Of a DNA stretch of 64,000 nt, positions 1-64,000 are shown one piece after another. This DNA is from Rubrivivax sp. Its GTDB lineage: Bacteria > Pseudomonadota > Gammaproteobacteria > Burkholderiales > Burkholderiaceae_C. Location of the stretch: contig JBGAGI010000007.1 of NCBI GenBank assembly GCA_044226775.1, positions 275,879 through 339,878 of the forward strand, read 5' to 3'. Both the position numbers and the translations under genes were made by a program. Each line of letters begins with the position of its first letter. Position 1 is the first letter of the stretch. The notes beneath the pieces were generated by a model. The model ran no database searches. It was not told where the DNA came from and saw only the letters and a program-made list of their open reading frames with translations.

Positions 1-35
1 GGCTTCGCTGTGCGTGGATACGGGACCGCGCGGCG

Positions 36-785
36 CTAGGCGCCGAACAACCTCTGGATGCGCTCCCGGACCTCGGGCAGGTGGAAGGTCCTGCCGTGCA
101 TCGCCACTTCCTTGGCGGTCACGCCGGGCAGCACGCTCCGCAGCTCTTCGGTCAGGTGGTCCTTCAGCGCGACCAGCGAGACCCGGGGCTTGTCGGCGAC
201 GGCGCGCGCCAGCGACATCGCCCGCTCCAGCACCTCGGCACGCGGCACCACCGGGAAGGAGACGCCGCGTCGATCGAACTCCTCGCCGCGGTAGGTGTTG
301 GCCGTCAGCAGCATCTCCTGGGCCAGGCTGTAGCCCAGCTTGTGCTTGAGGATGCAGGTGGACCCGAAGCCGGGCGTGAAGCCGTACTTCATGAAATTGG
401 TCGTGTAGACGCTCTCGCGGCTGAGGACCACGAAGTCCGCGAACAGGCCCAGCACGAAGCCGCCGCCGATGCCGTGCCCCTGCATCGCCGAGATCACCGG
501 CACCGGGCAGCGCAGCGGCAGGTCGTACAGCGGCGCGTCGCTGAACTTGCCCTCGCCGTTATGCAGCGACAGCAGCGTCTCCTGCGTGCCGCCGCTGGCG
601 AAGTAGGACTCGTAGCCCGTCAGCACCACGACGCGAACCCGCGGGTCCGCGCGCACCGCCTCGAAGGCGTCGGTCAGGCCCGCGACGAGCCTTGGTGAGA
701 AGCCGTTCTTGCTCGCGCGGTCCTGCATCCGGATCCTGAGGATCCCGGGCTCGACCTCCTCGGCGACGACAGCCTCATCGGCCAT
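36..785 (-). CDS. Enoyl-CoA hydratase-like decarboxylase of a polyketide beta-branching cassette (ECH2, PksI-like), 249 aa
   Basis: Start MADEAVV at 785 within ORF 36..1007. Crotonase motifs MQDRASKNGFS, ASGGTQETLL, HGIGGG, YGFTPGFGS and C-terminal MHGRTF match PksI-type ECH2; overlaps the ECH1 stop. Confidence 0.9.
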   Translation of the reverse strand: MADEAVVAEEVEPGILRIRMQDRASKNGFSPRLVAGLTDAFEAVRADPRVRVVVLTGYESYFASGGTQETLLSLHNGEGKFSDAPLYDLPLRCPVPVISAMQGHGIGGGFVLGLFADFVVLSRESVYTTNFMKYGFTPGFGSTCILKHKLGYSLAQEMLLTANTYRGEEFDRRGVSFPVVPRAEVLERAMSLARAVADKPRVSLVALKDHLTEELRSVLPGVTAKEVAMHGRTFHLPEVRERIQRLFGA

Positions 786-1563
786 GGGCCGTCTCCTTCT
801 CCCACGGGAACGTGCCGTCGCTGACATAGCGCGCAATGCCCGCCAGGTTGGCCGGGTCGCTGAACACGGTCCGGTTGGTCTCGACCGCGAGCGAACGGGT
901 CGCGGGGCCCACCGCGGCGAGCTGGGCCATGAAGGCCTTGTGGCGCGTGATCGTGGTTCGCGACAGGCGGCGCAGCGGCAGCAGGTAGCGACGCAGCAGG
1001 TCGGCACTGGAGGCCTCGAAGGCGTCGATCAGCCCGAAGGCTTGGGCCTGCGCCGCGGAAATGGGGTGCGTGGTGAGGGCCAGGAAGTTGGCGCGCTGGT
1101 AGCCGACCTTGCGGATCAGGAAGGGCATCAGCGTGGCCGGCAGCAGCCCGAACAGCAACTCCGACAGGCTGAAGCAGGCGCGCTCGTCGGCAACGGCGAT
1201 GTCGGCCGCGGCCACGAAGCCGATGCCGCCCGCATTCACCCGGCCGCGCACATGCGCCACGGTGATGTACGGGCCGCTGGCCAGCTTGTTCCAGAGGTCG
1301 AACAGCGCTTCCGGATCCTGCTGCGCGGCTTCCTGCTCGGGATGGCGCACGACCTCGAAGTCGGCCCCCACGCAGAAGCACTCGGGCAGCCCCTCGATCA
1401 CCAGGATCGTCTGCTCGTCCGCCGCGGCCGCATCCAGCGCGTGGTGCAGCTCGGTGATCATCAGCCCGTTGAGCGCGTTGTTCGACTCCGGCCTGTACAG
1501 CGTCACCGTGCGCGCAGCCCCCTGCGTGCGCACGCGCAAGGTCTGGTAGGTGTTCAGATCCAT
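775..1563 (-). CDS. Enoyl-CoA hydratase/dehydratase of a beta-branching cassette (ECH1, PksH-like), 262 aa
   Basis: Start MDLNTYQTLRVR at 1563. Motifs CFCVGADF, VNAGGIGFVAAADI, FSLSELLFGLLPA are PksH-like; lies between HMGS and ECH2 with overlapping ends. Confidence 0.9.
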   Translation of the reverse strand: MDLNTYQTLRVRTQGAARTVTLYRPESNNALNGLMITELHHALDAAAADEQTILVIEGLPECFCVGADFEVVRHPEQEAAQQDPEALFDLWNKLASGPYITVAHVRGRVNAGGIGFVAAADIAVADERACFSLSELLFGLLPATLMPFLIRKVGYQRANFLALTTHPISAAQAQAFGLIDAFEASSADLLRRYLLPLRRLSRTTITRHKAFMAQLAAVGPATRSLAVETNRTVFSDPANLAGIARYVSDGTFPWEKETAHGR

Positions 1564-2813
1564 TGGTAGACCCGGTGGAATTCCTTGATCTCCTTGAGCG
1601 CCAGCATCTCGCCGTCGCGACGGCCCTGCAGCGCACCGGGCACGGCATCCAGGCTGACCTGCACGTTGCGCGTGCCGAAGCGCACGCTGGCGTTGCTGGT
1701 CAGCAGGCCGTCGTATTCGCCCAGGCTCAGCGCATACCGCCGGCTCAGGTGCCCGCCGATGTCCATGCGGCGCACCGCCTCGGCGCCGCTCGCGCTGACG
1801 ATGCCGCTGAAGAACTCCGAGCAGCAGCCCGATCCGTAGGAGAAGCAGCCGATCCGCTTGGGCTGCTCGAAGCTGCCGTTCTGGATCGTGGCGGCCAGCG
1901 CCACGAACAGGGTGCCGCCCATGATGTTGCCGATGTGCTGGCACCAGGCCAGGCCCGGCAGCACGCGGCGCTGGAAGTCCTCGTCGATGTCGGCGGGCTT
2001 GGCGCGCATCAGCTTGCGCAGCATGTTGCGGTGCGCGCCCTTGACCATGCCGCCGAACGGCGTGTGGTAGGCGAGGTACTGGAAGGTGCTGCAGTAGTCG
2101 ACGTTCTCGACCCTGCGCTGGTACTCGGCGAACGACTTCTCGCAGCACTCGAGGTACGACAGCAGCGACAGGTCGGCGTCGCCGGCCTCGCTGTCGGGCT
2201 CGGGGCGGCAGGTGTCCATGACTTCGTAGCCGTAATAGCCGTTGGCGCCGACGTCCACCTGGAACACCTTCGGCTGGTCGCTGATCAACAGCGCCACGGC
2301 GCCGGCCCCGCTGCTGGGCTCGGCATAGGACCAGTCCTCCGAGAGCGCCTCGCCGCCTTCGACGACGAAGAAGCGCGAGATGTCGGTGGCCACGACCAGT
2401 GCCTTGGCGCCGGGCGAGACCTGCGAGAGGATGAAGTTCACCGCCATCTGGAACCCGGCCGTGGCGGCATAGCAGGCCTGCTTGATCTCGAACAGCCGGC
2501 AGTTGCGGCTCAGGCCCAGGTAGTCGTGCAGGTAGGTGCTCATCGACTTGCCGAAGTCGATGCCCGACTCGGTGCAGGTGATCAGCAGCTCGATCCTTCC
2601 CTTCTCCTCGTCGCTCATCGCGTCGAGCAGCGGCTTGGCGGCGTTGACGCCGAAGGTCACCGGGTCCTCGAACGGCAGGGCCACGGCCTTGCCCTTCATC
2701 ATCAGGTTGGCGAAGCGCCCGACATCGAGCTTCCGGTGCGCGACCAGTTGCATCACGTCGAGGTATGCGGTGCCTCCAAAGACGTTGATCGCCTCGATGC
2801 CTGCGCTGCCCAT
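1554..2813 (-). CDS. HMG-ACP synthase-like protein (HMGS, PksG-like), 419 aa
   Basis: Start MGSAGIEAINVFGG at 2813. Catalytic motifs CTESGIDFGKS (Glu), EIKQACYAAT (Cys), YHTPFGGMV (His), FSYGSGCCSEF; length matches PksG. Confidence 0.93.
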   Translation of the reverse strand: MGSAGIEAINVFGGTAYLDVMQLVAHRKLDVGRFANLMMKGKAVALPFEDPVTFGVNAAKPLLDAMSDEEKGRIELLITCTESGIDFGKSMSTYLHDYLGLSRNCRLFEIKQACYAATAGFQMAVNFILSQVSPGAKALVVATDISRFFVVEGGEALSEDWSYAEPSSGAGAVALLISDQPKVFQVDVGANGYYGYEVMDTCRPEPDSEAGDADLSLLSYLECCEKSFAEYQRRVENVDYCSTFQYLAYHTPFGGMVKGAHRNMLRKLMRAKPADIDEDFQRRVLPGLAWCQHIGNIMGGTLFVALAATIQNGSFEQPKRIGCFSYGSGCCSEFFSGIVSASGAEAVRRMDIGGHLSRRYALSLGEYDGLLTSNASVRFGTRNVQVSLDAVPGALQGRRDGEMLALKEIKEFHRVYQWI

Positions 2814-2869
2814 GGGTTTGCCTTGCGTTGTGGTTGACGGCGGTGTGCGGAAAAGGTCCGGCGGCGCGC

Positions 2870-4216
2870 TCAGCGCGGCCGCAGGATCAGCGGCAGGCCA
2901 TCCTTGTGGCGCGGGATCGGCAGCATCGCCACCTCGCCCTGGTAGCCCGCCGGCAGCGAGAGGTCGAAGCGCGACAGCAGGTGCGCCGTGAAGGACTTGG
3001 CCTGGATGTAGGCGAAGTTCAGGCCGATGCACTGGTGCGCGCCACCGCCGAAGGGCAGCCACGCGAAGCGGTGGCGCTTGTCCTCGGCGCGCTCGGGCGA
3101 GAACCGCAGCGGATCGAAGCGCCATGGGTCGCTCCACAGCGACGGCATCATGTGCGTGAACGCCGGGCTGATGGCGATCATCGTGTTGGCGGGAACGTCG
3201 AAACCGCCGAACGAGAAGGGCTTCAGGCTGCAGCGGTTGATGGTGACCACCGGCGGATACATCCGGAGCGCTTCCTTGAAGCAGCACTCGGTCAGCGGCA
3301 TCCGGTCGAGGTCCTCGAAGCGCAGCGGCAGCGGCAGCGCGGCACATTCGTCGCGCAGGCGTTGCTGCCACTCGGGCTGCTGCACGATCGACCACATCAT
3401 CGTGCAGATCGAACTGGTGGTCGTGTCGTGGGCGGCACCCATCATGAAGACCGCGTGCTTGGCGATGTCCTCGTCGCTCCAGTGCCGGCCCTCGTCGTCG
3501 GTGGCCTGGCACAGCCGGGTGAAGATGTCCTTGCCCTGCCCTTCGCGGCGCGAGCGGATGTTGGCCTTGATGTAGTTCAGCAGCCACTGCCGGCCCTGCA
3601 GGCCGCGCTGGTAGGTCAGGCCCGGAATCCGCAGCCGCACCAGCGACACCGTGGCGGCGATGACGGCGATGAACTCCTGCTTGATCTTGCGGATGTCCAC
3701 CGCGTCCTGCTCGCCGAGGAAGACCCGCATCGACACTTCCAGCAGCAGTTCCTTGACGGCCGGGAAGAACAGCGGCGGCGGCGCGGCCCGCCAGGCCTCG
3801 AGGCGGGCCGCGATGATGGGCTGCATCTCCTGCAGGTACTCGGCCAGCGTCGACACCTTGAACGCAGGCGCCATCACCTTGCGGTGCGCCCGGTGCTCGT
3901 CGAAGTCGCGCAGCATCAGCGCGCCGTTGACCAGGGTCTCCAGCGAGCGCCAGCCCAGGCGGTTGGAGAAGACCTGGTCCTTGTCGGTGAGCACGAGTTC
4001 ATTGGCCTCGGGGCCCAGCAGCGAGACACGCACGTCGCCCAGCACCTTGAGCTTGTGCACCGGCCCGTAGGTCGCATGCATGCGCGCCTGCAGGCCCCGG
4101 TAGTCCCGCAGCAGCTCCCAGGTGTGGCCGACGAAGGGCCAGCCCTGGTCGCCGGGAATGACCTTCAGCTCGGCGCTGCCCGCCCGCACGAACGCGTCGG
4201 CCGTTCCGGTGCTCAT
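2870..4216 (-). CDS. Cytochrome P450, 448 aa
   Basis: I-helix GAAHDTTTS, ExxR motif KEALR, heme-ligand motif PFGGGAHQCIG. Start MSTGT at 4216 preferred over 4255. Confidence 0.93.
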   Translation of the reverse strand: MSTGTADAFVRAGSAELKVIPGDQGWPFVGHTWELLRDYRGLQARMHATYGPVHKLKVLGDVRVSLLGPEANELVLTDKDQVFSNRLGWRSLETLVNGALMLRDFDEHRAHRKVMAPAFKVSTLAEYLQEMQPIIAARLEAWRAAPPPLFFPAVKELLLEVSMRVFLGEQDAVDIRKIKQEFIAVIAATVSLVRLRIPGLTYQRGLQGRQWLLNYIKANIRSRREGQGKDIFTRLCQATDDEGRHWSDEDIAKHAVFMMGAAHDTTTSSICTMMWSIVQQPEWQQRLRDECAALPLPLRFEDLDRMPLTECCFKEALRMYPPVVTINRCSLKPFSFGGFDVPANTMIAISPAFTHMMPSLWSDPWRFDPLRFSPERAEDKRHRFAWLPFGGGAHQCIGLNFAYIQAKSFTAHLLSRFDLSLPAGYQGEVAMLPIPRHKDGLPLILRPR

Positions 4217-4387
4217 GACCGGCTCCCTGCCACGAGTGCCACATCCATGGTTCAACTCTCCCTGTCTCTCGATCGCGTGGGCATGCCGCTGCCGCGCGCC
4301 ACGCGGGGCGCGTGGCGTCGAGGCATCGCTGCTTCAAAGGAACGGCGCCTTCCGGCGGTCGCCGAATCGCCGGCCGAACGCGGGCTC

Positions 4388-4933
4388 TCAGCCGTTCAGG
4401 CCTTCACGGTGCACCCGTTGGTACTCCGTGGAACTGGACTTCTTCAGCCAGCGCAGGAAGCGCACCCAGGGGCTCCAGCGGCGCAGCGGCAGCGGGTTGC
4501 CGGTCTCCCGCTCGATCTTGTCGAAGCTGTCCTCGACCACCGCGTCGTGCAGCGGCCGCATGACCAGCAGCCACAGCAGCGTGCCCTTCAGGCCCCGGGT
4601 GTTCATCTCGATCACGGAACGGATCTGCAAGCAGCCTCCCCCGATGTCGAGCACCTCGCCGTGGTGGCTGCCATCGAAGCCCTCGGGCTTGATGAACTTC
4701 CACGCGTAGCGGATGACATCACCGCTTTCGTACAGCGTCATGACGAAGCGCGCCGCGCCGCGGTTGCCGATGCGCCCCACCGCCGGCGGGCCATCGGGCC
4801 CCTCCAGCCGCATCCGGGGCCAGCGCTCGAAGGGGTACATGCGATCCCGGCTCGAGCCGTAGGTATCCACGATCTCGCGCGCCTGCTGCATCGAGCAGCG
4901 GATCTCGCGTTGATGGACGTTTCGCACCTTCAT
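4388..4933 (-). CDS. SRPBCC/START-like (polyketide cyclase/dehydrase-like) protein, 181 aa
   Basis: ORF with host-like codon usage. N-terminal strand MKVRNVHQREI and C-terminal helix LLWLLVMRPLHDAVVEDSFD are typical of SRPBCC proteins; first gene of the minus-strand cluster. Confidence 0.6.
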   Translation of the reverse strand: MKVRNVHQREIRCSMQQAREIVDTYGSSRDRMYPFERWPRMRLEGPDGPPAVGRIGNRGAARFVMTLYESGDVIRYAWKFIKPEGFDGSHHGEVLDIGGGCLQIRSVIEMNTRGLKGTLLWLLVMRPLHDAVVEDSFDKIERETGNPLPLRRWSPWVRFLRWLKKSSSTEYQRVHREGLNG

Positions 4934-5199
4934 CGTGGGGCCTCGGTATCGGTGTGGTGCACAGAATCGCCGTTAGCTTCTGATTGGGGCAGTCGAGCCG
5001 CCACCGAAGCCGGCCCGGCGGACCCGCTGCAACAAGCGTTCCATGCCGCGGCCGGAAACGGCCGGATGCCGGCGGCGCGCGCCTTGCGATGCATGCATGA
5101 CCTCCTGCGGCTGTCGAACGGTGGGTGCGGTTGCGGCGTGATCGGGCGTCCGCAGACCTGCACCGATGCACCTCGCATGCCGGAAACGATGTCAGACAA

Positions 5200-5335
5200 A
5201 GCGAAGCACGTCCAGTTTTGTTGTTAGGGGTTGCGATCGACGAACCCGCCAATATCCTGCGCGCCGTTTTGTGCCACTCAACTACCTCGTCACGTGATGC
5301 GTTTGCTTGCATGTAGGTCATATGTCTGAAACAAG
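5200..5335. promoter_or_regulatory. AT-richer divergent intergenic segment, probable promoter region
   Basis: Locally lower GC (ttttgttgttag, gttttgtgccactcaactac) between the divergent SRPBCC and antiporter genes; no specific box assigned. Confidence 0.35.
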
Positions 5336-5434
5336 CCCGGGCCATGCCGGACCTGAGGATGAGGACGCCGCCTGGCGCGCGAATTGCGTGTCCACTCCAC
5401 CGGCGCAACCGCGACCGTTCACCGAGGAGCACCG

Positions 5435-6649
5435 ATGAGCGGCCCGTCCATGACCGTCAGCGAGATCTACCTGCTGGCCCTGCTGCTGATCTTCTTCGTT
5501 CCCTACGCCATCTGGCGCTTCGGGCGCACGGAGTACTACGCGCCGCTCGTGGTGGTGCAGATCGTCTCGGGGATCGTGATGGGGCCCGGCGTGCTGGGCG
5601 CCGCCTACCCCGACTACTTCCGCTTCGTCTTCCAGCCGCCCGTGGTGGGCGCGCTCAACGGCGTCGCCCAGTGGGCCGTGATGCTGTTCGTCTGGCTGGC
5701 CGGGATCGAGCTGGACCTGCACGCGGCCTGGTCCCACCGGCGCGAAACCGCCGTGACGGCCGGCATGGCGCTGGGCGTGCCCTTCGTGACAGGAAGCCTG
5801 GCCGGCCTGGTGCTGCTGATGAGCCCCGGCTGGATCGGTGCCGGTGCCGCCGAGTGGCAGTTCGTGCTCGGGGTCGGCATGGCCTGTGCCGTCACGGCGC
5901 TGCCGATCCTGCTGCTGCTGATGGAGAAGCTCGAGATCCTCCGGCAGCCGCTGGGGCAACGCATCCTGCGCTACGCGAGCTGCGACGACGTCGCCATCTG
6001 GGGCGTGCTGGCACTGATCCTGGTCGACTGGGTGCGCGTGGGCCGGCAGGCCGCCTTCATGGCCGTGTTCGCCCTCTGCGCCGTGCTCGTCGGCAAGCTG
6101 ATACGCCGGGTGCCGATGCAGGATCGCTGGTACCTGGGCCTGATCTGGCTGGTAGCCTGCGGCCTCGGCGCCGACTGGTCCGGGCTGCACTACATGGTCG
6201 GTGCGTTCCTCGCGGGCATGAGCCTGGATGCGCGCTGGTTCGACCAGAAGCAGCTGGACGCGCTGCGCGCGCACGTGCTGCTGATCGCGATGCCGGTCTT
6301 CTTCCTCAGCACCGGGCTGCGCACGCACTTCGAGGTGGGTGGCCTGGCCGTGTTCGCGGCCGCGGGCCTGCTGCTGGTGGCCTCCGTCGGCGGCAAGCTG
6401 GCCGGCACCCTGCTGGCCGGGCGCGTGCTGCAATGGAAGCCCGGCGAGGCCGTGCTCGTGGGCTGGCTGCTGCAGACCAAGGCGCTGATCATGATCATCT
6501 TCGCCAACGTGTTGCTGGACAAGCACATCATCACCAGCGAGACCTTCACGGCGCTGCTGATCATGGCCGTGTGCAGCACGATGCTGACGGTCCCGGCCGT
6601 CACGCCGAGGCTGGCGCGGATGACCAGCACGGTCTTCCGTTCCTCGTGA
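5435..6649 (+). CDS. Cation:proton antiporter (CPA2/KefB-like membrane domain only), 404 aa
   Basis: GAGGAG RBS before ATG 5435. About 11-12 hydrophobic segments; motifs LFVWLAGIELD, AVTALPIL, VGAFLAG, PVFFLSTGL; no C-terminal KTN domain. Confidence 0.85.
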   Translation: MSGPSMTVSEIYLLALLLIFFVPYAIWRFGRTEYYAPLVVVQIVSGIVMGPGVLGAAYPDYFRFVFQPPVVGALNGVAQWAVMLFVWLAGIELDLHAAWSHRRETAVTAGMALGVPFVTGSLAGLVLLMSPGWIGAGAAEWQFVLGVGMACAVTALPILLLLMEKLEILRQPLGQRILRYASCDDVAIWGVLALILVDWVRVGRQAAFMAVFALCAVLVGKLIRRVPMQDRWYLGLIWLVACGLGADWSGLHYMVGAFLAGMSLDARWFDQKQLDALRAHVLLIAMPVFFLSTGLRTHFEVGGLAVFAAAGLLLVASVGGKLAGTLLAGRVLQWKPGEAVLVGWLLQTKALIMIIFANVLLDKHIITSETFTALLIMAVCSTMLTVPAVTPRLARMTSTVFRSS

Positions 6650-6700
6650 AGTGAAGTCAAGAACGGCGGCGCCCGGCGCCACCAGAGGAGCCGACCACCG

Positions 6701-7489
6701 ATGAAGAAGATCCTCGTCACGGGCGCGGGCACCGGCATCGGGCGCGACACCGCCTTCGCACTGGCCCAGCGCGGCCACCAGGTGCTGGCCACGACGCACA
6801 CCGAGGAGCAGGCGCTGAAGCTCGACGCGCAGGCGAAGTCCCGCGGGGTGGCGATGCAGTGCTTCAAGCTGGACATCACGGACGGCGGGGATCGCGAACG
6901 CGTGCTGGCGCTCGGGGTCGATGTGCTGATCAACAACGCGGCCGTCGGCGACTCGGGCTCGCTGGCCGAGGTGGAGATCGAGCGCATCCGGCACACGTTC
7001 GAGGTCAACCTGTTCTCGACGCTGGCGCTGACACAACTGGCCTTGCGCGGCATGATCGCGCGCGGGAGCGGCACCGTCATCTTCATCAGCTCGCTGGGGG
7101 GGCGCGTGCCGATGCGTTTCATGATGCCCTACTCGATGTCCAAGTTCGCCATCTCGGCAGCCGCTGCGGGCCTGCGGGCGGAGATGGCGGCGCTGGGCAG
7201 GAACGTCCAGGTGGCCGTGGTCGAGCCCGGCGCCTTCCACACCGGTTTCAACCAGCATCTGGCCGCACGAAAGATCGAGTCGATGGGCGCGCAGTCCTAT
7301 TTCAAGGCCCACCAGGAATCGGAGCGCCTGAAGGGCGAGCGCGTGGTGCGGCTGATCGAGGCGCGAGACACCCGCCCCATCGTCACGAAGATCGTCTCCG
7401 CGGCGGAGGCCCGCAAGCCGAAACTGCGCTACGTCGCGCCCTGGCTGCAAGGGGCCCTGGTGCGACTGGCGCGCGTGATGGGCGTGTAG
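6701..7489 (+). CDS. Short-chain dehydrogenase/reductase, 262 aa
   Basis: TGAGTGIG, VLINNAA, SS and YSMSK catalytic motif; GAGGAG RBS. Confidence 0.92.
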   Translation: MKKILVTGAGTGIGRDTAFALAQRGHQVLATTHTEEQALKLDAQAKSRGVAMQCFKLDITDGGDRERVLALGVDVLINNAAVGDSGSLAEVEIERIRHTFEVNLFSTLALTQLALRGMIARGSGTVIFISSLGGRVPMRFMMPYSMSKFAISAAAAGLRAEMAALGRNVQVAVVEPGAFHTGFNQHLAARKIESMGAQSYFKAHQESERLKGERVVRLIEARDTRPIVTKIVSAAEARKPKLRYVAPWLQGALVRLARVMGV

Positions 7490-7505
7490 CCCTTCGGCCG
7501 GCGGC

Positions 7506-8051
7506 ATGATCGACGCGCACGCCGGCCCGGAGGTCCAGGCCTGCGGCGTTCCGGCGGGTACGCGCCTGGATCCGCGCCTCTTGAATGCCGCCGACTACGT
7601 CGATGCCTACGGCGCCGGCCTGCAGGCGCCCGGGCGCGAGGTCGTCGAGCTCTTCTTCGCCGTCTTCGGCCACCGGCCCTGGTGGATGAAGGCCGCGCTG
7701 GCCACGCGCAACCGCGTGGCCCGGTGGTGCGGCCTCGAAGCACCCAGCGCCAGGGAACTGTTCAGCCACGAGCGCAGGCGGCACTACGCCGTGGGCGACC
7801 ACATCGGCGTCTGGCCGATCTTCACGCTGGCCGATGACGAGCTGATCGTCGGGCGCGACAACCGGCACATGGACTTCCGGCTCTCGGTGTTCCGCCAGGC
7901 CGCCCGGGATGGCCCCGAGCGCGTCGTCGTCACCACCGCATGCCGGGTCAGGAACCGCTTCGGCCGGGTGTACCTCGCGGCCATCATCCCGTTCCACCGC
8001 TGGGGCCTGCGGCTGCTGATCGCGCGCGCCGTCCGCTCCGGCCGGCTGTAG
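7506..8051 (+). CDS. DUF2867-like protein, 181 aa
   Basis: DYVDAY, LATRNRV, DELIVGRDNRHMDFRLSV and IIPFHR motifs resemble DUF2867 proteins. Confidence 0.7.
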   Translation: MIDAHAGPEVQACGVPAGTRLDPRLLNAADYVDAYGAGLQAPGREVVELFFAVFGHRPWWMKAALATRNRVARWCGLEAPSARELFSHERRRHYAVGDHIGVWPIFTLADDELIVGRDNRHMDFRLSVFRQAARDGPERVVVTTACRVRNRFGRVYLAAIIPFHRWGLRLLIARAVRSGRL

Positions 8052-8079
8052 GCCGCAATGTCGCCGGCGAGGGCTCGCG

Positions 8080-8499
8080 CTAGGGACGGACCGCCCGGCG
8101 CGCGAGTTCGAGGAAACGTTCGCGGTCGGCCTCGTCGAGCGGCCCCAGCACCTCGCGCTGCAGGCCGCGGACGATGGGCAGCAGGGCCGCGAGCACACGC
8201 TGGCCTTTGGTGGTCAGCGACAGCTCGCGCGCCCTTCTGTCGCGCTCGCTGACGACGCGGCGGATCCAGCCCTTCTGCTCGAGCCGGTCGATCACGCCGC
8301 CGATCGTGGCCCGGTCGTAGGCGATCAGTTCAGCGACGCGCGCCTGGTCGGTGCCCGGGTGGGTGCGGACCGCGTCGAGCGCGGCGAACTGCACTGGCGT
8401 CAGGTCGAAGCCCGCCTCCTGGGTCTTCTGCGCGAAGACCTGGGTGGACTGCTGGTGCAGGCGCCGGATCAGGTGTCCGGCCATGTCGAGGGAGTCCAT
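8080..8499 (-). CDS. MarR-family regulator (MobR-like), 139 aa
   Basis: Start MDSLDMAGHLIRR at 8499. Winged-helix motifs LTPVQFAAL, DRATIGGVIDRLEQKGWI, DRRAREL; divergent from a MobA-like hydroxylase, as in the Comamonas mobR-mobA pair. Confidence 0.88.
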   Translation of the reverse strand: MDSLDMAGHLIRRLHQQSTQVFAQKTQEAGFDLTPVQFAALDAVRTHPGTDQARVAELIAYDRATIGGVIDRLEQKGWIRRVVSERDRRARELSLTTKGQRVLAALLPIVRGLQREVLGPLDEADRERFLELARRAVRP

Positions 8500-8571
8500 C
8501 GCGCCGCTCCGTGGGAAGGTGGCATCGGCCGCAGTTGCTGGTTGCGCGCGTGCCGGGTCGTTATTGATAAG

Positions 8572-8614
8572 TATACATATGGTCTTGACAGCGGATGATA
8601 TGTGTAGATACCAT
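8572..8614 (+). promoter_or_regulatory. Sigma70 promoter (TTGACA-N18-TACCAT) overlapped by an inverted repeat, probable MarR operator
   Basis: TTGACA at 8585-8590 and TACCAT at 8609-8614. Inverted repeat TATACATAT (8572-8580) / ATATGTGTA (8598-8606), one mismatch, brackets the -35 box. Confidence 0.7.
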
Positions 8615-8669
8615 TCATCCATGCGCCGGCCATCCGTCCGAAGCGCGGTTCAACCCAAGGAGACAGGCG

Positions 8670-10580
8670 ATGCAGTTCTACAAGAACGGCTTTCGAGGCG
8701 GAAACCCCGATGTCAAGGCGCCCGCGCCGAACCGCCGCAACCGCGGCCCGAACGAACCGCTGCCGGAGAAGGTGGACGTGCTGATCGCCGGCACCGGCCC
8801 GGCCGGCCTTTGCCTGGCGGCGCAGCTGGCGCAGTTCCCCGGCATCGAGACGATGATCGTCGAGCGCATGCCCAGCAACATCGTCAAGGGCAAGGCCGAC
8901 GGCATCAACACGCGCACGATGGAGATGTTCCAGGCCTTCGGTTTTGCCGACAAGGTCAAGCGCGAGACCTACTGGGTGAACCAGACCAACTTCTGGATGC
9001 CCGACCCGGCCCGCCCCGAGCACATCCGGCGCGTGGGCCGGGTGCAGGACGTGGCCGACGACAGCTCCGAGATGCCGCACATCCTGATCAACCAGGCACG
9101 GCTGCACGAGCTGTTCCTCGAGGTGATGAAGAACTCGCCTTCGCGGCTGGAGCCCGACTACAGCTGGGAGATCGTCGGCCTGAGCGTCGACCCGACGACC
9201 GACGATCACCCGGTGACCGTGACGCTGAAGGACGCCAGCGGCGTGAACTGGTGGGCCACGCGCACGGTGCGTGCGAACTACGTGGTGGGCTGCGACGGCG
9301 CGCACTCCGCGGTGCGCAAGGCCATCGGCGGCGTGCTGCACGGCGACGCCGCCAACCAGGCCTGGGGCGTGATGGACATCCTGGCCAACACCGACTTCCC
9401 CGACGTGCGGCAGAAGTGCCTGATCTCCTCGGCCAGCGAAGGCAACGTGCTGATCCTGCCGCGCGAGGGTGGCTACGTGTTCCGCATGTACGTGGAACTC
9501 GACAAGCTCAGGCCCGACGAGAAGGCGGCCAGCCGCAAGTTCACCCAGGACGACATGATCGCCGCGGCCAACCGCATCATCCGGCCCTACTCGATCGACG
9601 TGAAGGAGGTCGTCTGGTGGTCGATCTACGACATCGGCCACAGCATCACCGACAAGTTCGACGACGTGCCCGAGGGCTCGAGCCGCAACCCGCGCGTGTT
9701 CACCGCCGGTGACGCCTGCCACACCCACTCGCCGAAGGCGGGCCAGGGCATGAACGTCTCGATGCAGGACACCTTCAACCTGGGCTGGAAGCTGGTGCAC
9801 GTGCTGCAGGGCCGGGCCGATGCGAGCCTGCTGCGCAGCTACTCACGCGAGCGCCTGACCGAGGCCCGCCGGCTGGTCGAGACCGACCACGAGTGGGCGC
9901 GAATCATGTCGGCGCCCACCACCCAGGCGGAGCGCGACGGCACGGAAGAGCCGCGCATCATCCGCCAGTTCAAGGCGAACCTGGAGTTCACCGGCGGCGT
10001 CGCCGTCAGGTACGACGCGTCGGCCCTCTTCGCCGCGTCGCCGCACCAGGCCCTGGCCCGCGGCCTGGAGATCGGCCGCCGCTTTCACTCTGCGCCCGTG
10101 GTGCGCGTGTCGGACGCCAAGCAGATGCAGCTGGGCCACGTGGCCGAGGCCGACGCGCGCTGGCGCCTCTATGCCTTCGCCGGCAGGTCCGACGGTTCGA
10201 ACCCGGGTTCCGCCATCCACCGGCTGGCGGACTGGCTGGAGCGGGACCCGGCGTCACCGGTGGTCCGTCACCGGCGGGAAGGCGAGGACGTCGACGCGGT
10301 GATCGACTTCCGCGCCGTCTTCCAGCAGACCTTCGACCAGCTCGCCTACGAGAAGATGCCGTCGCTGCTGAAGCCGCAGACCGGGGCGCTGGGCCTGCAG
10401 GACCACGAGAAGGTCTTCTGCGTCGACCACAAGGGCGTGGGCGACATCTTCGAGATGCGCGGCATCGACCGCGAGCGCGGATGCATGGTCGTCGTGCGGC
10501 CCGACCAGTACGTCGCGCATGTGCTGCCGCTGGACGCACGCGAGGACCTGAGCGCGTTCTTCGCCGGCATCCTGCGCTGA
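8670..10580 (+). CDS. FAD-dependent aromatic hydroxylase, 3-hydroxybenzoate 4-hydroxylase (MobA)/phenol 2-monooxygenase family, 636 aa
   Basis: AAGGAG RBS. MQFYKNGFRGGNP start, GTGPAG FAD motif, KADG, VVGCDGAHS, GDACHTHSPKAGQGMN, C-terminal thioredoxin-like domain ending VVVRPDQYVA. Confidence 0.88.
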   Translation: MQFYKNGFRGGNPDVKAPAPNRRNRGPNEPLPEKVDVLIAGTGPAGLCLAAQLAQFPGIETMIVERMPSNIVKGKADGINTRTMEMFQAFGFADKVKRETYWVNQTNFWMPDPARPEHIRRVGRVQDVADDSSEMPHILINQARLHELFLEVMKNSPSRLEPDYSWEIVGLSVDPTTDDHPVTVTLKDASGVNWWATRTVRANYVVGCDGAHSAVRKAIGGVLHGDAANQAWGVMDILANTDFPDVRQKCLISSASEGNVLILPREGGYVFRMYVELDKLRPDEKAASRKFTQDDMIAAANRIIRPYSIDVKEVVWWSIYDIGHSITDKFDDVPEGSSRNPRVFTAGDACHTHSPKAGQGMNVSMQDTFNLGWKLVHVLQGRADASLLRSYSRERLTEARRLVETDHEWARIMSAPTTQAERDGTEEPRIIRQFKANLEFTGGVAVRYDASALFAASPHQALARGLEIGRRFHSAPVVRVSDAKQMQLGHVAEADARWRLYAFAGRSDGSNPGSAIHRLADWLERDPASPVVRHRREGEDVDAVIDFRAVFQQTFDQLAYEKMPSLLKPQTGALGLQDHEKVFCVDHKGVGDIFEMRGIDRERGCMVVVRPDQYVAHVLPLDAREDLSAFFAGILR

Positions 10581-10606
10581 GCCCGCGGGGGCAGGCCGCG
10601 CGCCCG

Positions 10607-11414
10607 TCAGTCGGCGCGATTGCCCCAGGTCCCCAGGTTCGCCGCCTTCAGCAGCGGCGACGCGTGGCCCGCCAGCGCCATCTCTGCCGCGGTGCCCAGC
10701 AGCTCCGGGCCGAAGGCCAGCATGCGTGATTCGGTCAGACGCATCGAGGGCCCGGCGATGACCACCACGCCCGTGGCCTGTTCGCCCTTGCGCTGAACGG
10801 GTGCGGCCATCGAACTCATGCCGCGCGCATAGACGTCGCGCGCCATGCTGAAGCCGCGCTTCCGGTGCTCCTGCAGCATCTTCAGCAAGGCCTTGATCGT
10901 CGTCGGCGCGTTCGGGCCGAAATGCGCAGGGTCGCCGAAGCCCTGCCGGGTGACGGCCTGGATCGCCTTCTCCTCGGGCAGCGTCATCAGCCAGGCGTGG
11001 CCGGCGGCACTGCAGGACAAGGTCAGCTCGATGCCCAGTCAGGGTCGTACAGCAGGCCCGACTTCGCCCCCTGCGTCTTGGCCACGAGCGTGAAGCGCTC
11101 GCCGTCGACGATCGCCAGGCGCACCAGCTCCTCCGTCGTGCGCGCGAGGCGGTCGATCATCGGCTGCGTGATGTCGACGACGCCGCACTTGCTGAGGAAG
11201 CTCAGGCCCATCGACGCGAGCTTGGTGGTGAGCGCGCAGTCGCCGCGCTGCGGCATCTGGCGCACGTAGCCGTAGCGGATGAGCTCGTGCAGCGTGTGGT
11301 GGCAGCCGCTGCGCAGCTGGTTGAGCTCGCCCGCGATGACCGACAGCGCCACGCCCTCGGGATGAGCCGCGAGGTACTCCAGGATCGAGAGGGATTTCTC
11401 CAGCGCACCGCTCA
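10607..11414 (-). pseudogene. IclR-family regulator, frameshifted and lacking its ATG
   Basis: HTH half (SGALEKSLSILE...GYVRQ...YDPD) and effector half (LTLSCSAAGHAWL...SSMAAPV...VVIAGP) are in different frames. Restoring one A between 11038 and 11037 gives YDPD-M-GIELTLSCSAAG. The expected ATG-AGC-GGT start reads CTG-AGC-GGT. Confidence 0.75.
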
Positions 11415-11867
11415 GGCGAAGCAGCACACAGCGTTCATTTCGAGGACGATGTCCGCAAAAGCACCGACCCGCGCCCCACCGGCAAGGTGGTGGTCACGCT
11501 CGCCGCCCAGGACCAGCCCGGCGCGCTGGCCTTCGTGCCCAGCGTGCTGAACATGCGGCCGGCCAACGGCATCTTCACCAGCGTTCAGGGCCTCGTCACC
11601 GCGAGCTTCAGGCTGCCCGCGGGCCATGTGCTGGACGGCAGCGCCAGCGTGCAGCTGAAGACGCCGCTCACGCAGCAGCTCTTCGGCGCGGTCTCGGCCA
11701 CGAACTCGCCCGACGGCCGCACGCTGCTGATCACCTTCGACAAGGGGTTGATCGACAACAACGTGCCCGCCGGCGACGCGGTACCGCTGACGGTGTCGGC
11801 CAACTTCATCAGCGGCGGCGTGCAGAAGAAGCTGTCCGCGACGGACAACGTGCGCGTCGTGAAGTGA
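11415..11867 (+). pseudogene. Probable 3' remnant of a larger gene (beta-rich, Ig-like C-terminal domain)
   Basis: The frame of ORF 11487..11867 stays open upstream to the IclR junction (GEAAHSVHFEDDVRKSTDPRPTGKVVVT...) with host-like codons; no RBS before the GTG at 11487 and no signal peptide. Confidence 0.5.
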
Positions 11868-11898
11868 TGCGGCCCCTCAACTGCGGAGCAAGCAAGCC

Positions 11899-12582
11899 AT
11901 GAAACATGTCCTGATCGCGTGGCTCGCCGCGCTGGCCCTGTGCAGCGGCGCGCACGCCGGCCCGCTGACGCTCTTCAATGTGCAGGCCGAGGCCACGGCG
12001 GTGGCCCTCACCTCGGATGGAGCGGCCGGCTTCGCCAGCCAGTCGGGGCCGCTGGGTACCGGCCGCTTCACGCAGTCGGCCGACTCGGTGGGCCTCGGCG
12101 ACGTGGCGACGGCCGGCGCCGTGGTGGGCCTCGGGCTGCTGAGCACCTCGGCCGGCGCCTCGGCCAGCGGCTTCGGCAGCGCGGTGTCGACGGCCCGCCT
12201 GGTCGGCTCGTTCGTCAACGCGGGTGTGGTGAGCCTGGACATCGACTTCGGCACGAGCAGCTTCAGCGACGGCTCGGGCGGCGCGTCGACGACGCTGTTC
12301 GTGCGGCTGGTCAGTGACGGCATCACGCTGTTCTCGGACTACGTCACCGATGCCTGGCACATCGACCACACGCCACTCTTCGGCAGCACCAGCGTGCTGG
12401 ACCTGACGCTGAGCAGTGAGGCCAGCGCGGCCTTCCTGTCCGCCGGCGCGGGCAACGCGAGCAGCTTCGGCCTGGCCACGATCACCAGCAGCGTGCCCGA
12501 AAGCCCGACCTGGCTCTTGTGCGCGCTGGGCCTGGCCCTGCTGTCGGCCTCACGATCGAAGCGCCAGCGCGCGTCTTCGTGA
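11899..12582 (+). CDS. PEP-CTERM-type surface protein, 227 aa
   Basis: Signal peptide ending AHA, Ser/Gly/Ala-rich body, C-terminal VPESPT + hydrophobic helix + basic tail (RSKRQR). Confidence 0.8.
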   Translation: MKHVLIAWLAALALCSGAHAGPLTLFNVQAEATAVALTSDGAAGFASQSGPLGTGRFTQSADSVGLGDVATAGAVVGLGLLSTSAGASASGFGSAVSTARLVGSFVNAGVVSLDIDFGTSSFSDGSGGASTTLFVRLVSDGITLFSDYVTDAWHIDHTPLFGSTSVLDLTLSSEASAAFLSAGAGNASSFGLATITSSVPESPTWLLCALGLALLSASRSKRQRASS

Positions 12583-12771
12583 ACCAGGGCGTGGCGGCAA
12601 AGAAGCCATGCCCGCGCATCGAGCCGTGGAGATGGCAGCCCGGACCGATGGGCCCGGCTGCCTGAACGGCGACTTCCGCGCCTTGCGGCCCGGGCTTTTG
12701 CACCGCATCGCGCCAGCGTGGCGCCGAGCCGGAACGCGAAGCCCGCACCCCGGCCACGGAGCGCATCGTCG

Positions 12772-13614
12772 CTAGCGCCGCGCGACGCGTGCCATCCCGT
12801 CCAGCGTGAACGTGAAGCTGCTCCGGTCCAGCGGCTTGTGGCAGGCCAGGCAGTCGGCCTGGTGCACGCCGGCCCGGGCTTCCCGCGCGGGCGTGTAGAC
12901 GGCGTAGTTCCAGTCCTCGTTGCGCAGCATGTCCGGGATCGCGGCCCCCCAGCCGGCACCGCGCTCCATCACCGCGTAGGCGACGAGCTTGTCGCGTTCG
13001 TAGAAGCCGTCGGCACCGGCCACCGGCTTCCTGTCGGCGTCCAGCCTGGCGGCGTGCTGCTCCATCACCAGCACGCTGCCGTCCGGCAGCGGGCGGCCGT
13101 CGCGCGCGGCCTGCAGCGCCACGGCGTTGGCGTACAGGTGGCGCACCTGGCCGAGGTCGGGCCGGTTGACGGCCTGGTACATCGTGAAGCCCGCCGGGTA
13201 GCCCGCCGGCAGCGCCGCCTGGCTGCGCGCCAGCGCGGGCAGGAAGGCGGACTTCGCCGACGCACCTGCCGGCGCCAGACTTGCAAAGTACGCTGACAGA
13301 TTGACGATGTCGTCCGGGCCGAGCTGCGCGGCCATCGCGTTCATCGATGGGGCCTTGCGCGTGCCTGCCTTCAGCGCCCGCAGCTGGCCCTCCAGGTAGG
13401 CGGCGCGCTGGCCGGCGAGGTTGGGGATGTTGTCGGCCACGCTCTGCCCGTTGGCGCCATGGCAGGCGGCGCAGACGCTGGTCGCGCGCGCCCGACCCGC
13501 CTCCAGGTCGGCGGCATCGGCCGCGATCGCTGACCAGGCCAGGGCTGCCGCCACCAGGGCCGGGCGGGCACCGAGTGCGGCCCAAGAACAGGCGCGAGTG
13601 CTTGACGGGTTCAT
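12772..13614 (-). CDS. Di-heme fusion: class I cytochrome c553-like domain + cytochrome P460/c'-beta-family domain, 280 aa
   Basis: AAGGAG RBS and signal peptide. CAACH...PNLAGQ...SMNAMA (His/Met c553-like), then PLPDGSVLVMEQH, EDWNYAVY and C-terminal CLACH (P460 superfamily pattern). Confidence 0.8.
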   Translation of the reverse strand: MNPSSTRACSWAALGARPALVAAALAWSAIAADAADLEAGRARATSVCAACHGANGQSVADNIPNLAGQRAAYLEGQLRALKAGTRKAPSMNAMAAQLGPDDIVNLSAYFASLAPAGASAKSAFLPALARSQAALPAGYPAGFTMYQAVNRPDLGQVRHLYANAVALQAARDGRPLPDGSVLVMEQHAARLDADRKPVAGADGFYERDKLVAYAVMERGAGWGAAIPDMLRNEDWNYAVYTPAREARAGVHQADCLACHKPLDRSSFTFTLDGMARVARR

Positions 13615-13644
13615 CGAAGCTCCTTGTGGATCGATGGAGCCCGA

Positions 13645-13670
13645 TACGCAGCGCGGCGCCGGCCGGATGC
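13645..13670 (-). promoter_or_regulatory. ECF-type promoter GCATCC-N16-CGTA upstream of the cytochrome gene
   Basis: Minus-strand GCATCC (13670-13665) and CGTA (13648-13645), exactly 16 nt apart. Confidence 0.75.
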
Positions 13671-13683
13671 GCCGCCGCGCAGC

Positions 13684-14193
13684 TCAGCGAATCGACGCGC
13701 CTTGGGCCAGATGACGCTGCAGCCCCGCTTCGCCGGCGCGCATCACGCCATCGTGATTCCATCGGAACACCGGGGCGAGCAGCGGCGCCAGCCAGCGCAT
13801 CCAGCGCTTGACCAGCCGCACGCGCCACACGTAGGTCACGTCGGTGAACCCGTCCTCGGCTCGCAGCAGCCACAGCCCCTCGCCGTCGAGCTGCCCGCGC
13901 GAGCGACCACGCAGGCGCTGATGCCGTATCGACTCGACGGCCTCGACCTCGATCACGATCCGGTACGGCAGCCGCGTGGACCAGTCGATGCGGCGCACGC
14001 TGCCGAGGCCGTCGGTGCCGCCCTCGCGCAGTGTCTGCACCTGCTGCACGCAGGGCCACCAGGCGGGCCAGCCGGCGGGGTCGGCCAGCGCGGCCCAGAC
14101 CTCGTCCACCGGGGCCCGCAGGCGCCAATGGCTCACGAGGTCGAAGTGACCGGAAGACGGGGCGCTCGGGAGCCTGGCGGCGCTGCGGGGCAT
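13684..14193 (-). CDS. SRPBCC/START-like protein, 169 aa
   Basis: APVDEVWAALADPAGWPAWWP and WNHDGVMRAGEAGL patterns typical of SRPBCC/polyketide cyclase-like proteins. Confidence 0.8.
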   Translation of the reverse strand: MPRSAARLPSAPSSGHFDLVSHWRLRAPVDEVWAALADPAGWPAWWPCVQQVQTLREGGTDGLGSVRRIDWSTRLPYRIVIEVEAVESIRHQRLRGRSRGQLDGEGLWLLRAEDGFTDVTYVWRVRLVKRWMRWLAPLLAPVFRWNHDGVMRAGEAGLQRHLAQGASIR

Positions 14194-14224
14194 GGCATGG
14201 GTTGGAAGGCCTTGTGCCCCTGAC

Positions 14225-14250
14225 TACGCGCCGGGCGGCACCTCGGATGC
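14225..14250 (-). promoter_or_regulatory. ECF-type promoter GCATCC-N16-CGTA upstream of the SRPBCC gene
   Basis: Minus-strand GCATCC (14250-14245) and CGTA (14228-14225), 16-nt spacer. Confidence 0.75.
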
Positions 14251-14279
14251 CGGCCTGCCGGTGCCGGCGCGGCGGCCCT

Positions 14280-14305
14280 GCATCCGGATCGCGGCCTCAT
14301 GCGTA
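14280..14305 (+). promoter_or_regulatory. ECF-type promoter GCATCC-N16-CGTA upstream of the cupin-sigma-cupin operon (autoregulatory candidate)
   Basis: GCATCC 14280-14285 and CGTA 14302-14305, 16-nt spacer; ATG at 14314 implies a near-leaderless transcript. Confidence 0.75.
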
Positions 14306-14313
14306 ATGCCAGC

Positions 14314-14718
14314 ATGGATCCCACCGACGACCCCGGCCGCGTGCACTCGATCCGCCGGCGCCTGATGGAGCGCGTGGCCGACGCCGACGACACGCACGTG
14401 ACGATCGCGGGCGACGAAGGCGAATGGCGGCCGTTCGTGGACGGCGTGCGGATCAAGGTGCTTCGCGAGCAGGCCGGCGTGTTGTCGTACCTGCTTCGCC
14501 TGGAACCGGGTGCCCGACTGCCGCCGCACCGCCATCCGCATGACGAGGAGTGCGTCGTCATCGAGGGCAGCCTGCGGGTCGGCACGGGCCAGGCATTCGG
14601 CCCCGGCAGCTACCACCTGGCGCACGGCGGTGCGCTGCACGCGACGGTCTGCACCGAGACCGGCGCCACGATCTTCCTGCGCGGCGCGGTGCCGCAGGCC
14701 GGGCAGGTCCTGGCATGA
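14314..14718 (+). CDS. ChrR-like cupin protein, 134 aa
   Basis: PPHRHPHDEECVVIEG...H cupin metal motif; W..F..G...KVL pattern. Start at 14314 chosen because 14299 lies inside the promoter. Confidence 0.8.
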   Translation: MDPTDDPGRVHSIRRRLMERVADADDTHVTIAGDEGEWRPFVDGVRIKVLREQAGVLSYLLRLEPGARLPPHRHPHDEECVVIEGSLRVGTGQAFGPGSYHLAHGGALHATVCTETGATIFLRGAVPQAGQVLA

Positions 14719-15500
14719 AGGTCCCCCAAGCGCACGAACGAACGCCGCATCGAGAGAGTTGCCGCATGAACGCTGCCCTGACATCCCCTGACGACGACCC
14801 GCACGCGCAGCCGCTGCCCGAAGCCGACGACGGTCCCGGCGCGACCGGCTGGCCCGCGGTGGCTGAGGACGCCGGCGACGAGGACGACGCGGCCGCCGGC
14901 CCCGCGTTGCGCGCCACGGCAGCGGCCGCGACCGAGGCGCAGATCGCGGCGTGGATCGAAGCGATCGTCGAGCGCGACGAGCGGGCGCTGGCGGCACTGT
15001 ACGACGCGACCTTCTCGCGCGTGTTCGGCCTCGTGCGGCGCATCGTGCGCAGCAGCGCGCTGGCGGAGGAGGTGGTCGAGGACGCCTACTTCCAGGTCTG
15101 GCGGCAGGCGGCGCGCTTCGATCCGGCGCGTGGACGGGCGCTGACCTGGCTGCTGGGCATGGCCCGATCGCGCGCCATCGACACGCTGCGAAGGGAAGCA
15201 CGCTTCGCCCACGAGGCGCTGGACGACGAAGGCCACCCGGAACCCACCTGCGCGCAGCCCGAGCAGGACGAGCTGCTGGACCTGGCACGCCAGCGGGCCG
15301 ACCTGCACCAGGCCCTGATGCTGCTGGGCGCGCAGCCGCGGCAGCTGGTCTCGATGTCGTTCCTGCGCGGGCTCAGCCACGAGGAGATCGCCGAGCAGAT
15401 GGGCCTGCCGCTGGGCACGGTGAAGTCGCAGATCCGGCGCGCGCTGCTGGCGCTGCGCGAGGCGCTGGCCGACCCTGCCGCACGGCTGCTCGCCTCGTGA
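14715..15500 (+). CDS. ECF RNA polymerase sigma factor (alternative start 14766)
   Basis: Region 2 DERALAALYD...AEEVVEDAYFQVW...RFDPARG..LTW...ARSRAID; region 4 GLSHEEIAEQMGLPLGTVKSQIRR. ATG 14715 overlaps the cupin stop (ATGA). Confidence 0.93.
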   Translation: MKVPQAHERTPHRESCRMNAALTSPDDDPHAQPLPEADDGPGATGWPAVAEDAGDEDDAAAGPALRATAAAATEAQIAAWIEAIVERDERALAALYDATFSRVFGLVRRIVRSSALAEEVVEDAYFQVWRQAARFDPARGRALTWLLGMARSRAIDTLRREARFAHEALDDEGHPEPTCAQPEQDELLDLARQRADLHQALMLLGAQPRQLVSMSFLRGLSHEEIAEQMGLPLGTVKSQIRRALLALREALADPAARLLAS

Positions 15501-16399
15501 AGGCCAGCGCTCCCGCACCGCATCCACCGAATCAGGACCCTACTGCCATGGCCCCCAGCCGCCTGCCGCTTCGCTTCGAACCCGCACCCGACCCGGTGGA
15601 TCCGGACCTGGAGCCGCTGCTGGGCGAAGCCTTTGCCGCCGCCTGGTCGGCCGAACCCGGCGCACGGTGCTTCGACCCCGAGCCGCTGCGCCGGCGCCTG
15701 TTCGAGCGCCTGGCCGCCTCGAAGGCCGCGTCGGCCGGCATGGTCACGGCGCGCTGGCGGCACGCCGGCGGCGTGGAGGTCGCGGCAGGCGTGTCGGTGC
15801 GCACGCTGTACGAGGCGCCGTCGGGGCGGCCGCTGCGCCCGGGCGAGCCGCTGCGGGCCAGCCTCGTCGAACTGCAGCCCGGCGCCCGCTGGGCCGGCCC
15901 CGGTACGGATTACCACCGCGAGTGGCTGGTCCTGCGCGGCGCCGCCAGCGTGGGCGCCACGGCCCTGGCGCTGCGCGACTATCGCGTCACGCCTGCAGGC
16001 CTGGCGGCCGAAGCCGTGCACAGCGAGCCCGGCGCATGGCTGTTCCTGCGTGAATCGCTGCTGCCGAGCCAGGGCCCGGCCGAAGCCTTCACCGTGCACG
16101 ACGACGAAGCCGGCTGGCCGGACTTCGCGCCAGGCATCCGCCGCCGCGTGCTCTGGCAGCACGAGGGACAGGCCGCGCTGCTGTACTGCGCCGAGCCCGG
16201 CGCCTCGGTACCGCTGCACACGCATGGCCACGACGAGGAATGCCTGATGGTGCAGGGCGAACTGTTCCTCGACGACATCCTGCTGCAGCAAGGCGACTAC
16301 CAGCTGGCGCCGGCGGGCACGGGCCACCGGCTCACCGAGACCGACACCGGCGTGGTGATCTACGCGCACGGCGACCTCGACCTGAGGTTCGTCGGCTGA
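15497..16399 (+). CDS. ChrR-like anti-sigma candidate with a degenerate and an intact cupin domain (alternative start 15548)
   Basis: GTGA overlap with the sigma stop. Helix PEPLRRRLFERL; C-terminal cupin PLHTHGHDEECLMVQG...H; no HxxxCxxC zinc motif. Confidence 0.78.
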   Translation: MKASAPAPHPPNQDPTAMAPSRLPLRFEPAPDPVDPDLEPLLGEAFAAAWSAEPGARCFDPEPLRRRLFERLAASKAASAGMVTARWRHAGGVEVAAGVSVRTLYEAPSGRPLRPGEPLRASLVELQPGARWAGPGTDYHREWLVLRGAASVGATALALRDYRVTPAGLAAEAVHSEPGAWLFLRESLLPSQGPAEAFTVHDDEAGWPDFAPGIRRRVLWQHEGQAALLYCAEPGASVPLHTHGHDEECLMVQGELFLDDILLQQGDYQLAPAGTGHRLTETDTGVVIYAHGDLDLRFVG

Positions 16400-16419
16400 A
16401 GCCGCAGGGCGAGCCGGGC

Positions 16420-17985
16420 TCACTCCCACTCGATCGTCGCCGGGGGCTTGCTGCTCACGTCGTAGGCCACGCGGTTGATGCCGCGCACCTCGTTGATGAT
16501 GCGGCTGGAGACCTTCTTCAGCAGCGCGTAGGGCAGCTCGGCCCAGTCGGCGGTCATGAAGTCGCTGGTTTCCACGGCGCGCAGCGCGACGACGTAGTCG
16601 TAGGTGCGGCCGTCGCCCATCACGCCCACGCTCTTGACCGGCAGGAAGACGGCGAAGGCCTGGCTGACCTTGTCGTACCAGCCGGCGGCCCTGAGTTCCT
16701 CGATGAAGATCGCGTCGGCCCGGCGCAGCAGATCGGCGTACTCCGGCTTCACCTCGCCCAGGATGCGCACGCCCAGGCCCGGGCCCGGGAACGGGTGGCG
16801 GTAGACCATTTCATGCGGCAGGCCGAGCGCGACGCCCAGTTCGCGCACCTCGTCCTTGAACAGGTCGCGCAGCGGCTCCAGCAGCTTCAGGCCCAGCGTC
16901 TCGGGCAGGCCACCGACGTTGTGGTGGCTCTTGATCGTCGTCGCCTTCTTGGTCTTCGCGCCGCCGGACTCGATCACGTCCGGGTAGATCGTGCCCTGCG
17001 CCAGCCACTTCGCGTTCGACAGCTTCTTCGCCTCGGCCTGGAACACCTCGACGAACTCGCGGCCGATGATCTTGCGCTTGGCTTCCGGGTCGCTCACGCC
17101 CTTCAGGTGGCCGAGGAACTGCGCGCTGGCGTCGACGTGGATCACCTTCGCGTGCAGCCGGCCGACGAACATCTCCATCACCATCTGCGCCTCGTTAAGG
17201 CGCAGCAGGCCGTGGTCGACGAAGACGCAGGTGAGCTGCTCGCCGATGGCGCGATGGATCAGCGCCGCGGCCACGCTCGAATCGACGCCGCCCGACAGGC
17301 CCAGGATCACTTCCTCGCTGCCCACCTGCTCGCGGATGCGCGCGACCGCCTCCTCGACGTGGTCGCGCATCACCCAGTCGGGCCTGGCGCCGGCGATCTG
17401 CAGCACGAAGCGCTCCAGCAGCTGCCGGCCCTGCACCGTGTGCGTGACCTCGGGGTGGAACTGCACGCCGTAGTAGCGGCGACTCTCGTCGGCCATGCCG
17501 GCGATGGGGCAGCTCGGCGTGCTGGCCATCAGCTTGAAGCCGCCGGGCAGCGCGGTGATCTTGTCGCCGTGGCTCATCCACACCTTCAGCATGCCGTGGC
17601 CTTCAGGCGTGCGGAAGTCCTCGATGCCGTCGAGCAGCTTCGTGTGCCCGTGCGCGCGCACCTCGGCATAGCCGAACTCGCGGTGCGTGCTGGCCTGGAC
17701 CTGCCCGCCCAGTTGCACGGCCATCGTGAACATGCCGTAGCAGATGCCCAGCACCGGCACGCCGAGTTCCCACACCGCGTGCGGCGCGCGAAGCTCGTGC
17801 TCCTCGTAGGTGCTGGCGTGGCTGCCCGACAGGATGATCGCCTTGGGCGCGAAATCGCGGATGAACGCGTCGCTCACGTCGTTCGGGTGGATCTCGCAGT
17901 AGACATGCGCCTCGCGAACGCGGCGCGCGATGAGCTGCGTGACCTGCGAGCCGAAGTCCAGGATCAGGATCTTGTCATGTTGCAT
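16420..17985 (-). CDS. guaA: GMP synthase (glutamine-hydrolysing)
   Basis: [37 protein letters not shown]-terminal KPPATIEWE. Confidence 0.99.
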
Positions 17986-18001
17986 GGCGAGGTGGGGCCG
18001 C

Positions 18002-20762
<2,761 letters not shown>

Positions 20763-20825
20763 GAGAGGCGCCATAGGGGCCGGCCCGAAGGCGCCCGGCC
20801 CTTGCGCAAGCACTACACTTCAGGC

Positions 20826-21326
20826 ATGCATACAGCGCCCCGCCGCACCCTGCGCCTGCTCGTGGCCCTGGCCGTGTTGGGCCTGGCCGCCGGCGCGGCC
20901 CAGGCGCAGTGGAAATGGCGCGACAAGTCGGGCCAGATCAACGCCAGCGACCGTCCGCCGCCGATGGACGTGCCCGAGAAGGACATCCTCGCCCGACCCA
21001 CGCCCGATGCGGTGCGTCGCGCGCCGCCGGCCAACGCCGCCAGTGCCGCTTCGGCGGCCGCGCGCACGTCGCTCGAGAAGGACCTCGAGGCCCGCAAGCG
21101 CGCGGTTGACCAGGAGCAGGCCGCCAAGGCCAAGGCCGAGGAAGAAAAGCTCGCCGCCACGCGCGCCGAGAACTGCCGCCGCGCCCGCAGCCACCTGAGC
21201 GCGCTGGAAAGCGGCCAGCGCATCGCCCGCACCAACGACAAGGGCGAGCGCGAGGTGCTGGACGACCGCGGCCGGGCCGACGAGATGCGCCAGGCGCGCG
21301 AAGTCATCGCGTCGGACTGCAAGTAG
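20826..21326 (+). CDS. DUF4124-domain secreted protein, 166 aa
   Basis: Signal peptide ending AQA, QWKWRDKSG..SDRPPP motif; TACACT -10-like box at 20814-20819. Confidence 0.85.
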   Translation: MHTAPRRTLRLLVALAVLGLAAGAAQAQWKWRDKSGQINASDRPPPMDVPEKDILARPTPDAVRRAPPANAASAASAAARTSLEKDLEARKRAVDQEQAAKAKAEEEKLAATRAENCRRARSHLSALESGQRIARTNDKGEREVLDDRGRADEMRQAREVIASDCK

Positions 21327-21338
21327 CCCGCCGGCGCT

Positions 21339-21644
21339 TCAGCGCTTCGGGAATTTCGCCTTGTGCTGCGCGTAGCGCTGGCGCCGCGCTTCCTTCGGAT
21401 CCACCTGCAGCGCTCGGTAGACCTCCACCCGGTCGCGCTCGCGCAGCGGCGTGTGGGGCTCGCGCAGCTTGCCCCAGATGCCCAGCTTCAGGCCCTCCGC
21501 GGCCAGCCCGTGGCGCTCGCGCAGGCCGCTGGCGGCCAGTGCGTCGGCCAGCGTCGCGCCTTCGGGCAGGACAAGCGCGACGAGATCCGTCTGGCCCGGC
21601 CGCGGGCAGTAGGCGACCTCGACCCGCAACTCAGCGTGCGCCAT
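21339..21644 (-). CDS. ratB: RnfH/RatB ubiquitin-like protein
   Basis: VEVAY...GIWGK...DRVEVYRALQVDPKEARRQR; conserved position next to ratA and smpB. Confidence 0.9.
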   Translation of the reverse strand: MAHAELRVEVAYCPRPGQTDLVALVLPEGATLADALAASGLRERHGLAAEGLKLGIWGKLREPHTPLRERDRVEVYRALQVDPKEARRQRYAQHKAKFPKR

Positions 21645-22083
21645 AGACCTCTTCGGCGCGCCGGACGAAGGAATCGACGAAGGTGTTGGCGACGCGGTCG
21701 AACACCGGGCTGACGACCGCTTCGAGCGCCCGGCTGGAGAACGCGTAGCGCAGGTCGAACTCGATCCGGCAGGCCTTCTGCGAAGCGTTCGTGCTGCCGA
21801 TCTGGCGGAACAGCCAGGTGCCGTCGAGCAGCGAGAATGGCCCGTCGACGAGCTGCACGGCGACCGATTCGCCCGGGTGCTGCGTGTTGCGCGTGGTGAA
21901 GGTCTGGCGCACGCCCATGTAGTACAGGCCCAGGCGCGCGGTCACGCCGTCCTCGTGCGTCTCGACGACCTGCGCCTTCTCGCACCAGGGCAGGAAGTGC
22001 GGATAGGCCTCGATGCCGGTCACCAGTTCGTACATCTCCTGGGGCGTGTACCAGAGCAGGACCGACTTGCGCACGTGCTTCAT
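21631..22083 (-). CDS. ratA: RatA/PasT (Coq10-like START) protein
   Basis: EMYELV..IEAYPHFLPWC, FTTRN, GPFSLLDGTW, PVFDRVANTFVDSFVRRA; divergent from smpB. Confidence 0.93.
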   Translation of the reverse strand: MKHVRKSVLLWYTPQEMYELVTGIEAYPHFLPWCEKAQVVETHEDGVTARLGLYYMGVRQTFTTRNTQHPGESVAVQLVDGPFSLLDGTWLFRQIGSTNASQKACRIEFDLRYAFSSRALEAVVSPVFDRVANTFVDSFVRRAEEVYGAR

Positions 22084-22100
22084 ACAATCGCGGCATTCTA
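22083..22100. promoter_or_regulatory. Overlapping divergent -10 boxes: TACAAT (+, smpB) and TAGAAT (-, ratA)
   Basis: TACAAT 22083-22088 on plus; ATTCTA 22095-22100 reads TAGAAT on minus, implying a near-leaderless ratA mRNA. Confidence 0.5.
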
Positions 22101-22146
22101 GGAGCGCGTTGAAGCACCCGTCGCCGCCCCCACCTCACGCCATCTG

Positions 22147-22614
22147 ATGAGCTTCATCGCCGAAAACCGCCGCGCCCGTTTCGAGTACAGCATCGAGGAA
22201 CGCTTCGAGGCCGGGATGGTGCTGTCGGGCTGGGAGGTCAAGGCCATCCGCGCCGGCCAGGTGCAGCTGACCGACGGCTACGTGCACCTGCGCGACGGCG
22301 AGCTCTTCCTCATCGGCTGCCGCATCAACGCGCTGCGCAGCGCCTCCACCCACGTGCACCCCGAGGCCGACCGCACGAAGAAGCTTCTGATGCACAAGGC
22401 CGAGATCCGCCGGCTGATCGGCAAGGTCGAGCAGAAGGGCTTCACGCTCGTGCCGCTGAACCTGCACTACAAGGGCGGCCGAGTGAAGGCCGAGATCGCG
22501 CTGGCCAAGGGCAAGGCGCAGCACGACAAGCGCGAGACCGAGAAGAAGCGCGACTGGGAGCGGGAACATGGGCGGCTGATGAGACAGAAAGTCTCATCAG
22601 GTCCGAAGGACTGA
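22147..22614 (+). CDS. smpB: SsrA-binding protein
   Basis: [47 protein letters not shown]. Confidence 0.99.
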
Positions 22615-22703
22615 CCCGCACCAGCGGGGCACGCCCATGTCGGGCGCAGCCCAAGATGGGCGGCTGATGAGACAGAAAGTCTCATCAGGTCCGAAGGACT
22701 GAC
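22568..22703 (+). repeat. Two identical 48-bp direct repeats (22568-22615, 22656-22703) with a 40-bp spacer
   Basis: Unit ATGGGCGG-CTGATGAGAC-AGAAA-GTCTCATCAG-GTCC-GAA-GGAC-TGAC; contains a perfect 10-bp and a 4-bp inverted repeat; copy 1 encodes the smpB C-terminus and stop. Confidence 0.95.
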
Positions 22704-22895
22704 GCGAGCCGTCTCCGGCGCGGCGATTCGACACCCCCGAGCGGGTGGACCCCCATGAACAAGGGCGCCAACGGCGTGGCGGGTAGACCTCGGTGTAACG
22801 CCGTGCAAACGGGTGTTGCCGTAGCATGACGCAAGCGGCCTGACCCGGAGGGGTGCCATCGGCACCGGGCGGTCGCAGGCGCGGAGGTCCGATCC

Positions 22896-25139
22896 ATGCA
22901 AGCACGTCCTGAGTGGCCCGCAGTTTCGTCGCGGGCGGGGTATCGGCGGCTGCTCGTCGCGTTCCTCGGCTTCTTCGCCTGTGCGCTGGTGCAGGCGGCC
23001 GTTCCCGTCACCGAACCGCGACACGCCCTCGTCATCGGCAACGCCGCCTACGTGGCCGCGCCGCTGATCAACCCCGCCAACGACGCACAGGCCGTCGCCA
23101 AGGTGCTGCAGCGCGCCGGCTTCACGGTCGACCTGAAGCTCAACGCCACGCAGCGCCAGATGCAGGACGCCGTCACCAGCTTCGGCGACCGGCTCAAGAG
23201 CGGCGGCGCAGGCCTCTTCTACTTCGCCGGCCATGGCGTGCAGATCAAGGGCCGCAACTACCTGCTGCCGGTGGGCAGCGACATCCAGCGCGAGGACGAG
23301 GTCGCCTACAAGGCCGTCGACGTGCAGCAGGTGCTGGACAAGATGGAAACGGCCAAGAACCGCATCAACATGGTGGTGCTCGACGCCTGCCGCGACAACC
23401 CCTTCGCGCGCGCCTCGCGCTCCACCTCGGGCGGCCTGTCGCAGCTGGACGCGCCGATCGGCTCGCTGATCGCCTTCGCCACCGCGCCGGGCAGCGTGGC
23501 CAGCGACGGGCGCACGGCCAACGGCCTGTACACCCAGCACCTGCTGGCGAACATCGAGCGGCCGGGAACGGCGATCGAGGAAGTCTTCAAGCGTGTGCGC
23601 CTGGGCGTGCGACTCGATTCCAACGGCCAGCAGGTGCCCTGGGAAAGCACCTCGCTCGAAGGCGACTTCTACTTCTTCCCGCCGGCACCCACCGCCAAGA
23701 CCGGCCCGACGACGCTGCCGCCGCCGCCCGGCATCGAGCAGATCGCCCGCGCCGAGCGTGCCTACGAGCAGCTGCGCCAGGGCCAGGTGGACGATGCCGA
23801 GCGCATCTTCCGCGCGCTGGCCGGCAGCAGCCATCCGGAGGTCGTGCTGATGGGCCGCGAAGGCCTGGCCGAGGTCCAGCTGGTGAAGGGCGACACGCAG
23901 GGCGCGCTGGCCGAGGCCAACGACATCATCGCCAAGGCGCCCACGCGCAGCGCCGCCTACCTGATCCGCGGCCGTGCGCTGGCCGCCGCCGGCGACCGGC
24001 AGGCCGGCCAGGCCGCGATCACCCAGGCCGCCGCGCCGAACACCTCGGCCGACTTCTCCTGGCAGAAGGCCGACGCGCTGGTGGCCGTGGGCAACCAGCA
24101 GCGCCAGCAGGACCCGAAGCTCGCGGTGAAGACCTACGAGCGCGCGGCGCGCGAGAACCCGCAGTCGATGGCCGCGCTGTCGAACCTGGCCGTGGCGCTG
24201 AACGAGACCGGCCAACCGGCCAAGGCGCGCGCGGTGCTGGAACGCGCGAAGGAACTGGATGCGAACGACGCCGTCGTCGCCGCGCTGCTGCGCCAGACGC
24301 AGGAGGCCATCGCCGAGAGCCAGGACCTGGCGCGCCAGCGCTACATCGACGACGCGGTGAAGGACCTCGCCGCCCGCTTCCGCAACCCGCCGCCGCGGCC
24401 CGCATCGGCCGGCGCACCGGACGACTGGACCTCGGGCGCGGTCGCGCTGTCGATCCTGCCCTTCCAGGACCAGACGCTGACAATGGCCGGCGGCCGCATC
24501 GGCCTGGACGTGCTGCTGCAGCAGGAACTCTCGCGCGAGCTGCAGGCGCGCGGCTTCGCCGTCGTCGAACGCCGGCTGCTCGACAAGGTGCTCAACGAGG
24601 TGCGGCTGGGCTCCTCGGAGCTGGCCGACAGCGATACGCAGATCCGCCTGGGCCGGCTGCTCGCGGCGCGGCTGATGGTCTCCGGCTCGGTGGTGCCGAA
24701 CCCGGCCGGCGGTACGGCGGCCTCGTTCCGCGCCGTCGACACCGAGACCACGCAGCTGGCGCTGGTGCGTACCGAGCGCGCGGCTGCGGCCGCCGCCGGC
24801 GCGGCCTACGACCCGGCGCAGCTGGCCGCCGCCATTGCCAAGGCGGTGGCGCAGACGGTGGCCGACAAGTACCCGCTGAAGGGCCGCATCGTCTCGGTCG
24901 ATGGCGACAAGGCCATCATCAACATCGGCAAGAAGCAGGGCGTGGCCGCCGGCCAGCAGTTCAACGTGCTGGGCAAGGCCGAGCCGATCGAGCTCAACGG
25001 CCGCGTGCTGGGCTACAAGGAGACGCGCATCGGCCAGGTCACCGTCACCGAGGTCGAGGAAGGCCTCGCCTACGCGCGCGTCGCCACGCCGGCGCAGGGG
25101 TTGGAGCGCAACCAGCGCATCATCGCCCGCAAGGAATGA
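22896..25139 (+). CDS. Secreted caspase-family (peptidase C14) protein with TPRs, CsgG/TolB_N-like domain and FlgT_C-like domain, 747 aa
   Basis: Signal peptide ending VQA-A; ALVIGNAAY, FYFAGHG (His), VLDACRDNPF (Cys), QVPW; TPR helices; VVERRLLDKVLNEVRLG...LGRLLAARLMVSG; terminal GRIVSVDGDKAIINIGKKQGV. Confidence 0.88.
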   Translation: MQARPEWPAVSSRAGYRRLLVAFLGFFACALVQAAVPVTEPRHALVIGNAAYVAAPLINPANDAQAVAKVLQRAGFTVDLKLNATQRQMQDAVTSFGDRLKSGGAGLFYFAGHGVQIKGRNYLLPVGSDIQREDEVAYKAVDVQQVLDKMETAKNRINMVVLDACRDNPFARASRSTSGGLSQLDAPIGSLIAFATAPGSVASDGRTANGLYTQHLLANIERPGTAIEEVFKRVRLGVRLDSNGQQVPWESTSLEGDFYFFPPAPTAKTGPTTLPPPPGIEQIARAERAYEQLRQGQVDDAERIFRALAGSSHPEVVLMGREGLAEVQLVKGDTQGALAEANDIIAKAPTRSAAYLIRGRALAAAGDRQAGQAAITQAAAPNTSADFSWQKADALVAVGNQQRQQDPKLAVKTYERAARENPQSMAALSNLAVALNETGQPAKARAVLERAKELDANDAVVAALLRQTQEAIAESQDLARQRYIDDAVKDLAARFRNPPPRPASAGAPDDWTSGAVALSILPFQDQTLTMAGGRIGLDVLLQQELSRELQARGFAVVERRLLDKVLNEVRLGSSELADSDTQIRLGRLLAARLMVSGSVVPNPAGGTAASFRAVDTETTQLALVRTERAAAAAAGAAYDPAQLAAAIAKAVAQTVADKYPLKGRIVSVDGDKAIINIGKKQGVAAGQQFNVLGKAEPIELNGRVLGYKETRIGQVTVTEVEEGLAYARVATPAQGLERNQRIIARKE

Positions 25140-25831
25140 TGCATCGCCGCGCCGCGCTCACCGCCCTGCTGGCTTCGGCCGCGGCGGTGGCGCTCGCGCA
25201 GGCGCCGGCAAAACTGCCGGCCGTGGTGGTCTGGGACTTCGACGACCAGAGCGCCGGCAGCGCGCTGCAGGCCGGCCAGGCCGATTTCCTGAAGCGCTCG
25301 CTGTCCGAGAACCTCACCGCCGCGCTGCTGCAGGTGCCGGGGCTGCCGGTGGTGGAACGCCAGCGCGTGAAGGACCTGCTGGCCGAGCAGAAGATCGGCA
25401 GCGACGCGCTGGCCGATGCCGATGCCCGGCTGCGCCTGGGCCGCATCGTCGGCGCGGCGCGCATGGTCTTCGGCGGCTTCTTCGTGCTCGGCGACGCGGT
25501 GCAGGTGCACGTGCGCGTGGTCGAGACCGCCAGCTCGCGCGTGCTGTTCTCCGACGAGGCCGCCGCGCCGCTGGCCGCGGTGATGCAGGACGTCGACGAG
25601 ATGAACCGCCGCCTCGCCCAGGCCCTGGGCGGCGCAGCGGCTGCCGCACCGTCGCGCGCCGCCTTCCCGACCGCGCTGTGGCAGGCCTACGACAAGGCCC
25701 TGGCCCTGGCCGATGCGGGCCAGTACGACGCCGCCGTGGCCGCGCTGCAGGCGCTGCTGGCGCGCGACAAGGATTTCGCGCCAGCGGAGCGGCAGCTCGT
25801 GAGCCTGCTCGACCGCATGTCCAGAAAGTAG
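25136..25831 (+). CDS. Stand-alone CsgG/TolB_N-like domain + TPR protein, 231 aa
   Basis: ATGA overlap with the caspase stop; signal peptide (MHRRAAL..., possibly twin-Arg); VVVWDF, VVERQRVKDLLAEQKIG, LGRIVGAARMVFG, VRVVET; C-terminal TPR pair. Confidence 0.8.
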   Translation: MMHRRAALTALLASAAAVALAQAPAKLPAVVVWDFDDQSAGSALQAGQADFLKRSLSENLTAALLQVPGLPVVERQRVKDLLAEQKIGSDALADADARLRLGRIVGAARMVFGGFFVLGDAVQVHVRVVETASSRVLFSDEAAAPLAAVMQDVDEMNRRLAQALGGAAAAAPSRAAFPTALWQAYDKALALADAGQYDAAVAALQALLARDKDFAPAERQLVSLLDRMSRK

Positions 25832-25881
25832 CCGCGATTACGTTCTCTCTCCACAGAAACCCACGAGAAGCGCCAAAGCCC

Positions 25882-27570
25882 ATGTCCGCCCTCTTCCGCA
25901 ACCCGCTGGCCCTGGCCGTCGCAGGGGCCTGCGCGGCCCTGGCGGCGCCTTCGGCGCAGGCGCAGACGCCGCCCGACGCCGGCCGGCTGCTCGAGCAGAC
26001 CCAGCCCGCGCCGCGCCCGGTGCCGCCGGCCCAGGCGCCGCGTGTCGTCGAGCCGCCGGTGCGGCCGCCGATCGTCATGCCCGAGGGCATCACCGTCACG
26101 CCCAGCGCCTTTCGCGTCAGCGGCGCGGTCTCGTTCCCGGCCGAGGAGCTGCTGGCGCTGCTCAAGCCCTTCCTCGGCCGCAAGCTCGACCTCGCCGGGC
26201 TGAACGAGGCGGCGGGCGCCATCACGCGCCGCTACCAGTCGGCCGGCCACCTGCTGAGCTACGCCTACATCCCGGCGCAGCGCGTGGCCGATGGCGTGAT
26301 CGAGCTCGCGGTGCTCGAAGGCAAGCTCGAAGGCGTGCAGATCGTCACTGCGCAGGACGTGCGGCTGCGCGACGAGGTCATCCAGGCGCACACCGATGCA
26401 CTCTCGGGCGCGGCGCCGCTGAAGCAGGCCGAGGTCGAGCGCAAGCTGCTGCTGCTGAATGACATCGCCGGCGTCACCGCGCGCGCCGCGTTCACGCCCG
26501 GCAGCAGTACCGGCGGCGCCGAGATGGTGGTCTCGGTGGCCGAGGACGAACCGCTGGACGTGAAGCTGGAGTTCAACAACCACGGCACGCGCTCCACCGG
26601 CGAGTACCGTGCCGGCGTGAGCCTGCAGCTGCGCGACCTCTTCGGCTGGGGCGACGTCACCTCGGCGCGGGCCATGGCCTCGGGCCGCGGCGGCCTGGTC
26701 AACGGCTCGCTCGCCAGCTCGGTGCCGATGGGCGGCAACGGTTTCCGCATCGGCGCCAGCCTGTCGCGGCTGACCTACCAGCTGGCCGGTGCCTTCCGCA
26801 ACCTGGGCGCCACCGGCAACGCCAACACGCTGGGCGTCGACGTGAGCTACCCCTTCGTGCGCGGCACCAGCGCCAACCTCTCGATGCGGCTGGGCCTGGA
26901 AACCAAGCGCCTGCGCGACGACGTGGAGCTGGCCGCCACGCGCAACCCCAAGCGCAACGACAGCATCGACCTGGGCCTGAGCTTCGACGCCCGCGACGGC
27001 TGGGGCGGCGCCTCGGCCGGCAGCCTCACCGCCTCGATGGGCGACCTGCAGCTGCTCGGCGACGACCCCGGCGGCACGCGCAACCTGCTGGGCGGCGCGC
27101 GCCTGTACCGCAAGCTCGGCGCGCAGCTGGTGCGCCAGCAGTCGATCAGTGGGCCGTGGAACCTGTACCTGCGCTTCGCGGGCCAGTTCAGCGGCGGCAA
27201 CCTCGACAGCAGCGAGAAGTTCGGCCTCACCGGGCCGAACATGGTGCGCGCCTATGCGCCGGGCGAAGCCTCGGTGGACAACGGCGGCCTGCTCGCCGCC
27301 GAGGTCCGCTACACGCGCGACTACGTGGGCGGCAGCGTCACGCTGTCGCTGTTCCACGAGGCCGCCGCCGGGCTCGTCAACCGCCGGCCGCTGGCCAGCG
27401 CGACCACGGCCAACGACGTGCGCATCGCCGGCTCGGGCCTGGGCCTGCAGTGGGCCACCGGCGATGTCAGCCTCGGTGCCTCGCTCGCCTGGCGCTCGCG
27501 CAAGGCGCTGGGCATCGAGGGCGCCGACACGCAGCCGCGCCTGTTCCTGCAGATGGTCGTGACGCCCTAG
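25882..27570 (+). CDS. TpsB (ShlB/FhaC/HecB) two-partner secretion outer-membrane transporter, 562 aa
   Basis: Signal peptide; two POTRA domains (Y..AG...AYIPAQ....G...AVLEG); loop-6 motif MVRAYAPG (VRGY-like); C-terminal barrel strands. Confidence 0.93.
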   Translation: MSALFRNPLALAVAGACAALAAPSAQAQTPPDAGRLLEQTQPAPRPVPPAQAPRVVEPPVRPPIVMPEGITVTPSAFRVSGAVSFPAEELLALLKPFLGRKLDLAGLNEAAGAITRRYQSAGHLLSYAYIPAQRVADGVIELAVLEGKLEGVQIVTAQDVRLRDEVIQAHTDALSGAAPLKQAEVERKLLLLNDIAGVTARAAFTPGSSTGGAEMVVSVAEDEPLDVKLEFNNHGTRSTGEYRAGVSLQLRDLFGWGDVTSARAMASGRGGLVNGSLASSVPMGGNGFRIGASLSRLTYQLAGAFRNLGATGNANTLGVDVSYPFVRGTSANLSMRLGLETKRLRDDVELAATRNPKRNDSIDLGLSFDARDGWGGASAGSLTASMGDLQLLGDDPGGTRNLLGGARLYRKLGAQLVRQQSISGPWNLYLRFAGQFSGGNLDSSEKFGLTGPNMVRAYAPGEASVDNGGLLAAEVRYTRDYVGGSVTLSLFHEAAAGLVNRRPLASATTANDVRIAGSGLGLQWATGDVSLGASLAWRSRKALGIEGADTQPRLFLQMVVTP

Positions 27571-27611
27571 GGCGCGCGCACAGAAGAACCCGTCGTTCCG
27601 GAGATCCCGCC

Positions 27612-30600
27612 ATGCCCACCCGCCACCACGCCGCCTCGCCTGCAGCGCGCCGCCCGGCCGGACCGGGGTCCTCCCGCGGCCGGCGCCGGCGCTCGCCGCA
27701 GCATCGGCCGCGCATCTCGCGCCTGCTGGCCTGGCTGCTGGCGGCCTGGCTGGGCGGCGGCAGCAGCTGGGCACTGGCGCAGGTGGCGCCGGGCGCCCTG
27801 CCCACCGGCGCGCAGGTCCGCGTGGGCAGCGCGCAGCTGCAGCAGGGCGGCAACCAGCTCGTCATCCAGCAGAACAGCGCCAAGCTGGGCCTGGACTGGC
27901 AGAGCTTCAACATCGGCGCCAGTGCGACGGTCGAGTTCCGCCAGCCCGGCGCGAGTTCGATCGCGCTGAACCGCGTGCTGGGCAACAGCGGGACCGAGAT
28001 CTACGGCCAGCTGAAGGCCAACGGCCAGGTCTTCCTGACCAACCCCAACGGCGTGCTGTTCGCACCCGGCGCGCGCGTCGACGTGGGCGGCCTGGTAGCC
28101 AGCACGCTGGACTTGTCCCAGCAGGACTTCGCCGACGGCCGCTACACCTTCACCGCGGGAACCATGGCCACCGGCTCGGTGGTCAACCGCGGCACCTTGC
28201 GCGCCAGCGCGGGCGGCTACCTCGCGCTCTTCGCGCAACAGGTGAACAACGAGGGCGACATCGCCGTCGACTCGGGCGCGGTGATGCTGGCCTCCGGCCG
28301 CGCCGCGACGGTGAGCATCAGCGGCAGCGGCCTGCTGTCGGCCGTGGTGACGCAGGGCGCGGTGCCCGGCCGCGTGGACAACAGCGGCCGCATCGCGGCC
28401 GACGGCGGCGTGGTCACGCTGTCGGCGAAGTCGGCCGAGGGCATCGCCGCCTCGCTGGTGAACAACAGCGGCATCGTGCGCGCGAACGGCATCGTCGAGC
28501 GCGGCGGCGAGGTCTGGATCACCGGCGACGAGGTCAAGCTCGCCGGCACGGTGAGCGCCGACGCCACCGGCCGCGGCGACGGCGGCCGCATCAACGTGCT
28601 GGGTGATGCGAAGCGCGGACGTGTGCTGCTGACGGGTGAACTGCATGCACAGGCCGCCGGCGACGGCCAGGGCGGCTTCGTCGAGACCTCGGCCGCGCAC
28701 GTGCAGGTGGCCGACTCCGGCCGCGTCGCCACGCGCGGTGCCGGCGGCGGCGCGGCCGGCACCTGGCTCATCGACCCGGTCGACTACACGATAGCCGCCA
28801 GCGGCGGCGACATCACCGGCGCCGTGCTCTCGGCCAACCTGGGCAACGGCAACGTCGTCGTGCAGAGCAGCGCGGGCCAGCAGGGCACGGCGGGCAACGT
28901 CGTCGTCAACGACACGGTCAGCTGGTCGGCCAACCGGCTGACGCTCAACGCCTTCGCCAACGTCAACATCAACGCGTCGCTGGTGGGCAGCGGCACGGCC
29001 ACGCTCGCGCTCGAATACGGCCAGGGCGCGGTGGCCACCGGCAACGCGGCCACGTTCACGGTCGGCAGCAGCGCCAGCGTCTCGCTGCCGGCCGGCTCGA
29101 GCTTCAGCACCAAGCTCGGCAGCAACGGCAACACCACGCCCTACACCGTCATCAACACGCTGGCGGCACTGCGGCTGGTGGACGGCAACAGCACGGCGCT
29201 GGCGACCAACTACGCGCTGGGCGCCGACATCGACGCCAGCGACACCGCCACCACCGCTTTCAGCCCGATCGGCAACGAGGCGACGAGCGCGACCGGCGCC
29301 GCCAACAGCTTCAGCGGCCGTTTCGACGGGCTGGGCCATTCGATCGCCAACCTCACGGTCAACGCGCCTTCGGCGCAGGCCGTGGGCCTGTTCGGCAACA
29401 CGAACAACGCCGTCATTCGCAACCTGTCGATCACCGGCACCTCGGCGGTGACGGGCGCGCTGTACGTGGGCGCCGTGGTGGGCGCCGGCAACGGGACCAC
29501 CTCGCTGGACAACGTGCACAGCCTCGCGCGCGTGACCGGCACCAACGCCACCAATGGCGACGTGGGCGGCCTCGTCGGCTACACGGCTACCGGCACGATC
29601 GGCAACTCCAGCGTGGGCCGCGGCGTGGCGCCCGTGCAGGTGAGCGGCGGGCAGTACGTCGGCGGGCTGGTCGGCTTCCAGGGCAGCGGCGCGCTGTCGA
29701 ACGACGACGCCAACGTCGCGATCACCGGCAGCTCGATCTACGCCGGCGGCCTGGCCGGCCGCACCGGCGGCGCCACGAGCAACGGCACCAGCGCGGGCAG
29801 CGTCGCGACCAGCGGCAACGCCTGGATCGGCGGGCTGATCGGCCGCGCCGAGGGCAGCGGCGACATCACCGGCTCCAGCTCCAGCGCCAGCGTCACGACC
29901 ACGAACACCGGCACCTACGCGGGCGGCCTCATCGGCGGCCTGTACGGCGGCAGCGTCAGCGCCAGCAGCGCCAGCGGCAACGTCAGCGGCGGCAACCGCA
30001 CCGGCGGCCTCGTGGGCGACTTCAGCACCAGCGCCGGCGCGATCGTCACCGGCGGCCAGGCCAGCGGCGACGTGGCCGGCAGCACCGATGTCGGCGGCCT
30101 GGTGGGCTATGCCAGCGGCAACGGGCGCATCGTCTCCTCATCGGCCACCGGCAATGTGAGCAACGCGGGCAGCAACGGCCGTGTCGGCGGCGCGGTGGGC
30201 TACTTCGTGCTGAGCGGCGCCTCGCCGATCGTCGGGCTCGGTGCCAGCGGCAATGCCACCGGCGGCTCGATCGCCGGCGGCGTGATCGGCCAGCTCGACA
30301 CGAACGTGGCGCTTTCGCCGGCCAACCTGAGCAGCAATGCGCCGGCCAGCGGCACCAAGACGGTTTCCGCGGCGAGCTGGGCCGGCGGCCTGGTGGGCTA
30401 TCTCAATGCGGCCGGTGCGGTCAGCGGCTACAGCGGCGCCTCGGCGCTCACGGTGAACGTAAGCACCACGGGCGGCGGCGGCGCGGCCGGCGGCATGCTC
30501 GGCCGCAGCGTGGGGCCGGTCTCGGCCAGCGCCGGCAGCGGCACCGTCACGGCGGCCAATGGCTCCGCCGGCGGCCTCGTGGGCCAGGCCGACGGCAACG

Positions 30601-33600
30601 TCGTCTTCGATGGCCTGAGCTTCACCGGCAGTGTCAGCTCCGGCACCACGAGCGGCAGCGTCGGCGGCCTGTTCGGCTCCATCACCGGCACCGGCGCAAC
30701 GCTGACGAATGGCACCGTCGGCACGGCCGGCAGCCCGGTGACGGTGAGCAACGGCAGCTTCACCGGCGGCCTGGTGGGCAGCAGCAGCGCGGCTTCGGTC
30801 AGCGGCACGGCCTACGTCACCATCACCGGCAACGGCAGCTACCTCGGCGGCATCGTGGGCCGCAGCGGCGGCGCGGTGAGCGCCAGCACGGCCACCGGCA
30901 CCCTCACCTCGGCGAGCACCGGCTACGTCGGCGGCCTCGTGGGCCGCGCCGAGAACGCCAGCGGCGGCTCCGACCTGATCAGTGGCAGCACCGCCAACAT
31001 GACGGTCACGGTGAGTTCGACCGGCGCCTACGTCGGCGGCCTGGTCGGCAGCTCGAGCAACGTCGGCATCAGCGGCTCGACCGCCACCGGCACGGTCAGC
31101 GGCGGCGCCCGCACCGGTGGCCTCGTGGGCGACTTCTTCAGCAATGCGCAGACGCCGCTGAACATCGACAGCTCCACGGCCAGCGGCAACGTCTCCGGCG
31201 CCTCCGACACCGGCGGCCTGGTCGGCTACTCGTCGGGCAACGGCGCCATCAGCGGCTCAGGCGCCACCGGCAACGTCAACGGCACGACGAGCAACGGCAG
31301 CATCGGCGGCGCGCTCGGCTACTCCGCGCTGAGCGGCGGCTTCACCGGCTTGACGGCGCAAGGCAACGTTGCCGGCGGAGACACGGGCGGCGGCGTGATC
31401 GGCACGCTCGCGGCCAACCTGGTGCTCGCCCCGGCCAACCTGCGCAGCGTGGCGCCCGCCAGTGGCACGAAGACGGTGAGCAGCAGCTCGGTCGCCGGCG
31501 GGCTGATCGGCAACAGCCAGAGTTCGCAGCTGATCAGCGGCTTCACCGGCAGCAACGCGATGAGCGCCGACGTCAGCGCCACCGCCAGCGGCGGCACCGC
31601 CGGCGGCCTGCTCGGCATCAGCCGCGGGCCGGTGGCCAACAGCACGTCCAGCAGCGCCGTGAGCGGCCAGACGGCCGGCGGGCTGGTGGGCAATGCCTCG
31701 ACCAGCATCGCCGGCACGCTCACCGACGTGTCCGCCAGCGGCAGCGTCACCGGCACCGGCAGTGGCGGCTCGATCGGCGGCCTCGTGGGCGTGGTCAGCG
31801 GCAGCCTCAGCATCGCGCACGGCACGGCCAGCGGCGTGGTCAGCAACGGCGGCATCGCCGGCGGGCTGGTCGGCAGCTTCAGCGGCAGCGGCAGCATCGT
31901 CGCCAACGGCAGCGGCGAGATCTCGCAGGCCGGCGGCGCGGTCTCGGGCCGCACGCAGGCGGGCGGCCTGGTGGGCGACGCCGGCGGCAGCGGCTCGATC
32001 ACCGGCGCCCTGGCCACCGGCCGCGTGGCCGGCAGCGCCAGCGGCGGCGACCTGGGCGGCCTGGTGGGCCGCTTCCGCATGAGCGGCGGCATCGGCGGCA
32101 GCGAGGCGCGCGGCAACGTCACGGGCGACCTGTCGTCCAACGCCGGCGGCCTCGTGGGCCGGGTGGACGACGGCGCGGGCGACATCACGGCGAGCCGCTC
32201 GACGGCCTCGGCCGTGTCGGGCGGCATCGCCGGCGGGTTCATCGGCAGCGTGACCGTCTACGACGGTTTCTCGATCATCGACGGCCACGCACGGGCCGAC
32301 GTCGCGGGCGACAGCTACGTGGGCGGCCTGGTGGGCTACCTCGGCGGCGGCAGCCCGAGCAACGCCGCGGGCGTGCTGCGCGACGTGAGCGCCAGTGGCC
32401 GCGTCACGGGCACGAACTATGTCGGCGGCCTGGTCGGATCGCTGCAGGGCCGCAGCATCGTGAACGGGCAGGCCACCGGCCCCGTGGTGGGCACCTCCTC
32501 GCTCGGCCAGAACGTGCTGTACATCGGCGGCCTGGTGGGCGAGTTCAACAGCGGCTACTGGGGCACGGCGCAGACGATCAGCGGCGCCAGCAGCGCCAGC
32601 GGCAGCGTCACGTCCGATTCGTACTACTCGTACGCCGGCGGCCTGGTCGGCTACATGAACGGCCAGACGGCGCTCAGCAACGTCTCGGCCAGCGGCGCGG
32701 TGACGCAGCTGGACACCATCAGTGGCGGCACCAGCAGTTCCAGCCACTACGCCGGCGGCCTGGTGGGCCTGGCCAGCGGCATCATCGGCATCGACCACGG
32801 CAGCACCGGCCCGGGCAGCAACGTCACCGGGCGCGGCGTCTCGGGCGGCCTGGTCGGCTACTTCGCGTCGTCGAGTTCACCCACCCTGGCCTTCGCCTAC
32901 GGCGGCTCGATCACCGGCAGCACGGTCTCCGGCGTCACGGTGACCGGGTTCGACGGCGTCGGCGGCCTGGTCGGCCAGTTCAGCTCGAACAGCGGCAACA
33001 TCAACAACAGCTCGGCGCTGCTGGTGGCCGTGCGCAGCGCCGGCACCGGTGCCAGCTACCTGGGCGGGCTGGCCGGCAGCGCCAGCCTGGGCACGAACGC
33101 CTTCCGCGTCTCGGCCACCGGCAGCGTCAGCGGCGTCGCGCAGTACGCCGGCGGCCTGTTCGGCGAACTCAGCAGCGGCGGCATCGAGACCAGCAGCGCC
33201 AACGTCACGATCTCGGGCGCCGTGCAGCTGGCCGGCGGGCTCGTCGGGCGCGCGGTGCCCTCCATCGCGAATGCCTGGATCCGCGACAGCAGCGCGGCCG
33301 GCGATGTGTCCAGCACACGTTCGTCCGCGTTCGCCGGCGGCCTCGTCGGCCAGTACTCCAACAGCTCGGGCTACGGCAGCATCGTCAACAGCAGCGCCAG
33401 CGGCGACGTGACGCTGAGCGGCAACACGTCCACCGGCGGCGGGCTCGTCGGCAACTATTCGAGCAGCACGGCCCGCGCGAGCGACGACATCAACGGCAGC
33501 TTCGCCTCGGGCGACGTGACGACGACACAGATCGGCGGCGGCCTGGTCGGCCAGTTCACCGGCGTGCGCGGCATCGTGCTCAGCGGCGCGACCGGCAACG

Positions 33601-36600
33601 TCACGCTCACCACGCTGGACGGCGTGCAGGCCGGCGGCCTGGCCGGCATATTCCAGGCGCTGACCAGCGGCACCGCCACCGGTCTCATCGACCGCAGCTA
33701 TGCCAGCGGCAACGTGGCGGGCACACCGGGCAAGGTGCTGGGCAACTTCGCCACCGCCACCGCGGGCGGCCTGGTGGGCCTGCTGCGCACGCCGCTGGCG
33801 ACCACCGTGGCCATCAGCGACGCCTACGCCACCGGCAGCGTCACGCTGGCCAGCAGCAGCACGTCGAACTCGTCGACGATCGTCGAGGGCGGCCTCGTGG
33901 GCGAGTCGCAGGGCAGCATCCTGCGCGGCTACGCGACCGGGGCCGTCAGCGGCTCGGGTGCGGTCACCGTCACCGCCGGCGGACTGGTCGGCCGGCTCAC
34001 GAACGGCCGCAGCACCGCCACCGCGACGGCCAGCCTCTGGGCCGCCGACAGCACCGGCCGCAGCACCAGCGCCGGCGGCGGCACGGCCTCCACGCTGGCC
34101 GCGATGCGCCAGGCCGCGACCTTCACCGCCGCGGGCTGGCCCTCGATCTCCTCGGCCTTCTCCTCCGGCACCACCTGGCGCGTCTACGAAGGCCTGACGA
34201 CGCCGCTGCTGGCCGACCTGCTCAAGCCGCTGAACCTCACGCTGAGCGACGCGAGCAAGGTCTACGACGGCACCACTTCGTTCGGCAACGCGACGCTGCC
34301 GGGCGTGCAGAACCCGGACAAGCTGTTCATCACCAGCCCCTCCCCGAACGTCGGCAGCTACGGCTTCACGGCCGCCAGCGTCTTCTCGAACCAGCAGGGC
34401 TACAACATCGGCAGCATCAGCGGCAGCGGCACGCTGAGCATCACGCCGCGCGCGCTGACGCTGGCCGGCACGGTGGCCGACAAGGTCTACGACGCCACGC
34501 GCGACGCCACCTTCAAGCCCGGCGCGCAGCCGCTGGGCCTGGTGGCCGGCGAAGACCTGGTGCTGGACACCTCGACGGCGCTGGCCGCCTTCGACACGAA
34601 GAACGTCGGCAGCGCCAAGGCGGTCACGATCACCGGCGTGACGCTGGCCAACGGCACCCGCGGCCTGGCCTCGAACTACTCGCTGTCGACCACCGGCGCG
34701 ACCGCCACGGTGACGCCCGCCACCTTGAACGCCGGCGGCTTCAGCGCCGTCGACCGTGTCTACAACGGCAGCACGCTGGTGCAGGTGAACGCGACGAGCG
34801 GCACGCTGGACGGCGTGCTGGGCACCGACCAGGTCTCGGTGGACCTGTCCGGCGTGACCAGCGGCACGATGGCCAACAAGAACGTCGGCAATGCGAAGAC
34901 GGTGACCGTCTCCGGCATCGCCCTCGGCGGCGCCGACGCGGGCAACTACCTCCTCGCGGGCAGCAGCAACGTCACGGTCAACATCACGCCGCGCACGCTC
35001 ACCGTCGACGGCCTGGCACCGCCCTCGCGCACCTACGACAGCGCCACCGACGTCTATACGCCGGCCAACGGCGCCACGCTGAACGGGCTGATCACCGGCG
35101 ACGTAGTGGGCCTGGCCGACAGCTACTTCTACGGCACGATCGCCGACAAGAACGTCGGCACCGCCAAGCCCGTGACCTACGGCGCCGGCGTCATCCGGCT
35201 GCGCGGCGTCGATGCGGCGAACTACACGCCGCAGGCCGGCGCGACCGCGGTCGACGTGACGCCGGCACAGGTGGGGATCGGGGTCAACTTCCAGAACGGC
35301 TCGAACACCAAGGTCTACGACGGCAGCGCGGCCGCGCCCTTCGTCATCACCTCGGTGTTCAAGTATGCCGGCGACGACCTCACGCTGAGCACCTCGACGC
35401 CCAGCTTCGCCGACAAGAACGTCGCCTACGACAGCAACGGCAACGTCGTCTCGCGCCAGATCACCATCGCCGGCGGCGTGCTCTCCGGAGCCGATGCCGG
35501 CAACTACCAGCTGCAGAGCACCACCAGGACGACCTCCGGCACGATCACGCCGCGGCCGCTGGCCGTGACCGGCGTGTCGGCGACGCCCCGCGCCTACGAC
35601 GGCACCGCCAACGTCGAGGTGAACCTCGCGAACGTCTCGGTCGACACGACCGTCGTCGTGCCCAACGACGACGTCGCGGTCCAGCTGCCCGGCAGCAGCA
35701 CCGTCACCGGCACGATCCCGAACAAGAACGCCGGCAACAACCGCCCGGTGACGGTGCCCGGCCTCGCGCTGACCGGTGCCGACCGCCGCAACTACACGCT
35801 GACGGGCACCAACGGCGTCACGGTGAACATCGCGCAGCGCGACGTGACCGCGGTCTACACCGGCCTGTCCCGGCCCTACGACGGCGGCACCAGCGCCTGG
35901 GTCTCCGCGGCGGAGGCGCCGGGGACGGAGTTCATCGCCAACGACAACATCGTCTTCAGCACCAACTACATCCCCTCGAGCCCCTGCTACCTGACCTGCG
36001 GCTTCTTCCCCGGCACCGGCACCGCGCCGCGCAGCGCGGGCACCGGCAAGGCCTTCACGATCAACAGCGTCTACCTGGTCGGCACGGATGCCGCCAACTA
36101 CCGCCTCACGAACCCGAGCGGCAGCGGCACGGCCACGGTCACGCCCAAGGACATCACCGCCGCCTTCACCGGCACGAGCAAGGTCTACGACGGCAGCGCC
36201 TCGGCCGACGGCGCGGTGGGCCTGAACAAGGGCAACAGCGGCATCTTCTCCTTCGACAACGTCACGTCCACGCAGAGCGCCGTGTTCACCGACGCGGTGC
36301 CCAAGAACGTCGGCACGAACAAGCCGGTGGCGATCTCCGGCATCGTGCTGGGCGGCACGGAGGCCGGCAACTACAGGCTCCTCACCACGACGGCCAGCGC
36401 CACGGCCGGCGTCACCGCCAAGCCGGTGACGGTCAGCGGCATCAGCGCCATCGACCGCAACTACGACGGCACGACGGCGGTGCAGCTCAACGTCGGCGCG
36501 CTCGGCTCGGCCGGTTTCGTGCAGAACGACGTGGTCAGCGTCGTGCCGCCCACGGGCAACGCCGGCACCATCGCCGACAAGAACGCCGGCAACGCCAAGC

Positions 36601-39600
36601 CGGTGACGGTCACGGGCCTGGCGCTCACCGGCGCCGACGCCGCCAACTACCGCATCGATGCCGCGGCCAGCGGCATCACGGTGAACATCGCCAAGCGGCC
36701 GCTGACGGCCACCTACACCGGCGTGGCACGCCCCTACGATGGCAGCACGCTGGCCACGGTGACGGCCGCGTCGGCCGACATCGTCGTCGGCGACACCGTC
36801 AGCTTCACGCAGACGGCGCAGTTCACCGGCCCCGACGCGCGCAACACCGGCACCGCCAAGCCGGTGGCCGTGACCGGCATCGCCATCGACAGCGGCTCGC
36901 AGGCCAACTACGCGCTGCAGAACACCACCGCCAGCACCACCGCGGACATCACCGCGCGGGGCGTGACGGTCACCTTCACCGGCGTGAGCCGCGTCTACAA
37001 CGGCGCCGACGACCACAGCATCAGCGTCAACGGCACCTCGTCCGACGACGTGTTCCGCGTCGACGCGGTGCAGATCACGCAGCAGGCCGTGCTGGCCGGC
37101 GACGGCAACGCGGGCACCGGCAAGGCGGTGAACGTCAGCGGCATCGCCCTGAGCGGCCCGGGCGCCTCCAACTACACGCTGGCCAACACGACGGCCACCA
37201 CCACCGCGACGATCCTGCCCAGGCCGATCGGCGTGACCGGCATCACCGCCACCAGCCGCGCCTACGACGGCACCGACGTGGTCGCGGTCAACCTGAGCAA
37301 CGCCACGCTGGACCGCAGCGCCATCCTGGGCACCGACGCGCTGACGCTCGTCACGCCCGGCGGCAGCAGCACCGGCACGCTGCACGCCGGCAAGAACGCC
37401 GGCCTGGGCAAGGTGGTCGACGTGTCCGGGCTGCTGCTGTCGGGCGCCTCCGCCGCCAACTACACCGTGGCCGGCGCCAGCGGGCTGACGGTGGACATCA
37501 CGCCCAAGCCCGTCAGCGCCACCTACCGCGCCGCCGACAAGACCTACGACGGCAGCGCGAACGCGGCCATCACCGCGCAGTCCGCAGGCTTCGAGGCCGT
37601 GGACGTGGGCGCCGTGGGCATCAGCGCCAGCGGCTCCTTCTCGGACAAGAACGCGGCCAGCGGCAAGACGGTGAGCGTGCTGGCCGGCTTCCTCACCGGC
37701 GTGGAGCGCGGCAACTACAGCCTGCTGAACCCGACGGGCCAGACCACCGCGACGATCTCGCCCAAGCTGCTGACGGCCGCCTACACCGGCGGCAGCCGCG
37801 TCTACGACCAGGGCGTGAGCGCGCCGGTGACGGCGCAGCGCACCGGCGTGATCGCCGGCGACGACCTCTCGTTCACGCAGACGGCCGTGTTCACCGGCGC
37901 GAACGCGAAGAACGCGGGCAGCAACAAGGCGATCGCGATCACCGGCATCGCGCTGGCCGGCGCCGATGCCGGCAACTACCGGCTGCAGGCCACCACCGCC
38001 AGCGCCACCGGCACCGTCACGCCCAAGGACCTGACGGTCAGCGGGCTGACCAACGTCACCGCCACGAACCGCGTCTACGACGGCACGCCGACGGTCGAGG
38101 TGACGATCCCCAGCGGCAGCGTGATCACGCCCAACAGCGCCGACATCATCAGCGGCGACGACGTCTCGATCAGCGTGCCGGTCGCCGGTGTCACCACCGG
38201 CACGATGCGCGACAAGAACGTCGGTACCGACAAGCCGCTGACGATCACCGGCTTGTCGCTGTCGGGCACCGACAAGGACAACTACCAGATCGTCGGCGCG
38301 GCCGGCGTGACGGTGAACATCAGCCCGCTGGCGATCAGCGCGAGCTACGCCGGCATCTCGCGCGCCTACGACGGCAGCGTCAACGCCAGCGTGCGCGGCA
38401 GCTCCGCCGGCATCCTGGGCGGCGACAGCCTCACCATCAGCGGCAGCGGCGTCTTCACCGGCGCCGGTGCGAAGAACGTCGGCACCGGCAAGGCGATCGA
38501 CGTGCGCAGCGCCAGCCTCTCCGGCGTGGACGCGCGCAACTACACGCTCACCAACCCGAGCGGCGCGGCCACGGGCGACGTGACGCCGCTCTTCCTCACC
38601 GCCAGCTACAGCGGCGGCACGCGCGTCTACGACGGCGGCACTGCGGCACCGGTCACCGGCAGCGCCGGCTTCGTCGGCGGCGACGACATCCGCCTCGTGC
38701 AGAACGCCGTCTTCACCGGCGCCACGGCGCGCGACGCCGGCACGAACAAGGCCATCAGCGTCACCGGCATCACGCTGGCCGGCACCGACGCGGCCAACTA
38801 CCGGCTCAACAACGCCAGCGCCACCACCAGCGGCACCGTCACGCCCAAGCCGATCCGCATCGACGGGCTCACCGGCGTCAGCGCGCACGACCGCGTCTAC
38901 GACGGCACGCGCGATGTCGTGGTCGACGTGCTGTCCAACGGCACCATCACCGTCAACACCGCCGACATCGTGCCGGGCGACCTGGTCGACGTGGCGGTGC
39001 CGCAGACCGGCACGACCACGGGCCGGATGGCCGACAAGAACGTCGGCGTCGGCAAGGCGGTCACCGTCACCGGCCTGGGGCTCAGCGGGACCGACGCGCA
39101 CAACTACACGATCAACGTCGCCAACGGTGTGACCGTCAACATCTCGCCGCTGGCGCTCACCGCCACCTACGGTGGCGTGGCGCGGATCTACGACGGCGGC
39201 ACCACGGCCAGCGTCACCGGCTCGGCATCGGGCATCGTCGTGGGCGATGCGCTGACGATCACCGGCAGCGGCGTGTTCACCGGCGCCGGCGCGAAGAACG
39301 CCGGCACGGCCAAGCCGATCGAGGTGCTGAGCGCGCAGCTGGGCGGCACCGACGCGCGCAACTACACCCTCGTCAACACGACCGGCAGCGCCAGCGGCGA
39401 CATCCTGCGCCGGCAGCTGGGCGTGACCTACGCCGACGTGACACGCGTCTACGACGGCACCGTGCTCGCGCCGGTAACGGGCACGCTCGACGCGACCGAC
39501 TTCATCGCCGGCGACAAGGTCACGCTGTCGCAGAGCGCGGTGTTCACCGGCACGGGCGCGAAGAACGTCGGCAGCGGCAAGGCGGTGAGCATCAGCGGCA

Positions 39601-42176
39601 TCACGCTGGCCGGCGACGACGCGGGCAACTACACGCTGCGCTCGGACACGGCCACGGTCAGCGGCAGCATCACGCAGCGGCCGCTGGGCATCACGGGCCT
39701 GAGCGGCATCACCGCGATCGACCGCGTCTACGACGGTGGCACCACCGTGCAGCTGAACGTCGGCACGCTGGGCCCGGTGGCGCTGAACGACTCCGACAAG
39801 ATCATCGGCGACGATGTCTCGCTGGCCGGCATCAGCGGCAACCTGAGCACCGGGACGATGCTCGACAAGAACGCCGGCCAGGCCAAGCCGGTCACCGTCA
39901 GCGGCCTGACGCTGGTGGGCGCCGACGCCGGCAACTACAAGGTCGGCTTCGCCACCGGCGTGACCGTCGACATCACGCCGCTGGCGCTGACCGCCAGCTA
40001 CGCCGGCCTCGCGAAGGTCTACGACGGCCTGACCGGCATCGCGATCCGCGGCTCCAGCACGCAGGTGCTGGCGCAGGACGACGTGAGCATCGCCGGCACC
40101 GGCGTGTTCACCGGCGCCGGCGCGAAGAACGTGGGCACCGGCAAGACGGTGCAGATCGAGACCATGGCGCTGGGCGGTGCCGACGCCCGCAACTACCTGC
40201 TGACCAACCCGAGCGGCACGACCGTCGGCGACATCACGCCGCGCCTGCTGGCGCCCAGCTACACCGGCGGCTCGCGCGCCTACGACGGCAACGTGCTCGC
40301 CCCGGTGACGCTGGCCGATATCGGCCTGGTCGCGGGCGACGCGGTCAGCCTCACGCAGAACGCGCTCTTCACCGGCGCGGGCGCGAAGAACGTCGGCAGC
40401 AACAAGACCGTGTCGATCACCGGCATTGCGCTTTCCGGCGACGACGCCGGCAACTACCGGCTGCTGACCGACACGGCCACGGCCACCGCGAGCATCACGC
40501 CGCGGGCGGTGAACGTCACGGGCCTGGGCAACATCCAGGCCGTCAACCGCGTCTACGACGGCACGCGCGATGTGGAGATCAGGGTCACCGGCGCCACCGG
40601 CAGCGGCTCGACAACCGACTTCATCACCGGCGACGATGTCGCGCTGGTCGTGCCTTCGGGCGGGCTCGGCGGCGGGCTGATGGTCGACAAGAACGCCGGC
40701 CAGGGCAAGTCGGTCGCGGTCTCCGGCCTCACGCTGAGCGGCGCCGACAAGGACAACTACGCCATCACCGGCACCGCCGGCGTGACGGTCGACATCGCGC
40801 CGCGCGCCGTGACGGTGGCCGGCCTGGCGGCCATCGACCGCAGCTACGACGGCAGCACCACCGTGGCGCTGGACACGCGCAACGGCAGCCTTGCCGGCAT
40901 GCTCGGCACCGACGACCTGCGCCTGGCCTCGGTGGGCTCCACCGGCACGATGGCCGACAAGCACGTGGGCAACGGCAAGGCGGTGACGGTGTCGGGCATC
41001 GCGCTGGGCGGTGCCGACGCCGGCAACTACGTCGCCAGCGGCAGCGCCACGCTGAGCGTGAACATCGCCCCGCGCGCGCTGACCGCCAGCGCCACGGCCG
41101 ACAAGGTCTACGACGGCACGACCACCGCCAACCCGCTGCTCAGCGGCGTGGCGGCCTACGCCGGCGACGACCTGCGCATCACCTACGGCAGCGCCAGCTT
41201 CGCCGACAAGAACGCCGGCAGCGGCAAGACGGTCACGATCGACGGCCTGGCCCTGGCCGGCGCCGACGCCGGCGACTACCGGCTCGTCTCCGGCAGCACG
41301 CTCACCACCACCGCGACCATCGCCCGCGCGCCGCTGACGATCACCGCCGCCAGCCTGAGCAAGGTCTACGGGGAGACGCTCGCCTTCGGCGGCACCGAGT
41401 TCAGCGCCACCGGCCTGGTGGCCGGCGAGCGCATCGGGCAGGTCGCGCTGGCGAGCGCTGGCGGCGCCAGCGGCGCGGACGCCGGTGCCTACGCGCTCGC
41501 AGCGAGTGGCGCCAGCGGCGGCAGCTTCGACCCGGCGAACTACACGCTGGCCTACAACAACGGCGTGCTGACGGTGACGCCGCGGCCGGTCTACGTCACC
41601 GGCAAGATCGTCACCCGCATCGTCGGCGAGAAGGTGCCGGACGACTTCATCGGCAGCGTCGGCACCCAGGGCTACACGGTGGCCGCCGGCGGCCTGCTGG
41701 GCAGCGATGCGCTGGCCGGGGCGCTCATCACGCCCTCGGTGCCCGATGTCTCCAAGGCCGAGGCCGGCGCGCTGATCGCGCTCGTGCCCTCGAACGCCAG
41801 CTTCGCCTCCGGCAAGGCCTCGAACTACCGGCTGGAATACGCCAGCGGCCTGCTCGTCGTGCTGCCGGCGCCGGAGGCTGCCGCCAGCGAGGCCGGCAAC
41901 GGCGGCGGCGGCATCGACCCGGAGCAGTTCGGCCTCAACGGTGTCGACCAGGCGGCGGCGCAGGTGGTGCAGGAGCGTGTCCGCGCCTTCGTGGCGCAGC
42001 GTACGCCGGCGCTGGCGCTGGAACGCCTGCGCGACGCTGGCCTGGAGGACGCGACGCCGGGCGACCTGGCCGCACTGCTGTCGGGCGATCCGCAGCAGAT
42101 CACCGCGCTGCTGCTGCGCCGGCTGCCGCTGCTGTCGGTCGCGCCGGCGCTGCGCGGCGCCCGCCCTGCCCGCTGA
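27612..42176 (+). CDS. Giant TpsA adhesin-like exoprotein (TPS domain, GLUG repeats, about 26 YDG repeats, MBG-like domains, helical C-tail), 4854 aa
   Basis: Signal peptide ending ALA-Q; TPS domain LPTG...WQSFNIG...LNRV...NGQVFLTNPNG; dozens of GGLVG repeats (about 29.56-34.0 kb); xxYDG units (34.25-41.3 kb); APLTITA..KVYG; directly follows tpsB. Confidence 0.93.
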   Translation: MPTRHHAASPAARRPAGPGSSRGRRRRSPQHRPRISRLLAWLLAAWLGGGSSWALAQVAPGALPTGAQVRVGSAQLQQGGNQLVIQQNSAKLGLDWQSFNIGASATVEFRQPGASSIALNRVLGNSGTEIYGQLKANGQVFLTNPNGVLFAPGARVDVGGLVASTLDLSQQDFADGRYTFTAGTMATGSVVNRGTLRASAGGYLALFAQQVNNEGDIAVDSGAVMLASGRAATVSISGSGLLSAVVTQGAVPGRVDNSGRIAADGGVVTLSAKSAEGIAASLVNNSGIVRANGIVERGGEVWITGDEVKLAGTVSADATGRGDGGRINVLGDAKRGRVLLTGELHAQAAGDGQGGFVETSAAHVQVADSGRVATRGAGGGAAGTWLIDPVDYTIAASGGDITGAVLSANLGNGNVVVQSSAGQQGTAGNVVVNDTVSWSANRLTLNAFANVNINASLVGSGTATLALEYGQGAVATGNAATFTVGSSASVSLPAGSSFSTKLGSNGNTTPYTVINTLAALRLVDGNSTALATNYALGADIDASDTATTAFSPIGNEATSATGAANSFSGRFDGLGHSIANLTVNAPSAQAVGLFGNTNNAVIRNLSITGTSAVTGALYVGAVVGAGNGTTSLDNVHSLARVTGTNATNGDVGGLVGYTATGTIGNSSVGRGVAPVQVSGGQYVGGLVGFQGSGALSNDDANVAITGSSIYAGGLAGRTGGATSNGTSAGSVATSGNAWIGGLIGRAEGSGDITGSSSSASVTTTNTGTYAGGLIGGLYGGSVSASSASGNVSGGNRTGGLVGDFSTSAGAIVTGGQASGDVAGSTDVGGLVGYASGNGRIVSSSATGNVSNAGSNGRVGGAVGYFVLSGASPIVGLGASGNATGGSIAGGVIGQLDTNVALSPANLSSNAPASGTKTVSAASWAGGLVGYLNAAGAVSGYSGASALTVNVSTTGGGGAAGGMLGRSVGPVSASAGSGTVTAANGSAGGLVGQADGNVVFDGLSFTGSVSSGTTSGSVGGLFGSITGTGATLTNGTVGTAGSPVTVSNGSFTGGLVGSSSAASVSGTAYVTITGNGSYLGGIVGRSGGAVSASTATGTLTSASTGYVGGLVGRAENASGGSDLISGSTANMTVTVSSTGAYVGGLVGSSSNVGISGSTATGTVSGGARTGGLVGDFFSNAQTPLNIDSSTASGNVSGASDTGGLVGYSSGNGAISGSGATGNVNGTTSNGSIGGALGYSALSGGFTGLTAQGNVAGGDTGGGVIGTLAANLVLAPANLRSVAPASGTKTVSSSSVAGGLIGNSQSSQLISGFTGSNAMSADVSATASGGTAGGLLGISRGPVANSTSSSAVSGQTAGGLVGNASTSIAGTLTDVSASGSVTGTGSGGSIGGLVGVVSGSLSIAHGTASGVVSNGGIAGGLVGSFSGSGSIVANGSGEISQAGGAVSGRTQAGGLVGDAGGSGSITGALATGRVAGSASGGDLGGLVGRFRMSGGIGGSEARGNVTGDLSSNAGGLVGRVDDGAGDITASRSTASAVSGGIAGGFIGSVTVYDGFSIIDGHARADVAGDSYVGGLVGYLGGGSPSNAAGVLRDVSASGRVTGTNYVGGLVGSLQGRSIVNGQATGPVVGTSSLGQNVLYIGGLVGEFNSGYWGTAQTISGASSASGSVTSDSYYSYAGGLVGYMNGQTALSNVSASGAVTQLDTISGGTSSSSHYAGGLVGLASGIIGIDHGSTGPGSNVTGRGVSGGLVGYFASSSSPTLAFAYGGSITGSTVSGVTVTGFDGVGGLVGQFSSNSGNINNSSALLVAVRSAGTGASYLGGLAGSASLGTNAFRVSATGSVSGVAQYAGGLFGELSSGGIETSSANVTISGAVQLAGGLVGRAVPSIANAWIRDSSAAGDVSSTRSSAFAGGLVGQYSNSSGYGSIVNSSASGDVTLSGNTSTGGGLVGNYSSSTARASDDINGSFASGDVTTTQIGGGLVGQFTGVRGIVLSGATGNVTLTTLDGVQAGGLAGIFQALTSGTATGLIDRSYASGNVAGTPGKVLGNFATATAGGLVGLLRTPLATTVAISDAYATGSVTLASSSTSNSSTIVEGGLVGESQGSILRGYATGAVSGSGAVTVTAGGLVGRLTNGRSTATATASLWAADSTGRSTSAGGGTASTLAAMRQAATFTAAGWPSISSAFSSGTTWRVYEGLTTPLLADLLKPLNLTLSDASKVYDGTTSFGNATLPGVQNPDKLFITSPSPNVGSYGFTAASVFSNQQGYNIGSISGSGTLSITPRALTLAGTVADKVYDATRDATFKPGAQPLGLVAGEDLVLDTSTALAAFDTKNVGSAKAVTITGVTLANGTRGLASNYSLSTTGATATVTPATLNAGGFSAVDRVYNGSTLVQVNATSGTLDGVLGTDQVSVDLSGVTSGTMANKNVGNAKTVTVSGIALGGADAGNYLLAGSSNVTVNITPRTLTVDGLAPPSRTYDSATDVYTPANGATLNGLITGDVVGLADSYFYGTIADKNVGTAKPVTYGAGVIRLRGVDAANYTPQAGATAVDVTPAQVGIGVNFQNGSNTKVYDGSAAAPFVITSVFKYAGDDLTLSTSTPSFADKNVAYDSNGNVVSRQITIAGGVLSGADAGNYQLQSTTRTTSGTITPRPLAVTGVSATPRAYDGTANVEVNLANVSVDTTVVVPNDDVAVQLPGSSTVTGTIPNKNAGNNRPVTVPGLALTGADRRNYTLTGTNGVTVNIAQRDVTAVYTGLSRPYDGGTSAWVSAAEAPGTEFIANDNIVFSTNYIPSSPCYLTCGFFPGTGTAPRSAGTGKAFTINSVYLVGTDAANYRLTNPSGSGTATVTPKDITAAFTGTSKVYDGSASADGAVGLNKGNSGIFSFDNVTSTQSAVFTDAVPKNVGTNKPVAISGIVLGGTEAGNYRLLTTTASATAGVTAKPVTVSGISAIDRNYDGTTAVQLNVGALGSAGFVQNDVVSVVPPTGNAGTIADKNAGNAKPVTVTGLALTGADAANYRIDAAASGITVNIAKRPLTATYTGVARPYDGSTLATVTAASADIVVGDTVSFTQTAQFTGPDARNTGTAKPVAVTGIAIDSGSQANYALQNTTASTTADITARGVTVTFTGVSRVYNGADDHSISVNGTSSDDVFRVDAVQITQQAVLAGDGNAGTGKAVNVSGIALSGPGASNYTLANTTATTTATILPRPIGVTGITATSRAYDGTDVVAVNLSNATLDRSAILGTDALTLVTPGGSSTGTLHAGKNAGLGKVVDVSGLLLSGASAANYTVAGASGLTVDITPKPVSATYRAADKTYDGSANAAITAQSAGFEAVDVGAVGISASGSFSDKNAASGKTVSVLAGFLTGVERGNYSLLNPTGQTTATISPKLLTAAYTGGSRVYDQGVSAPVTAQRTGVIAGDDLSFTQTAVFTGANAKNAGSNKAIAITGIALAGADAGNYRLQATTASATGTVTPKDLTVSGLTNVTATNRVYDGTPTVEVTIPSGSVITPNSADIISGDDVSISVPVAGVTTGTMRDKNVGTDKPLTITGLSLSGTDKDNYQIVGAAGVTVNISPLAISASYAGISRAYDGSVNASVRGSSAGILGGDSLTISGSGVFTGAGAKNVGTGKAIDVRSASLSGVDARNYTLTNPSGAATGDVTPLFLTASYSGGTRVYDGGTAAPVTGSAGFVGGDDIRLVQNAVFTGATARDAGTNKAISVTGITLAGTDAANYRLNNASATTSGTVTPKPIRIDGLTGVSAHDRVYDGTRDVVVDVLSNGTITVNTADIVPGDLVDVAVPQTGTTTGRMADKNVGVGKAVTVTGLGLSGTDAHNYTINVANGVTVNISPLALTATYGGVARIYDGGTTASVTGSASGIVVGDALTITGSGVFTGAGAKNAGTAKPIEVLSAQLGGTDARNYTLVNTTGSASGDILRRQLGVTYADVTRVYDGTVLAPVTGTLDATDFIAGDKVTLSQSAVFTGTGAKNVGSGKAVSISGITLAGDDAGNYTLRSDTATVSGSITQRPLGITGLSGITAIDRVYDGGTTVQLNVGTLGPVALNDSDKIIGDDVSLAGISGNLSTGTMLDKNAGQAKPVTVSGLTLVGADAGNYKVGFATGVTVDITPLALTASYAGLAKVYDGLTGIAIRGSSTQVLAQDDVSIAGTGVFTGAGAKNVGTGKTVQIETMALGGADARNYLLTNPSGTTVGDITPRLLAPSYTGGSRAYDGNVLAPVTLADIGLVAGDAVSLTQNALFTGAGAKNVGSNKTVSITGIALSGDDAGNYRLLTDTATATASITPRAVNVTGLGNIQAVNRVYDGTRDVEIRVTGATGSGSTTDFITGDDVALVVPSGGLGGGLMVDKNAGQGKSVAVSGLTLSGADKDNYAITGTAGVTVDIAPRAVTVAGLAAIDRSYDGSTTVALDTRNGSLAGMLGTDDLRLASVGSTGTMADKHVGNGKAVTVSGIALGGADAGNYVASGSATLSVNIAPRALTASATADKVYDGTTTANPLLSGVAAYAGDDLRITYGSASFADKNAGSGKTVTIDGLALAGADAGDYRLVSGSTLTTTATIARAPLTITAASLSKVYGETLAFGGTEFSATGLVAGERIGQVALASAGGASGADAGAYALAASGASGGSFDPANYTLAYNNGVLTVTPRPVYVTGKIVTRIVGEKVPDDFIGSVGTQGYTVAAGGLLGSDALAGALITPSVPDVSKAEAGALIALVPSNASFASGKASNYRLEYASGLLVVLPAPEAAASEAGNGGGGIDPEQFGLNGVDQAAAQVVQERVRAFVAQRTPALALERLRDAGLEDATPGDLAALLSGDPQQITALLLRRLPLLSVAPALRGARPAR
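29560..34000 (+). repeat. GLUG-type (GGLVG) peptide repeat region of TpsA
   Basis: Recurrent ggcggcctggtgggc / GGLVG every 25-35 aa; includes a 371-aa internal duplication (PASGTKTVS at 30342 and 31455). Confidence 0.9.
34255..41330 (+). repeat. YDG-type domain repeat region of TpsA
   Basis: About 26 units of about 90 aa, each with (K/R)xYDG...KNxG.xK...L.G.DA.NY. Confidence 0.9.
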
Positions 42177-42218
42177 GATATCCCCGAGAAGAACGACAAC
42201 CCCTTCGCACGCCATCCG

Positions 42219-43571
42219 ATGACCCCCAAGCACAAGCACACGATGCGCCGGCGGCGCGCCCGCACGGTGGCCGCCGCGGCGGCGGCCGCCTTTGCGCTGA
42301 TGGCCGCCACGGCGGCCCGGGCCGCGCCGCTGGACGACATCCGCCGCCAGGTCGAGGCCAGCCAGTTCGAGCAGGCCTGGGCCACCGCGCAGGCCAACCC
42401 GCAGCTGATCGGCGACGTGCACTTCGACTTCCCCTACGGCGTGGCCGCCATCGCCACCGGGCGCGTGGCCGAGGGCCTGCTCGCGCTGGAGCGCCACCTC
42501 GCCGCGGTGCCGGCGAACGACCGCGCGCGGCTGGAGCTGGCGCGCGGCTACTTCCTGCTCGGCGAGTACGCGCGCGCCCGCGCCGAGTTCGAGTTCGTGC
42601 TGCGCTACAACCCGCCGGCCGGCGTGCGGGCGAACATCGAGAGCTACCTGCTGGCGATGCAGTCGCGCGAAGGCGCGACGCGGCGCAGCGCGGCGCGGCT
42701 GTACGTGGAGGCCGGCGCCGCGCACGACAACAACGTGAACCTCGGCACCTTCCACGACGTGGTGGCGCTGGACACCGCCACGTTCAGCCTCGAGGGCAGC
42801 CCCTCGCGCCAGATGAGCGACGATCAGGCCCTGCTGGCGCTGGGCGGCGAGCGCAGCTTCCGCGTCACCGCGCGCACCTCGGTCTTCGCCGGCGCCGATG
42901 TCGACCACCGCGAGAACTCGCGCCTGAAGCAGTTCAACCTGACGAACGCGAACGGCTACATCGGCTTCTCGCAGATCGCGGGCAACGCGCTGTGGCGCAC
43001 CAGCCTGGGCGGCGGCGAGATGATGGTCGGCGGCAACCGCTACCGCGACACGCGGTCGGTGGACACCGAGGCCGAGTTCACGCTGCGCGCGAACTTCTCG
43101 GTCTCGGTCTTCGGGCGCTACGCCGAGATCCGCCACGCGCAGGCCGACGAGATCCGCGACAACAACGCCAGCACGCTGGGCAGCAGCTTCACCTGGCGCC
43201 CCGGCGACACGCCCGGCACCGCCAGCCTGGGCCTGCGCGTGAGCTACATGCACGAGGGCTCGACCACCGCGCGGCCCTACCTCGCGCACGACAGCAGCTT
43301 CGTGCGCGTGTTCGCCTCGATGGCCCCGATCGACCGCCTCTTCGTCAGCGGTGGCCTGAGCGCGCGCCAGGACCGCTACGGCCAGGCCGACCCCACGTTC
43401 AAACAGCGCCGCCGCGACGACTGGATCAACGCCGACCTGCTGATGGCCTGGACCCTGGGCGCCGGCTGGTCGCTGCGCGGCGAGGCGCTGTGGACCATCA
43501 ACCGCTCGAACATCGACCTGTTCGACTACGGGCACAAGATGGCCTCGCTGAAGCTGCGCTACCAGTACTGA
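42219..43571 (+). CDS. TPR + outer-membrane beta-barrel protein, Slam/DUF560-like, 450 aa
   Basis: Signal peptide; TPRs (DFPYGVAAIATG, RARLELARGYF..GEY..ARAEFE.VL..NPP..V..NI..YL); barrel starting GAAHDNNVN with alternating aromatic strands and terminal LRYQY. Confidence 0.75.
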   Translation: MTPKHKHTMRRRRARTVAAAAAAAFALMAATAARAAPLDDIRRQVEASQFEQAWATAQANPQLIGDVHFDFPYGVAAIATGRVAEGLLALERHLAAVPANDRARLELARGYFLLGEYARARAEFEFVLRYNPPAGVRANIESYLLAMQSREGATRRSAARLYVEAGAAHDNNVNLGTFHDVVALDTATFSLEGSPSRQMSDDQALLALGGERSFRVTARTSVFAGADVDHRENSRLKQFNLTNANGYIGFSQIAGNALWRTSLGGGEMMVGGNRYRDTRSVDTEAEFTLRANFSVSVFGRYAEIRHAQADEIRDNNASTLGSSFTWRPGDTPGTASLGLRVSYMHEGSTTARPYLAHDSSFVRVFASMAPIDRLFVSGGLSARQDRYGQADPTFKQRRRDDWINADLLMAWTLGAGWSLRGEALWTINRSNIDLFDYGHKMASLKLRYQY

Positions 43572-43615
43572 GCACCGTGAACGACCTGAACGACGACAGC
43601 CGACCGGAGTTGCCG

Positions 43616-44791
43616 ATGACCGCTCGATCGAACCCGCCCGCGCCCCGCACGCTGCTGGCCGCGCTGGCCCTTGCCGCGCTCGCGCCAGCCACCGCCTGGA
43701 GCCAGGACCGCATCGTGCGCGCCGAAGGCAGCGTGCTGCTCAACGGCCAGCCGGTGGCCGCCGGCGCCGCGCTGGCCGACGGCCGCCTGCAGACCGGCGC
43801 CGACGGCCGGGTGCAGGTGCGCATGGCCAGCGGCGCGCTGATCGTGCTGCCGCCCGACAGCGCCGTGGTGATGCGCGCCGACGTGCCGCGGGCCATCGGC
43901 CTGGCCGCCGGCGGGCTGCGGCTGAGCACCGCGGGCAGCGAATGGCGCGTGGAGCTGCCGGACCGCGACATCCGCACCAACGGCTACCTGAAGCTGCAGC
44001 CCTGCGCCGCCGGCTGCACGCTGCCGCCCGGGCTGTACGGCCGCATCGCGCAGGGCGAGGCGGTGCTCGAGTACCGCGGCGGCCGCTCGGTGCTGCGCGG
44101 CCGCAACTTCCGCTGGGCCGATGCCGGCTCGCGGCCCGAGCTGCTCAGCACCGCGCCGGCGCTGCTGGACGACGCCAGCACGATCGACGCCGCCACGCGC
44201 GCCCGCGCCCAGGTGGCCGTCACGCTGAAGGCCGGCCTGGACGCCTTCGCCGCCGGCGACGACGCCGCGGCGCAGCGTGCGCTCGACATCGTGGCCGCGC
44301 AGTCGCCGGGCGAGCCGCTGGTCTCGTACTACCTCGGCCTGATCGCGCTGAAGCAGGAGCGCAACGCCGAGGCGCTGCGCCTGCTGCAGCAATACGCCCG
44401 CGAAGACCCGGCCGGCGCCGCGCAGCGCGAGGTCGCCAAGACGTTGACGGTGCTGTCGTCCACGCAGCTGCAGCAGGAGGTGGCCACCGCGGTGGCGCGC
44501 GAGCAGCAGGTGGCCGCCACGCCGCCGGAGCCCGGCTCGATCGCCGTGCAGGCCTTCGTCAACCGCGGCAGCGAGAGCTACCGGGCGCTGGCCAAGGGCC
44601 TGGCCGCGATGATCATCGCCGACCTCTCCAAGGTCCCCGGCCTGACGGTGCTGGAGCGCGAGAAGGTGCAAAGCCTGATCGACGAGGCCAAGCTCGGCGA
44701 CGCGGGCCTGGCCGACACCAGCTCGGCGGTGCGCTCGGGCCGGCTGATGCGGGCCGAGAAGGTCGTCGTCGGCAACTTCGAGGTGAAGTGA
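43616..44791 (+). CDS. Secreted FecR-like + TPR protein ending in the N-terminal part of a CsgG/TolB_N-like domain, 391 aa
   Basis: GGAG RBS; signal peptide ending AWS-Q; LQTGADGRVQV..ASG..IVL.PDS (FecR-like); TPR SYYLGLIAL; C-terminal IAVQAF...VLEREKVQSLIDEAKLG...GRLMRAEKVVVGNFEVK*. Confidence 0.75.
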   Translation: MTARSNPPAPRTLLAALALAALAPATAWSQDRIVRAEGSVLLNGQPVAAGAALADGRLQTGADGRVQVRMASGALIVLPPDSAVVMRADVPRAIGLAAGGLRLSTAGSEWRVELPDRDIRTNGYLKLQPCAAGCTLPPGLYGRIAQGEAVLEYRGGRSVLRGRNFRWADAGSRPELLSTAPALLDDASTIDAATRARAQVAVTLKAGLDAFAAGDDAAAQRALDIVAAQSPGEPLVSYYLGLIALKQERNAEALRLLQQYAREDPAGAAQREVAKTLTVLSSTQLQQEVATAVAREQQVAATPPEPGSIAVQAFVNRGSESYRALAKGLAAMIIADLSKVPGLTVLEREKVQSLIDEAKLGDAGLADTSSAVRSGRLMRAEKVVVGNFEVK

Positions 44792-46191
44792 TGGGCAAGA
44801 ACCGTCTCCCCTGCCTGCACGTCGCCGCAGCGCTGCTGCTGGTCGCCGCATCGGCCGCCCAGGCGCAGGCGCAGGCCCAGGTCCAGGCCCAGGCCTACAC
44901 GCTCGAAGGCGCCGTGGTCGACAGCCGCAACGGCCAGAGCCTGGGCGTGATCAACGAGCGCGGCGACATCGCCGGCGTGTTCCGCGCGCAGAAGGCGATG
45001 ACCTTCGGCATCCTGCGCGCCGCGGGCATCTCGCTGGAGCAACTGCCGGCCGACGTGCGGGCACGCATCGAGCGCTTCCAGACCCAGAACGTCGAAGCCT
45101 TCCGCGCCTTCTCCGAGGGCCTGGACCTGAAGGACAAGGGCCGCTTCGCCGAGGCCAAGGCGCAGTTCCGCCGCGCCGCCGAGCTCGACCCCGGCTTCGC
45201 GCTGGCGCAGGAGCAGGCGCAGGCCATGCCCGACAGCAACGTCACCGCCGGCCTGCAGATGCGCGCGCTGCTGGCCGCGGTGGCCGGCACCGCGGTCGAT
45301 CGCGGCAAGGTCTCGGTGGTGGTCGACGCGGCGCGCGCCATCGCCGCGCTCGGCGCCGGGCTGCAGGTGGTGGCCATCGCGGCCGAGCCGAGCAGCCGCG
45401 CCGACAACACCTACACCGCCAATCCGGCCGGCGCCGGCAACCAGTTCCAGCCCGACCTGGTGGTCGGCCTCGCCTACCACCAGGTGGGCGAGGCGCAGGC
45501 GGTGCTCGGCGTGGCCAGCGCGCAGGTGTGGCCTGGCACGGCCTACGCCGTCGACGGCAATGCGCTCGAATCGATCGGCGGGCCTGGCGCGTTCGAGGCG
45601 CGGCGCGCGCGCGCGACGCAGGCGCCGGTGGGCAGCACCGCGCTGGCCGACGGCAGCAGCGTCTACTGGGGCTCCTGGGCCGCGAGCCCGCAGGGCAACT
45701 GGGTGGCGGCGTCCAGGAGCAACGCCATCGCGGTGGCCGGGCCCTTCGCCTACGTCATCGGCCAGGCGCCCACGGAAATGCCGCAGTCCAACACCTTCAC
45801 CTTCGCCGCGCGCGCCAATGCCGGCACGCTGGGCTCGCCCGAAGGCAACATCGTCGTCGACTTCGCGCGCCAGACGGTGGCGCTGCAGAACCTGGGCTTC
45901 ACGATCGACGAGCGCTTCGCCTTCTCCGGCCTCAACGGCAACGCGCGCTTCGGCGTGGCCGGCTCGCCGGGCAACCTGGTGGCGGCCGACCCGAACGCGG
46001 CCGACCGCACGCCGCGCTACACCAGCGGCAGCTGCGCCGGTTGCGGGCCGGGCTTCACCGCCAGCTCCGGCACCTTCGGCGGCAACTTCGTCGGCCGCGG
46101 CTACACCGGGCTGGTCTTCTCGACCATCCTGCCCACCGGCGTGGCGGCCACGCCGGTGGTCTCCGGCGTGCACCTGTTCGCGCGGCCCTGA
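44791..46191 (+). CDS. Secreted protein: C-terminal part of a CsgG/TolB_N-like domain + TPR + beta-rich (TbpB/hemophilin-like barrel candidate) domain, 466 aa
   Basis: TGATG overlap with the upstream stop; own signal peptide with AQA sites; LEGAVVDSRNG; TPR AFSEGLDLKDKGRF...DPGF; C-terminal YWGSW, VDFARQ, FGGNFVG strands and a CAGC pair. Confidence 0.7.
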   Translation: MGKNRLPCLHVAAALLLVAASAAQAQAQAQVQAQAYTLEGAVVDSRNGQSLGVINERGDIAGVFRAQKAMTFGILRAAGISLEQLPADVRARIERFQTQNVEAFRAFSEGLDLKDKGRFAEAKAQFRRAAELDPGFALAQEQAQAMPDSNVTAGLQMRALLAAVAGTAVDRGKVSVVVDAARAIAALGAGLQVVAIAAEPSSRADNTYTANPAGAGNQFQPDLVVGLAYHQVGEAQAVLGVASAQVWPGTAYAVDGNALESIGGPGAFEARRARATQAPVGSTALADGSSVYWGSWAASPQGNWVAASRSNAIAVAGPFAYVIGQAPTEMPQSNTFTFAARANAGTLGSPEGNIVVDFARQTVALQNLGFTIDERFAFSGLNGNARFGVAGSPGNLVAADPNAADRTPRYTSGSCAGCGPGFTASSGTFGGNFVGRGYTGLVFSTILPTGVAATPVVSGVHLFARP

Positions 46192-46221
46192 GCGGCCGCG
46201 ACCGGGACCTCCGCGCGGCGC

Positions 46222-47460
46222 TCAGCCGAGCGCCGCGGTGAGGGCCTGCGCGAGGTCGGCCTGCAGGTCGGCCGTGGCCTCCAGCCCGAGCGATAAGCGC
46301 ACGAGGTGGCCGCGCAGGTGCGGCTGCGCGCGCGCCGACGCGCTGCGCATCGAGGCCAGGTCGTAGGGCACGACCAGGCTCACCGGGCCGGCCCACGAAT
46401 AGCCGATGCGGAAGAGCTTCAGCGCATCGACGAAGGCATCCGCCTGCGCCGGCGCATAACGCTCGTGCAGCATGACCGAGAACAGCCCCGCGGCGCTCGT
46501 GCAGTGCGCGCGCCAGTGCGCATGGCCGGGCGCCCCTTCGAGCGCCGGATGCAGCACCTGCGCCACCTCGGGCCGCGTCTGCAGCCAGCGCGCGAGCGCG
46601 AGGCCCGCCTCGGCCTGCGCCGCATAGCGCAGCGGCAGCGAAGGCAGGCCGCGCAGCAGCGCCTCCACGTCGTTGCCGCCCACGCCCAGGCCCAGATGCA
46701 TGTGGGTCATCTTGATGCGCTCGTTGAGCGCATCGTCGCGCGTCACCACCGAGCCCATCAGCACGTCGCCGCCGCCGCTGGGGTACTTGGTCAGCGCCTG
46801 CATCGCGATGTCCACGCCGTGGTCGAAGGCGCGCAGCGCGATGCCCGCGCCCCAGGTGTTGTCCAGCGCCGTGATCACGCCGCGCGAGCGCGCGGCGGCG
46901 GCCAGCGCGGCCACGTCGGGGAACTCCATCGTCACCGAGCCCGGCGCCTCGATCCACATCAGCTTCGTCGCCGGGCCGATCATCGCCGCCGCGCCCGCGG
47001 CATCCAGCGGGTCGTACTGGCGGTGCGAGATGCCCCAGCGCGCGAGCGCATGGCGCACCAGCGTCTGGCTCGGTCCGTACACGTTGTCGGGCAGCAGCAC
47101 CTCGTCGCCCTGCGACAGCAGCGCCTGGTTCACCAGCGCCAGCGCGGCCAGGCCGCTGGGCGCCAGCAAGCAATGGCGGCCGCCTTCGAGCGTGGCGATG
47201 CGCTCTTCCAGCAGGAAGGTCGTCGGCGTGCCGTGCAGGCCGTAGGTGTAGCCATGCTTGAAGCGCCAGTCGCGCGCGCGCATCGCGGCCACGTCGCGGA
47301 AGATCACCGTCGAGGCCTTGAAGATGCCGGGCTGCGGCGCCTCGAAGCCGGCCGGCGGCTGGTAGGGATGGTGGATCAGGCCGGTGGCCAGCTGTTGTTG
47401 TGGTGGCTGCTGCTGCGGCGCCGGCTGCAGGCGGTCGTCGTCGTCGATCCTGCTCGTCAT
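46222..47460 (-). CDS. metC: Cystathionine beta-lyase family PLP enzyme
   Basis: [31 protein letters not shown] (PLP Lys), IGYSWAG, RLSLGLE; ATGA overlap with rimO. Confidence 0.85.
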
Positions 47461-48899
47461 GCGGGAACTCCCACCAGGTCATGGCCATCGACGGCCACGA
47501 TGCGTGCCTTCGTGAACTCGCCCACCTTCAGCGTGCGGCTGGCCTTCTCAGGCGGCAGCAGGCGCACGGTGCCGTCGATCTCCGGCGCGTCGGCATAGCT
47601 GCGGCCGGTGCCGCCCTTGCGGCCGAGTGCCGGCGCGTGGTCCACCAGCACCTGCATCGTGGCGCCCACGCGCTGCTGCAGCTTGGCGCTGGACACCTGC
47701 TCCGCCACCGCCATGAAGCGCGCGCGGCGCTCCTCGCGCAGCTCAGCCGGCAGCATGCCGGGCAGCGCGTTGGCAGCGGCGCCTTCGACGGGTGAGTAGG
47801 CGAAGCAGCCGGCGCGGTCGATCTGCGCCTCGCGCACGAAGTCCAGCAGCGTCTCGAACTCGGCCTCGGTCTCGCCCGGGAAGCCGGCGATGAAGGTCGA
47901 GCGCACGACGATCTGCGGGCAGATCTCGCGCCAGCGCGCCAGGCGCTCCAGCGCGCGCTCGCCGCCGTCGCCGGTGGCCGGGCGCTTCATGCGGCGCAGC
48001 ACGTCCGGGTGCGCGTGCTGGAAGGGCACGTCCAGGTAGGGCAGCACGCGGCCCTGCGCCATCAGCGGCAGCACCTCGTCCACGCTCGGGTAGGGGTAGA
48101 CGTAGTGCAGCCGCACCCAGGCGCCCTGTTCCGAATACCGCTCGGCCAGCTCGCCGAGCTTCGCGCAGAGTTCGAACATGCGCGTCTTCACCGGCTGGCC
48201 GTCGAAGAAGCCGGTGCGGTACTTGACGTCGACGCCGTAGGCGCTGGTGTCCTGGCTGACGACCAGCAGCTCCTTCACGCCCGACTCGAACAGTGCCCGC
48301 GCCTCGGCGAGCACATCGCCCACGGGCCGCGAGACCAGGTCGCCGCGCATCGAGGGGATGATGCAGAAGGTGCAGCGGTGGTTGCAGCCCTCGCTGATCT
48401 TCAGGTAGGCGTAGTGGCGCGGCGTGAGCTTGATGCCGGCCACGCCGCGCGATTCGGGCACGAGGTCGACGAAGGGGTCGTGCGGCTTGGGCACGTGGCG
48501 GTGCACGGCGTCCATCACCTCGGCGGTGGCATGCGGGCCGGTCACCGCCAGCACCTTGGGGTGCACCTGGCGCACGAGGTTGCCCGACGCAGCGCCCTCG
48601 CCTTCGTCGCGCCCGCCCTTGGCGCCCAGGCAGCCGGTGACGATCACCTTGCCGTTGGCCGCGAGGGCCTCGCCGATCGTGTCCAGGCTCTCCTTGACGG
48701 CGTCGTCGATGAAGCCGCAGGTGTTGACGATCACGAGATCGGCGCCGGCGTAGGTCTTGCTGGTCTCGTAGCCCTCGGCGCGCAGCTGCGTGAGGATGAG
48801 CTCGGAGTCGGTCAGCGCCTTGGGGCAACCCAGCGAGACGAAGCCGATCGTCGGGGCCTGGGCCGTGGAACCCGGATCGCGGGCAGGTGTGTCTGGCAT
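47457..48899 (-). CDS. rimO: Ribosomal protein S12 methylthiotransferase
   Basis: [18 protein letters not shown], radical [12 protein letters not shown]-terminal TRAM with DAPEIDG. Confidence 0.97.
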
Positions 48900-48939
48900 C
48901 GCGCGATTTTCCCGCATCGCGCGGGCTGCGCCCGGCGGC

Positions 48940-49509
48940 CTACTTCTTGGCCGGCGGGAAGCCCGGCATGCCGGGGAACATCGAGCCGGCCTGCTGCATC
49001 TTCTCGAACACGCTGCGGCTCTGCTCGAGGTAGCTGCTCATCATGTTCTGCAGCGCCGGCGCCTGGCCGGTCATGAACTGCGTCCAGACCTCGGGGCTCA
49101 GGTGGCGCGGGTCGTACAGGCCCTTGCTCTGCTCGAGGAACTGCGACTGCAGCTCGGCGAAGGCGGACATGTTCTTCTCCAGCAGCGTGCCCATCACGCC
49201 CTGCATGGCATGGCCGTAGAAGCGGATGATCTGCGACAGCGTCTGCGTGCTGAACATCGGCACGCCGCCGCTTTCTTCCTCGAGGATGATCTGCAGCAGG
49301 ATGCTGCGCGTGAGGTCCTCGGCGGTCTTCGCGTCGCGCACCTCGAACTCCTCGCCGGCCAGCACCATCTGCTTCACGTCAGCGAGCGTGATGTAGCTGC
49401 TGGTGCGGGTGTCGTACAGGCGCCGGTTCGGGTACTTCTTCAGCGTCCGCACCGGGCTGGCGGCATCGCCTTCGGGGGCGGGCGCCTGGGCGCGGCGGGC
49501 GGTCGGCAT
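48940..49509 (-). CDS. phaR: PHA synthesis repressor
   Basis: [30 protein letters not shown]; TAGAAT -10-like box at 49537-49542 (minus). Confidence 0.96.
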
Positions 49510-49597
49510 GCGGGCAATCCTCGTTGCGTGCAGGGCATTCTAGGAGTCGCCTTCGAGCCACGGCGCGCCGGGAAAACCCGGCCGTGGCCCGCAAGCG

Positions 49598-50443
49598 TCA
49601 GCCATGCTCGCCAGGCAGCAGGCCCCGGGCCACGAAGAAGGGGTTCTCGAAGCCCGGCTTGCCGTAGCGCAGCGGGTTTCCGGCGAGGTCGCAGACGCGG
49701 CCGCCGGCGGCACGCAGCACGGCGTCGCCGGCCGCGGTGTCCCATTCCATCGTGCGGCCGAAGCGGGGGTAGGCATCGGCCCCGCCCTCGGCCAGCAGGC
49801 CGAATTTCAGCGAGGAGCCGGCCTCGCGCAAGGTGGCGCCGGGATGCGCGTCGAGCCAGGCGCGCAGCTGGCCCGGGTCGCCGTGGGCGCGGCTGCAGGC
49901 CACCACGGGCCCGGCGGCCGGCGCGTGGCGGGCGGCCACGGGCTCGCGCTGCCCGCCGGCCTCGCGCCACGCGCCCTGCCCCACGACCCCCGCGAACAGG
50001 TGGTCCGGCACGGGCAGGTAAACCACACCCAGCACCGGCTCGCCGCCGCACACGAGCGCGATGTTGACGGTGAACTCGCCGTTGCGGGCGACGAACTCGC
50101 GCGTGCCGTCCAGCGGGTCGACGAGCCAGAACGTGGCGCCCGCCAGCGCGGCCGGATCGGGCGCCTCGCCGCGCGCAGCGGCCTCCTCGGCCACCACCGG
50201 CCAGGCCGGCGCCAGCGTCCGCAGCGCCGGCACGATGACGGCCTCGGCACGCTCGTCGGCCTCCGTCACCGGGGACCGATCGGCCTTGCTGCGCACCTCG
50301 AATTCGGCGCCGTAGACCTCGAGGATCACCCTCCCGGCCTCCCGGGCGATCGCCTCCACGGCCGGCAGCAGCGCCGTCAGGTCCACCGGCAGGCGCGCCG
50401 GGCGCTGAAGAATCTCATCCGTGCAGTTTTTGGCCAATTCCAT
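49598..50443 (-). CDS. cysQ: 3'(2'),5'-bisphosphate nucleotidase (start uncertain, may be about 20 codons later)
   Basis: SPVTEAD, AEE, WLVDPLDGTREF, GSSLKF, EWDTAAG. Confidence 0.92.
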   Translation of the reverse strand: MELAKNCTDEILQRPARLPVDLTALLPAVEAIAREAGRVILEVYGAEFEVRSKADRSPVTEADERAEAVIVPALRTLAPAWPVVAEEAAARGEAPDPAALAGATFWLVDPLDGTREFVARNGEFTVNIALVCGGEPVLGVVYLPVPDHLFAGVVGQGAWREAGGQREPVAARHAPAAGPVVACSRAHGDPGQLRAWLDAHPGATLREAGSSLKFGLLAEGGADAYPRFGRTMEWDTAAGDAVLRAAGGRVCDLAGNPLRYGKPGFENPFFVARGLLPGEHG

Positions 50444-50542
50444 GGTATTGATTGCCAGGGCTCAATCCGCAGGTGAAAACGTCACGTGAACAGGGGGGGT
50501 GCTTCACTTCACAGACACGATCGCGTGGCCAGAATTGCGGTC

Positions 50543-50755
50543 ATGGACGTACAAGCCCTTCACACCCCGAACCGACTGGAGCAGATGGCTCCGCCGCCGC
50601 CCATCCGCCGCCGCCTGCACGTGCCCACCGAGCCGCTGCTGTTCGCCGCCGTGGTGCTGATGATCACGCTCGTGATGGCCCGCGTGGTGCCGCAGGATAC
50701 CGGCGCCGAAGTGTCCAGCAACCCGGCGCCCACGCGCCACGCCAGCGCGCTCTGA
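50543..50755 (+). CDS. Small hypothetical single-pass membrane protein, 70 aa
   Basis: ORF divergent from cysQ with one hydrophobic helix (LLFAAVVLMITLVMA); no family recognised. Confidence 0.45.
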   Translation: MDVQALHTPNRLEQMAPPPPIRRRLHVPTEPLLFAAVVLMITLVMARVVPQDTGAEVSSNPAPTRHASAL

Positions 50756-50776
50756 TTCTCGCGCCGGCGGGCCTGC

Positions 50777-53700
50777 TCAGACAGGCTCCGTCGCCTGCCC
50801 TGCACCGGCGCCCACGGGGCCGATTTCCACCCCGCCGCCGCGCCCGCGGCGCATCCGCAGCAGACGCCCCGGCAACCGCCACACGAAGCGGACCATCAGC
50901 AGCGTCAACACCGCCTCCAGTCCCGTCGCCACGAAGGCCACCAGCACCGGCCAGCGCTCGGCGCGTTGCCGGAACTTGGCCACCATGCGGTCGCGCGAGA
51001 CCTCGATGCTGTCGTAGAAGCTGGGGATCACCAGCAGCGTCAGCATCGTGCTCGTGATCGTGCCGCCGATGATGGCCACCGCCATCGGCCGGTAGAACTC
51101 GCCGCCCTCGCCCACGCCGATGGCCACCGGCAGCATGCCGGCGATCAGCGCAAACGTGGTCATCAGGATCGGCCGCAGGCGCTTGCGGCCGGCGGCCATC
51201 AGCGCGTCGTCGCGGTCCATGCCCGCGGCCTCGCGCACGCGCGCGGCGTCCAGCAGCAGGATCGCGTTCTTGGCCACCAGGCCCACGAGCATGATCACGC
51301 CGATGAAGCTCATCAGGTTCAGCGTGCCGCCGGTGATGAGCAGCGCCAGCACCACGCCGATGAGCGACAGCGGCAGCGAGATCATCACCGCCAGCGGCGC
51401 GGTGAAGCTGCCGAACTGCATCACCAGCACGAGGTACATCAGCATCACGCCCGAGACCAGCGCGATGCCCATCTGCTTGAACACCTCCTGCTGGTCGCGC
51501 GAGGCGCCGGCCAGCTCGCGGCCATAGCCGGGCGGGAAGCTCATCGAGTCGGCCAGCTTGATGGCGTCGGCCGTCACCTCGCCGGGCGAGCGGCCCTGCG
51601 CGTTGGCCGCGACGTTGATGCTGCGCTTGCCGTCGCTGTGCTGGATCTGGCTCGGGCCCTTGCCCATCGTGATGGTGGCGATCTGCTCCAGCGGCACCAT
51701 GCGGTTGCTGCCGCTCACGGCGATCGGCAGGCGCTCGATGTTGCTCGCGTCGACGCGGTCATCGGGGTGCAGGCGCACGGCCACGTCGCGCGTCTCGCCG
51801 GTGGGGTCGACCCAGTCGCCCACCTCGACGCCGGCGAAGGCCACGCGCAGTGCCTGCGCCGCGTCGGCGGCCGAGATGCCCAGCGTGTTGGCCAGGCCGC
51901 GGTCGAGCTCGATCTTCATCTCGTTCTGCGGGTCCTGCTCCGACAGGCCCACGTCCACCGCGCCCGGCACCTGGCGCAGCTTGACCATGAACTGGTTGGT
52001 GATCTCCAGCAGCTTGCGCGAGTCGGGGCCGGTGAAGCGGATCTGCACCGGCTTCTGCGCGCCGTTGTTGAGGTCGTCCAGCACCGTGTACTCGGCGCCG
52101 ACGAGCCGCGCCACCAGCGTGCGCAGCTGCTCGGCGATCTGGATCGACGAGCGGCGGCGCTCGGTGCTCTTGCCGATGTCGACATAGATGCGCCCGCCGC
52201 CCGGGTTGACGAAGCTGTTCGTCGCCTTGGTCTCGCCGATCGTGCGCGCCAGCGCGGCCGCCGCCTCCACCTTCAGCCGCGCGTACTCCAGGCTGCTGCT
52301 GGACGGCGTGCGGATCTCCACCGCGATGGTCCCGGCGTCAGACGCCGGCAGGAAGCTCGAGCCGCCGAACTTCATGTGCAGGCCCACGGCGCCCACCAGG
52401 CTGGCCACCGCGAAGGCGGCCATCCACTTGCGGTGGTGCAACGCCCAGGCGATGACGTGGCCGTAGCGGTCGGCCTGGTGGTCGAACCAGTCGTTGAAGC
52501 GCTGCAGCAGCTTGGAGAAGCCCTTCTTCGGCAGCTCGTGGTGCCCCGGCGGGTCGCCCCAGTAGGCCGAGAGCATCGGGTCGAGCGTGAAGCTGATGAA
52601 TAGGCTCACCAGCACCGAGGCCACCACCGTCAGGCCGAAGGGCCTGAACCACTCGCCCGAGACGCCCGGCATGAAGGCCACCGGCACGAACACGGCGACG
52701 ATCGAGAAGGTGGTGGCGGCCACCGCCAGGCCGATCTCGGCCGTGCCGTTGAGCGCGGCGGTGCGGCGGTCCTCGCCCAGCTCCATGTGGCGCACGATGT
52801 TCTCGCGCACGACGATGGCGTCGTCGATCAGCACGCCGATGGCCAGGCTCAGCCCCAGCAGGCTCATGAAGTTCAGCGAGAAGCCGCACAGCCACACCGC
52901 GATGAAGGCCGCCACCACCGAGGTCGGCAGGCTGAGCGCGGTGATCAGCGTCGAGCGCCAGGAGTTGAGGAAGGCGTAGACGACGAAGATCGTCAGGCCC
53001 GCGCCGAAGATCAGCGCGTCGACCACGTTGTTCAGGCTGTTCTGCGCCTCGGTGCCGCCGTCGCGCGTGATCTCCAGCTTCGTGCCGGCGGGCAGCGTCT
53101 TGCCGATCTCGCCGACGAGCTTGCGCACCTCGTCGGCCACTGTCACGGTGCTGGCCTCGCGCGTGCGGGTGATCGACATGCCCACGTTCGGGTTGCCGTT
53201 GCGCACCGAGAAGCCCGAAAGCTCGGCGAAGCCATCGGCCACCACCGCCACCTGCGACAGGCGCACCAGCTCGCTGCCGCGGCGCTTGATGACGATCTGG
53301 CCGAACTCCGAGGGCGACTCGATGCGGCCCACGAGGCGGATGCTCTGGTCCTCCAGCGTGCCCTTGACCTTGCCCACCGGCGCGGTGGCGTTCTGCGCCC
53401 GCAGCGCGGCGACCACGTCGGTAACGGAGACCTCGTACTCGCGCAGCTTCTCGCTCTTGAGCAGCACCGACAGCTCGCGCTTGAGCGAGCCATTGACGTT
53501 GACCACCGCCACGCCCGACACGCCGCGGAAGCGGTCGGCCAGCTGGTCCTCGGCCAGGCGCGAGATCTCGGCGTGGCCCTGCGAGGTGGACGACAGCGCC
53601 AGCTGCATGATCGGCTGCGCCGCCGGATCCACGCGCGTGATGACCGGCTCGCGCATCTCGGTGGGCAGCTTGTAGCGCACGGTGCCGATGGCGTTGCGCA

Positions 53701-54022
53701 CCTCGTCGGCCGCGACGATCATGTTCTTGCTGAAGTTGAAGAACAGGACCAGCGTCGCGCTGCCCTCGTTGGCGGTGGACTGCAGCCGGTCGACGCCGGA
53801 GATGCCCTGCAGCGCCTTCTCGATGCGGTTGATGACTTCGCGCTCCACCGTGTCGGGCGAGGCGCCCGGGTAGGGGATGCTGACGACGAGGATCGGCTGC
53901 TCGACGTCGGGGATCTGGTTGACGCGCAGCTTCGACAGCGCCAGCAGGCCGAGCGCCATCAGGCCGATGATGATGACGATCATCGCCATCGGCCGCTTGA
54001 TGCTGAATGCGGAGAGGAACAT
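50777..54022 (-). CDS. RND-family efflux permease (AcrB/MdtBC-like), 1081 aa
   Basis: SIKRP start, YPGASP..VE, GVLIDDAIVVRENI, KNAILL, RLRPILMTT, GGTITST.LTL. Confidence 0.95.
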   Translation of the reverse strand: MFLSAFSIKRPMAMIVIIIGLMALGLLALSKLRVNQIPDVEQPILVVSIPYPGASPDTVEREVINRIEKALQGISGVDRLQSTANEGSATLVLFFNFSKNMIVAADEVRNAIGTVRYKLPTEMREPVITRVDPAAQPIMQLALSSTSQGHAEISRLAEDQLADRFRGVSGVAVVNVNGSLKRELSVLLKSEKLREYEVSVTDVVAALRAQNATAPVGKVKGTLEDQSIRLVGRIESPSEFGQIVIKRRGSELVRLSQVAVVADGFAELSGFSVRNGNPNVGMSITRTREASTVTVADEVRKLVGEIGKTLPAGTKLEITRDGGTEAQNSLNNVVDALIFGAGLTIFVVYAFLNSWRSTLITALSLPTSVVAAFIAVWLCGFSLNFMSLLGLSLAIGVLIDDAIVVRENIVRHMELGEDRRTAALNGTAEIGLAVAATTFSIVAVFVPVAFMPGVSGEWFRPFGLTVVASVLVSLFISFTLDPMLSAYWGDPPGHHELPKKGFSKLLQRFNDWFDHQADRYGHVIAWALHHRKWMAAFAVASLVGAVGLHMKFGGSSFLPASDAGTIAVEIRTPSSSSLEYARLKVEAAAALARTIGETKATNSFVNPGGGRIYVDIGKSTERRRSSIQIAEQLRTLVARLVGAEYTVLDDLNNGAQKPVQIRFTGPDSRKLLEITNQFMVKLRQVPGAVDVGLSEQDPQNEMKIELDRGLANTLGISAADAAQALRVAFAGVEVGDWVDPTGETRDVAVRLHPDDRVDASNIERLPIAVSGSNRMVPLEQIATITMGKGPSQIQHSDGKRSINVAANAQGRSPGEVTADAIKLADSMSFPPGYGRELAGASRDQQEVFKQMGIALVSGVMLMYLVLVMQFGSFTAPLAVMISLPLSLIGVVLALLITGGTLNLMSFIGVIMLVGLVAKNAILLLDAARVREAAGMDRDDALMAAGRKRLRPILMTTFALIAGMLPVAIGVGEGGEFYRPMAVAIIGGTITSTMLTLLVIPSFYDSIEVSRDRMVAKFRQRAERWPVLVAFVATGLEAVLTLLMVRFVWRLPGRLLRMRRGRGGGVEIGPVGAGAGQATEPV

Positions 54023-54044
54023 GGGGCCTCCTCGGACTTCGCCG

Positions 54045-55220
54045 TCAGCGCGCGGCCGAGGCCGGCGGCGCGCTGGCCGAGGCCACCGCAGCGGCGGCCG
54101 CGCCGGGCTTGGCGAACTCGAACTTCTGCCCGTCGGCCAGCGTGCCGCCGGGGTTGCGCAGGATGCGGTCGCCGGCCTTCAGGCCCTGCAGCACCAGCAC
54201 CTCGCCGCTGCGCGGGTCGCGCTCGCCGATGCGCAGCGTCGTGCGCGCCAGCGTGCCGTTTTCCGCCAGGCGCCAGACGCGCGCGTTGTCGCCGTCGCGC
54301 ACGAGCGAGCCTTCGGGCAGCGTGAGCGCTGCGCTGCTGCCGGTCTCGATGCGGCCTTCGGCGAAGAGCCCCGCCACGCGCGGCGCCGAGGCCGGCGTGT
54401 CGAAGCCGACGATCACCTCCACCTGCCGCGTGGTGGCGTTGGCCGCGGCGTCGATGCGCCTCAGTTTGCCGGCCAGGTCGCCGCCGCCGAAGCCATTGAC
54501 GCGGAACACCACCGGCTGGCCGAGCTTCAGCTCGCCCATGCGGTCGGCCGAGACCAGGCCCTCGAATCGCATGCTGCGCGGGTCGATCACCTTCAGCAGC
54601 TCCTTGCCCACCTGCACCGTGTCGCCCACCGAGGCCTTGCGCTCGACCACCACGCCGTCGAAGGGCGCGCGCACGTTGGTGCGCTGCTGCTGCTGGCGCG
54701 CCGCGACGACGCGCGCCTTGGCCGCCACGAGGTCGCTTTGCGCGTTGTTGCGCCGCACCTCGGCGTCTTCCAGCGCCTGAGTGGAGCTCATGCCCTGCGC
54801 CTGCAGCGTCTTGAAGCGCTGCACCTGGCGCTCGGCCTGCTCGAAGGCCTGCGTCAGCGCGCGCACCGATTCCTCGGCCGAGGCGAGCTGGTCACGGATC
54901 GAGGTGTCGTCCAGGCGCATCAGCATGTCGCCGGCGCGCACCTGGTCGCCGTTCTCCTTGAGCACCTGCATCACCACGGCGGCCACCTCGGCGCGCAGGT
55001 CGGCCTTGCGCTCGGGCTGGACCGAGCCGGTGATCACCGGGCCGCTGGACAGCTGGCTGGCCTTGACCGTCAGCAGGTCTTCGGGCGCCAGCAGCAGCAC
55101 CGCGGGCGCAGCGGCCGATGCGGCACCGGCCGCGGCCTTGCCGGGGCCGGCGCCGGGGCCGCCGCGGTTGCAGGCGGCCAGCGACAGCGCCAGCAGGATC
55201 AGGGGGAGCAGAACACGCAT
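54045..55220 (-). CDS. RND periplasmic adaptor (MFP) lipoprotein, 391 aa
   Basis: Lipobox LAAC; G..V..GD.L; APFDGVV...G..V..G; RIDAAANATTR; start MRVLLP at 55220. Confidence 0.92.
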   Translation of the reverse strand: MRVLLPLILLALSLAACNRGGPGAGPGKAAAGAASAAAPAVLLLAPEDLLTVKASQLSSGPVITGSVQPERKADLRAEVAAVVMQVLKENGDQVRAGDMLMRLDDTSIRDQLASAEESVRALTQAFEQAERQVQRFKTLQAQGMSSTQALEDAEVRRNNAQSDLVAAKARVVAARQQQQRTNVRAPFDGVVVERKASVGDTVQVGKELLKVIDPRSMRFEGLVSADRMGELKLGQPVVFRVNGFGGGDLAGKLRRIDAAANATTRQVEVIVGFDTPASAPRVAGLFAEGRIETGSSAALTLPEGSLVRDGDNARVWRLAENGTLARTTLRIGERDPRSGEVLVLQGLKAGDRILRNPGGTLADGQKFEFAKPGAAAAAVASASAPPASAAR

Positions 55221-55361
55221 GGATCGGCGGGCCCGCCTCCGCAGCCCCGTCCTGTCGTTTTGGAAAGGCGCGAGGTTATCGTGCCGGCGCGACGCGGCAA
55301 GACCCGGTGCGACGAAACGGCGCCGGCGTGGCGCCAGCGGCAAACGCGGCGCGCAGCCGGT

Positions 55362-56342
55362 TCAGCCCTTCGCAGGCCTGCGGCGCAGGGCCGCCAGCAG
55401 CTCGCCGACGAAGCCGCGCCGGAAGCCCACGACGCAGACGACGAAGATCGCGCCGATGATCACCGTGACCCAGGAGCCCACCCGGTCGGCCAGGAAATTC
55501 TGCAGCCCGATGATCGTGAAAGCCCCCAGCACGGGCCCGGCGAAGGTGCCCATGCCGCCCAGCAACGTCATCAGCACCACCTCGCCCGACAGCGACCAGT
55601 GCGCATCCGACAGCGTCGCAAAGCCCAGCGCGATCGTCTTCAGCGAGCCCGCCAGACCCGCCAGCGCCGTGGACAGCACGAAGGCCAGCAGCTTGTAGCG
55701 GTCGACGTCGTAACCCAGCGAAACCGCGCGCGGCTCGTTCTCGCGGATCGCCTTGAGCACCTGCCCGTAGGGCGAATGCACGATGCGGATGACGCCGGCG
55801 AAGACGGCGACGAAGGCCGCCAGCACGACGAAGTACATCACGCGGTCGTTCTGCAGCGGGATGAGGCCGAACAGATGCCCGCGCGGCACGCCCTGCAGCC
55901 CGTCCTCGCCGCCGGTGAAGGGCGCCTGCAGCCAGACGAAGTAGACCATCTGGGCCATGGCCAGCGTGATCATCGCGAAGTAGATGCCCTGGCGGCGGAT
56001 GGCGATGAAGCCCACCACCGCGCCCAGCGCCGCGCCGGTGAGCATGCCGGCCAGCACGCCCAGCTCCGGCGACCAGCCGGCCGAGCGCACCAGCCAGCCG
56101 GTGACGTAGGCCGCCGCGCCCAGGTAGGCCGCGTGGCCGAAGGACAGCAGGCCGGTGAAGCCCAGCAGCAGGTTGAAGGCGCAGGCGAAGATCGCGAAGC
56201 ACAGCGCCTTCATCATGAAGACCGGGTACAGGCCGATGAAGGGCGCGGCCACCAGCACCGCCAGGCCGGCGATCCAGGCCAGGCGCGACAGGCGGGCCAG
56301 GCGCGCGTCGGCGGCGGAAGAAGCGGAAGAGGCGGCGTCCAC
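55362..56342 (-). CDS. Branched-chain amino acid-type ABC permease (LivM-like)
   Basis: FNLLLGFTGLLSFGHAA, YFAMITLA, TGGEDG, IRENE.RA..LGY; GTG start 56342. Confidence 0.92.
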   Translation of the reverse strand: MDAASSASSAADARLARLSRLAWIAGLAVLVAAPFIGLYPVFMMKALCFAIFACAFNLLLGFTGLLSFGHAAYLGAAAYVTGWLVRSAGWSPELGVLAGMLTGAALGAVVGFIAIRRQGIYFAMITLAMAQMVYFVWLQAPFTGGEDGLQGVPRGHLFGLIPLQNDRVMYFVVLAAFVAVFAGVIRIVHSPYGQVLKAIRENEPRAVSLGYDVDRYKLLAFVLSTALAGLAGSLKTIALGFATLSDAHWSLSGEVVLMTLLGGMGTFAGPVLGAFTIIGLQNFLADRVGSWVTVIIGAIFVVCVVGFRRGFVGELLAALRRRPAKG

Positions 56343-56344
56343 CC

Positions 56345-57229
56345 TCACTTCTCCTTGCCGAACAGGCCGGCGGGGCGGATGACGAGCACGATGGCCATGA
56401 TCACGAAGACGACGATGCTGGAGGCCTCCGGGTAGAAGACCTTGGTCAGGCCCTCGACCAGCCCGAGCGCCAGGCCGGTGATGATGGAGCCGAGGATCGA
56501 GCCCATGCCGCCGATCACGACCACGGCGAAGACGACGATGATCAGGTTGCTGCCCATCAGCGGCGTGATCTGGATGACCGGCGAGGCCAGCACGCCGGCC
56601 AGCGCCGCCAGGCCCGCGCCGGCGCCGTAGGTGAGCATCACCATCATCGGCACGTTGACGCCGAAGGCCTGCACCAGCGCCGGGTTCTCGGTGCCGGCGC
56701 GCAGGTAGCTGCCCAGCCGCGTGCGCTCGATGATCCACCAGGTGGCCAGGCACACCACGAGCGACGCGAACACCACGAAGCCGCGGTAGTTCGGCAGCAC
56801 CATGAAGCCGAGGTTGGTGGCGCCCTGCAGCAGCTCGGGCACCGGCACCTGCTGGCCCGAGACGCCGAACTGGTCGCGGAAGATGCCTTCGGCGATCAGC
56901 GCCAGGCCGAAGGTGAGCAAGAGGCCGTAGATCGGGTCGATCTTGTACAGCTGCTTGAGCAGCGTGCGCTCGATGGCCACGCCCAGGGCGCCGACGATGA
57001 TGGGCGCGATCAGCAGCGACCACCAGAAGCCGATCTCGAACTTGTCCATCGCCAGGAAGGCGACGTAGGCGCCGATCATGTACAGCGCCCCGTGCGCGAA
57101 GTTGACGATGCCCAGCAGCCCGAAGATGACCGCCAGGCCCAGGCTCAGCATCGCGTAGAACGAGCCGTTGACCAGGCCCAGCAGCAACTGGCCGAGAAAG
57201 GCCTGCAGCGGGATGCCAAATATCTCCAT
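56345..57229 (-). CDS. Branched-chain amino acid-type ABC permease (LivH-like)
   Basis: GLVNGSFYAMLSLGL..IFG..G.VNFAHG, FAVVVIGGMGS. Confidence 0.93.
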   Translation of the reverse strand: MEIFGIPLQAFLGQLLLGLVNGSFYAMLSLGLAVIFGLLGIVNFAHGALYMIGAYVAFLAMDKFEIGFWWSLLIAPIIVGALGVAIERTLLKQLYKIDPIYGLLLTFGLALIAEGIFRDQFGVSGQQVPVPELLQGATNLGFMVLPNYRGFVVFASLVVCLATWWIIERTRLGSYLRAGTENPALVQAFGVNVPMMVMLTYGAGAGLAALAGVLASPVIQITPLMGSNLIIVVFAVVVIGGMGSILGSIITGLALGLVEGLTKVFYPEASSIVVFVIMAIVLVIRPAGLFGKEK

Positions 57230-57230
57230 C

Positions 57231-57313
57231 AGACCGAGCCCCCAAGCTCCCTAACGGTCGCGGCCCCCCAAGGGGGCGCGTTGCGACGGACCGGCGGAGC
57301 CGGATCCGTGCAA
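57231..57313 (+). repeat. REP-like intergenic palindromic element, copy A
   Basis: GCCCCCAAGCTC (57238-57249), CCCCC-AA-GGGGG hairpin, CGGACCGGC-GGA-GCCGGATCCG hairpin; core shared with copies at 59.3 and 62.5 kb. Confidence 0.7.
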
Positions 57314-57338
57314 CTGCTCGGTCGAACGGCCGACCGCA

Positions 57339-58544
57339 TTACTTCCACGCCGCGCACTTCGATTCGGCCTTGGTCGTCCAGGCCTCCTCGCCCTTGAAGG
57401 TCTGCACCACGTTGTAGTAGTCCCAGGGCTCGGTGGACTTGGCGGGCTCCTTCACCTGCATCAGGTACATGTCGTGCACCATGCGGCCGTCGTCGCGGAT
57501 GAAGCCGCCCTTGGCGAAGATGTCGTTGACCTTGGTCTTCTTCATCTGCGCGAGCACCTTGTCGGCGTCGTCGCTGCCGGTGGCCTTCACGGCCTGCAGG
57601 TAGTTCAGCGCGGCCGAGTAGTCGCCGGCCTGGATCGAGGACGGCATGCGCTTGATCTTCTCGAAGAACTTGCGGCTCCAGGCCCGCGTCTCGGCGTCGC
57701 GGTTCCAGTACCAGCTGTCGGTCAGGTACATGCCCTGCGTGGTCTTCAGGCCCAGCGAGTGGATGTCGTTGATGAAGACCAGCAGGCCGGCCAGCTTCAT
57801 CGTCTTGGTGATGCCGAACTCGTTGGCCGCCTTGATGCTGTTGATGGTGTCGCCGCCGGCATTGGCCAGGCCCAGGATCTGCGCCTTGCTGCCCTGCGCC
57901 TGCAGCAGGAAGGAGGAGAAATCGCTGGCCGACAGCGGATGCTTCACCGAGCCCACGACGTTGCCGCCGGCGGCCTGCACCACCTTGGTGGTGTCGGCCT
58001 GCAGCTGGGCGCCGAAGGCGTAGTCGGCGGTGAGGAAATACCAGCTCTTGCCGCCCTGCTTGACGACCGCGTTGCCGGTGCCCTTGGCCAGCGCCACCGT
58101 GTCGTAGGCCCAGTGCACGGTGTAGGGGTTGCACTGCTCGTTGGTGAGCGCCGAGGTGGCGGCGCCGATGGCGATGAAGAGCTTCTTCTTCTCCGCCGCC
58201 ACCTTGGCCATCGCCAGGTTGGTGCCGGAGTTGGTGCCGCCGATCAGCAGGTCCACGCCGGCGGTGTCGAACCACTCGCGCGCCTTCGCCGCGGCCACGT
58301 CGGCCTTGTTCTGGTGGTCGGCGTACATCACCTCGACCTTCTTGCCGTTGACCGCGCCGCCCATGTCGGCCACGGCCATGCGGATGGCCTCGACGCCGGC
58401 GCTGCCATCGATGTCGGAGTACAGGCCCGACATGTCGGTGATGATGCCGATCTTGATCACGTCGCCCGAGATCTGGGCATGGGCGGGCGCCAGCGCCGCG
58501 GCGCAGGCCAGCGTGCAGGCGGCGGCAATCGTCTTGAGCTTCAT
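57339..58544 (-). CDS. ABC transporter substrate-binding protein (LivJ/K-like), 401 aa
   Basis: Signal peptide ending AHA-Q; KIG.ITDMSG, DHQNK.D, DYAFG, GRMVHDMYL. Confidence 0.93.
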   Translation of the reverse strand: MKLKTIAAACTLACAAALAPAHAQISGDVIKIGIITDMSGLYSDIDGSAGVEAIRMAVADMGGAVNGKKVEVMYADHQNKADVAAAKAREWFDTAGVDLLIGGTNSGTNLAMAKVAAEKKKLFIAIGAATSALTNEQCNPYTVHWAYDTVALAKGTGNAVVKQGGKSWYFLTADYAFGAQLQADTTKVVQAAGGNVVGSVKHPLSASDFSSFLLQAQGSKAQILGLANAGGDTINSIKAANEFGITKTMKLAGLLVFINDIHSLGLKTTQGMYLTDSWYWNRDAETRAWSRKFFEKIKRMPSSIQAGDYSAALNYLQAVKATGSDDADKVLAQMKKTKVNDIFAKGGFIRDDGRMVHDMYLMQVKEPAKSTEPWDYYNVVQTFKGEEAWTTKAESKCAAWK

Positions 58545-58587
58545 GGTGGGAACCTCCGTGGTTTCGTGGTCAGGATGGCGCGTGGGA

Positions 58588-59292
58588 TCACACGCCGAGA
58601 TATTCGTGCAGGCGCTCCATGCGCGACGGCAACTCGGCCTGCGTGAAGGACTGGATCACCTCGCCGTGCTCGACGACGAGGAAGCGGTCGGCCAGCGGCG
58701 CGGCGAAGCGGAAGTTCTGCTCCACCATCACGATCGTGTAGCCCTGCTGGCGCAGCATGCGCACGGTCTCGGCCAGCTTCTGCACGATCACCGGCGCCAG
58801 GCCTTCGGAGATCTCGTCCAGCAGCAGCAAGCGTGCGCCGGTACGCAGGATGCGCGCCACCGCCAGCATCTGCTGCTCGCCGCCTGAAAGCCGCGTGCCC
58901 TGGCTGGCGGCGCGCTCCTTCAGGTTCGGGAACATCGCGTAGATCTGCTCGACGCTCATGCCGCCTTCGGCCAGCTGCGGCGGCAGCATCAGGTTCTCCT
59001 CGGCCGAGAGGCTGGAGAAGATGCCGCGCTCCTCCGGGCAGTAGCCCAGGCCCAGGCGTGCGATGCGGTGGGTAGGCATGCCGATGGTCTCGATGCCCTT
59101 GACCTTCACGCTGCCCTTGCGGCTGCCGATCAGGCCCATGATCGCGCGCAGCGTGCTCGTGCGCCCGGCGCCGTTGCGGCCCAGCAGCGTGACCACTTCG
59201 CCTTCGTCGACGCGGAAGCCGATGCCGTGCAGCACATGAGACTCGCCGTACCAGCCGTGCAGGTCCTTGACCTCGAGGAAGGGAGCCGCCAT
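58588..59292 (-). CDS. ABC transporter ATP-binding protein (LivF-like)
   Basis: GRNGAGRTS Walker A variant, LSGGEQQMLA, LLLLDE. Confidence 0.93.
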   Translation of the reverse strand: MAAPFLEVKDLHGWYGESHVLHGIGFRVDEGEVVTLLGRNGAGRTSTLRAIMGLIGSRKGSVKVKGIETIGMPTHRIARLGLGYCPEERGIFSSLSAEENLMLPPQLAEGGMSVEQIYAMFPNLKERAASQGTRLSGGEQQMLAVARILRTGARLLLLDEISEGLAPVIVQKLAETVRMLRQQGYTIVMVEQNFRFAAPLADRFLVVEHGEVIQSFTQAELPSRMERLHEYLGV

Positions 59293-59365
59293 GTCAGTCC
59301 CGCCGGGCCGTCCCAAGGGACTGATCGCCCCCCTGGGGGGCAGCGAAAGAAGTGAGCTTGGGGGC
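59293..59365 (-). repeat. REP-like intergenic palindromic element, copy B (inverted)
   Basis: GAGCTTGGGGGC (59354-59365) is the reverse complement of GCCCCCAAGCTC; C6-T-G6 hairpin; GTCCCAAGGGAC hairpin. Confidence 0.7.
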
Positions 59366-59370
59366 CAGCA

Positions 59371-60144
59371 TCAATGCGCGCCCTTCAGCTCGGTGTTCGC
59401 GCTGCCCATGTAGGCCTCGATCACCGCCGGGTCCTTCGAGACCTGCTCGTAAGGCCCTTCGGCCAGCGTGGCGCCGCGCTGCAGAACCGTGATGGTGTCG
59501 GCGATGCTGGAGACCACGCTCATGTTGTGCTCGACCATCAGCACCGTGCGGCTGGCCGCCACGCGCTTGATGAGCTGGCGGATGCGATCCACGTCTTCCA
59601 GGCCCATGCCCTGCGTGGGTTCGTCCAGCAGCATCAGCTGCGGCTCCATCGCCAGCGTGGTGGCGATCTCCAGCGCGCGCTTGCGGCCGTAGCTCAGCTC
59701 CACCGCCTGCAGCGGCGCGTATTCGGCCAGGCCCACCTCGGCCAGCAGCGCCAGCGCGCGCTCATTGAGGCTGGCCAGCGAGCGCTCGGAGCGCCAGAAC
59801 TGGAACGAGGTGCCCAGCTTGCGCTGCAGCGCCACGCGCACGTTCTCCAGCACCGTGAGGTGCGGGAACACCGAGGAGATCTGGAACGAGCGGATCACGC
59901 CGCGGCGCGCGATGTGCGCGGGCGACTCGGCCGTGATGTCGTGGCCGTCGAAGAGGATCTGGCCCGAGGTCGGCGTGAGGAACTTGGTCAGCAGGTTGAA
60001 GCAGGTGGTCTTGCCCGCGCCGTTGGGGCCGATCAACGCGTGGATGCTGCCGCGGCGCACCTTCAGGTCGACCTTGCTGACGGCGACGAAGCCCTTGAAC
60101 TCCTTGGTCAAGGCCCTCGTCTCCAGGATGGTCTCTTGGCTCAT
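59371..60144 (-). CDS. ABC transporter ATP-binding protein (LivG-like)
   Basis: GPNGAGKTT, RSFQ, LSYG.KR.LEIA, LLDEP, VEH; start MSQETIL at 60144. Confidence 0.93.
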   Translation of the reverse strand: MSQETILETRALTKEFKGFVAVSKVDLKVRRGSIHALIGPNGAGKTTCFNLLTKFLTPTSGQILFDGHDITAESPAHIARRGVIRSFQISSVFPHLTVLENVRVALQRKLGTSFQFWRSERSLASLNERALALLAEVGLAEYAPLQAVELSYGRKRALEIATTLAMEPQLMLLDEPTQGMGLEDVDRIRQLIKRVAASRTVLMVEHNMSVVSSIADTITVLQRGATLAEGPYEQVSKDPAVIEAYMGSANTELKGAH

Positions 60145-60349
60145 GTGCGGCGGAAATCTTAAGCGGCGGTCCGTGGCGCGGACGCCGCACGGCGCTGCTC
60201 CAAAACCCGCATGCAAGAGGCCCCGGCCGTCCCAGATCGTGGGAGCACGCGCCCCGATGCGGGGCACGGGCATGGCGGGCACGGCCACGCGGGTATACAA
60301 ACGCCTGATGCCGGTGCAACCGGCCACGACACGACGGAGACGAGACACC

Positions 60350-61351
60350 ATGCAAAGACGAAGCCTGCTGCGCGCCGGCGCCGCATTGACCGCCCTGCCC
60401 GCCCTTCCCGCGCTCTTGCCCACGGCCCGCGCGCAGGACGTCTGGCCGAGCAAGCCCGTGAAGCTGGTCTGCCCGTTCCCGGCCGGCGGCACGAGCGACA
60501 TCATGGCGCGCATGATCGCCGCGCCGCTGGGCAAGGAGTTCGGCCAGCAGTTCGTCGTCGAGAACATCGGCGGCGCGGGCGGCACCATCGGCACGCTGCG
60601 CGCGGTGCAGGCGGCGCCCGACGGCTACACCATCATCCAGACCGGCGTCGGCCAGAACGCGGTGGCCCACGGGCTTGACCCGAAGCTCGGCTACGACTCG
60701 ATGCGCGACTTCATCCACCTCGCGCAGGTGCACACCGGCCCGAACGTGCTCGTGGTGCACCCGGACCAGCCCTTCAAGAGCTTCGGCGAGCTGCTGGACT
60801 ACATCCGCAAGAACCCCGGCAAGCTGAACTACGGCTACACGCACGCGGCCTCGGGCCACATGGCGATGGAGCTGCTCAAGCAGGTGGGCGGCGTGGGCGG
60901 CAAGCCGCTGTACATCGTCGGCATTCCCTACCGCGGCGGCGGCCCGATGATGCAGGACCTGCTGGGCGGCCAGATCCCGATGATGTTCATCAACCAGGAC
61001 GTGGCCCTGCCGCACGTGAAGGCCGGCAAGCTGCGTGTTCTGGCCGTCACCAGCGCGCAACGCAACCCGCTGTACCCCGATACGCCCACCATCGCCGAAG
61101 GCGGCGTGAAGGGCTACGAGGCGCTGAGCTGGTCGGGCGTCTCGGCGATCAAGGGCACGCCGCAGCCCATCGTCGACAAGCTCGAGGCGGCGATGAAGAA
61201 GATCATGGGCAGCGCCGAGATCAAGCAGCGCCTCGAATCCGTGGGCTTCGTCGTGCCGCCGCAAGGCGGCGCGGCCTACGCGAAGTTCATCAAGAGCGAG
61301 ATCGACCTGTGGACGCGGGTCATCCGCACCGCGGGCATCAAGACCGAGTGA
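60350..61351 (+). CDS. Bug/TctC tripartite tricarboxylate transporter substrate-binding protein, 333 aa
   Basis: Twin-Arg-like signal QRRSLL; PFPAGG.SD, VENIGGAGG.IG, PDGYT, PYRGGGP, PDTPT. Confidence 0.93.
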   Translation: MQRRSLLRAGAALTALPALPALLPTARAQDVWPSKPVKLVCPFPAGGTSDIMARMIAAPLGKEFGQQFVVENIGGAGGTIGTLRAVQAAPDGYTIIQTGVGQNAVAHGLDPKLGYDSMRDFIHLAQVHTGPNVLVVHPDQPFKSFGELLDYIRKNPGKLNYGYTHAASGHMAMELLKQVGGVGGKPLYIVGIPYRGGGPMMQDLLGGQIPMMFINQDVALPHVKAGKLRVLAVTSAQRNPLYPDTPTIAEGGVKGYEALSWSGVSAIKGTPQPIVDKLEAAMKKIMGSAEIKQRLESVGFVVPPQGGAAYAKFIKSEIDLWTRVIRTAGIKTE

Positions 61352-61365
61352 GAGAACACCGCACC

Positions 61366-62496
61366 ATGGCTGCCGACCGCATCGAATGGATCAAGCTCTC
61401 GCTGGTGATCCTCCCGCTGGCCACGCCGATCAGCGACGCCAAGGTGCTGACCGGGCGCCAGAAGCCGCTGACCGAGATCGCCTTCCTGTTCGCCGAGATC
61501 CGCACCCGCGACGGGCATGAAGGCGTGGGCTTCTCGTACAGCAAGCGCGCCGGCGGCCCGGGCCTGTTCGCCCACGGCAAGGAACTCGCACCGAACCTGA
61601 TCGGCGAGGACCCGAACGACATCCAGCGCCTGTGGGACAAGCTGTGCTGGGCCGGCGCCAGCATGGGCCGCAGCGGCATGGCCGCGCAGACCATCGCCGC
61701 CTTCGACCTCGCGCTGTGGGACCTGAAGGCCAAGCGCGCCGGGCTGCCGCTGGCCAAGCTGCTGGGGGCGCAGCGCGAATCGGTGGCCTGCTACAACACC
61801 TCGGGCGGCTACCTCTCCAGCCCGCTGGACGTGGTGCTGAAGAACGTCGAGGCCTCGCTGGAGCGTGGCATCGGCGGCATCAAGATCAAGGTCGGCCAGC
61901 CCGACATGAAGACCGACCTGGCGCGCGTGGCCGCGGTGCACAAGCTGATCGACGGCCGCGTGCACATGATGGTCGATGCCAACCAGCAGTGGGACCGCGT
62001 CGCCGCGATGCGCTTCGGCCGCGCGGTGGAGGGGCTGAACCTCACGTGGATCGAGGAGCCGGTGGACGCCTACGACGCCGAGGGCCACGCGATGCTGGCC
62101 GCGGCGCTGGACACGCCGATCGCCACCGGCGAGATGCTCACCAGCGTGGCAGAGCATGCCGAGCTGATCCGGCTGCGCAGCGTCGACTTCATCCAGCCCG
62201 ATGCGCCGCGCATTGGCGGCGTCACGCAGGCGATCAAGCTCATGGCGCTGGCCGACCACGCGCGGCTGCGCATGGCGCCGCACTTCGCGATGGAGATCCA
62301 CCTGCACCTGTCGGCCGTGTACCCGCACGACACCTGGGTCGAGCACTTCGAGTGGCTGGAGCCGATGTTCAACGAGCGGCTGAAGATCGAGGGCGGGCGC
62401 ATGCACCTGCCAGACCGCGCCGGCCTGGGCTTCTCGCTCAGCGAGCAGGCGCGGCGCTGGACCGCCGACCAGGCCGAGTTCGGCAAGAGACCTTGA
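61366..62496 (+). CDS. Mandelate racemase-family enzyme, L-talarate/galactarate dehydratase-like, 376 aa
   Basis: DRIEWIKLSL..LPLATPISDAKVLTGRQKPLTE, GFSYSKRAGG, KIKVG, DANQQW, EEP, TGE, PHFAME, EHFEW and terminal EFGKRP closely follow the Salmonella enzyme as I recall it. Confidence 0.88.
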   Translation: MAADRIEWIKLSLVILPLATPISDAKVLTGRQKPLTEIAFLFAEIRTRDGHEGVGFSYSKRAGGPGLFAHGKELAPNLIGEDPNDIQRLWDKLCWAGASMGRSGMAAQTIAAFDLALWDLKAKRAGLPLAKLLGAQRESVACYNTSGGYLSSPLDVVLKNVEASLERGIGGIKIKVGQPDMKTDLARVAAVHKLIDGRVHMMVDANQQWDRVAAMRFGRAVEGLNLTWIEEPVDAYDAEGHAMLAAALDTPIATGEMLTSVAEHAELIRLRSVDFIQPDAPRIGGVTQAIKLMALADHARLRMAPHFAMEIHLHLSAVYPHDTWVEHFEWLEPMFNERLKIEGGRMHLPDRAGLGFSLSEQARRWTADQAEFGKRP

Positions 62497-62583
62497 GCCC
62501 CCAAGCTCGCTAGCGCTCGCTACCCCCCGAGGGGGCCGTCCGCCAGCGGCCCGGCAAAGCCGGTTCCGCGGCGGGAAGCTTGG
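62488..62583 (+). repeat. REP-like intergenic palindromic element, copy C, between convergent genes
   Basis: GCCCCCAAGCTC (62497-62508), CCCCC-CGA-GGGGG hairpin, CGGCCCGGC-AAA-GCCGGTTCCG hairpin, distal AGCTTGG complementary to the left end. Confidence 0.7.
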
Positions 62584-62589
62584 CCGACA

Positions 62590-63315
62590 TCAGCGGCCGT
62601 GCTTGATCCGCCAGGCCGCGAAGGCCTCGCGATTGACCTCGTCGGTGGGCGGGTAGAGCCCGAGGATGCTCTGCCCGGCCAGCACGCGCTCGGTGACGAA
62701 GTCCTCGAAGGCCGTCATCTCGGTGGCCTCCAGCGCGACCTCGTCGGCCAGGTGCGCCGGGATCACGATCACGCCCTCGGCGTCGCCCACGACCACGTCG
62801 CCCGGCCACACCGGCGCGTCGCCGCAGCCGATGGGCACGTTGATGTCCAGCGCCTGGTGGATCGTGAGGTTGGTCGGTGCGCTGGGCCGGCTGTGGTAGG
62901 CCGGGAACGGCAGCTTCGCGATCTCGGGCGAGTCGCGGAAGCCGCCGTCGGTGACGACGCCGGCCACGCCGCGCTTCATCAGCCGCGAGACGAGGATGGC
63001 GCCGGCCGAGGCGGCGCGCGCATCCTTGCGGCTGTCGATGACGAACACCGCGCCCGGCGGGCAGTCCTCCACCGCCTTGCGCTGCGGGTGCGCGCGGTCC
63101 TGGAACACGGTGATCGGGTTCAGGTCCTCGCGAGCCGGGATGTACCGCAGCGTGAAGGCCTCGCCGACCATGTTCGGCAGCCCGGCGTTGAGCGGCCGCA
63201 CGTCCTGGATGTACTGGTTGCGCAGTCCACGCTTGAAGAGGGCGGTGCACAACGTGGCGGTGCTCACGGCCATCAGCAGGCGGCGGGTCTCGGGCTTGAG
63301 CATGGGCGTGGACAT
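62590..63315 (-). CDS. RraA-like / HMG-CHA aldolase-family protein, 241 aa
   Basis: STATL, MVGEAFTLRY, G.ILVSR...GVAGVVTDGGFRD, PGDVVVGD.EGVIVIP. Confidence 0.85.
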   Translation of the reverse strand: MSTPMLKPETRRLLMAVSTATLCTALFKRGLRNQYIQDVRPLNAGLPNMVGEAFTLRYIPAREDLNPITVFQDRAHPQRKAVEDCPPGAVFVIDSRKDARAASAGAILVSRLMKRGVAGVVTDGGFRDSPEIAKLPFPAYHSRPSAPTNLTIHQALDINVPIGCGDAPVWPGDVVVGDAEGVIVIPAHLADEVALEATEMTAFEDFVTERVLAGQSILGLYPPTDEVNREAFAAWRIKHGR

Positions 63316-63347
63316 GGGGTCTCCTCGGGGATGTGTTCGGTGCGGCT

Positions 63348-64000
63348 TCAGTTGGGCATGGCCACGCCGAGGCCGTCTGCGGCCGCGGCCAGCGCCTGCC
63401 AGGTGGCCTCGTCGTAGCGGATACCCTCCGCCCTGGCCTGCGCGATGCCCGCGGCGGCCTGGTCGCCGGGCATGCGCACCGGGCGCGCGGGATCGACCGG
63501 CCGGTTCGCGCGGCAGCGTTCGGCCAGGAAGCCGGTCTGCTCGGCGAAGGTCTCGGCGCCGGCGAAGAGTTCGGGGTCGATCACCTGCAGGAACACGTTG
63601 CCGCCCCAGTGCTTCGGCGCGTCCCGGCGGCCGTGGCCGGCCAGGCCCTGCGACAGCGCCTCGATCATCAGCGCCAGGCCGAAGCCCTTGTGGCCATGGT
63701 CCTGCCCGCCGACGAGCTGCAGCGAGCCGCGCGGCTGCGTGTGCTCCAGCACGCGCGGGTCGCGCGTCGGGCGGCCCTCCGAATCGAGCAGCCAGGGGTG
63801 CTCGAAGTCCTCGCCAGCGGCCACCTTCTGGCGCGTCATCGACGTGGTCGTGATCGACGCGCAGCTGTCCACCAGCACCGGATGCTCCGGCGCCGGCCAG
63901 CCCACGGCGAAGGGGTTGGGCGTGAACAGCGCCTCGGTGCCGCCGAAGGGCGCGACACGCTGGCCGGCGGGGTCGGAATTGGCGATCAGCGCGAGGAAGC
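63348..64000 (-). CDS. Ldh2 (type 2 malate/L-lactate dehydrogenase) family oxidoreductase, 5'-partial
   Basis: APFGG.E....NPFA.G.P, HKGFGLALMIEAL, V.MPG; frame runs off the right edge. Confidence 0.85.
   Translation of the reverse strand, partial: FLALIANSDPAGQRVAPFGGTEALFTPNPFAVGWPAPEHPVLVDSCASITTTSMTRQKVAAGEDFEHPWLLDSEGRPTRDPRVLEHTQPRGSLQLVGGQDHGHKGFGLALMIEALSQGLAGHGRRDAPKHWGGNVFLQVIDPELFAGAETFAEQTGFLAERCRANRPVDPARPVRMPGDQAAAGIAQARAEGIRYDEATWQALAAAADGLGVAMPN

Follow-up and report, generated by a model that had tools for sequence, protein, structure and literature searches.

The closest described counterparts of the locus analysed here, a cupin-sigma-cupin gene cluster of Rubrivivax sp., belong to two groups of ECF sigma factors. 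One is ECF11, represented by RpoE-ChrR of R. sphaeroides and PSPTO_1043/1042 of P. syringae, in which the sigma factor is paired with a soluble cytoplasmic regulator that carries a Cupin_7 domain. ChrR uses its cupin as the sensor and, as the clamp, a zinc anti-sigma domain at its N-terminus that binds the sigma factor; the core regulon of ECF11 comprises phrB, cfaS and the genes for a short-chain dehydrogenase and an amine oxidase. The published promoter consensus of this group is xGTGATC / xxCGTATA (PMC13492112), and the sigmaE-ChrR motif TGATCC-N16-CGTA has ChIP-seq support (PMC5507510), in agreement with the promoter type named in the original prediction for this locus.

The other group comprises the sigma factors of the SigK-RskA or RpoT type (ECF18/ECF19), which are autoregulated and control small local regulons of divergent or adjacent genes. 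In SigK-RskA cassettes, the gene for an RskA-type anti-sigma factor overlaps the stop codon of the sigma gene. SigK itself has two typical cysteines, which in M. tuberculosis are C133 and C183. Such a cysteine pair is typical of ECF18/ECF19 sigma factors (PMC7509140), and the consensus published for ECF18, in the same table as that for ECF11, is xGCATCC / xxCGTATx (PMC13492112).

The Rubrivivax locus comes from a bioreactor MAG and lies in a 64-kb stretch of a 495-kb contig, referred to below as the window (G+C content, 70.8%), and its genes and predicted promoters are listed in Table 1. It shares with ECF11 the Cupin_7 partners and their soluble nature, and with the SigK group the best sequence match (4nqw, PRK09646), the promoter TGCATCC-N16-CGTA(T) and the predicted autoregulation of a small set of neighbouring genes.

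Table 1. Genes and predicted promoters of the sigma locus, in window coordinates
Feature	Position	Strand	Basis or remark
Cytochrome c-P460 fusion, 280 aa, periplasmic di-haem	12772..13614	-	Pfam Cytochrome_P460 1.8e-21, Cytochrom_C 5.5e-10
Cytochrome gene promoter (predicted)	13645..13670	-	exact motif; in the 69-bp gap right behind the SRPBCC stop codon
SRPBCC (START/Polyketide_cyc2) protein, 169 aa	13684..14193	-	Pfam Polyketide_cyc2 3.4e-13
SRPBCC gene promoter (predicted)	14225..14250	-	exact motif; divergent from the operon promoter
cupA-sigma-cupB operon promoter (predicted, autoregulatory)	14280..14305	+	exact motif; -35 GCATCC 14280-14285, -10 CGTA 14302-14305
cupA, 134 aa, N-terminal helix and ChrR-type metal cupin (HRHPHDEE...H)	14314..14718	+	Pfam Cupin_7 7.5e-20
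ECF sigma factor, 244 aa, SigK-like (ECF18/19-like)	14766..15500	+	Pfam Sigma70_r2 and r4_2; NCBIfam; PDB
cupB, 283 aa, soluble bicupin, candidate cognate regulator	15548..16399	+	C-terminal Pfam Cupin_7 1.8e-17

The sigma factor

Pfam confirmed the gene identities that had been read from the letters, namely a di-haem cytochrome, an SRPBCC (START-fold) protein and a cupin-sigma-cupin operon. The sigma protein contains Sigma70_r2 (5e-16) and Sigma70_r4_2 (8e-14), matches Sigma70_ECF as well, and scores 93 bits against NCBIfam model TIGR02937, which exceeds the cut-off of 42.9. Its best match in PDB is M. tuberculosis SigK (4nqw, 3.6e-28), followed by the ECF11 protein RpoE of R. sphaeroides (2q1z, 5e-24), at a modest margin of 102 versus 88 bits. 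The top NCBIfam model is again SigK (PRK09646), at 148 bits, which is below its cut-off of 226, so we refer to the protein as SigK-like and keep the group label loose. The sigmaE-ChrR (ECF11) label does not hold: SigK is the best match in both PDB and NCBIfam, and the partner proteins carry the cupin domain of ChrR alone.

The start of the sigma gene could be fixed at the position given in Table 1 because the N-terminal MNA that it yields is invariant in an alignment of orthologues (alignment A1); for the same reason the upstream candidate start at 14715 was rejected. In contrast to SigK, the window sigma factor and its orthologues lack the cysteine pair. None of the cysteines is invariant among the 19 orthologues of alignment A1, and the single cysteine of the window protein is located within a variable linker. 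A further difference from SigK is an additional N-terminal extension of about 55 residues, which is acidic, proline-rich and of low complexity, and whose length is conserved among the orthologues while its sequence varies. Unlike SigK-RskA cassettes, the locus has no gene for an RskA-like membrane anti-sigma factor, and soluble ChrR-type cupins flank the sigma factor instead.

Promoter boxes in the window and in related loci

The exact motif GCATCC-N16-CGTA occurs three times in the window, with all three copies inside 660 bp, against a chance expectation of 0.08, and none of 100 dinucleotide-preserving shuffles produced three copies. The spacer sequences are unrelated, and the same two boxes at any other spacing from 12 to 20 nt had no matches in the window, which bears out the claim of a triple bipartite motif with a constant 16-nt spacer. 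Matches with one mismatch elsewhere in the window were at chance level (6, with 3.8 expected). Scans of positions 12300-16600 for sigma-70 promoters and intrinsic terminators gave no matches. The description of the regulon as complete was unjustified, because the scan spans just 64 kb of the contig.

For comparison we assembled 80 orthologous loci (728 kb, one genome per species, sigma relatives 40-77% identical) from Rubrivivax, Ideonella, Piscinibacter, Roseateles, Aquabacterium, Leptothrix and Sphaerotilus and from the more distant Methylophilaceae. These loci contain 112 copies of the exact motif with a 16-nt spacer; every other spacer length from 12 to 20 nt, taken as an internal control, yielded 0-3 copies. 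The bases flanking the -35 box are constrained as well: GCATCC has a T in front of it in 79 of 115 copies and is always followed by a purine. Loci devoid of an exact box upstream of the operon usually have GAATCC-N16-CGTA in its place, and GAATCC replaces GCATCC in many cupA promoters. From the flanking bases and the GAATCC variant we derived the working consensus T-G(C/A)ATCC-R-N15-CGTA. The corresponding search pattern, GMATCCR-N15-CGTA, retrieves the same three sites in the window, with 0.05 expected. In the low-G+C Methylophilaceae, TTGCATCC-N15-CGTATA and TGCATCT-N16-CGTATA are found upstream of the sigma gene.

The copies in the orthologous loci face the sigma gene itself (28), SRPBCC genes (25), cupA (23), and genes for alpha/beta-hydrolases (10), SnoaL_2 proteins (6), Tat-signal ferritin-like/DUF4439 proteins (5) and TonB-dependent receptors (2); the window's cytochrome is one of the genes faced by a single copy, as are those for DUF3455, DUF4198 and an FAD oxidoreductase. 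With the window counted, the motif is present upstream of cupA, as GCATCC or GAATCC, in 42 of 43 compared loci. In many relatives another box stands in the gap that separates cupA from the sigma gene; in the window this gap, of 47 nt, has none. The motif, its 16-nt spacing and its orientation are thus kept upstream of sigma operons and SRPBCC genes across the 80 loci, which supports the original view that the boxes are promoters used by the autoregulated ECF sigma factor encoded next to them. We conclude that the three boxes very probably have this role.

The motif had also been put forward as the recognition sequence of this particular sigma factor, and its conservation with the sigma loci agrees with that; however, it represents no new specificity, as it equals the published ECF18 consensus (PMC13492112) and is shared by SigK-RskA cassettes. 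Plasmid-borne sigma relatives, 37-38% identical to the window protein, served as the comparison set. A fasciclin-sigma-anti-sigma cassette of Pantoea, which has the classical SigK arrangement, carries TTGCATCC-N16-CGTAT ahead of the fasciclin gene, and a sigma-anti-sigma-DUF1295-methyltransferase cassette of Burkholderia carries CTGCATCC-N16-CGTAT ahead of both the sigma gene and the DUF1295 gene; the boxes of these ordinary SigK-RskA cassettes have the form TGCATCC-N16-CGTAT. A Variovorax locus contains four G(A/C)ATCC-N16-CGTA boxes. Because the same box occurs in the Pantoea, Burkholderia and Variovorax loci, we regard GCATCC-N16-CGTA as the general SigK/ECF18-19 promoter. The ECF11 promoter has the same hexamer-N16-CGTA build and the same ATCC core but differs in the first two -35 positions (TGATCC as opposed to GCATCC or GAATCC).

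All three window copies lie just upstream of a start codon, as originally stated. The end of CGTA is separated by 30 nt from the ATG of the cytochrome gene (13614), by 31 nt from that of the SRPBCC gene (14193) and by 8 nt from that of cupA (14314). The first two distances fit the peak of leader lengths at 20-40 nt reported for ECF promoters (PMC7776599). An ATG at 14299 does not stand as the start of cupA, since it overlaps the -10 box and the orthologues start 8-9 nt past CGTA. Among the 42 motif-bearing loci, the distance from CGTA to the cupA start codon is 8 nt in 32 (a count that discounts upstream alternative cupA starts), 9 nt in nine and 11 nt in one, and the start codon is almost always preceded by a C. 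A fixed distance of 8-9 nt gives no space for a ribosome-binding site, so the cupA mRNA is predicted to be leaderless, with the A of the cupA ATG as the first nucleotide of the cupA-sigma-cupB transcript. Both the pyrimidine-purine step and the start at an A agree with what has been reported for leaderless ECF promoters. Of the arguments that can be drawn from the DNA, this geometry is the strongest for the boxes being promoters. Metatranscriptome contigs that map to one relative (L009) are read-length fragments of 150-190 nt that are scattered over the operon and do not mark any 5' end.

Genes downstream of the boxes

The original prediction had defined the local regulon as the di-haem cytochrome plus the START-fold protein, and the two genes fared differently. 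Of 74 loci, 33 have a divergent SRPBCC gene next to the sigma operon, and in 19 of 34 loci a motif copy precedes the SRPBCC gene by at most 330 nt, which points to this gene as a conserved target of the regulon. No solved relative of the SRPBCC protein is informative, the best match being CalU16 with an E value of 0.005. For the cytochrome, in turn, the box is present in just two of the 68 orthologues with upstream sequence (L085 and L091). This is still above chance, but the cytochrome could not be retained as a conserved member of the regulon and appears to be a lineage-specific, sporadic recruit. Other such recruits in the relatives include genes for alpha/beta-hydrolases, SnoaL and ferritin-like proteins and further genes.

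The cytochrome begins with a stretch that resembles a signal peptide and continues with a class-I cytochrome c domain (CAACH) and a full-length P460 domain (CLACH). Its relatives in PDB are the P460-domain protein 7s5o (1.4e-22) and cytochrome c4 (4e-22). Membership in the P460 family is indicated by the match to PF16694 over its full length and by the alignment of CLACH with the haem motif of 7s5o. It is the Lys-haem cross-link that sets P460 apart from cytochrome c'-beta. Relatives with the same c-P460 fusion number at least 278 and are common in soil and water metagenomes. A literature search for cytochrome P460 in connection with a sigma factor found nothing relevant. Because the 69-bp gap between the SRPBCC and cytochrome genes contains no terminator-like site, the cytochrome gene may also be transcribed by read-through from the SRPBCC promoter.

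The target set differs from those of the known systems. SigK-RskA cassettes are associated with fasciclin, DUF1295 and methyltransferase genes, whereas the genes found here encode SRPBCC, hydrolase, SnoaL and cytochrome proteins. As for the core regulon of ECF11, no gene for photolyase, Cfa, a short-chain dehydrogenase or an amine oxidase adjoins the motif in the 80 loci.

Cupin partners and control of the sigma factor

Essentially all loci with available downstream sequence have a cupin gene behind the sigma gene; the Burkholderiales protein is a bicupin, whereas Methylophilaceae have a single cupA-like cupin. In the window the cupin gene is followed by guaA in convergent orientation. A cupA gene upstream of the sigma gene is present in 38 of 74 loci. 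In CupB, helices at the N-terminus are followed by a degenerate cupin and then a metal cupin, and the invariant residues of the protein include the metal ligands H224, H226, E230 and H260, together with C232. Two N-terminal segments, PAPDPVDxELEPLL and LRxRLLERLAAS, are invariant as well. The AlphaFold (AF2) model of CupB (pLDDT 82.6) has two cupin barrels after helices 19-33 and 45-63, the helices being modelled at low to moderate confidence. Because CupA can be aligned with either half of CupB, the RRRLxER helix included, CupB looks like a duplicated CupA-like unit in which the first barrel has lost its metal site.

The best Foldseek match of the CupB model is chain A of 3o14 (3e-15; TM score 0.80 on the target; profile E value 3.9e-6), the bicupin Maqu_0586 of Marinobacter, which was deposited as 'anti-ECF sigma factor ChrR'. 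CupB is 20% identical to this protein and has about 65 additional N-terminal residues. Public annotations of the CupA and CupB proteins give 'cupin' or quercetin-dioxygenase-like and nothing further, and searches of the literature for Cupin_7, DUF4437 and 3O14/Maqu_0586 found nothing relevant. In contrast to ChrR, neither CupA nor CupB has a detectable zinc anti-sigma domain: Pfam and NCBIfam match the cupin part alone, the alignments with TIGR02451 and with the ChrR chains 2q1z_B and 2z2s_B are likewise limited to that part, the N-termini match no anti-sigma or zinc-finger family in Pfam even at E<=10, and the N-terminus of CupB shows no HxxxCxxC motif. The locus also differs from ECF11 in that it encodes a pair of cupin proteins, of which one is a bicupin.

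Taken as a whole, the region is probably a small positive-feedback regulon of a SigK-type (ECF18/19-like) sigma factor with cupin partners. RNA polymerase carrying this sigma factor would recognise the consensus derived above and would start transcription about 8-9 nt past CGTA at three promoters: that of its own operon, giving a leaderless cupA-sigma-cupB mRNA, that of the divergent SRPBCC gene, and that of the cytochrome c-P460 gene directly behind it. The cupins may hold or modulate the sigma factor through their N-terminal helices and may release it when an oxidative, nitrosative or small-molecule signal is sensed at the metal site of the cupin.

The boxes themselves admit two other explanations. 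A chance repeat, or an operator of a DNA-binding regulator with no promoter function, would accommodate the fact that the divergent -35 boxes, with 29 bp between them, make a short inverted repeat, GGATGC-N29-GCATCC. We consider this very improbable, given the 0.08 copies expected, the strict 16-nt spacing with every copy oriented toward a gene, and the identity of the motif with a published ECF consensus (PMC13492112); moreover, the motif keeps a fixed distance from the cupA ATG, but the gap between the divergent boxes ranges from 12 to 44 bp among the relatives. The second explanation accepts SigK-type promoters but has them read mainly or also by another SigK/ECF18-type sigma factor, so that the adjacent one alone would not define the regulon. 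The motif is indeed common to the whole SigK-like clade, even to sigma factors that are only 37-38% identical, and two MAGs each contain two copies of the sigma module with the same motif on each (L003 and L010; L024 and L030). Yet all three copies in the window cluster at the sigma gene, the motif tracks the orthologous sigma gene across the 80 loci, and a check of the ORFs at 10.5-18.5 kb of the window, on either side of the locus, revealed no second sigma gene. A reading by another sigma factor therefore seems unlikely, and we infer that this sigma factor, and no paralogue, reads the boxes.

The role of the cupins is less clear-cut. They might be ordinary products of the regulon, such as metal enzymes or stress proteins, in which case the only controls on the sigma factor would be the transcription of its own gene, its acidic N-terminal extension or an unlinked factor. 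The lack of a detectable anti-sigma domain, the public names, the strict conservation of the metal ligands, which is enzyme-like, and the conserved length of the sigma extension all speak for such an arrangement. Several features point the other way. A gene that stays immediately downstream of a sigma gene across lineages is the hallmark of a cognate regulator, and a cupin gene occupies this position in essentially every locus, in Burkholderiales and Methylophilaceae alike. Furthermore, the cupin type is the very one that acts as the sensor in ChrR (Cupin_7), and the nearest structure is a ChrR-annotated bicupin. A segment that takes up its fold upon binding a partner is expected to be modelled at low confidence, as are the conserved N-terminal helices of CupB. 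On balance, cupins that are mere regulon products appear rather unlikely, and synteny and fold lead us to lean, by a small degree, towards the cupins as cognate regulators of the sigma factor.

To deduce an ECF regulon from a promoter box that recurs is reportedly routine, as in the work of Staron (2009), Rhodius (2013) and Todor (2020). The mini-regulon as such is ordinary, both the motif and the approach being already known. The features that look new are the sensor-type cupins standing in for an anti-sigma factor, the leaderless geometry and the sigma extension. The point of interest is the exchange of partners, in which a sensor-type cupin is kept without the clamp beside a SigK-like sigma factor. 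Tentatively, and with somewhat less confidence than we place in the cupins as regulators of this one sigma factor, we suggest that a widespread SigK-type clade, found in Rubrivivax, Ideonella, Piscinibacter, Aquabacterium and Methylophilaceae, may be governed by an unrecognised class of soluble regulators: stand-alone ChrR-type metal cupins, single or bicupin, that have no class-I anti-sigma domain, bind the sigma factor via short N-terminal helices and are encoded in a leaderless, self-amplifying operon.

If the cupins do control the sigma factor, they would represent a new type of link between an ECF sigma factor and a sensor of metals or oxidants, and the locus would provide a compact, soluble set of sigma factor, regulator and promoter for synthetic circuits. 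The link to the cytochrome c-P460 fusion offers a lead on when P460-type haem proteins may be expressed in non-nitrifying Burkholderiales.

Transcription of the cupA-sigma-cupB operon

In the loci encoding relatives of the window sigma (L001-L048) and in the window itself, the spacing from the -10 CGTA element to the downstream start codon of cupA is 8 nt in 32 loci, 9 nt in nine and 11 nt in one, and the codon is mostly in the context C|ATG. From this short and fixed distance, the mRNA of the autoregulated operon is predicted to be leaderless, an unusual property among betaproteobacterial ECF operons. A second SigK-type box follows cupA and precedes the sigma gene in many orthologous loci (L004, L005, L007-L009, L012-L014, L018, L025, L028, L033 and others); the sigma can putatively be transcribed from it without cupA. 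The corresponding gap in the window, at 47 nt, has no second SigK-type box.

Sigma and cupin proteins

The window sigma begins with an acidic, proline-rich, low-complexity extension of ~55 residues. Such an extension is found in every orthologue, though its sequence differs between them, and all of them begin with MNA. The extension could serve as an autoinhibitory or partner-binding segment. Comparison with window cupA suggests that cupB arose by tandem duplication of a helix-plus-cupin unit resembling cupA. The His/Glu metal ligands have been lost from the first barrel of cupB; the second keeps them and has an invariant Cys232.

Other genes in the window

An IclR-family regulator gene, adjoining a gene for a phenol-hydroxylase-type FAD monooxygenase, is broken at about 11020 into two ORFs in different frames, one encoding HTH_IclR and the start of IclR_C and the second the remaining IclR_C; either a frameshift, a pseudogene or an assembly error accounts for the break. 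The product of a separate ORF is a secreted protein whose C-terminus carries a PEP-CTERM-like sorting tail (VPESPTWLLCALGLALLSASRSKR); it has no match in Pfam.

Coordinates of the features discussed
Feature	Locus	Position	Strand	Remark
FAD monooxygenase gene	window	8595-10580		
Split IclR-family gene	window	10607-11427	-	
Secreted-protein ORF	window	11899-12582	+	
cupA start region after -10 box	window	14305-14316	+	distance from CGTA to start codon
cupA	window	14314-14718	+	
Sigma N-terminal extension	window	14766-14930		within sigma gene
cupB	window	15548-16399	+	
Divergent box pairs	L161	2358-2413; 3849-3898		flanking SigK-like sigma gene
G(C/A)ATCC-N16-CGTA box	L085	243-268		upstream of cytochrome c-P460 gene
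G(C/A)ATCC-N16-CGTA box	L091	2749-2774		upstream of cytochrome c-P460 gene

Distribution of the promoter motif

Two MAGs contain the sigma-cupin module in two copies, DAORNK01 (L003 and L010) and DYOR01 (L024 and L030). Both copies have the same promoter motif, so that cross-talk between the paralogues is possible. A Variovorax paradoxus megaplasmid (L161), the sequence record of which is without annotation, has four G(A/C)ATCC-N16-CGTA boxes arranged as two divergent pairs, and its SigK-like sigma shares only 37% identity with the window sigma. Of 68 cytochrome c-P460 orthologues with upstream sequence, two metagenomic ones (L085 and L091) are preceded by the box, about 90-100 nt from the gene, which suggests that the cytochrome c-P460 gene was recruited independently or patchily to SigK-type regulons.

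Follow-up and report, generated by a model that had tools for sequence, protein, structure and literature searches.

Why should a caspase-like protease be encoded next to a giant secreted fibre and a Slam-like outer membrane barrel? This question is raised by seven plus-strand genes, here called g1-g7, which gene calling placed at 22896-46191 of a 64-kb stretch of DNA from Rubrivivax sp. (the window, the whole of the sequence analysed). The window sequence is metagenome-derived. The answer that we tentatively prefer, with a somewhat less than even chance of being right, is a modular envelope system whose mechanism we infer: an adhesin of the two-partner secretion (TPS) type that is served by its own scaffold for docking and processing in the periplasm and by a Slam-like partner at the surface.

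The features of the locus are collected in Table 1. From g1 through g7, the junctions are a 4-nt overlap, gaps of 50, 41, 42 and 44 nt and a 1-nt overlap. Each of the seven N-termini, read by eye and without a predictor, carries a basic and hydrophobic signal-like segment with an AxA-type end. Both observations agree with the sequence-only reading that preceded this analysis, which had described seven co-directional genes, overlapping or about 40-50 nt apart, all with signal peptides. HMM annotation recovered nearly all domains proposed there; PF04575 on g5 remained below threshold. GC3 is 0.94-0.98 in the frames of g1, g4 and g5, and homologues of conserved length were found for g1, g5 and g7. 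The locus is flanked by housekeeping genes, upstream guaA, an MFS transporter gene, guaB, a DUF4124 gene, ratA and smpB, and downstream the convergent metZ-like, rimO, phaR and suhB. A promoter search at the locus gave nothing recognisable.

Table 1. Features of the g1-g7 locus (positions in the window; aa, amino acids)
Feature	Position	Strand	Description
g1	22896..25139	+	747 aa; secreted caspase-like (C14) protease with TPR, CsgG/FlgO/LpoB-like alpha/beta module and FlgT_C-like tail; Pfam
g1, caspase p20-like catalytic domain	23019..23672	+	aa 42-259; FAGHG His, DACR Cys; PF00656
g1, scaffold part	23754..25091	+	TPR aa ~287-475; CsgG-like module ~520-640; FlgT_C-like 670-732
g2	25136..25831	+	231 aa; small, secreted; complete CsgG-like module and C-terminal helical TPR-like hairpin; PF03783
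g3	25882..27570	+	562 aa; TpsB outer-membrane transporter, POTRA_2 and ShlB barrel; PF08479, PF03865
g4	27612..42176	+	4854 aa; TpsA exoprotein; TPS domain, Glug repeats, YDG domains, MBG_2
g4, C-terminal tail	41874..42173	+	~100 aa, Ala/Leu/Arg-rich; PL(I/L)(S/T) motif near end; candidate docking/processing segment
g5	42219..43571	+	450 aa; outer-membrane protein; periplasmic TPR aa 37-153 and 14-strand beta-barrel aa 157-449; AlphaFold2 model
g6	43616..44791	+	391 aa; secreted; FecR-like aa 57-120; TPR 204-270; first part of CsgG-like module aa 302-391
g7, N-terminal part	44791..46191 (whole g7, 466 aa)	+	signal peptide; last two CsgG-like strands aa 36-58; TPR-like helices 60-188
g7, C-terminal part	in 44791..46191	+	low-confidence linker ~189-222; TbpB/fHbp-like handle 223-325; eight-strand barrel 335-464

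The core of the locus is a TpsB/TpsA pair, as had been proposed. Two Pfam families, POTRA_2 (PF08479, 66.3 bits) and ShlB (PF03865, 88.6 bits), match g3 past their cut-offs and identify it as a TpsB. The product of g4, which starts 41 nt past g3, is a TpsA: its TPS domain (aa 63-311) matches PF05860 with 127.7 bits and TIGR01901 with 82 bits, and an NPNG motif is visible. The body of the protein is made of Glug repeats (about aa 820-1935), 25 YDG domains and an MBG_2 domain (about aa 4575-4654). No toxin-type module was found at the C-terminus by domain searches and sequence inspection, and g4 looks like a repeat fibre resembling an adhesin, not a toxin carrier. Four other TpsA C-termini, some of them from rearranged outgroup loci, show partial conservation of the g4 C-terminal tail. 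The closest known parallel is FhaC/FhaB of Bordetella, which shares the TpsB with POTRA_2 and ShlB, the giant TpsA with N-terminal TPS domain, the adhesin-like repeat body and a C-terminal segment that is possibly periplasmic and removable by dedicated proteases. [quoted passage not shown] In place of DegP and an autotransporter subtilisin, the locus offers as its candidate protease a secreted C14 protein of caspase fold on a TPR/CsgG-like/FlgT_C scaffold, and the segment putatively processed is a tail of about 100 aa instead of a large prodomain. Unlike in Bordetella, five accessory genes lie in the same cluster.

The first of these, g1, does encode the caspase that had been predicted from the sequence alone. 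It matches Peptidase_C14 (PF00656) in Pfam with 129 bits (E 2.5e-37), and its p20-like fold, with a His (FAGHG) and Cys (DACR) dyad invariant in an alignment of six sequences down to 39-41% identity, places it in C14. More than 120 homologues exist at 70% identity or above, those with a name belonging to Rubrivivax. The p20-like domain and the dyad are shared with bacterial orthocaspases, a family in which cleavage after basic residues is expected. Unlike these, g1 is predicted to be Sec-exported and is joined to an envelope scaffold, and the genes to which it is linked belong to a secretion system instead of a cytoplasmic cell-death or defence module; PADLOC returned a generic caspase match for the locus and nothing more. 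The rest of g1 matches TPR and the N-terminal half of the CsgG profile (36.8 bits). Its FlgT_C match (PF16538), with 25.7 bits, falls short of the cut-off of 27, which homologues exceed with 28-33.5 bits, and a precomputed FlgT_C match is present in most close relatives. This scaffold module of about 460 aa recurs in other cluster representatives behind AhpC/TSA or caspase plus AhpC heads. In the wider family, members mostly have the AhpC/TSA head, a neighbouring Ser/Thr kinase-PEGA gene and no TPS genes, which speaks for a broader role of the family in the envelope or in signalling.

Three CsgG-like modules had been noticed, and they prove to be paralogues: those of g1, g2 and g6 share 33-41% mutual identity. 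Of 28 loci, 25 have g2 adjacent to the caspase scaffold gene. Each covers only profile positions of about 3-100 out of 210 (g2: PF03783, 46 bits, positions 3-97; g6: the N-terminal half, with TPR, in Pfam), and the corresponding regions of homologues also match FlgO and LpoB models. On both grounds we rejected the identification of these modules as CsgG channels; neither a full-length CsgG nor any csg (curli) gene was found in the 64-kb window. The claim that g6 and g7 each hold a piece of such a domain is also correct. The g6 domain breaks off at a hairpin loop, and alignment to unsplit domains shows that the g6 C-terminus and the mature g7 N-terminus together make up one complete CsgG-like domain. 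In locus L004, the two genes are fused, giving a single homologue of 843 aa, and in distant loci their counterpart, the third scaffold protein, is one unsplit ORF. The outgroup locus L086 has the domain split, with a signal peptide on each half. The same small alpha/beta module (PF03783 N-terminal half, PF17680, PF13036) is found in CsgG, in FlgO/FlgP/FlgT of the Vibrio H-ring and outer disc, and in LpoB, and the tail of g1 resembles FlgT_C. Families of these types build oligomeric structures beneath the outer membrane. The locus differs from them in lacking CsgG transmembrane hairpins, curli genes and flagellar genes, and in the fusion of its modules to TPR repeats and enzymatic heads (caspase or AhpC/TSA).

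By HMM, g5 and g7 give weak TPR matches and nothing else, and it is their models that reveal their probable nature. The AlphaFold2 model of g5 (pLDDT 88.4) joins helical TPR repeats (TPR_19 matches occur in 38 of 38 family members) to 14 long strands, mostly with pLDDT above 90. Its sequence found no match in the PDB; by fold it matches the 14-strand barrels OmpG and CymA, with the best TM-scores, as well as FadL and the TPR-plus-barrel protein BcsC. The C-terminal domain of g7 (aa 223-464) is modelled with pLDDT above 90 as a handle and eight long strands. All 48 of its PDB fold matches with E at or below 0.001 are TbpB, fHbp, hemophilin or NHBA, that is, Slam cargo. A TPR domain followed by a 14-strand barrel is the architecture that defines Slam proteins (PMC5449769). 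With the fold of both models taken together, g5 and g7 resemble a type 11 secretion pair, though a divergent one. As in the Slam cassettes Slam1-TbpB, Slam-fHbp and HsmA-hemophilin, a periplasmic TPR domain with a 14-strand outer membrane barrel is encoded near a protein ending in a handle and an eight-strand barrel; g5 lies two genes upstream of g7, with g6 alone between them. The models strengthen the proposal of a Slam-like exporter, but g5 is no DUF560 member at the level of Pfam: it scores 12.5 bits against PF04575 (SlipAM/DUF560; cut-off 22, E 0.11), and sub-threshold SlipAM matches occur in 15 of 38 family members, the best with E 9.4e-5. Further differences from Slam cassettes are that the putative cargo is not a lipoprotein, that the pair lies within a putative TPS operon and that the N-terminus of g7 supplies one half of a periplasmic scaffold domain whose other half is in g6. 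The last of these suggests that release of the cargo may be incomplete, with a tether left across the membrane.

From the gene set, domains, folds, split domain and conserved linkage, the following arrangement can be drawn. TpsB (g3) would export the g4 repeat fibre. Three CsgG/FlgO/LpoB-type modules, each joined to TPR (carried by the caspase protein g1, by g2 and, in split form, by g6 and g7), would form a probable scaffold under the outer membrane and keep the predicted active protease beside the secretion site. There the fibre's C-terminal tail, located in the periplasm, might be trimmed or set free by it, much as the Bordetella FhaB prodomain is degraded and processed under regulation. 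The TbpB-like domain of g7 would be exported by the g5 barrel or threaded through it. In the periplasm, the N-terminal strands of g7 would supply what the incomplete domain of the FecR-like g6 lacks, and the scaffold may so be coupled to something at the cell surface. No description of a caspase combined with CsgG-like modules, TPS and a Slam-like protein was found in literature searches, in accord with the earlier statement that the combination was not known to be characterised. A bolder version, which we hold to be unlikely, makes the locus a trans-outer-membrane coupling device. The g7 linker would thread the g5 barrel and set the TbpB-like domain on the surface, its N-terminal strands would donate the missing strands of the g6 fold, and the g6-g7 tether would connect to a scaffold, hetero-oligomeric and CsgG/FlgO-like, which would position the protease so that the tail of the giant TpsA is cut in response to surface events. 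If true, type Vb and type 11 secretion would for the first time be functionally linked, and a periplasmic bacterial caspase homologue would have its first defined substrate.

Other explanations have to be weighed against the preferred adhesin-processing system. The locus could consist of two independent neighbours, g1-g2 being a general protease/scaffold pair for envelope quality control or signalling and g3-g7 a self-contained adhesin export unit, with an adjacency that is inherited in the Rubrivivax clade and not functional. The smpB context is common to about 20 Rubrivivax-type loci, as would be expected under vertical inheritance, and most syntenic loci, which belong to one clade and one chromosomal site, provide little independent evidence. 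TpsA, g5, g6 and g7 always keep this order, whereas g1/g2 change position, and AhpC/TSA-headed scaffold homologues occur without TPS genes. At the same site, L098 and L099 read smpB-g1-g2-metZ and lack g3-g7. The system is therefore modular, the protease scaffold does not strictly depend on the TPS and Slam-like block, and the earlier expression "one machine" is too strong. Against independence, the g6/g7 module is paralogous to those of g1 and g2, which links the blocks by domain content, and TPS genes occur in none of the 78 other, caspase-only loci. Moreover, TpsA genes, absent from all 53 non-caspase scaffold loci, adjoin a caspase scaffold gene in 20 of the 22 loci with enough flanking sequence. 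This count takes in three rearranged loci in unrelated genomic contexts, without the flanking genes of the window: in L086, g2-g1 is convergent with TpsA-g5-g6-g7, and in L088 and L119 the order is TpsA-g5-g6-g7-g1. The rearranged loci support a linkage beyond one clade. We consider the two-module explanation somewhat unlikely.

It is rather improbable that g7 is purely periplasmic and that the barrel of g5 is of an ordinary type, porin-like or MtrB/PioB-like, with a likeness to Slam and its cargo that is convergent or too weak to indicate export. OMP_b-brl, BBP2_2 and MtrB_PioB match g5 about as weakly as the sub-threshold PF04575, one g5 homologue carries the NCBI name MtrB/PioB family, and the fold matches of g5 are generic barrels. 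For g7, the TM-scores of the C-terminal domain, normalised by target length, are a modest 0.2-0.6, and a lipobox is absent. This explanation is opposed by the N-terminal TPR and exactly 14 strands near a protein of TbpB/fHbp/hemophilin/NHBA fold, the very features that define Slam cassettes, and by the strict co-occurrence of g5 and the g7 C-domain, in loci of the TpsA/caspase type only. Among the g7 fold matches is also hemophilin, a soluble, non-lipidated cargo. Sequence searches with the g7 domain found no match to known Slam cargo, as is to be expected, since known cargo proteins have no sequence similarity among themselves (PMC5449769). Least probable in our opinion is a trans-envelope sensing device, in which the g7 TbpB-like domain, at the surface or lodged in the barrel, and g6 would signal to periplasmic caspase or thioredoxin-like heads and on to c-di-GMP or Ser/Thr-kinase signalling, the TpsA fibre being the structure sensed or controlled. 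Kinase, GGDEF, EAL and CHASE2 genes are absent from the 64-kb window, and no sigma factor or TonB-dependent transducer gene adjoins g6, the nearest ECF sigma factor gene lying 7 kb off beside unrelated cytochrome genes. The g6 signal peptide looks cleavable, and the protein has neither an anti-sigma region nor a transmembrane part. Its FecR match (PF04773, 20.6 bits) is consistent among homologues yet below the cut-off of 24 (20-22 bits in g6 and three homologues). In favour of sensing, the FecR match recurs in g6 homologues, and signalling genes occur at related loci. In L088, 1.3 kb separate g1 from a downstream CHASE2-PAS-GGDEF-EAL gene, and in L004 g6/g7 have a GGDEF gene as neighbour. Ser/Thr kinase-PEGA genes are present at about 20 scaffold loci and, at those whose coordinates were checked, immediately precede the scaffold gene; in L093 an FHA-EAL gene follows.

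Seven genes lie on the forward strand (g1-g7, listed in the table): g1 and g2 overlap by 4 nt, the next four junctions are gaps of 50, 41, 42 and 44 nt, and g6 and g7 overlap by 1 nt, so the co-directional array with gaps of about 40-50 nt or overlaps, claimed in the sequence-only reading, is confirmed by measurement. Signal peptides, claimed there for all seven products, were also recognized by eye: each N-terminus has a basic and hydrophobic stretch ending in an AxA-like site. The locus is embedded in housekeeping genes, with guaA, an MFS transporter gene, guaB, a DUF4124 gene, ratA and smpB on its 5' side and, convergent on its 3' side, a metZ-like gene, rimO, phaR and suhB; the remaining genes of the window belong to ordinary metabolism and transport. 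G+C content is about 70% and even along the whole window, and GC3 reaches 0.94-0.98 in the locus frames measured. The sequence originates from a bioreactor metagenome, and a search of sequencing runs yielded DNA runs alone, all of this one metagenome. Named records nearest to g1 are Rubrivivax species and MAGs, and isolate-labelled records with homologues are Rubrivivax rivuli and Rubrivivax sp. A210. A promoter and terminator scan gave nothing exceeding shuffled expectation. No Rfam family reached its gathering threshold in the whole window (1-64000), therefore no known riboswitch leader was detected, and no tmRNA gene was found beside smpB. The last 15 nt of smpB, GGTCCGAAGGACTGA, occur in a second exact copy (2 copies observed versus a chance expectation of 0.04), immediately preceded by a perfect 10-bp hairpin, CTGATGAGAC-agaaa-GTCTCATCAG. 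A genomic island inserted at smpB was rejected, since this repeat recurs only 74 nt downstream and has no copy where the locus ends; uniform GC content speaks against it as well.

Genes of the locus, segments of the g7 model and other features of the window
Feature	Position	Strand	Length	Description
g1	22896-25139	+	747 aa	caspase scaffold
g2	25136-25831	+	231 aa	small CsgG-like protein
g3	25882-27570	+	562 aa	TpsB
g4	27612-42176	+	4854 aa	TpsA
g5	42219-43571	+	450 aa	TPR-barrel protein
g6	43616-44791	+	391 aa	FecR-like-TPR-half module
g7	44791-46191	+	466 aa	TbpB-like protein
g7 model	aa 36-58			two strands, after signal peptide
g7 model	aa 60-188			helices
g7 model	aa ~189-222		~34 residues	low-confidence linker
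g7 model	aa 223-325			beta domain, handle
g7 model	aa 335-464			beta domain, eight long strands
smpB end, first repeat copy	22600-22614		15 nt	
second repeat copy	22688-22702		15 nt	
cytochrome c-cytochrome P460 fusion	12772-13683	-		~7 kb upstream of the locus, no evident link
ECF-type sigma factor	14544-15500	+		long N-terminal extension; near the cytochrome fusion gene
RND efflux pump	50777-55361	-	1081 aa (AcrB-family)	ordinary; with HlyD-type adaptor

Every component of the locus is of a known kind. In Pfam and NCBIfam searches, g1 matches Peptidase_C14 (E 2.5e-37) and TPR; it also scores 36.8 bits on the N-terminal half of the CsgG profile and, slightly under the cut-off of 27, 25.7 bits on FlgT_C. 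The caspase histidine (FAGHG) and cysteine (DACR) are invariant in an alignment extending to 39-41% identity; judged by its sequence, g1 is an exported caspase homologue with an intact His/Cys dyad, carried on a scaffold. The same half of the CsgG profile is also matched by g2 (46 bits) and by g6 (32 bits), the latter containing TPR and a FecR match slightly under cut-off (20.6 bits versus 24). NCBIfam offers no specific family for g2, g5, g6 or g7. Of the domains anticipated from sequence, the C14, TPS, POTRA_2/ShlB and half-CsgG assignments hold, and FlgT_C, FecR and PF04575 (SlipAM/DUF560) stay under their cut-offs. The locus contains three paralogous CsgG-like modules with 33-41% identity among themselves, one of them split over g6 and g7, and in relatives FlgO and LpoB models match them too. 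They span only positions ~3-100 of the 210 in the CsgG profile, which marks them, on sequence grounds, as the small periplasmic alpha/beta module of the CsgG superfamily and not as channels.

The g3 and g4 products are a TPS pair whose exoprotein is a giant repeat fibre: g3 consists of POTRA_2 and ShlB, and in g4 a TPS domain (128 bits) is joined by Glug motifs, 25 YDG domains and a single MBG_2. The tail past the last MBG-like domain, about 100 Ala/Leu/Arg-rich residues at aa 4755-4854, is partly kept in four other TpsA proteins, including a PL(I/L)(S/T) motif. A CDI-type toxin role of TpsA was rejected, as inspection of its C-terminus revealed neither a toxin module nor a VENN motif and Pfam finds there only YDG and MBG_2. 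TpsA was likewise dismissed as a Slam-like cargo, its C-terminus lacking both a recognisable beta-barrel domain and local similarity to g7.

The sequence-only reading had assigned half a CsgG-like module to each of g6 and g7, and it was right. The end of g6 joined to the start of g7, aligned with the complete g1 and g2 modules and an unsplit protein from a distant locus (L117), gives a whole CsgG-like domain with the break inside a hairpin loop. In the related JGI contig Ga0436429_0002, g6 and g7 form a single 843-aa ORF, reading ...RAEKVVVGNFEASAGPAG...AQTFALEGAVIDSRS at the junction; in the window g6 ends with ...RAEKVVVGNFEVK(stop) and mature g7 starts with YTLEGAVVDSRNG. Outgroup locus L086 has the identical split, its second half likewise bearing a signal peptide of its own; the split is therefore conserved and the fusion probably secondary. 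Two separately exported polypeptides probably rebuild one fold, which would tie g6 and g7 together physically.

Both g5 and g7 give only weak TPR matches by HMM. The 241 detectable members of the g5 family carry just one TPR and one MtrB_PioB match in precomputed Pfam annotation. PF04575 scores 12.5 bits (E 0.11) on g5, against a cut-off of 22 bits, and is seen in 15 of 38 g5 relatives, every time under that cut-off. An AlphaFold2 model of g5 (38-sequence alignment, mean pLDDT 88.4) consists of TPR-like helices (aa 37-153) followed by fourteen long strands (aa 157-449). In the PDB its fold matches generic barrels; the 14-strand OmpG and CymA have the top target-normalised TM-scores, and BcsC, a TPR and barrel protein, the lowest E-values. 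The model of g7, built from 40 sequences (mean pLDDT 79, above 90 in the C-domain), has a beta domain after the helices and the linker, and every one of its 48 PDB fold matches at E ≤ 0.001 is to TbpB, fHbp, hemophilin or NHBA. Hemophilin and NHBA are Slam cargo. Slam dependence of TbpB and fHbp is documented (PMC5449769). Slams are defined by a TPR N-domain and a predicted 14-strand DUF560 barrel, and their cargo has a common handle and eight-strand barrel, yet no sequence similarity (Hooda et al., PMC5449769). Profile searches against PDB sequences gave no match for g5 and only TPR matches for g7, and Pfam found nothing beyond TPR in 40 g7 relatives; for g7 this is expected, because Slam cargo share no sequence similarity. 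From the models we conclude that g5 and g7 have the predicted architecture of a type 11 cassette, an outer-membrane barrel and a cargo-fold protein, and that the curated model does not place them in DUF560. The suggested Slam/DUF560-like exporter therefore survives as architecture and not as family membership.

About 20 loci whose g1 is at least 70% identical keep g1-g2-TpsB-TpsA straight after smpB, and metZ-like genes after TpsA-g5-g6-g7 wherever the far end is visible; they are one clade at one site and thus weak evidence alone. Stronger evidence of linkage comes from rearranged loci, found in a metagenome scan with the scaffold part of g1 (TPR, CsgG-like module and FlgT_C-like tail) followed by local HMM searches. 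In L086, g2-g1 on one strand are convergent with TpsA-g5-g6-g7 on the other, L088 and L119 have the order TpsA-g5-g6-g7-g1, and L091 has g2(-), g1(+), g7(-). The genes that flank the locus in the window are all missing from L086, L088 and L119. The g1 homologues of these three show 42-44% identity to the outgroup query of the scaffold scan (comparable outgroup representatives show 41-47% to g1) and have an additional AhpC/TSA domain. In L086 (8411-11272) and L088 (8186-11365) this thioredoxin-like domain sits between caspase and TPR, placing two enzyme heads on one exported scaffold protein.

A caspase scaffold ORF occurs in 28 loci, 22 of which have sufficient flanking sequence to be judged, and TpsA genes adjoin it in 20 of these. 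The other two, L098 (Ga0209181_10001544, 8993-13471) and L099 (Ga0068877_10004296, 4184-10006), are close relatives with the order smpB-g1-g2-metZ-rimO, g3-g7 being absent. The C-domain of g7 and g5 are found only in TpsA/caspase-type loci, always together. A scan of genome contigs with the full-length caspase alignment centred on the two active-site motifs of the caspase and serves as a negative control only: TpsB, TPS, g5 and g7 were within 10 kb in 0 of 78 diverse caspase-only loci from named genomes. In the same scan Rubrivivax-type L006 and L007 aligned over nearly the whole query, and L047 to residue 709, apparently across two separate ORFs. The linkage of the locus is conserved, though modular.

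An exhaustive representative search with g1 revealed that its ~460-aa TPR-CsgG-like-FlgT_C part is widespread, headed by caspase, AhpC/TSA or both. Loci of AhpC/TSA type are typically ordered Ser/Thr kinase-PEGA, scaffold, g2-like; some 20 such loci, a widespread operon type not known to have been described, combine kinase-PEGA, AhpC/TSA-TPR-CsgG/FlgO-like-FlgT_C and small CsgG-like genes and contain no TPS genes (for example L117 7935-17247 and L093 4069-9269; also L118, L138, L111, L125 and L126). In about a dozen AhpC/TSA-type loci a third CsgG-like protein comes next, in all of them lacking the TbpB-like domain; it is unsplit in L117. Other signalling genes lie near relatives of the locus: a CHASE2-PAS-GGDEF-EAL gene (12656-15670) 1.3 kb downstream of the caspase scaffold gene in rearranged L088, a GGDEF gene (14007-15875, - strand) adjoining the fused g6/g7 gene of Rubrivivax-type L004, and an FHA-EAL gene near the scaffold operon of L093. 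No counterpart of these kinase, GGDEF, EAL or CHASE2 genes was seen in the window.

CsgG, FlgO, FlgP and FlgT form oligomeric structures under the outer membrane, and because the modules of the locus are their relatives, they may assemble there too. TPR repeats would dock the TpsA tail, and the caspase might trim or free it. This would be analogous to the degradation of the FhaB prodomain, reported to be initiated by DegP (PMC8263021), and to processing by SphB1 (PMC6070651). The g5 barrel would export the g7 C-domain or be threaded by it, with the g7 N-terminus remaining bound to g6. We hold this overall picture, a TPS fibre with an envelope scaffold, caspase processing and a Slam-like pair, tentatively, at a little less than an even chance. 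A trans-membrane tether, with g7 crossing the membrane while bound to g6, is a considerably more doubtful version, for which the g7 linker is by our estimate long enough.

The same genes could represent two independent modules, as L098, L099 and the scaffold loci devoid of TPS genes suggest; the rearranged outgroups and the module shared by g6/g7 speak against this. Sub-threshold HMM scores and modest TM-scores favour a reading in which g5 is a plain barrel and g7 a periplasmic protein; the exact Slam architecture and strict co-occurrence of g5 with the g7 C-domain oppose it. The FecR-like domain and the neighbouring signalling genes of relatives support another reading, a sensing device that feeds into c-di-GMP or kinase signalling, which is weakened by the absence of such genes from the window and by g6 having no membrane or anti-sigma part. 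Defence or cell-death roles are unlikely, since the proteins are Sec-exported; in a search for anti-phage defence, PADLOC gave only a generic caspase match, and that reading was dropped.

In our assessment the locus is a TPS system whose dedicated accessory set is unusual and includes a divergent type 11-like pair. The impression that the combination was uncharacterised agrees with our literature search, in which no paper on this gene combination, scaffold family or split domain was found; none of the relevant terms was present in two T11SS survey papers. Published type 11 surveys begin with DUF560 members, and g5 is under the DUF560 threshold. If the parts work together, Slam-like export would reach a divergent branch, in free-living Betaproteobacteria, that the DUF560 model misses, and there would be a secretion cargo with half a domain at its N-terminus, the rest being supplied by another protein. 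For a bacterial caspase homologue it would mean a concrete extracytoplasmic job; no substrate is known for most orthocaspases. Beyond the locus, a widespread and uncharacterised family of periplasmic TPR-CsgG/FlgO-like-FlgT_C scaffolds emerges, with swappable enzyme heads (caspase or thioredoxin-like), often encoded beside Ser/Thr kinase or c-di-GMP genes.

L117 encodes a 673-aa protein with no Pfam match (13629-15647) and, next, a TPR protein of 516 aa (15700-17247). The alignment of the latter with the g5 family is weak and covers 304 columns (hhalign E 0.0018, at a probability of only 15%), and a C-terminal NRSN-x-x-L-(F/Y) motif is common to both; these two genes may encode a further TPR-barrel pair, a more distant one.

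Follow-up and report, generated by a model that had tools for sequence, protein, structure and literature searches.

A caspase homologue with a predicted export signal in a two-partner secretion operon of Rubrivivax sp., and the pairing of C14 domains with TpsA genes

Caspase homologues are abundant in prokaryotes, and most of them have no established physiological substrate. The DNA analysed here was a stretch of 64,000 nucleotides from Rubrivivax sp. (the window; all positions are counted from its first letter). A gene for a caspase homologue with a predicted export signal was found to share a conserved operon in it with the gene of a giant fibre protein. This raises the question of what such a protease does beside a secreted fibre, and the analysis below narrows the function of the exported caspase to a concrete form of that question: does the caspase cut the tail of the TpsA protein?

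Domain architecture and predicted activity of the caspase protein

The caspase gene consisted of an uninterrupted ORF on the forward strand (22896–25139) with a product of 747 amino acids (aa), and the GC3 of its reading frame was 0.9–0.97. A GGAGG Shine-Dalgarno sequence could be read from the sequence on the same strand at 22883–22887, 8 nt 5' of the ATG at 22896. The signal peptide claimed by an earlier sequence-only reading of this DNA was confirmed (aa 1–34; 22896–22997, forward strand), and export of the protein is predicted. The leader begins with basic residues, including an RR pair, followed by a 16-residue hydrophobic core (LLVAFLGFFACALVQA) and a VQA/A cleavage site; the core is the sole strongly hydrophobic stretch of the protein. 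Comparable leaders were carried by the inspected orthologues. Since the twin arginine and the cysteine varied among them, the leader was assigned to the Sec route, a Tat or lipoprotein signal being unlikely, and no lipobox was conserved across the orthologue alignments.

The caspase domain (aa 42–259; 23019–23672, forward strand) matched Peptidase_C14 (PF00656) with 129.3 bits against a cut-off of 21.4 (E 2.5e-37), covering model positions 2–233 of 233. The three motifs named by the sequence-only reading, FYFAGHG (aa 108–114), LDACR (aa 162–166) and QVPW (aa 246–249), were all found in the translation of the ORF. Its claim of an intact catalytic dyad also held, given the full-length domain match and the presence of His113 (codon 23232–23234) and Cys165 (codon 23388–23390). 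In the HMMER alignment, these residues paired with their MALT1 counterparts in YYAGHG (His) and LLDMCR (Cys). Both were invariant in alignments A1 and A3, and the dyad was retained in 119/119 close orthologues; the strict motifs were present in 117, and the remaining two deviated only at positions adjoining the His or the Cys. The AF2 model of the domain had a pLDDT of 86.6. Foldseek analysis of this model revealed MALT1 as the top matches (TM 0.77–0.79, E 2e-18), followed by caspases 7, 9 and 11 and CED-3. Judged by the model, the head has the caspase/hemoglobinase fold and appears nearest to the MALT1 paracaspase. The match to NF047832 (caspase, EACC1-associated type), one specific NCBIfam caspase subfamily, reached 57 bits against a cut-off of 140, which leaves the protein outside that subfamily.

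The acidic pocket residues Asp63, Asp163 and Asp204 were likewise invariant in alignments A1 and A3 and aligned by HMMER with the acidic S1 residues of MALT1 (Asp365, Asp462 and Glu500). Because all three acidic residues of the S1 pocket are kept, the caspase is predicted to cleave after Arg/Lys and not after Asp. Specificity for a basic P1 residue has been established in orthocaspases (PMC6426788). The sequence thus predicts a paracaspase/metacaspase-type C14 protease that is catalytically competent.

The head is followed by TPR-like helical repeats at about aa 287–467 (23754–24296, forward strand), represented by Pfam TPR_16/TPR_19 matches at aa 402–467 and by NCBIfam TPR-type matches at aa 287–380 and 330–459. 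The repeats had been recognised in the sequence-only reading, which the Pfam match bears out. Its further statement that bacterial caspases are often TPR-regulated goes beyond the literature, however, as the survey of prokaryotic caspase homologues records TPR only among the commonest fusion partners, together with Sel1 and WD40 (PMC3501461). The C-terminal part consists of a TolB-N/CsgG-type alpha/beta domain (aa 515–658; 24438–24869, forward strand), with a conserved DDWTS motif just N-terminal to it, and a small FlgT_C-like beta-barrel (aa 660–747; 24873–25136, forward strand), assigned by Pfam, the AF2 model and Foldseek. Both domains had been anticipated from the sequence. The CsgG-like domain matched Pfam CsgG at aa 537–600 with 36.8 bits against a cut-off of 20.8. 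The FlgT_C match at aa 670–732 scored 25.7 bits against a cut-off of 27, whereas homologues exceeded the cut-off (30.6 and 34.6 bits).

The AF2 model of aa 500–747 had a pLDDT of 90.4 and formed the barrel from eight strands. The best PDB match of this model in Foldseek was FlgT (3w1e, E 8.8e-14), which spanned both C-terminal domains, followed by TolB-N, GNA1162, CsgG and PelC, several of which have been solved as rings. The alpha/beta domain covered only profile positions 40–99 of 210 of the CsgG curli channel family (PF03783) and had no conserved lipobox, which places it outside that family; according to the model it is CsgG-like in fold only, with a shared TolB-N-type core. The same TPR-FlgT-like module was found to bear other heads (AhpC/TSA, and cyclase+CHAT), so it appears to act like a portable anchor, identified here in caspase, thioredoxin-like and cyclase+CHAT enzymes.

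The operon and the wider pairing of C14 domains with TPS loci

The caspase gene belongs to an operon of seven genes on the forward strand, all of whose products have export signals. Its stop codon overlaps in an ATGA with the gene of a small CsgG-like protein with a TPR tail (231 aa; 25136–25831; Pfam CsgG E 4.5e-12), and the two genes are translationally coupled. The small-protein gene was located by a GC3 frame plot and a start scan; in the plain ORF list it was masked by two longer spurious frames. These genes are followed by those of the outer-membrane transporter TpsB (562 aa; 25882–27570; POTRA_2 E 2.1e-18, ShlB E 6.8e-25), for which the true start with a signal peptide could be located, and of the giant secreted protein TpsA (4854 aa; 27612–42176; TPS domain E 2.8e-36), which contains YDG/MBG repeats (YDG, MBG_2). 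The presence of POTRA_2 and ShlB in TpsB and of the N-terminal TPS domain in TpsA identified the operon as a two-partner (type Vb) secretion system. The TpsA tail of about 100 aa ends in an RRLPLLSV-type motif that is conserved in four lineages.

Three genes lie downstream of TpsA. A TPR protein with a predicted barrel (450 aa; 42219–43571) is a conserved member of the gene set. It is followed by a FecR-like protein with TPR and a partial CsgG-like module (391 aa; 43616–44791; Pfam CsgG E 8e-8, TPR_16, weak FecR) and by a TPR and beta-rich protein (466 aa; 44791–46191), which was located by GC3 and a start scan and has a 1-nt overlap with the preceding stop codon. Translational coupling and intergenic gaps of 41–50 nt connect the genes of the operon. 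A scan for promoters and terminators in 22400–27700 revealed nothing exceeding chance. The small protein and the FecR-like protein carry paralogues of the CsgG-like module of the caspase: the small protein is 32% identical to caspase aa 520–654, and the C-terminus of the FecR-like protein shares 41% identity with the small protein. This paralogy makes docking of the three proteins via these modules plausible.

The caspase, small-protein and beta-rich-protein genes, each searched separately, had an identical distribution, occurring in 7/37 genomes of the genus; one further fragmentary assembly contained the small-protein and beta-rich-protein genes. The gene set also recurred in two more distant lineages, G299 and the metagenome L166; together with the window genus, they show three rotations of a single gene cycle, and the caspases of the lineages with rotated order were 40–50% identical. 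The description of the caspase gene as the first in an adhesin operon is correct for this genome and genus, but elsewhere the gene is last or fifth. A general tie of the caspase head clade to two-partner secretion was rejected, as none of 78 other loci with caspase heads 47–66% identical had TpsB, TpsA or other operon genes in flanks of up to 10 kb. The head clade accordingly lacks TPS specificity; the basis of the link is the operon family together with independent C14 lineages.

Such independent lineages could be observed at the other TPS loci. The genome contains 6 TpsA genes and 12 C14 domains, and a C14 domain was present at 5/6 TpsA loci, fused to the TpsA C-terminus in two (contigs C10 and C13) and encoded as an adjacent exported protein in three, compared with a chance linkage of about 5% per locus by a rough estimate. 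At the four TPS loci of this genome where C14 is encoded separately or is missing, no C14 match fell within the TpsA gene. Across the genus, at least 26/55 TpsA genes were linked to a C14 (fused or adjoining) in a hand cross-match of two hit tables, which amounts to roughly half the two-partner secretion loci when fusions and neighbours are combined. The count leaves out G400:C41, which was dropped because its two genes are separated by 15 kb containing unrelated genes. About 100 clusters of TPS+C14 fusions were found in Beta-, Alpha- and Deltaproteobacteria, and the TpsB-TpsA-C14 trio of the type found on contig C12 was conserved in three other species. The pairing of caspase homologues with two-partner secretion is general and represents the main new result of this analysis; no published link between the two was found in the literature searched.

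Comparison of the window TpsA tail with the linker before C14 in the fused TpsAs revealed no significant similarity, as only the YDG/MBG repeats aligned. The tail itself contained only a short conserved motif, in which no cleavage site was recognised. A toxin/immunity reading of the fused C14 domains was considered and is not favoured. Downstream of the TpsA-C14 fusion, no small immunity-type gene was found in two external loci, and the gene downstream of the fusion on contig C10 of this genome encodes a large lipoprotein. No CHAT or CHASE2 genes lie beside the TPS loci of this genome. A CHASE2 cyclase gene precedes a TpsB/TpsA-C14 fusion in Azospirillum.

A proposed function and its alternatives

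A functional link between the caspase and the adhesin locus is well supported. The sequence-only reading had suggested that the enzyme may process TpsA or a partner, gated by TPR or CsgG-like contacts with the adjacent gene product, here the small CsgG-like protein. Of this, a functional partnership with the locus is what the shared 7/37 distribution, a gene set that withstands rotation and the TPS-C14 pairing all argue for. What this link consists of can be stated less firmly. We consider the chances evenly divided that the caspase acts in the periplasm, docked on a scaffold, as a protease processing or releasing the giant TpsA. Sec export would deliver the C14 protease, a predicted Arg/Lys cutter, to the periplasm, where its TPR repeats and FlgT-like module may dock it on a scaffold under the outer membrane. 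This scaffold would consist of the paralogous CsgG-like/TPR modules of the small protein together with the FecR-like/beta-rich pair, beside the TpsB pore. The separate caspase could represent the trans-acting form of the module that is fused to the C-terminal end of TpsA in sister systems. By analogy with FhaB, CdrA and CdiA, this end of TpsA probably stays longest in the periplasm. The caspase would then cut the periplasmic TpsA tail, or a protein retaining TpsA, and the cut would control the maturation, surface retention or release of the TpsA fibre. Crowding on the scaffold may activate the caspase. A broader form of this proposal, which is tentative and somewhat doubtful, holds that C14 homologues are a habitual release or maturation switch of type Vb secretion, either fused to TpsA or docked on a ring, activated by crowding and cutting the tail after Arg/Lys. 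If true, such a switch would provide the first defined physiological substrate for exported bacterial caspases and a new regulatory layer of type V secretion.

The caspase may instead serve the trio of barrel, FecR-like and beta-rich proteins, for example by processing or activating the two-piece FecR-type protein or a barrel cargo, with TpsA as a mere co-regulated neighbour. The caspase gene lies directly after, or facing, the beta-rich gene in G299, L166 and L167, and the paralogy of its CsgG-like and TPR modules with those of the FecR-like protein also fits. In L167, a distant relative, the caspase gene adjoins the trio with no TPS genes visible, and the trio could be the true partner of the caspase; that contig, however, is of limited length and breaks off at the caspase gene. 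C14 is moreover paired with TPS at the loci C12, C1, C10 and C13 of this genome, none of which had matches to the barrel, FecR-like or beta-rich proteins, and the conservation of the C12-type trio in other species also speaks for TPS as the partner. Service to the barrel, FecR-like and beta-rich trio is thus considered unlikely.

A location at the cell surface was given a still lower probability. The caspase would be carried there, for example via the barrel protein, and would trim or release TpsA as SphB1, a surface autotransporter, does with FHA, or would attack foreign proteins. The operon does encode a predicted barrel protein, and the caspase has a small beta-barrel domain as its last part; for other large secreted proteins, a role of C-terminal caspase-fold domains as toxins has been put forward (PMC3482391). 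However, the barrel protein gave no DUF560 (Slam, type XI) match in Pfam at E <= 0.01, with only a weak TPR_19 match, and the C-terminal barrel of the caspase matched FlgT_C and F1-ATPase N-terminal barrels in Foldseek. The FlgT, TolB-N, PelC and CsgG relatives are generally periplasmic or sit at the periplasmic side of the outer membrane, and the caspase has no lipobox. The least probable reading, to which we attach very little weight, is that of a periplasmic protease with general housekeeping or stress duties, whose proximity to adhesin genes has no functional meaning. Exported C14 proteins with varied tails are indeed common and occur mostly in unrelated contexts. The single phyletic pattern of the caspase, small-protein and beta-rich-protein genes, the gene set kept despite rotated order, and the excess of C14 at TPS loci over the chance estimate all stand against it.

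Comparison with known systems

The periplasmic processing of TpsA proposed here has its closest counterpart in LapG, which is a cysteine protease of the periplasm and severs the TpsA adhesin CdrA from Pseudomonas aeruginosa cells (PMC4694147). The action of LapG on CdrA/CdrB and on LapA is similar to the proposal in that a periplasmic cysteine protease detaches a giant adhesin from its outer-membrane partner. LapG nevertheless comes from a separate family of proteases, is regulated through LapD and c-di-GMP and is not known to carry a TPR or FlgT-like module, whereas no LapG- or LapD-type gene was present among the seven genes of the operon. For the TPS substrate FhaB of Bordetella, a C-terminal part is reported to stay in the periplasm and to be removed by dedicated proteases under regulation (PMC4542190). 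The FhaB proteases SphB1, CtpA and DegP are serine proteases, and none of them is a caspase homologue.

Proposed roles of caspase-fold domains within secreted proteins of very large size are those of autoprocessing 'releasing peptidases' or of C-terminal Tox-Caspase toxins (PMC3482391). In contrast, the caspase of this operon is a separate protein with a proposed docking on a scaffold. In the 2012 survey of polymorphic toxins by Zhang et al., HINT is the only processing protease listed for type V systems, and type V is absent from the export routes of Tox-Caspase (PMC3482391). The present results point to a protease partner of type Vb secretion that is absent from the literature searched, including this survey of toxin architectures.

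FlgT of the Vibrio flagellar H ring (PDB 3w1e, 8z5n), which appears in the solved Vibrio LPHT ring structure, is the best match for the last 250 residues of the caspase. The identity is only 11–12%, the protein has only the region of the middle and C-terminal domains with FlgT_C below the cut-off and no Pfam match to the FlgT N-terminal domain, and the scanned neighbours are non-flagellar; the similarity is therefore that of a module and not of an orthologue. The caspase head shares its fold, its His/Cys dyad and the three acidic S1 residues with MALT1, metacaspases and orthocaspases. MALT1 is activated by assembly on a scaffold. The caspase described here differs from these relatives in that it is bacterial, predicted to be exported, and fused to TPR and FlgT-like domains.

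The caspase gene and its predicted activity

The open frame at 22896–25139 (+) encodes a protein of 747 amino acids. The window has a G+C content of approximately 70% and spurious long frames were numerous; the GC3 frame plot gave a third-position GC of 0.9–0.97 across 22896–25139, identifying the coding frame, and the ATG was preceded by a GGAGG box 8 nt upstream. The sequence-only reading had described an exported caspase with TPR, CsgG-like and FlgT_C-like domains, and its ORF, signal peptide, domains and motifs (FYFAGHG, aa 108–114; LDACR, aa 162–166; QVPW, aa 246–249) could all be confirmed. The N-terminus consisted of basic residues, a 16-residue hydrophobic core and VQA|A, and no other strongly hydrophobic stretch was present in the protein. 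Similar leaders were seen in the inspected orthologues, among which the twin arginine and the cysteine varied; therefore, the leader was read as a predicted Sec signal peptide, a Tat or lipoprotein signal being unlikely. A localization outside the cytoplasm is predicted from this signal peptide. A palindromic unit of about 48 bp was present in two identical copies at 22568–22703, at and after the 3' end of smpB and upstream of the caspase gene.

The whole Peptidase_C14 (C14) model was matched at aa 42–259 (Pfam, E = 2.5e-37), while the protein scored under the cut-off of the sole specific NCBIfam caspase subfamily matched. The closest solved sequences to this head were MALT1 paracaspases (E = 3.6e-12), with FYFAGHG aligned over YYAGHG and VLDACR over LLDMCR. 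MALT1 also gave the best structure matches of the AF2 model of aa 36–275 (pLDDT 86.6; TM 0.77–0.79, E = 2e-18), and animal caspases ranked lower. Asp63, Asp163 and Asp204 aligned with the three acidic MALT1 residues of the Arg-binding S1 pocket, Asp365, Asp462 and Glu500, whose numbers were checked by counting along the aligned sequence. These three residues and the catalytic dyad were invariant in two alignments reaching down to 40–50% identity, and the dyad was kept in 119/119 close orthologues. Given the invariant dyad and acidic S1 residues, the protein is predicted to be proteolytically active with cleavage after Arg or Lys, a specificity already established for orthocaspases (PMC6426788).

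Pfam analysis of the remainder revealed TPR families at aa 402–467, CsgG at aa 537–600 (36.8 bits, above the cut-off of 20.8, but limited to positions 40–99 of the 210 in the profile) and FlgT_C at aa 670–732 (25.7 bits, slightly below the cut-off of 27). The AF2 model of aa 500–747 (pLDDT 90.4, pTM 0.84) matched, in order, the PDB entries of FlgT (3w1e, E = 8.8e-14), FlgT in the Vibrio LPHT ring (8z5n), TolB N-terminal domains, GNA1162, CsgG and PelC. Since FlgT was the top match over the whole region, the CsgG-like and FlgT_C-like pieces were taken as one FlgT-like module of two domains, a TolB-N-type alpha/beta domain and a small beta-barrel; unlike FlgT, the caspase has neither the FlgT N-terminal domain nor a flagellar context. 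When aa 275–747 were searched against 1.8 billion representative proteins, 124 clusters were returned at E ≤ 1e-30. The TPR-FlgT-like module occurred with AhpC/TSA, caspase, caspase plus AhpC/TSA or nucleotide cyclase plus CHAT heads, or with no head, and therefore looks like a portable anchor that brings various enzymes to the same kind of location in the envelope. The commonest and widespread form, of about 640 aa, carried the AhpC/TSA thioredoxin-like head (proteins P0122–P0150), and the single locus of this type examined was a stand-alone gene amid housekeeping genes. Two proteins of about 1,100 aa (P0159 and P0181) combined a nucleotide cyclase, a CHAT caspase-like domain, TPRs and the CsgG/FlgT-like module.

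The seven-gene operon and its conservation

Frame plots and start-codon scans revealed seven genes in one direction (+), separated by gaps of 41–50 nt or joined by start/stop overlaps. The caspase gene (C14-TPR-FlgT-like, 22896–25139) is followed by those for a small CsgG-like/TPR protein (25136–25831; Pfam CsgG, E = 4.5e-12), the two-partner secretion (TPS) transporter TpsB (25882–27570), the 4854-aa secreted protein TpsA (27612–42176; TPS domain, E = 2.8e-36), a TPR-barrel protein (42219–43571), a FecR-like/TPR/partial CsgG-like protein (43616–44791) and a TPR/beta-rich protein (44791–46191), after which comes a convergent metabolic gene. Signal-type N-termini were present on all seven proteins. 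The caspase, the small protein and the FecR-like protein have paralogous CsgG-like modules with 32–41% identity, and a Slam assignment of the TPR-barrel protein was not confirmed by Pfam. The small protein is encoded by a real 231-aa gene with a TPR-like tail, which plain ORF lists mask beneath two longer spurious frames (22913–25831 and 24901–27570); the 889-aa ORF from 24901 corresponds to TpsB, falsely extended by 327 aa at its N-terminus.

TpsA continues beyond its last YDG/MBG repeat for about 100 aa, and this tail, which is of low conservation, was compared in the window (41877–42176), locus L072, G299 (a genome of another genus in the same family) and L166 (a metagenomic contig). The tail ends in a conserved (R/Q)(R/Q/L)(L/Q)P(L/I/M)(L/I)S-type motif, seen in the four lineages as RRLPLLSV, LLRLPMLSI, SQQPLISL and RQQPIIIW, and a similar motif was present in the TpsA on contig C1 of the source genome. 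This motif is a candidate handle or recognition site.

The full-length caspase was present in 7/37 genomes of the genus, and the small and beta-rich proteins occurred in exactly the same seven; one further fragmentary assembly carried both, on a contig that stops at the expected position of the caspase gene. Gene order was constant within the genus. G299 carried the same seven genes with the caspase last (L075 and L076), and L166, with a 43% identical caspase, had, from TpsA onwards, the order TpsA, barrel, FecR-like, beta-rich, caspase and small protein. Rotating a single cycle (caspase, small protein, TpsB, TpsA, barrel, FecR-like, beta-rich) yields each of the three known orders, a pattern that could reflect tandem duplication and subsequent loss. 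In a distant relative (L167), the barrel/FecR-like/beta-rich trio faced the caspase gene on a short contig. That the set was kept through rearrangement argues for one functional system.

Pairing of two-partner secretion with C14 domains

The source genome contained six TPS-domain genes and twelve C14 domains. The window locus, on contig C3, has a separate caspase as the operon's first gene. Immediately 3' of TpsA lies a 456-aa exported C14 protein on C12 and a 987-aa exported protein with WD40-like repeats and a C-terminal C14 domain (DTCHSG) on C1 (826432–814470, in the order TpsB, TpsA, 987-aa protein), where an apparent frame change in TpsA near 822600 seems to be a frameshift or an assembly error. 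On C10 (62111–71818) and C13 (214333–207152), C14 is fused to the TpsA C-terminus (Pfam E = 1.8e-25 and 1e-21, respectively) as a full Peptidase_C14 end with YYAGHG and SDSC(Y/F)SG motifs, preceded by a Pro/Ala linker and by a conserved helical stretch that contains a Cys-X11-Cys pair. The C7 locus has no C14, and no C14 match lay within the TpsA gene at the four loci with a separate C14 or none. At E = 1e-5, the N-terminal caspase-head query did not retrieve either of the fused domains, and identity between the C12 domain and the window caspase was about 28–31%. Given this mutual divergence, the TPS loci have recruited different C14 lineages.

The C12-type trio of TpsB, giant TpsA and a helical-tailed, exported C14 protein of approximately 460 aa was conserved, occurring in the source genome (C12, 242452–224720) and in three others (G399:C70, G429:C2 and G407:C51). 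Its C14 leader carries an RRRW motif that may be Tat-type, and its TpsAs terminate with a conserved pair of cysteines (...LTCPPAAGLLSCG), recalling the C-terminal cysteines of CdrA.

For the genus census, TPS and C14 match tables from the same 61 genomes were cross-matched by hand, and five doubtful loci were checked by sequence. Among 55 TPS genes of the genus, at least 13 had a fused and at least 13 an adjacent C14, as did, in fused form, at least 2/20 outside it, these counts, made among the C14 matches listed and on many short contigs, being lower bounds. With the fused C-terminal region as query, about 100 clusters with TPS and Peptidase_C14 (proteins of 1,780–5,190 aa) were retrieved from Rubrivivax, Paucibacter, Rhodocyclaceae, a deltaproteobacterium and Azospirillum, and TpsB adjoined the fusion in 2/2 external loci examined. 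Because some systems have C14 fused to TpsA and others encode it alongside, the classical fusion argument points to a direct functional relationship between them. In Azospirillum fermentarium, a CHASE2-guanylate/adenylate cyclase gene lies directly 5' of TpsB and the TpsA-C14 fusion.

Proposed role and comparison with known systems

The TPS-C14 link is the most informative result. In the TPS substrates FhaB, CdrA and CdiA, the C-terminal part stays periplasmic while the rest is outside, and periplasmic proteolysis of this part governs maturation or release. Such control has been described for CdrA (PMC4694147) and FhaB (PMC4542190). A C14 domain at the extreme TpsA C-terminus, or a separate Sec-exported one, would share the compartment of the retained tail, and it is on these grounds that we favour a docked caspase, inferring every step. 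The caspase would dock through its TPR/FlgT-like module on a scaffold near the TpsB pore, formed by the paralogous modules of its neighbours, and there would cleave, after Arg or Lys, either the TpsA tail or a protein retaining that tail. Activation may come from crowding on the scaffold, as in other caspase-family enzymes.

Three rival readings are considered less likely. The caspase could instead cut the FecR-like/beta-rich pair, or the barrel protein could export it to act on the cell surface. It could also be an unrelated housekeeping protease, a reading against which the retention of the seven genes through rearrangement speaks. Processing of the TpsA tail or its retainer by a scaffold-docked caspase is the reading favoured here.

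A 2012 survey of polymorphic toxins records caspase-fold releasing peptidases, names HINT alone for type V secretion and gives export routes for Tox-Caspase that do not include type V (PMC3482391). A 2012 survey of prokaryotic caspase homologues mentions possible signal peptides and, as partners, TPR, Sel1 and WD40, but not CsgG (PMC3501461). In the literature searched, which covered few subscription journals, C14 proteases were nowhere tied to two-partner secretion. The closest system in function is LapG acting on CdrA, and the FhaB-processing proteases are also comparable; in structure, the window caspase joins a paracaspase-like head to a FlgT-like tail. In its proposed role, it belongs with the dedicated envelope proteases of giant adhesins.
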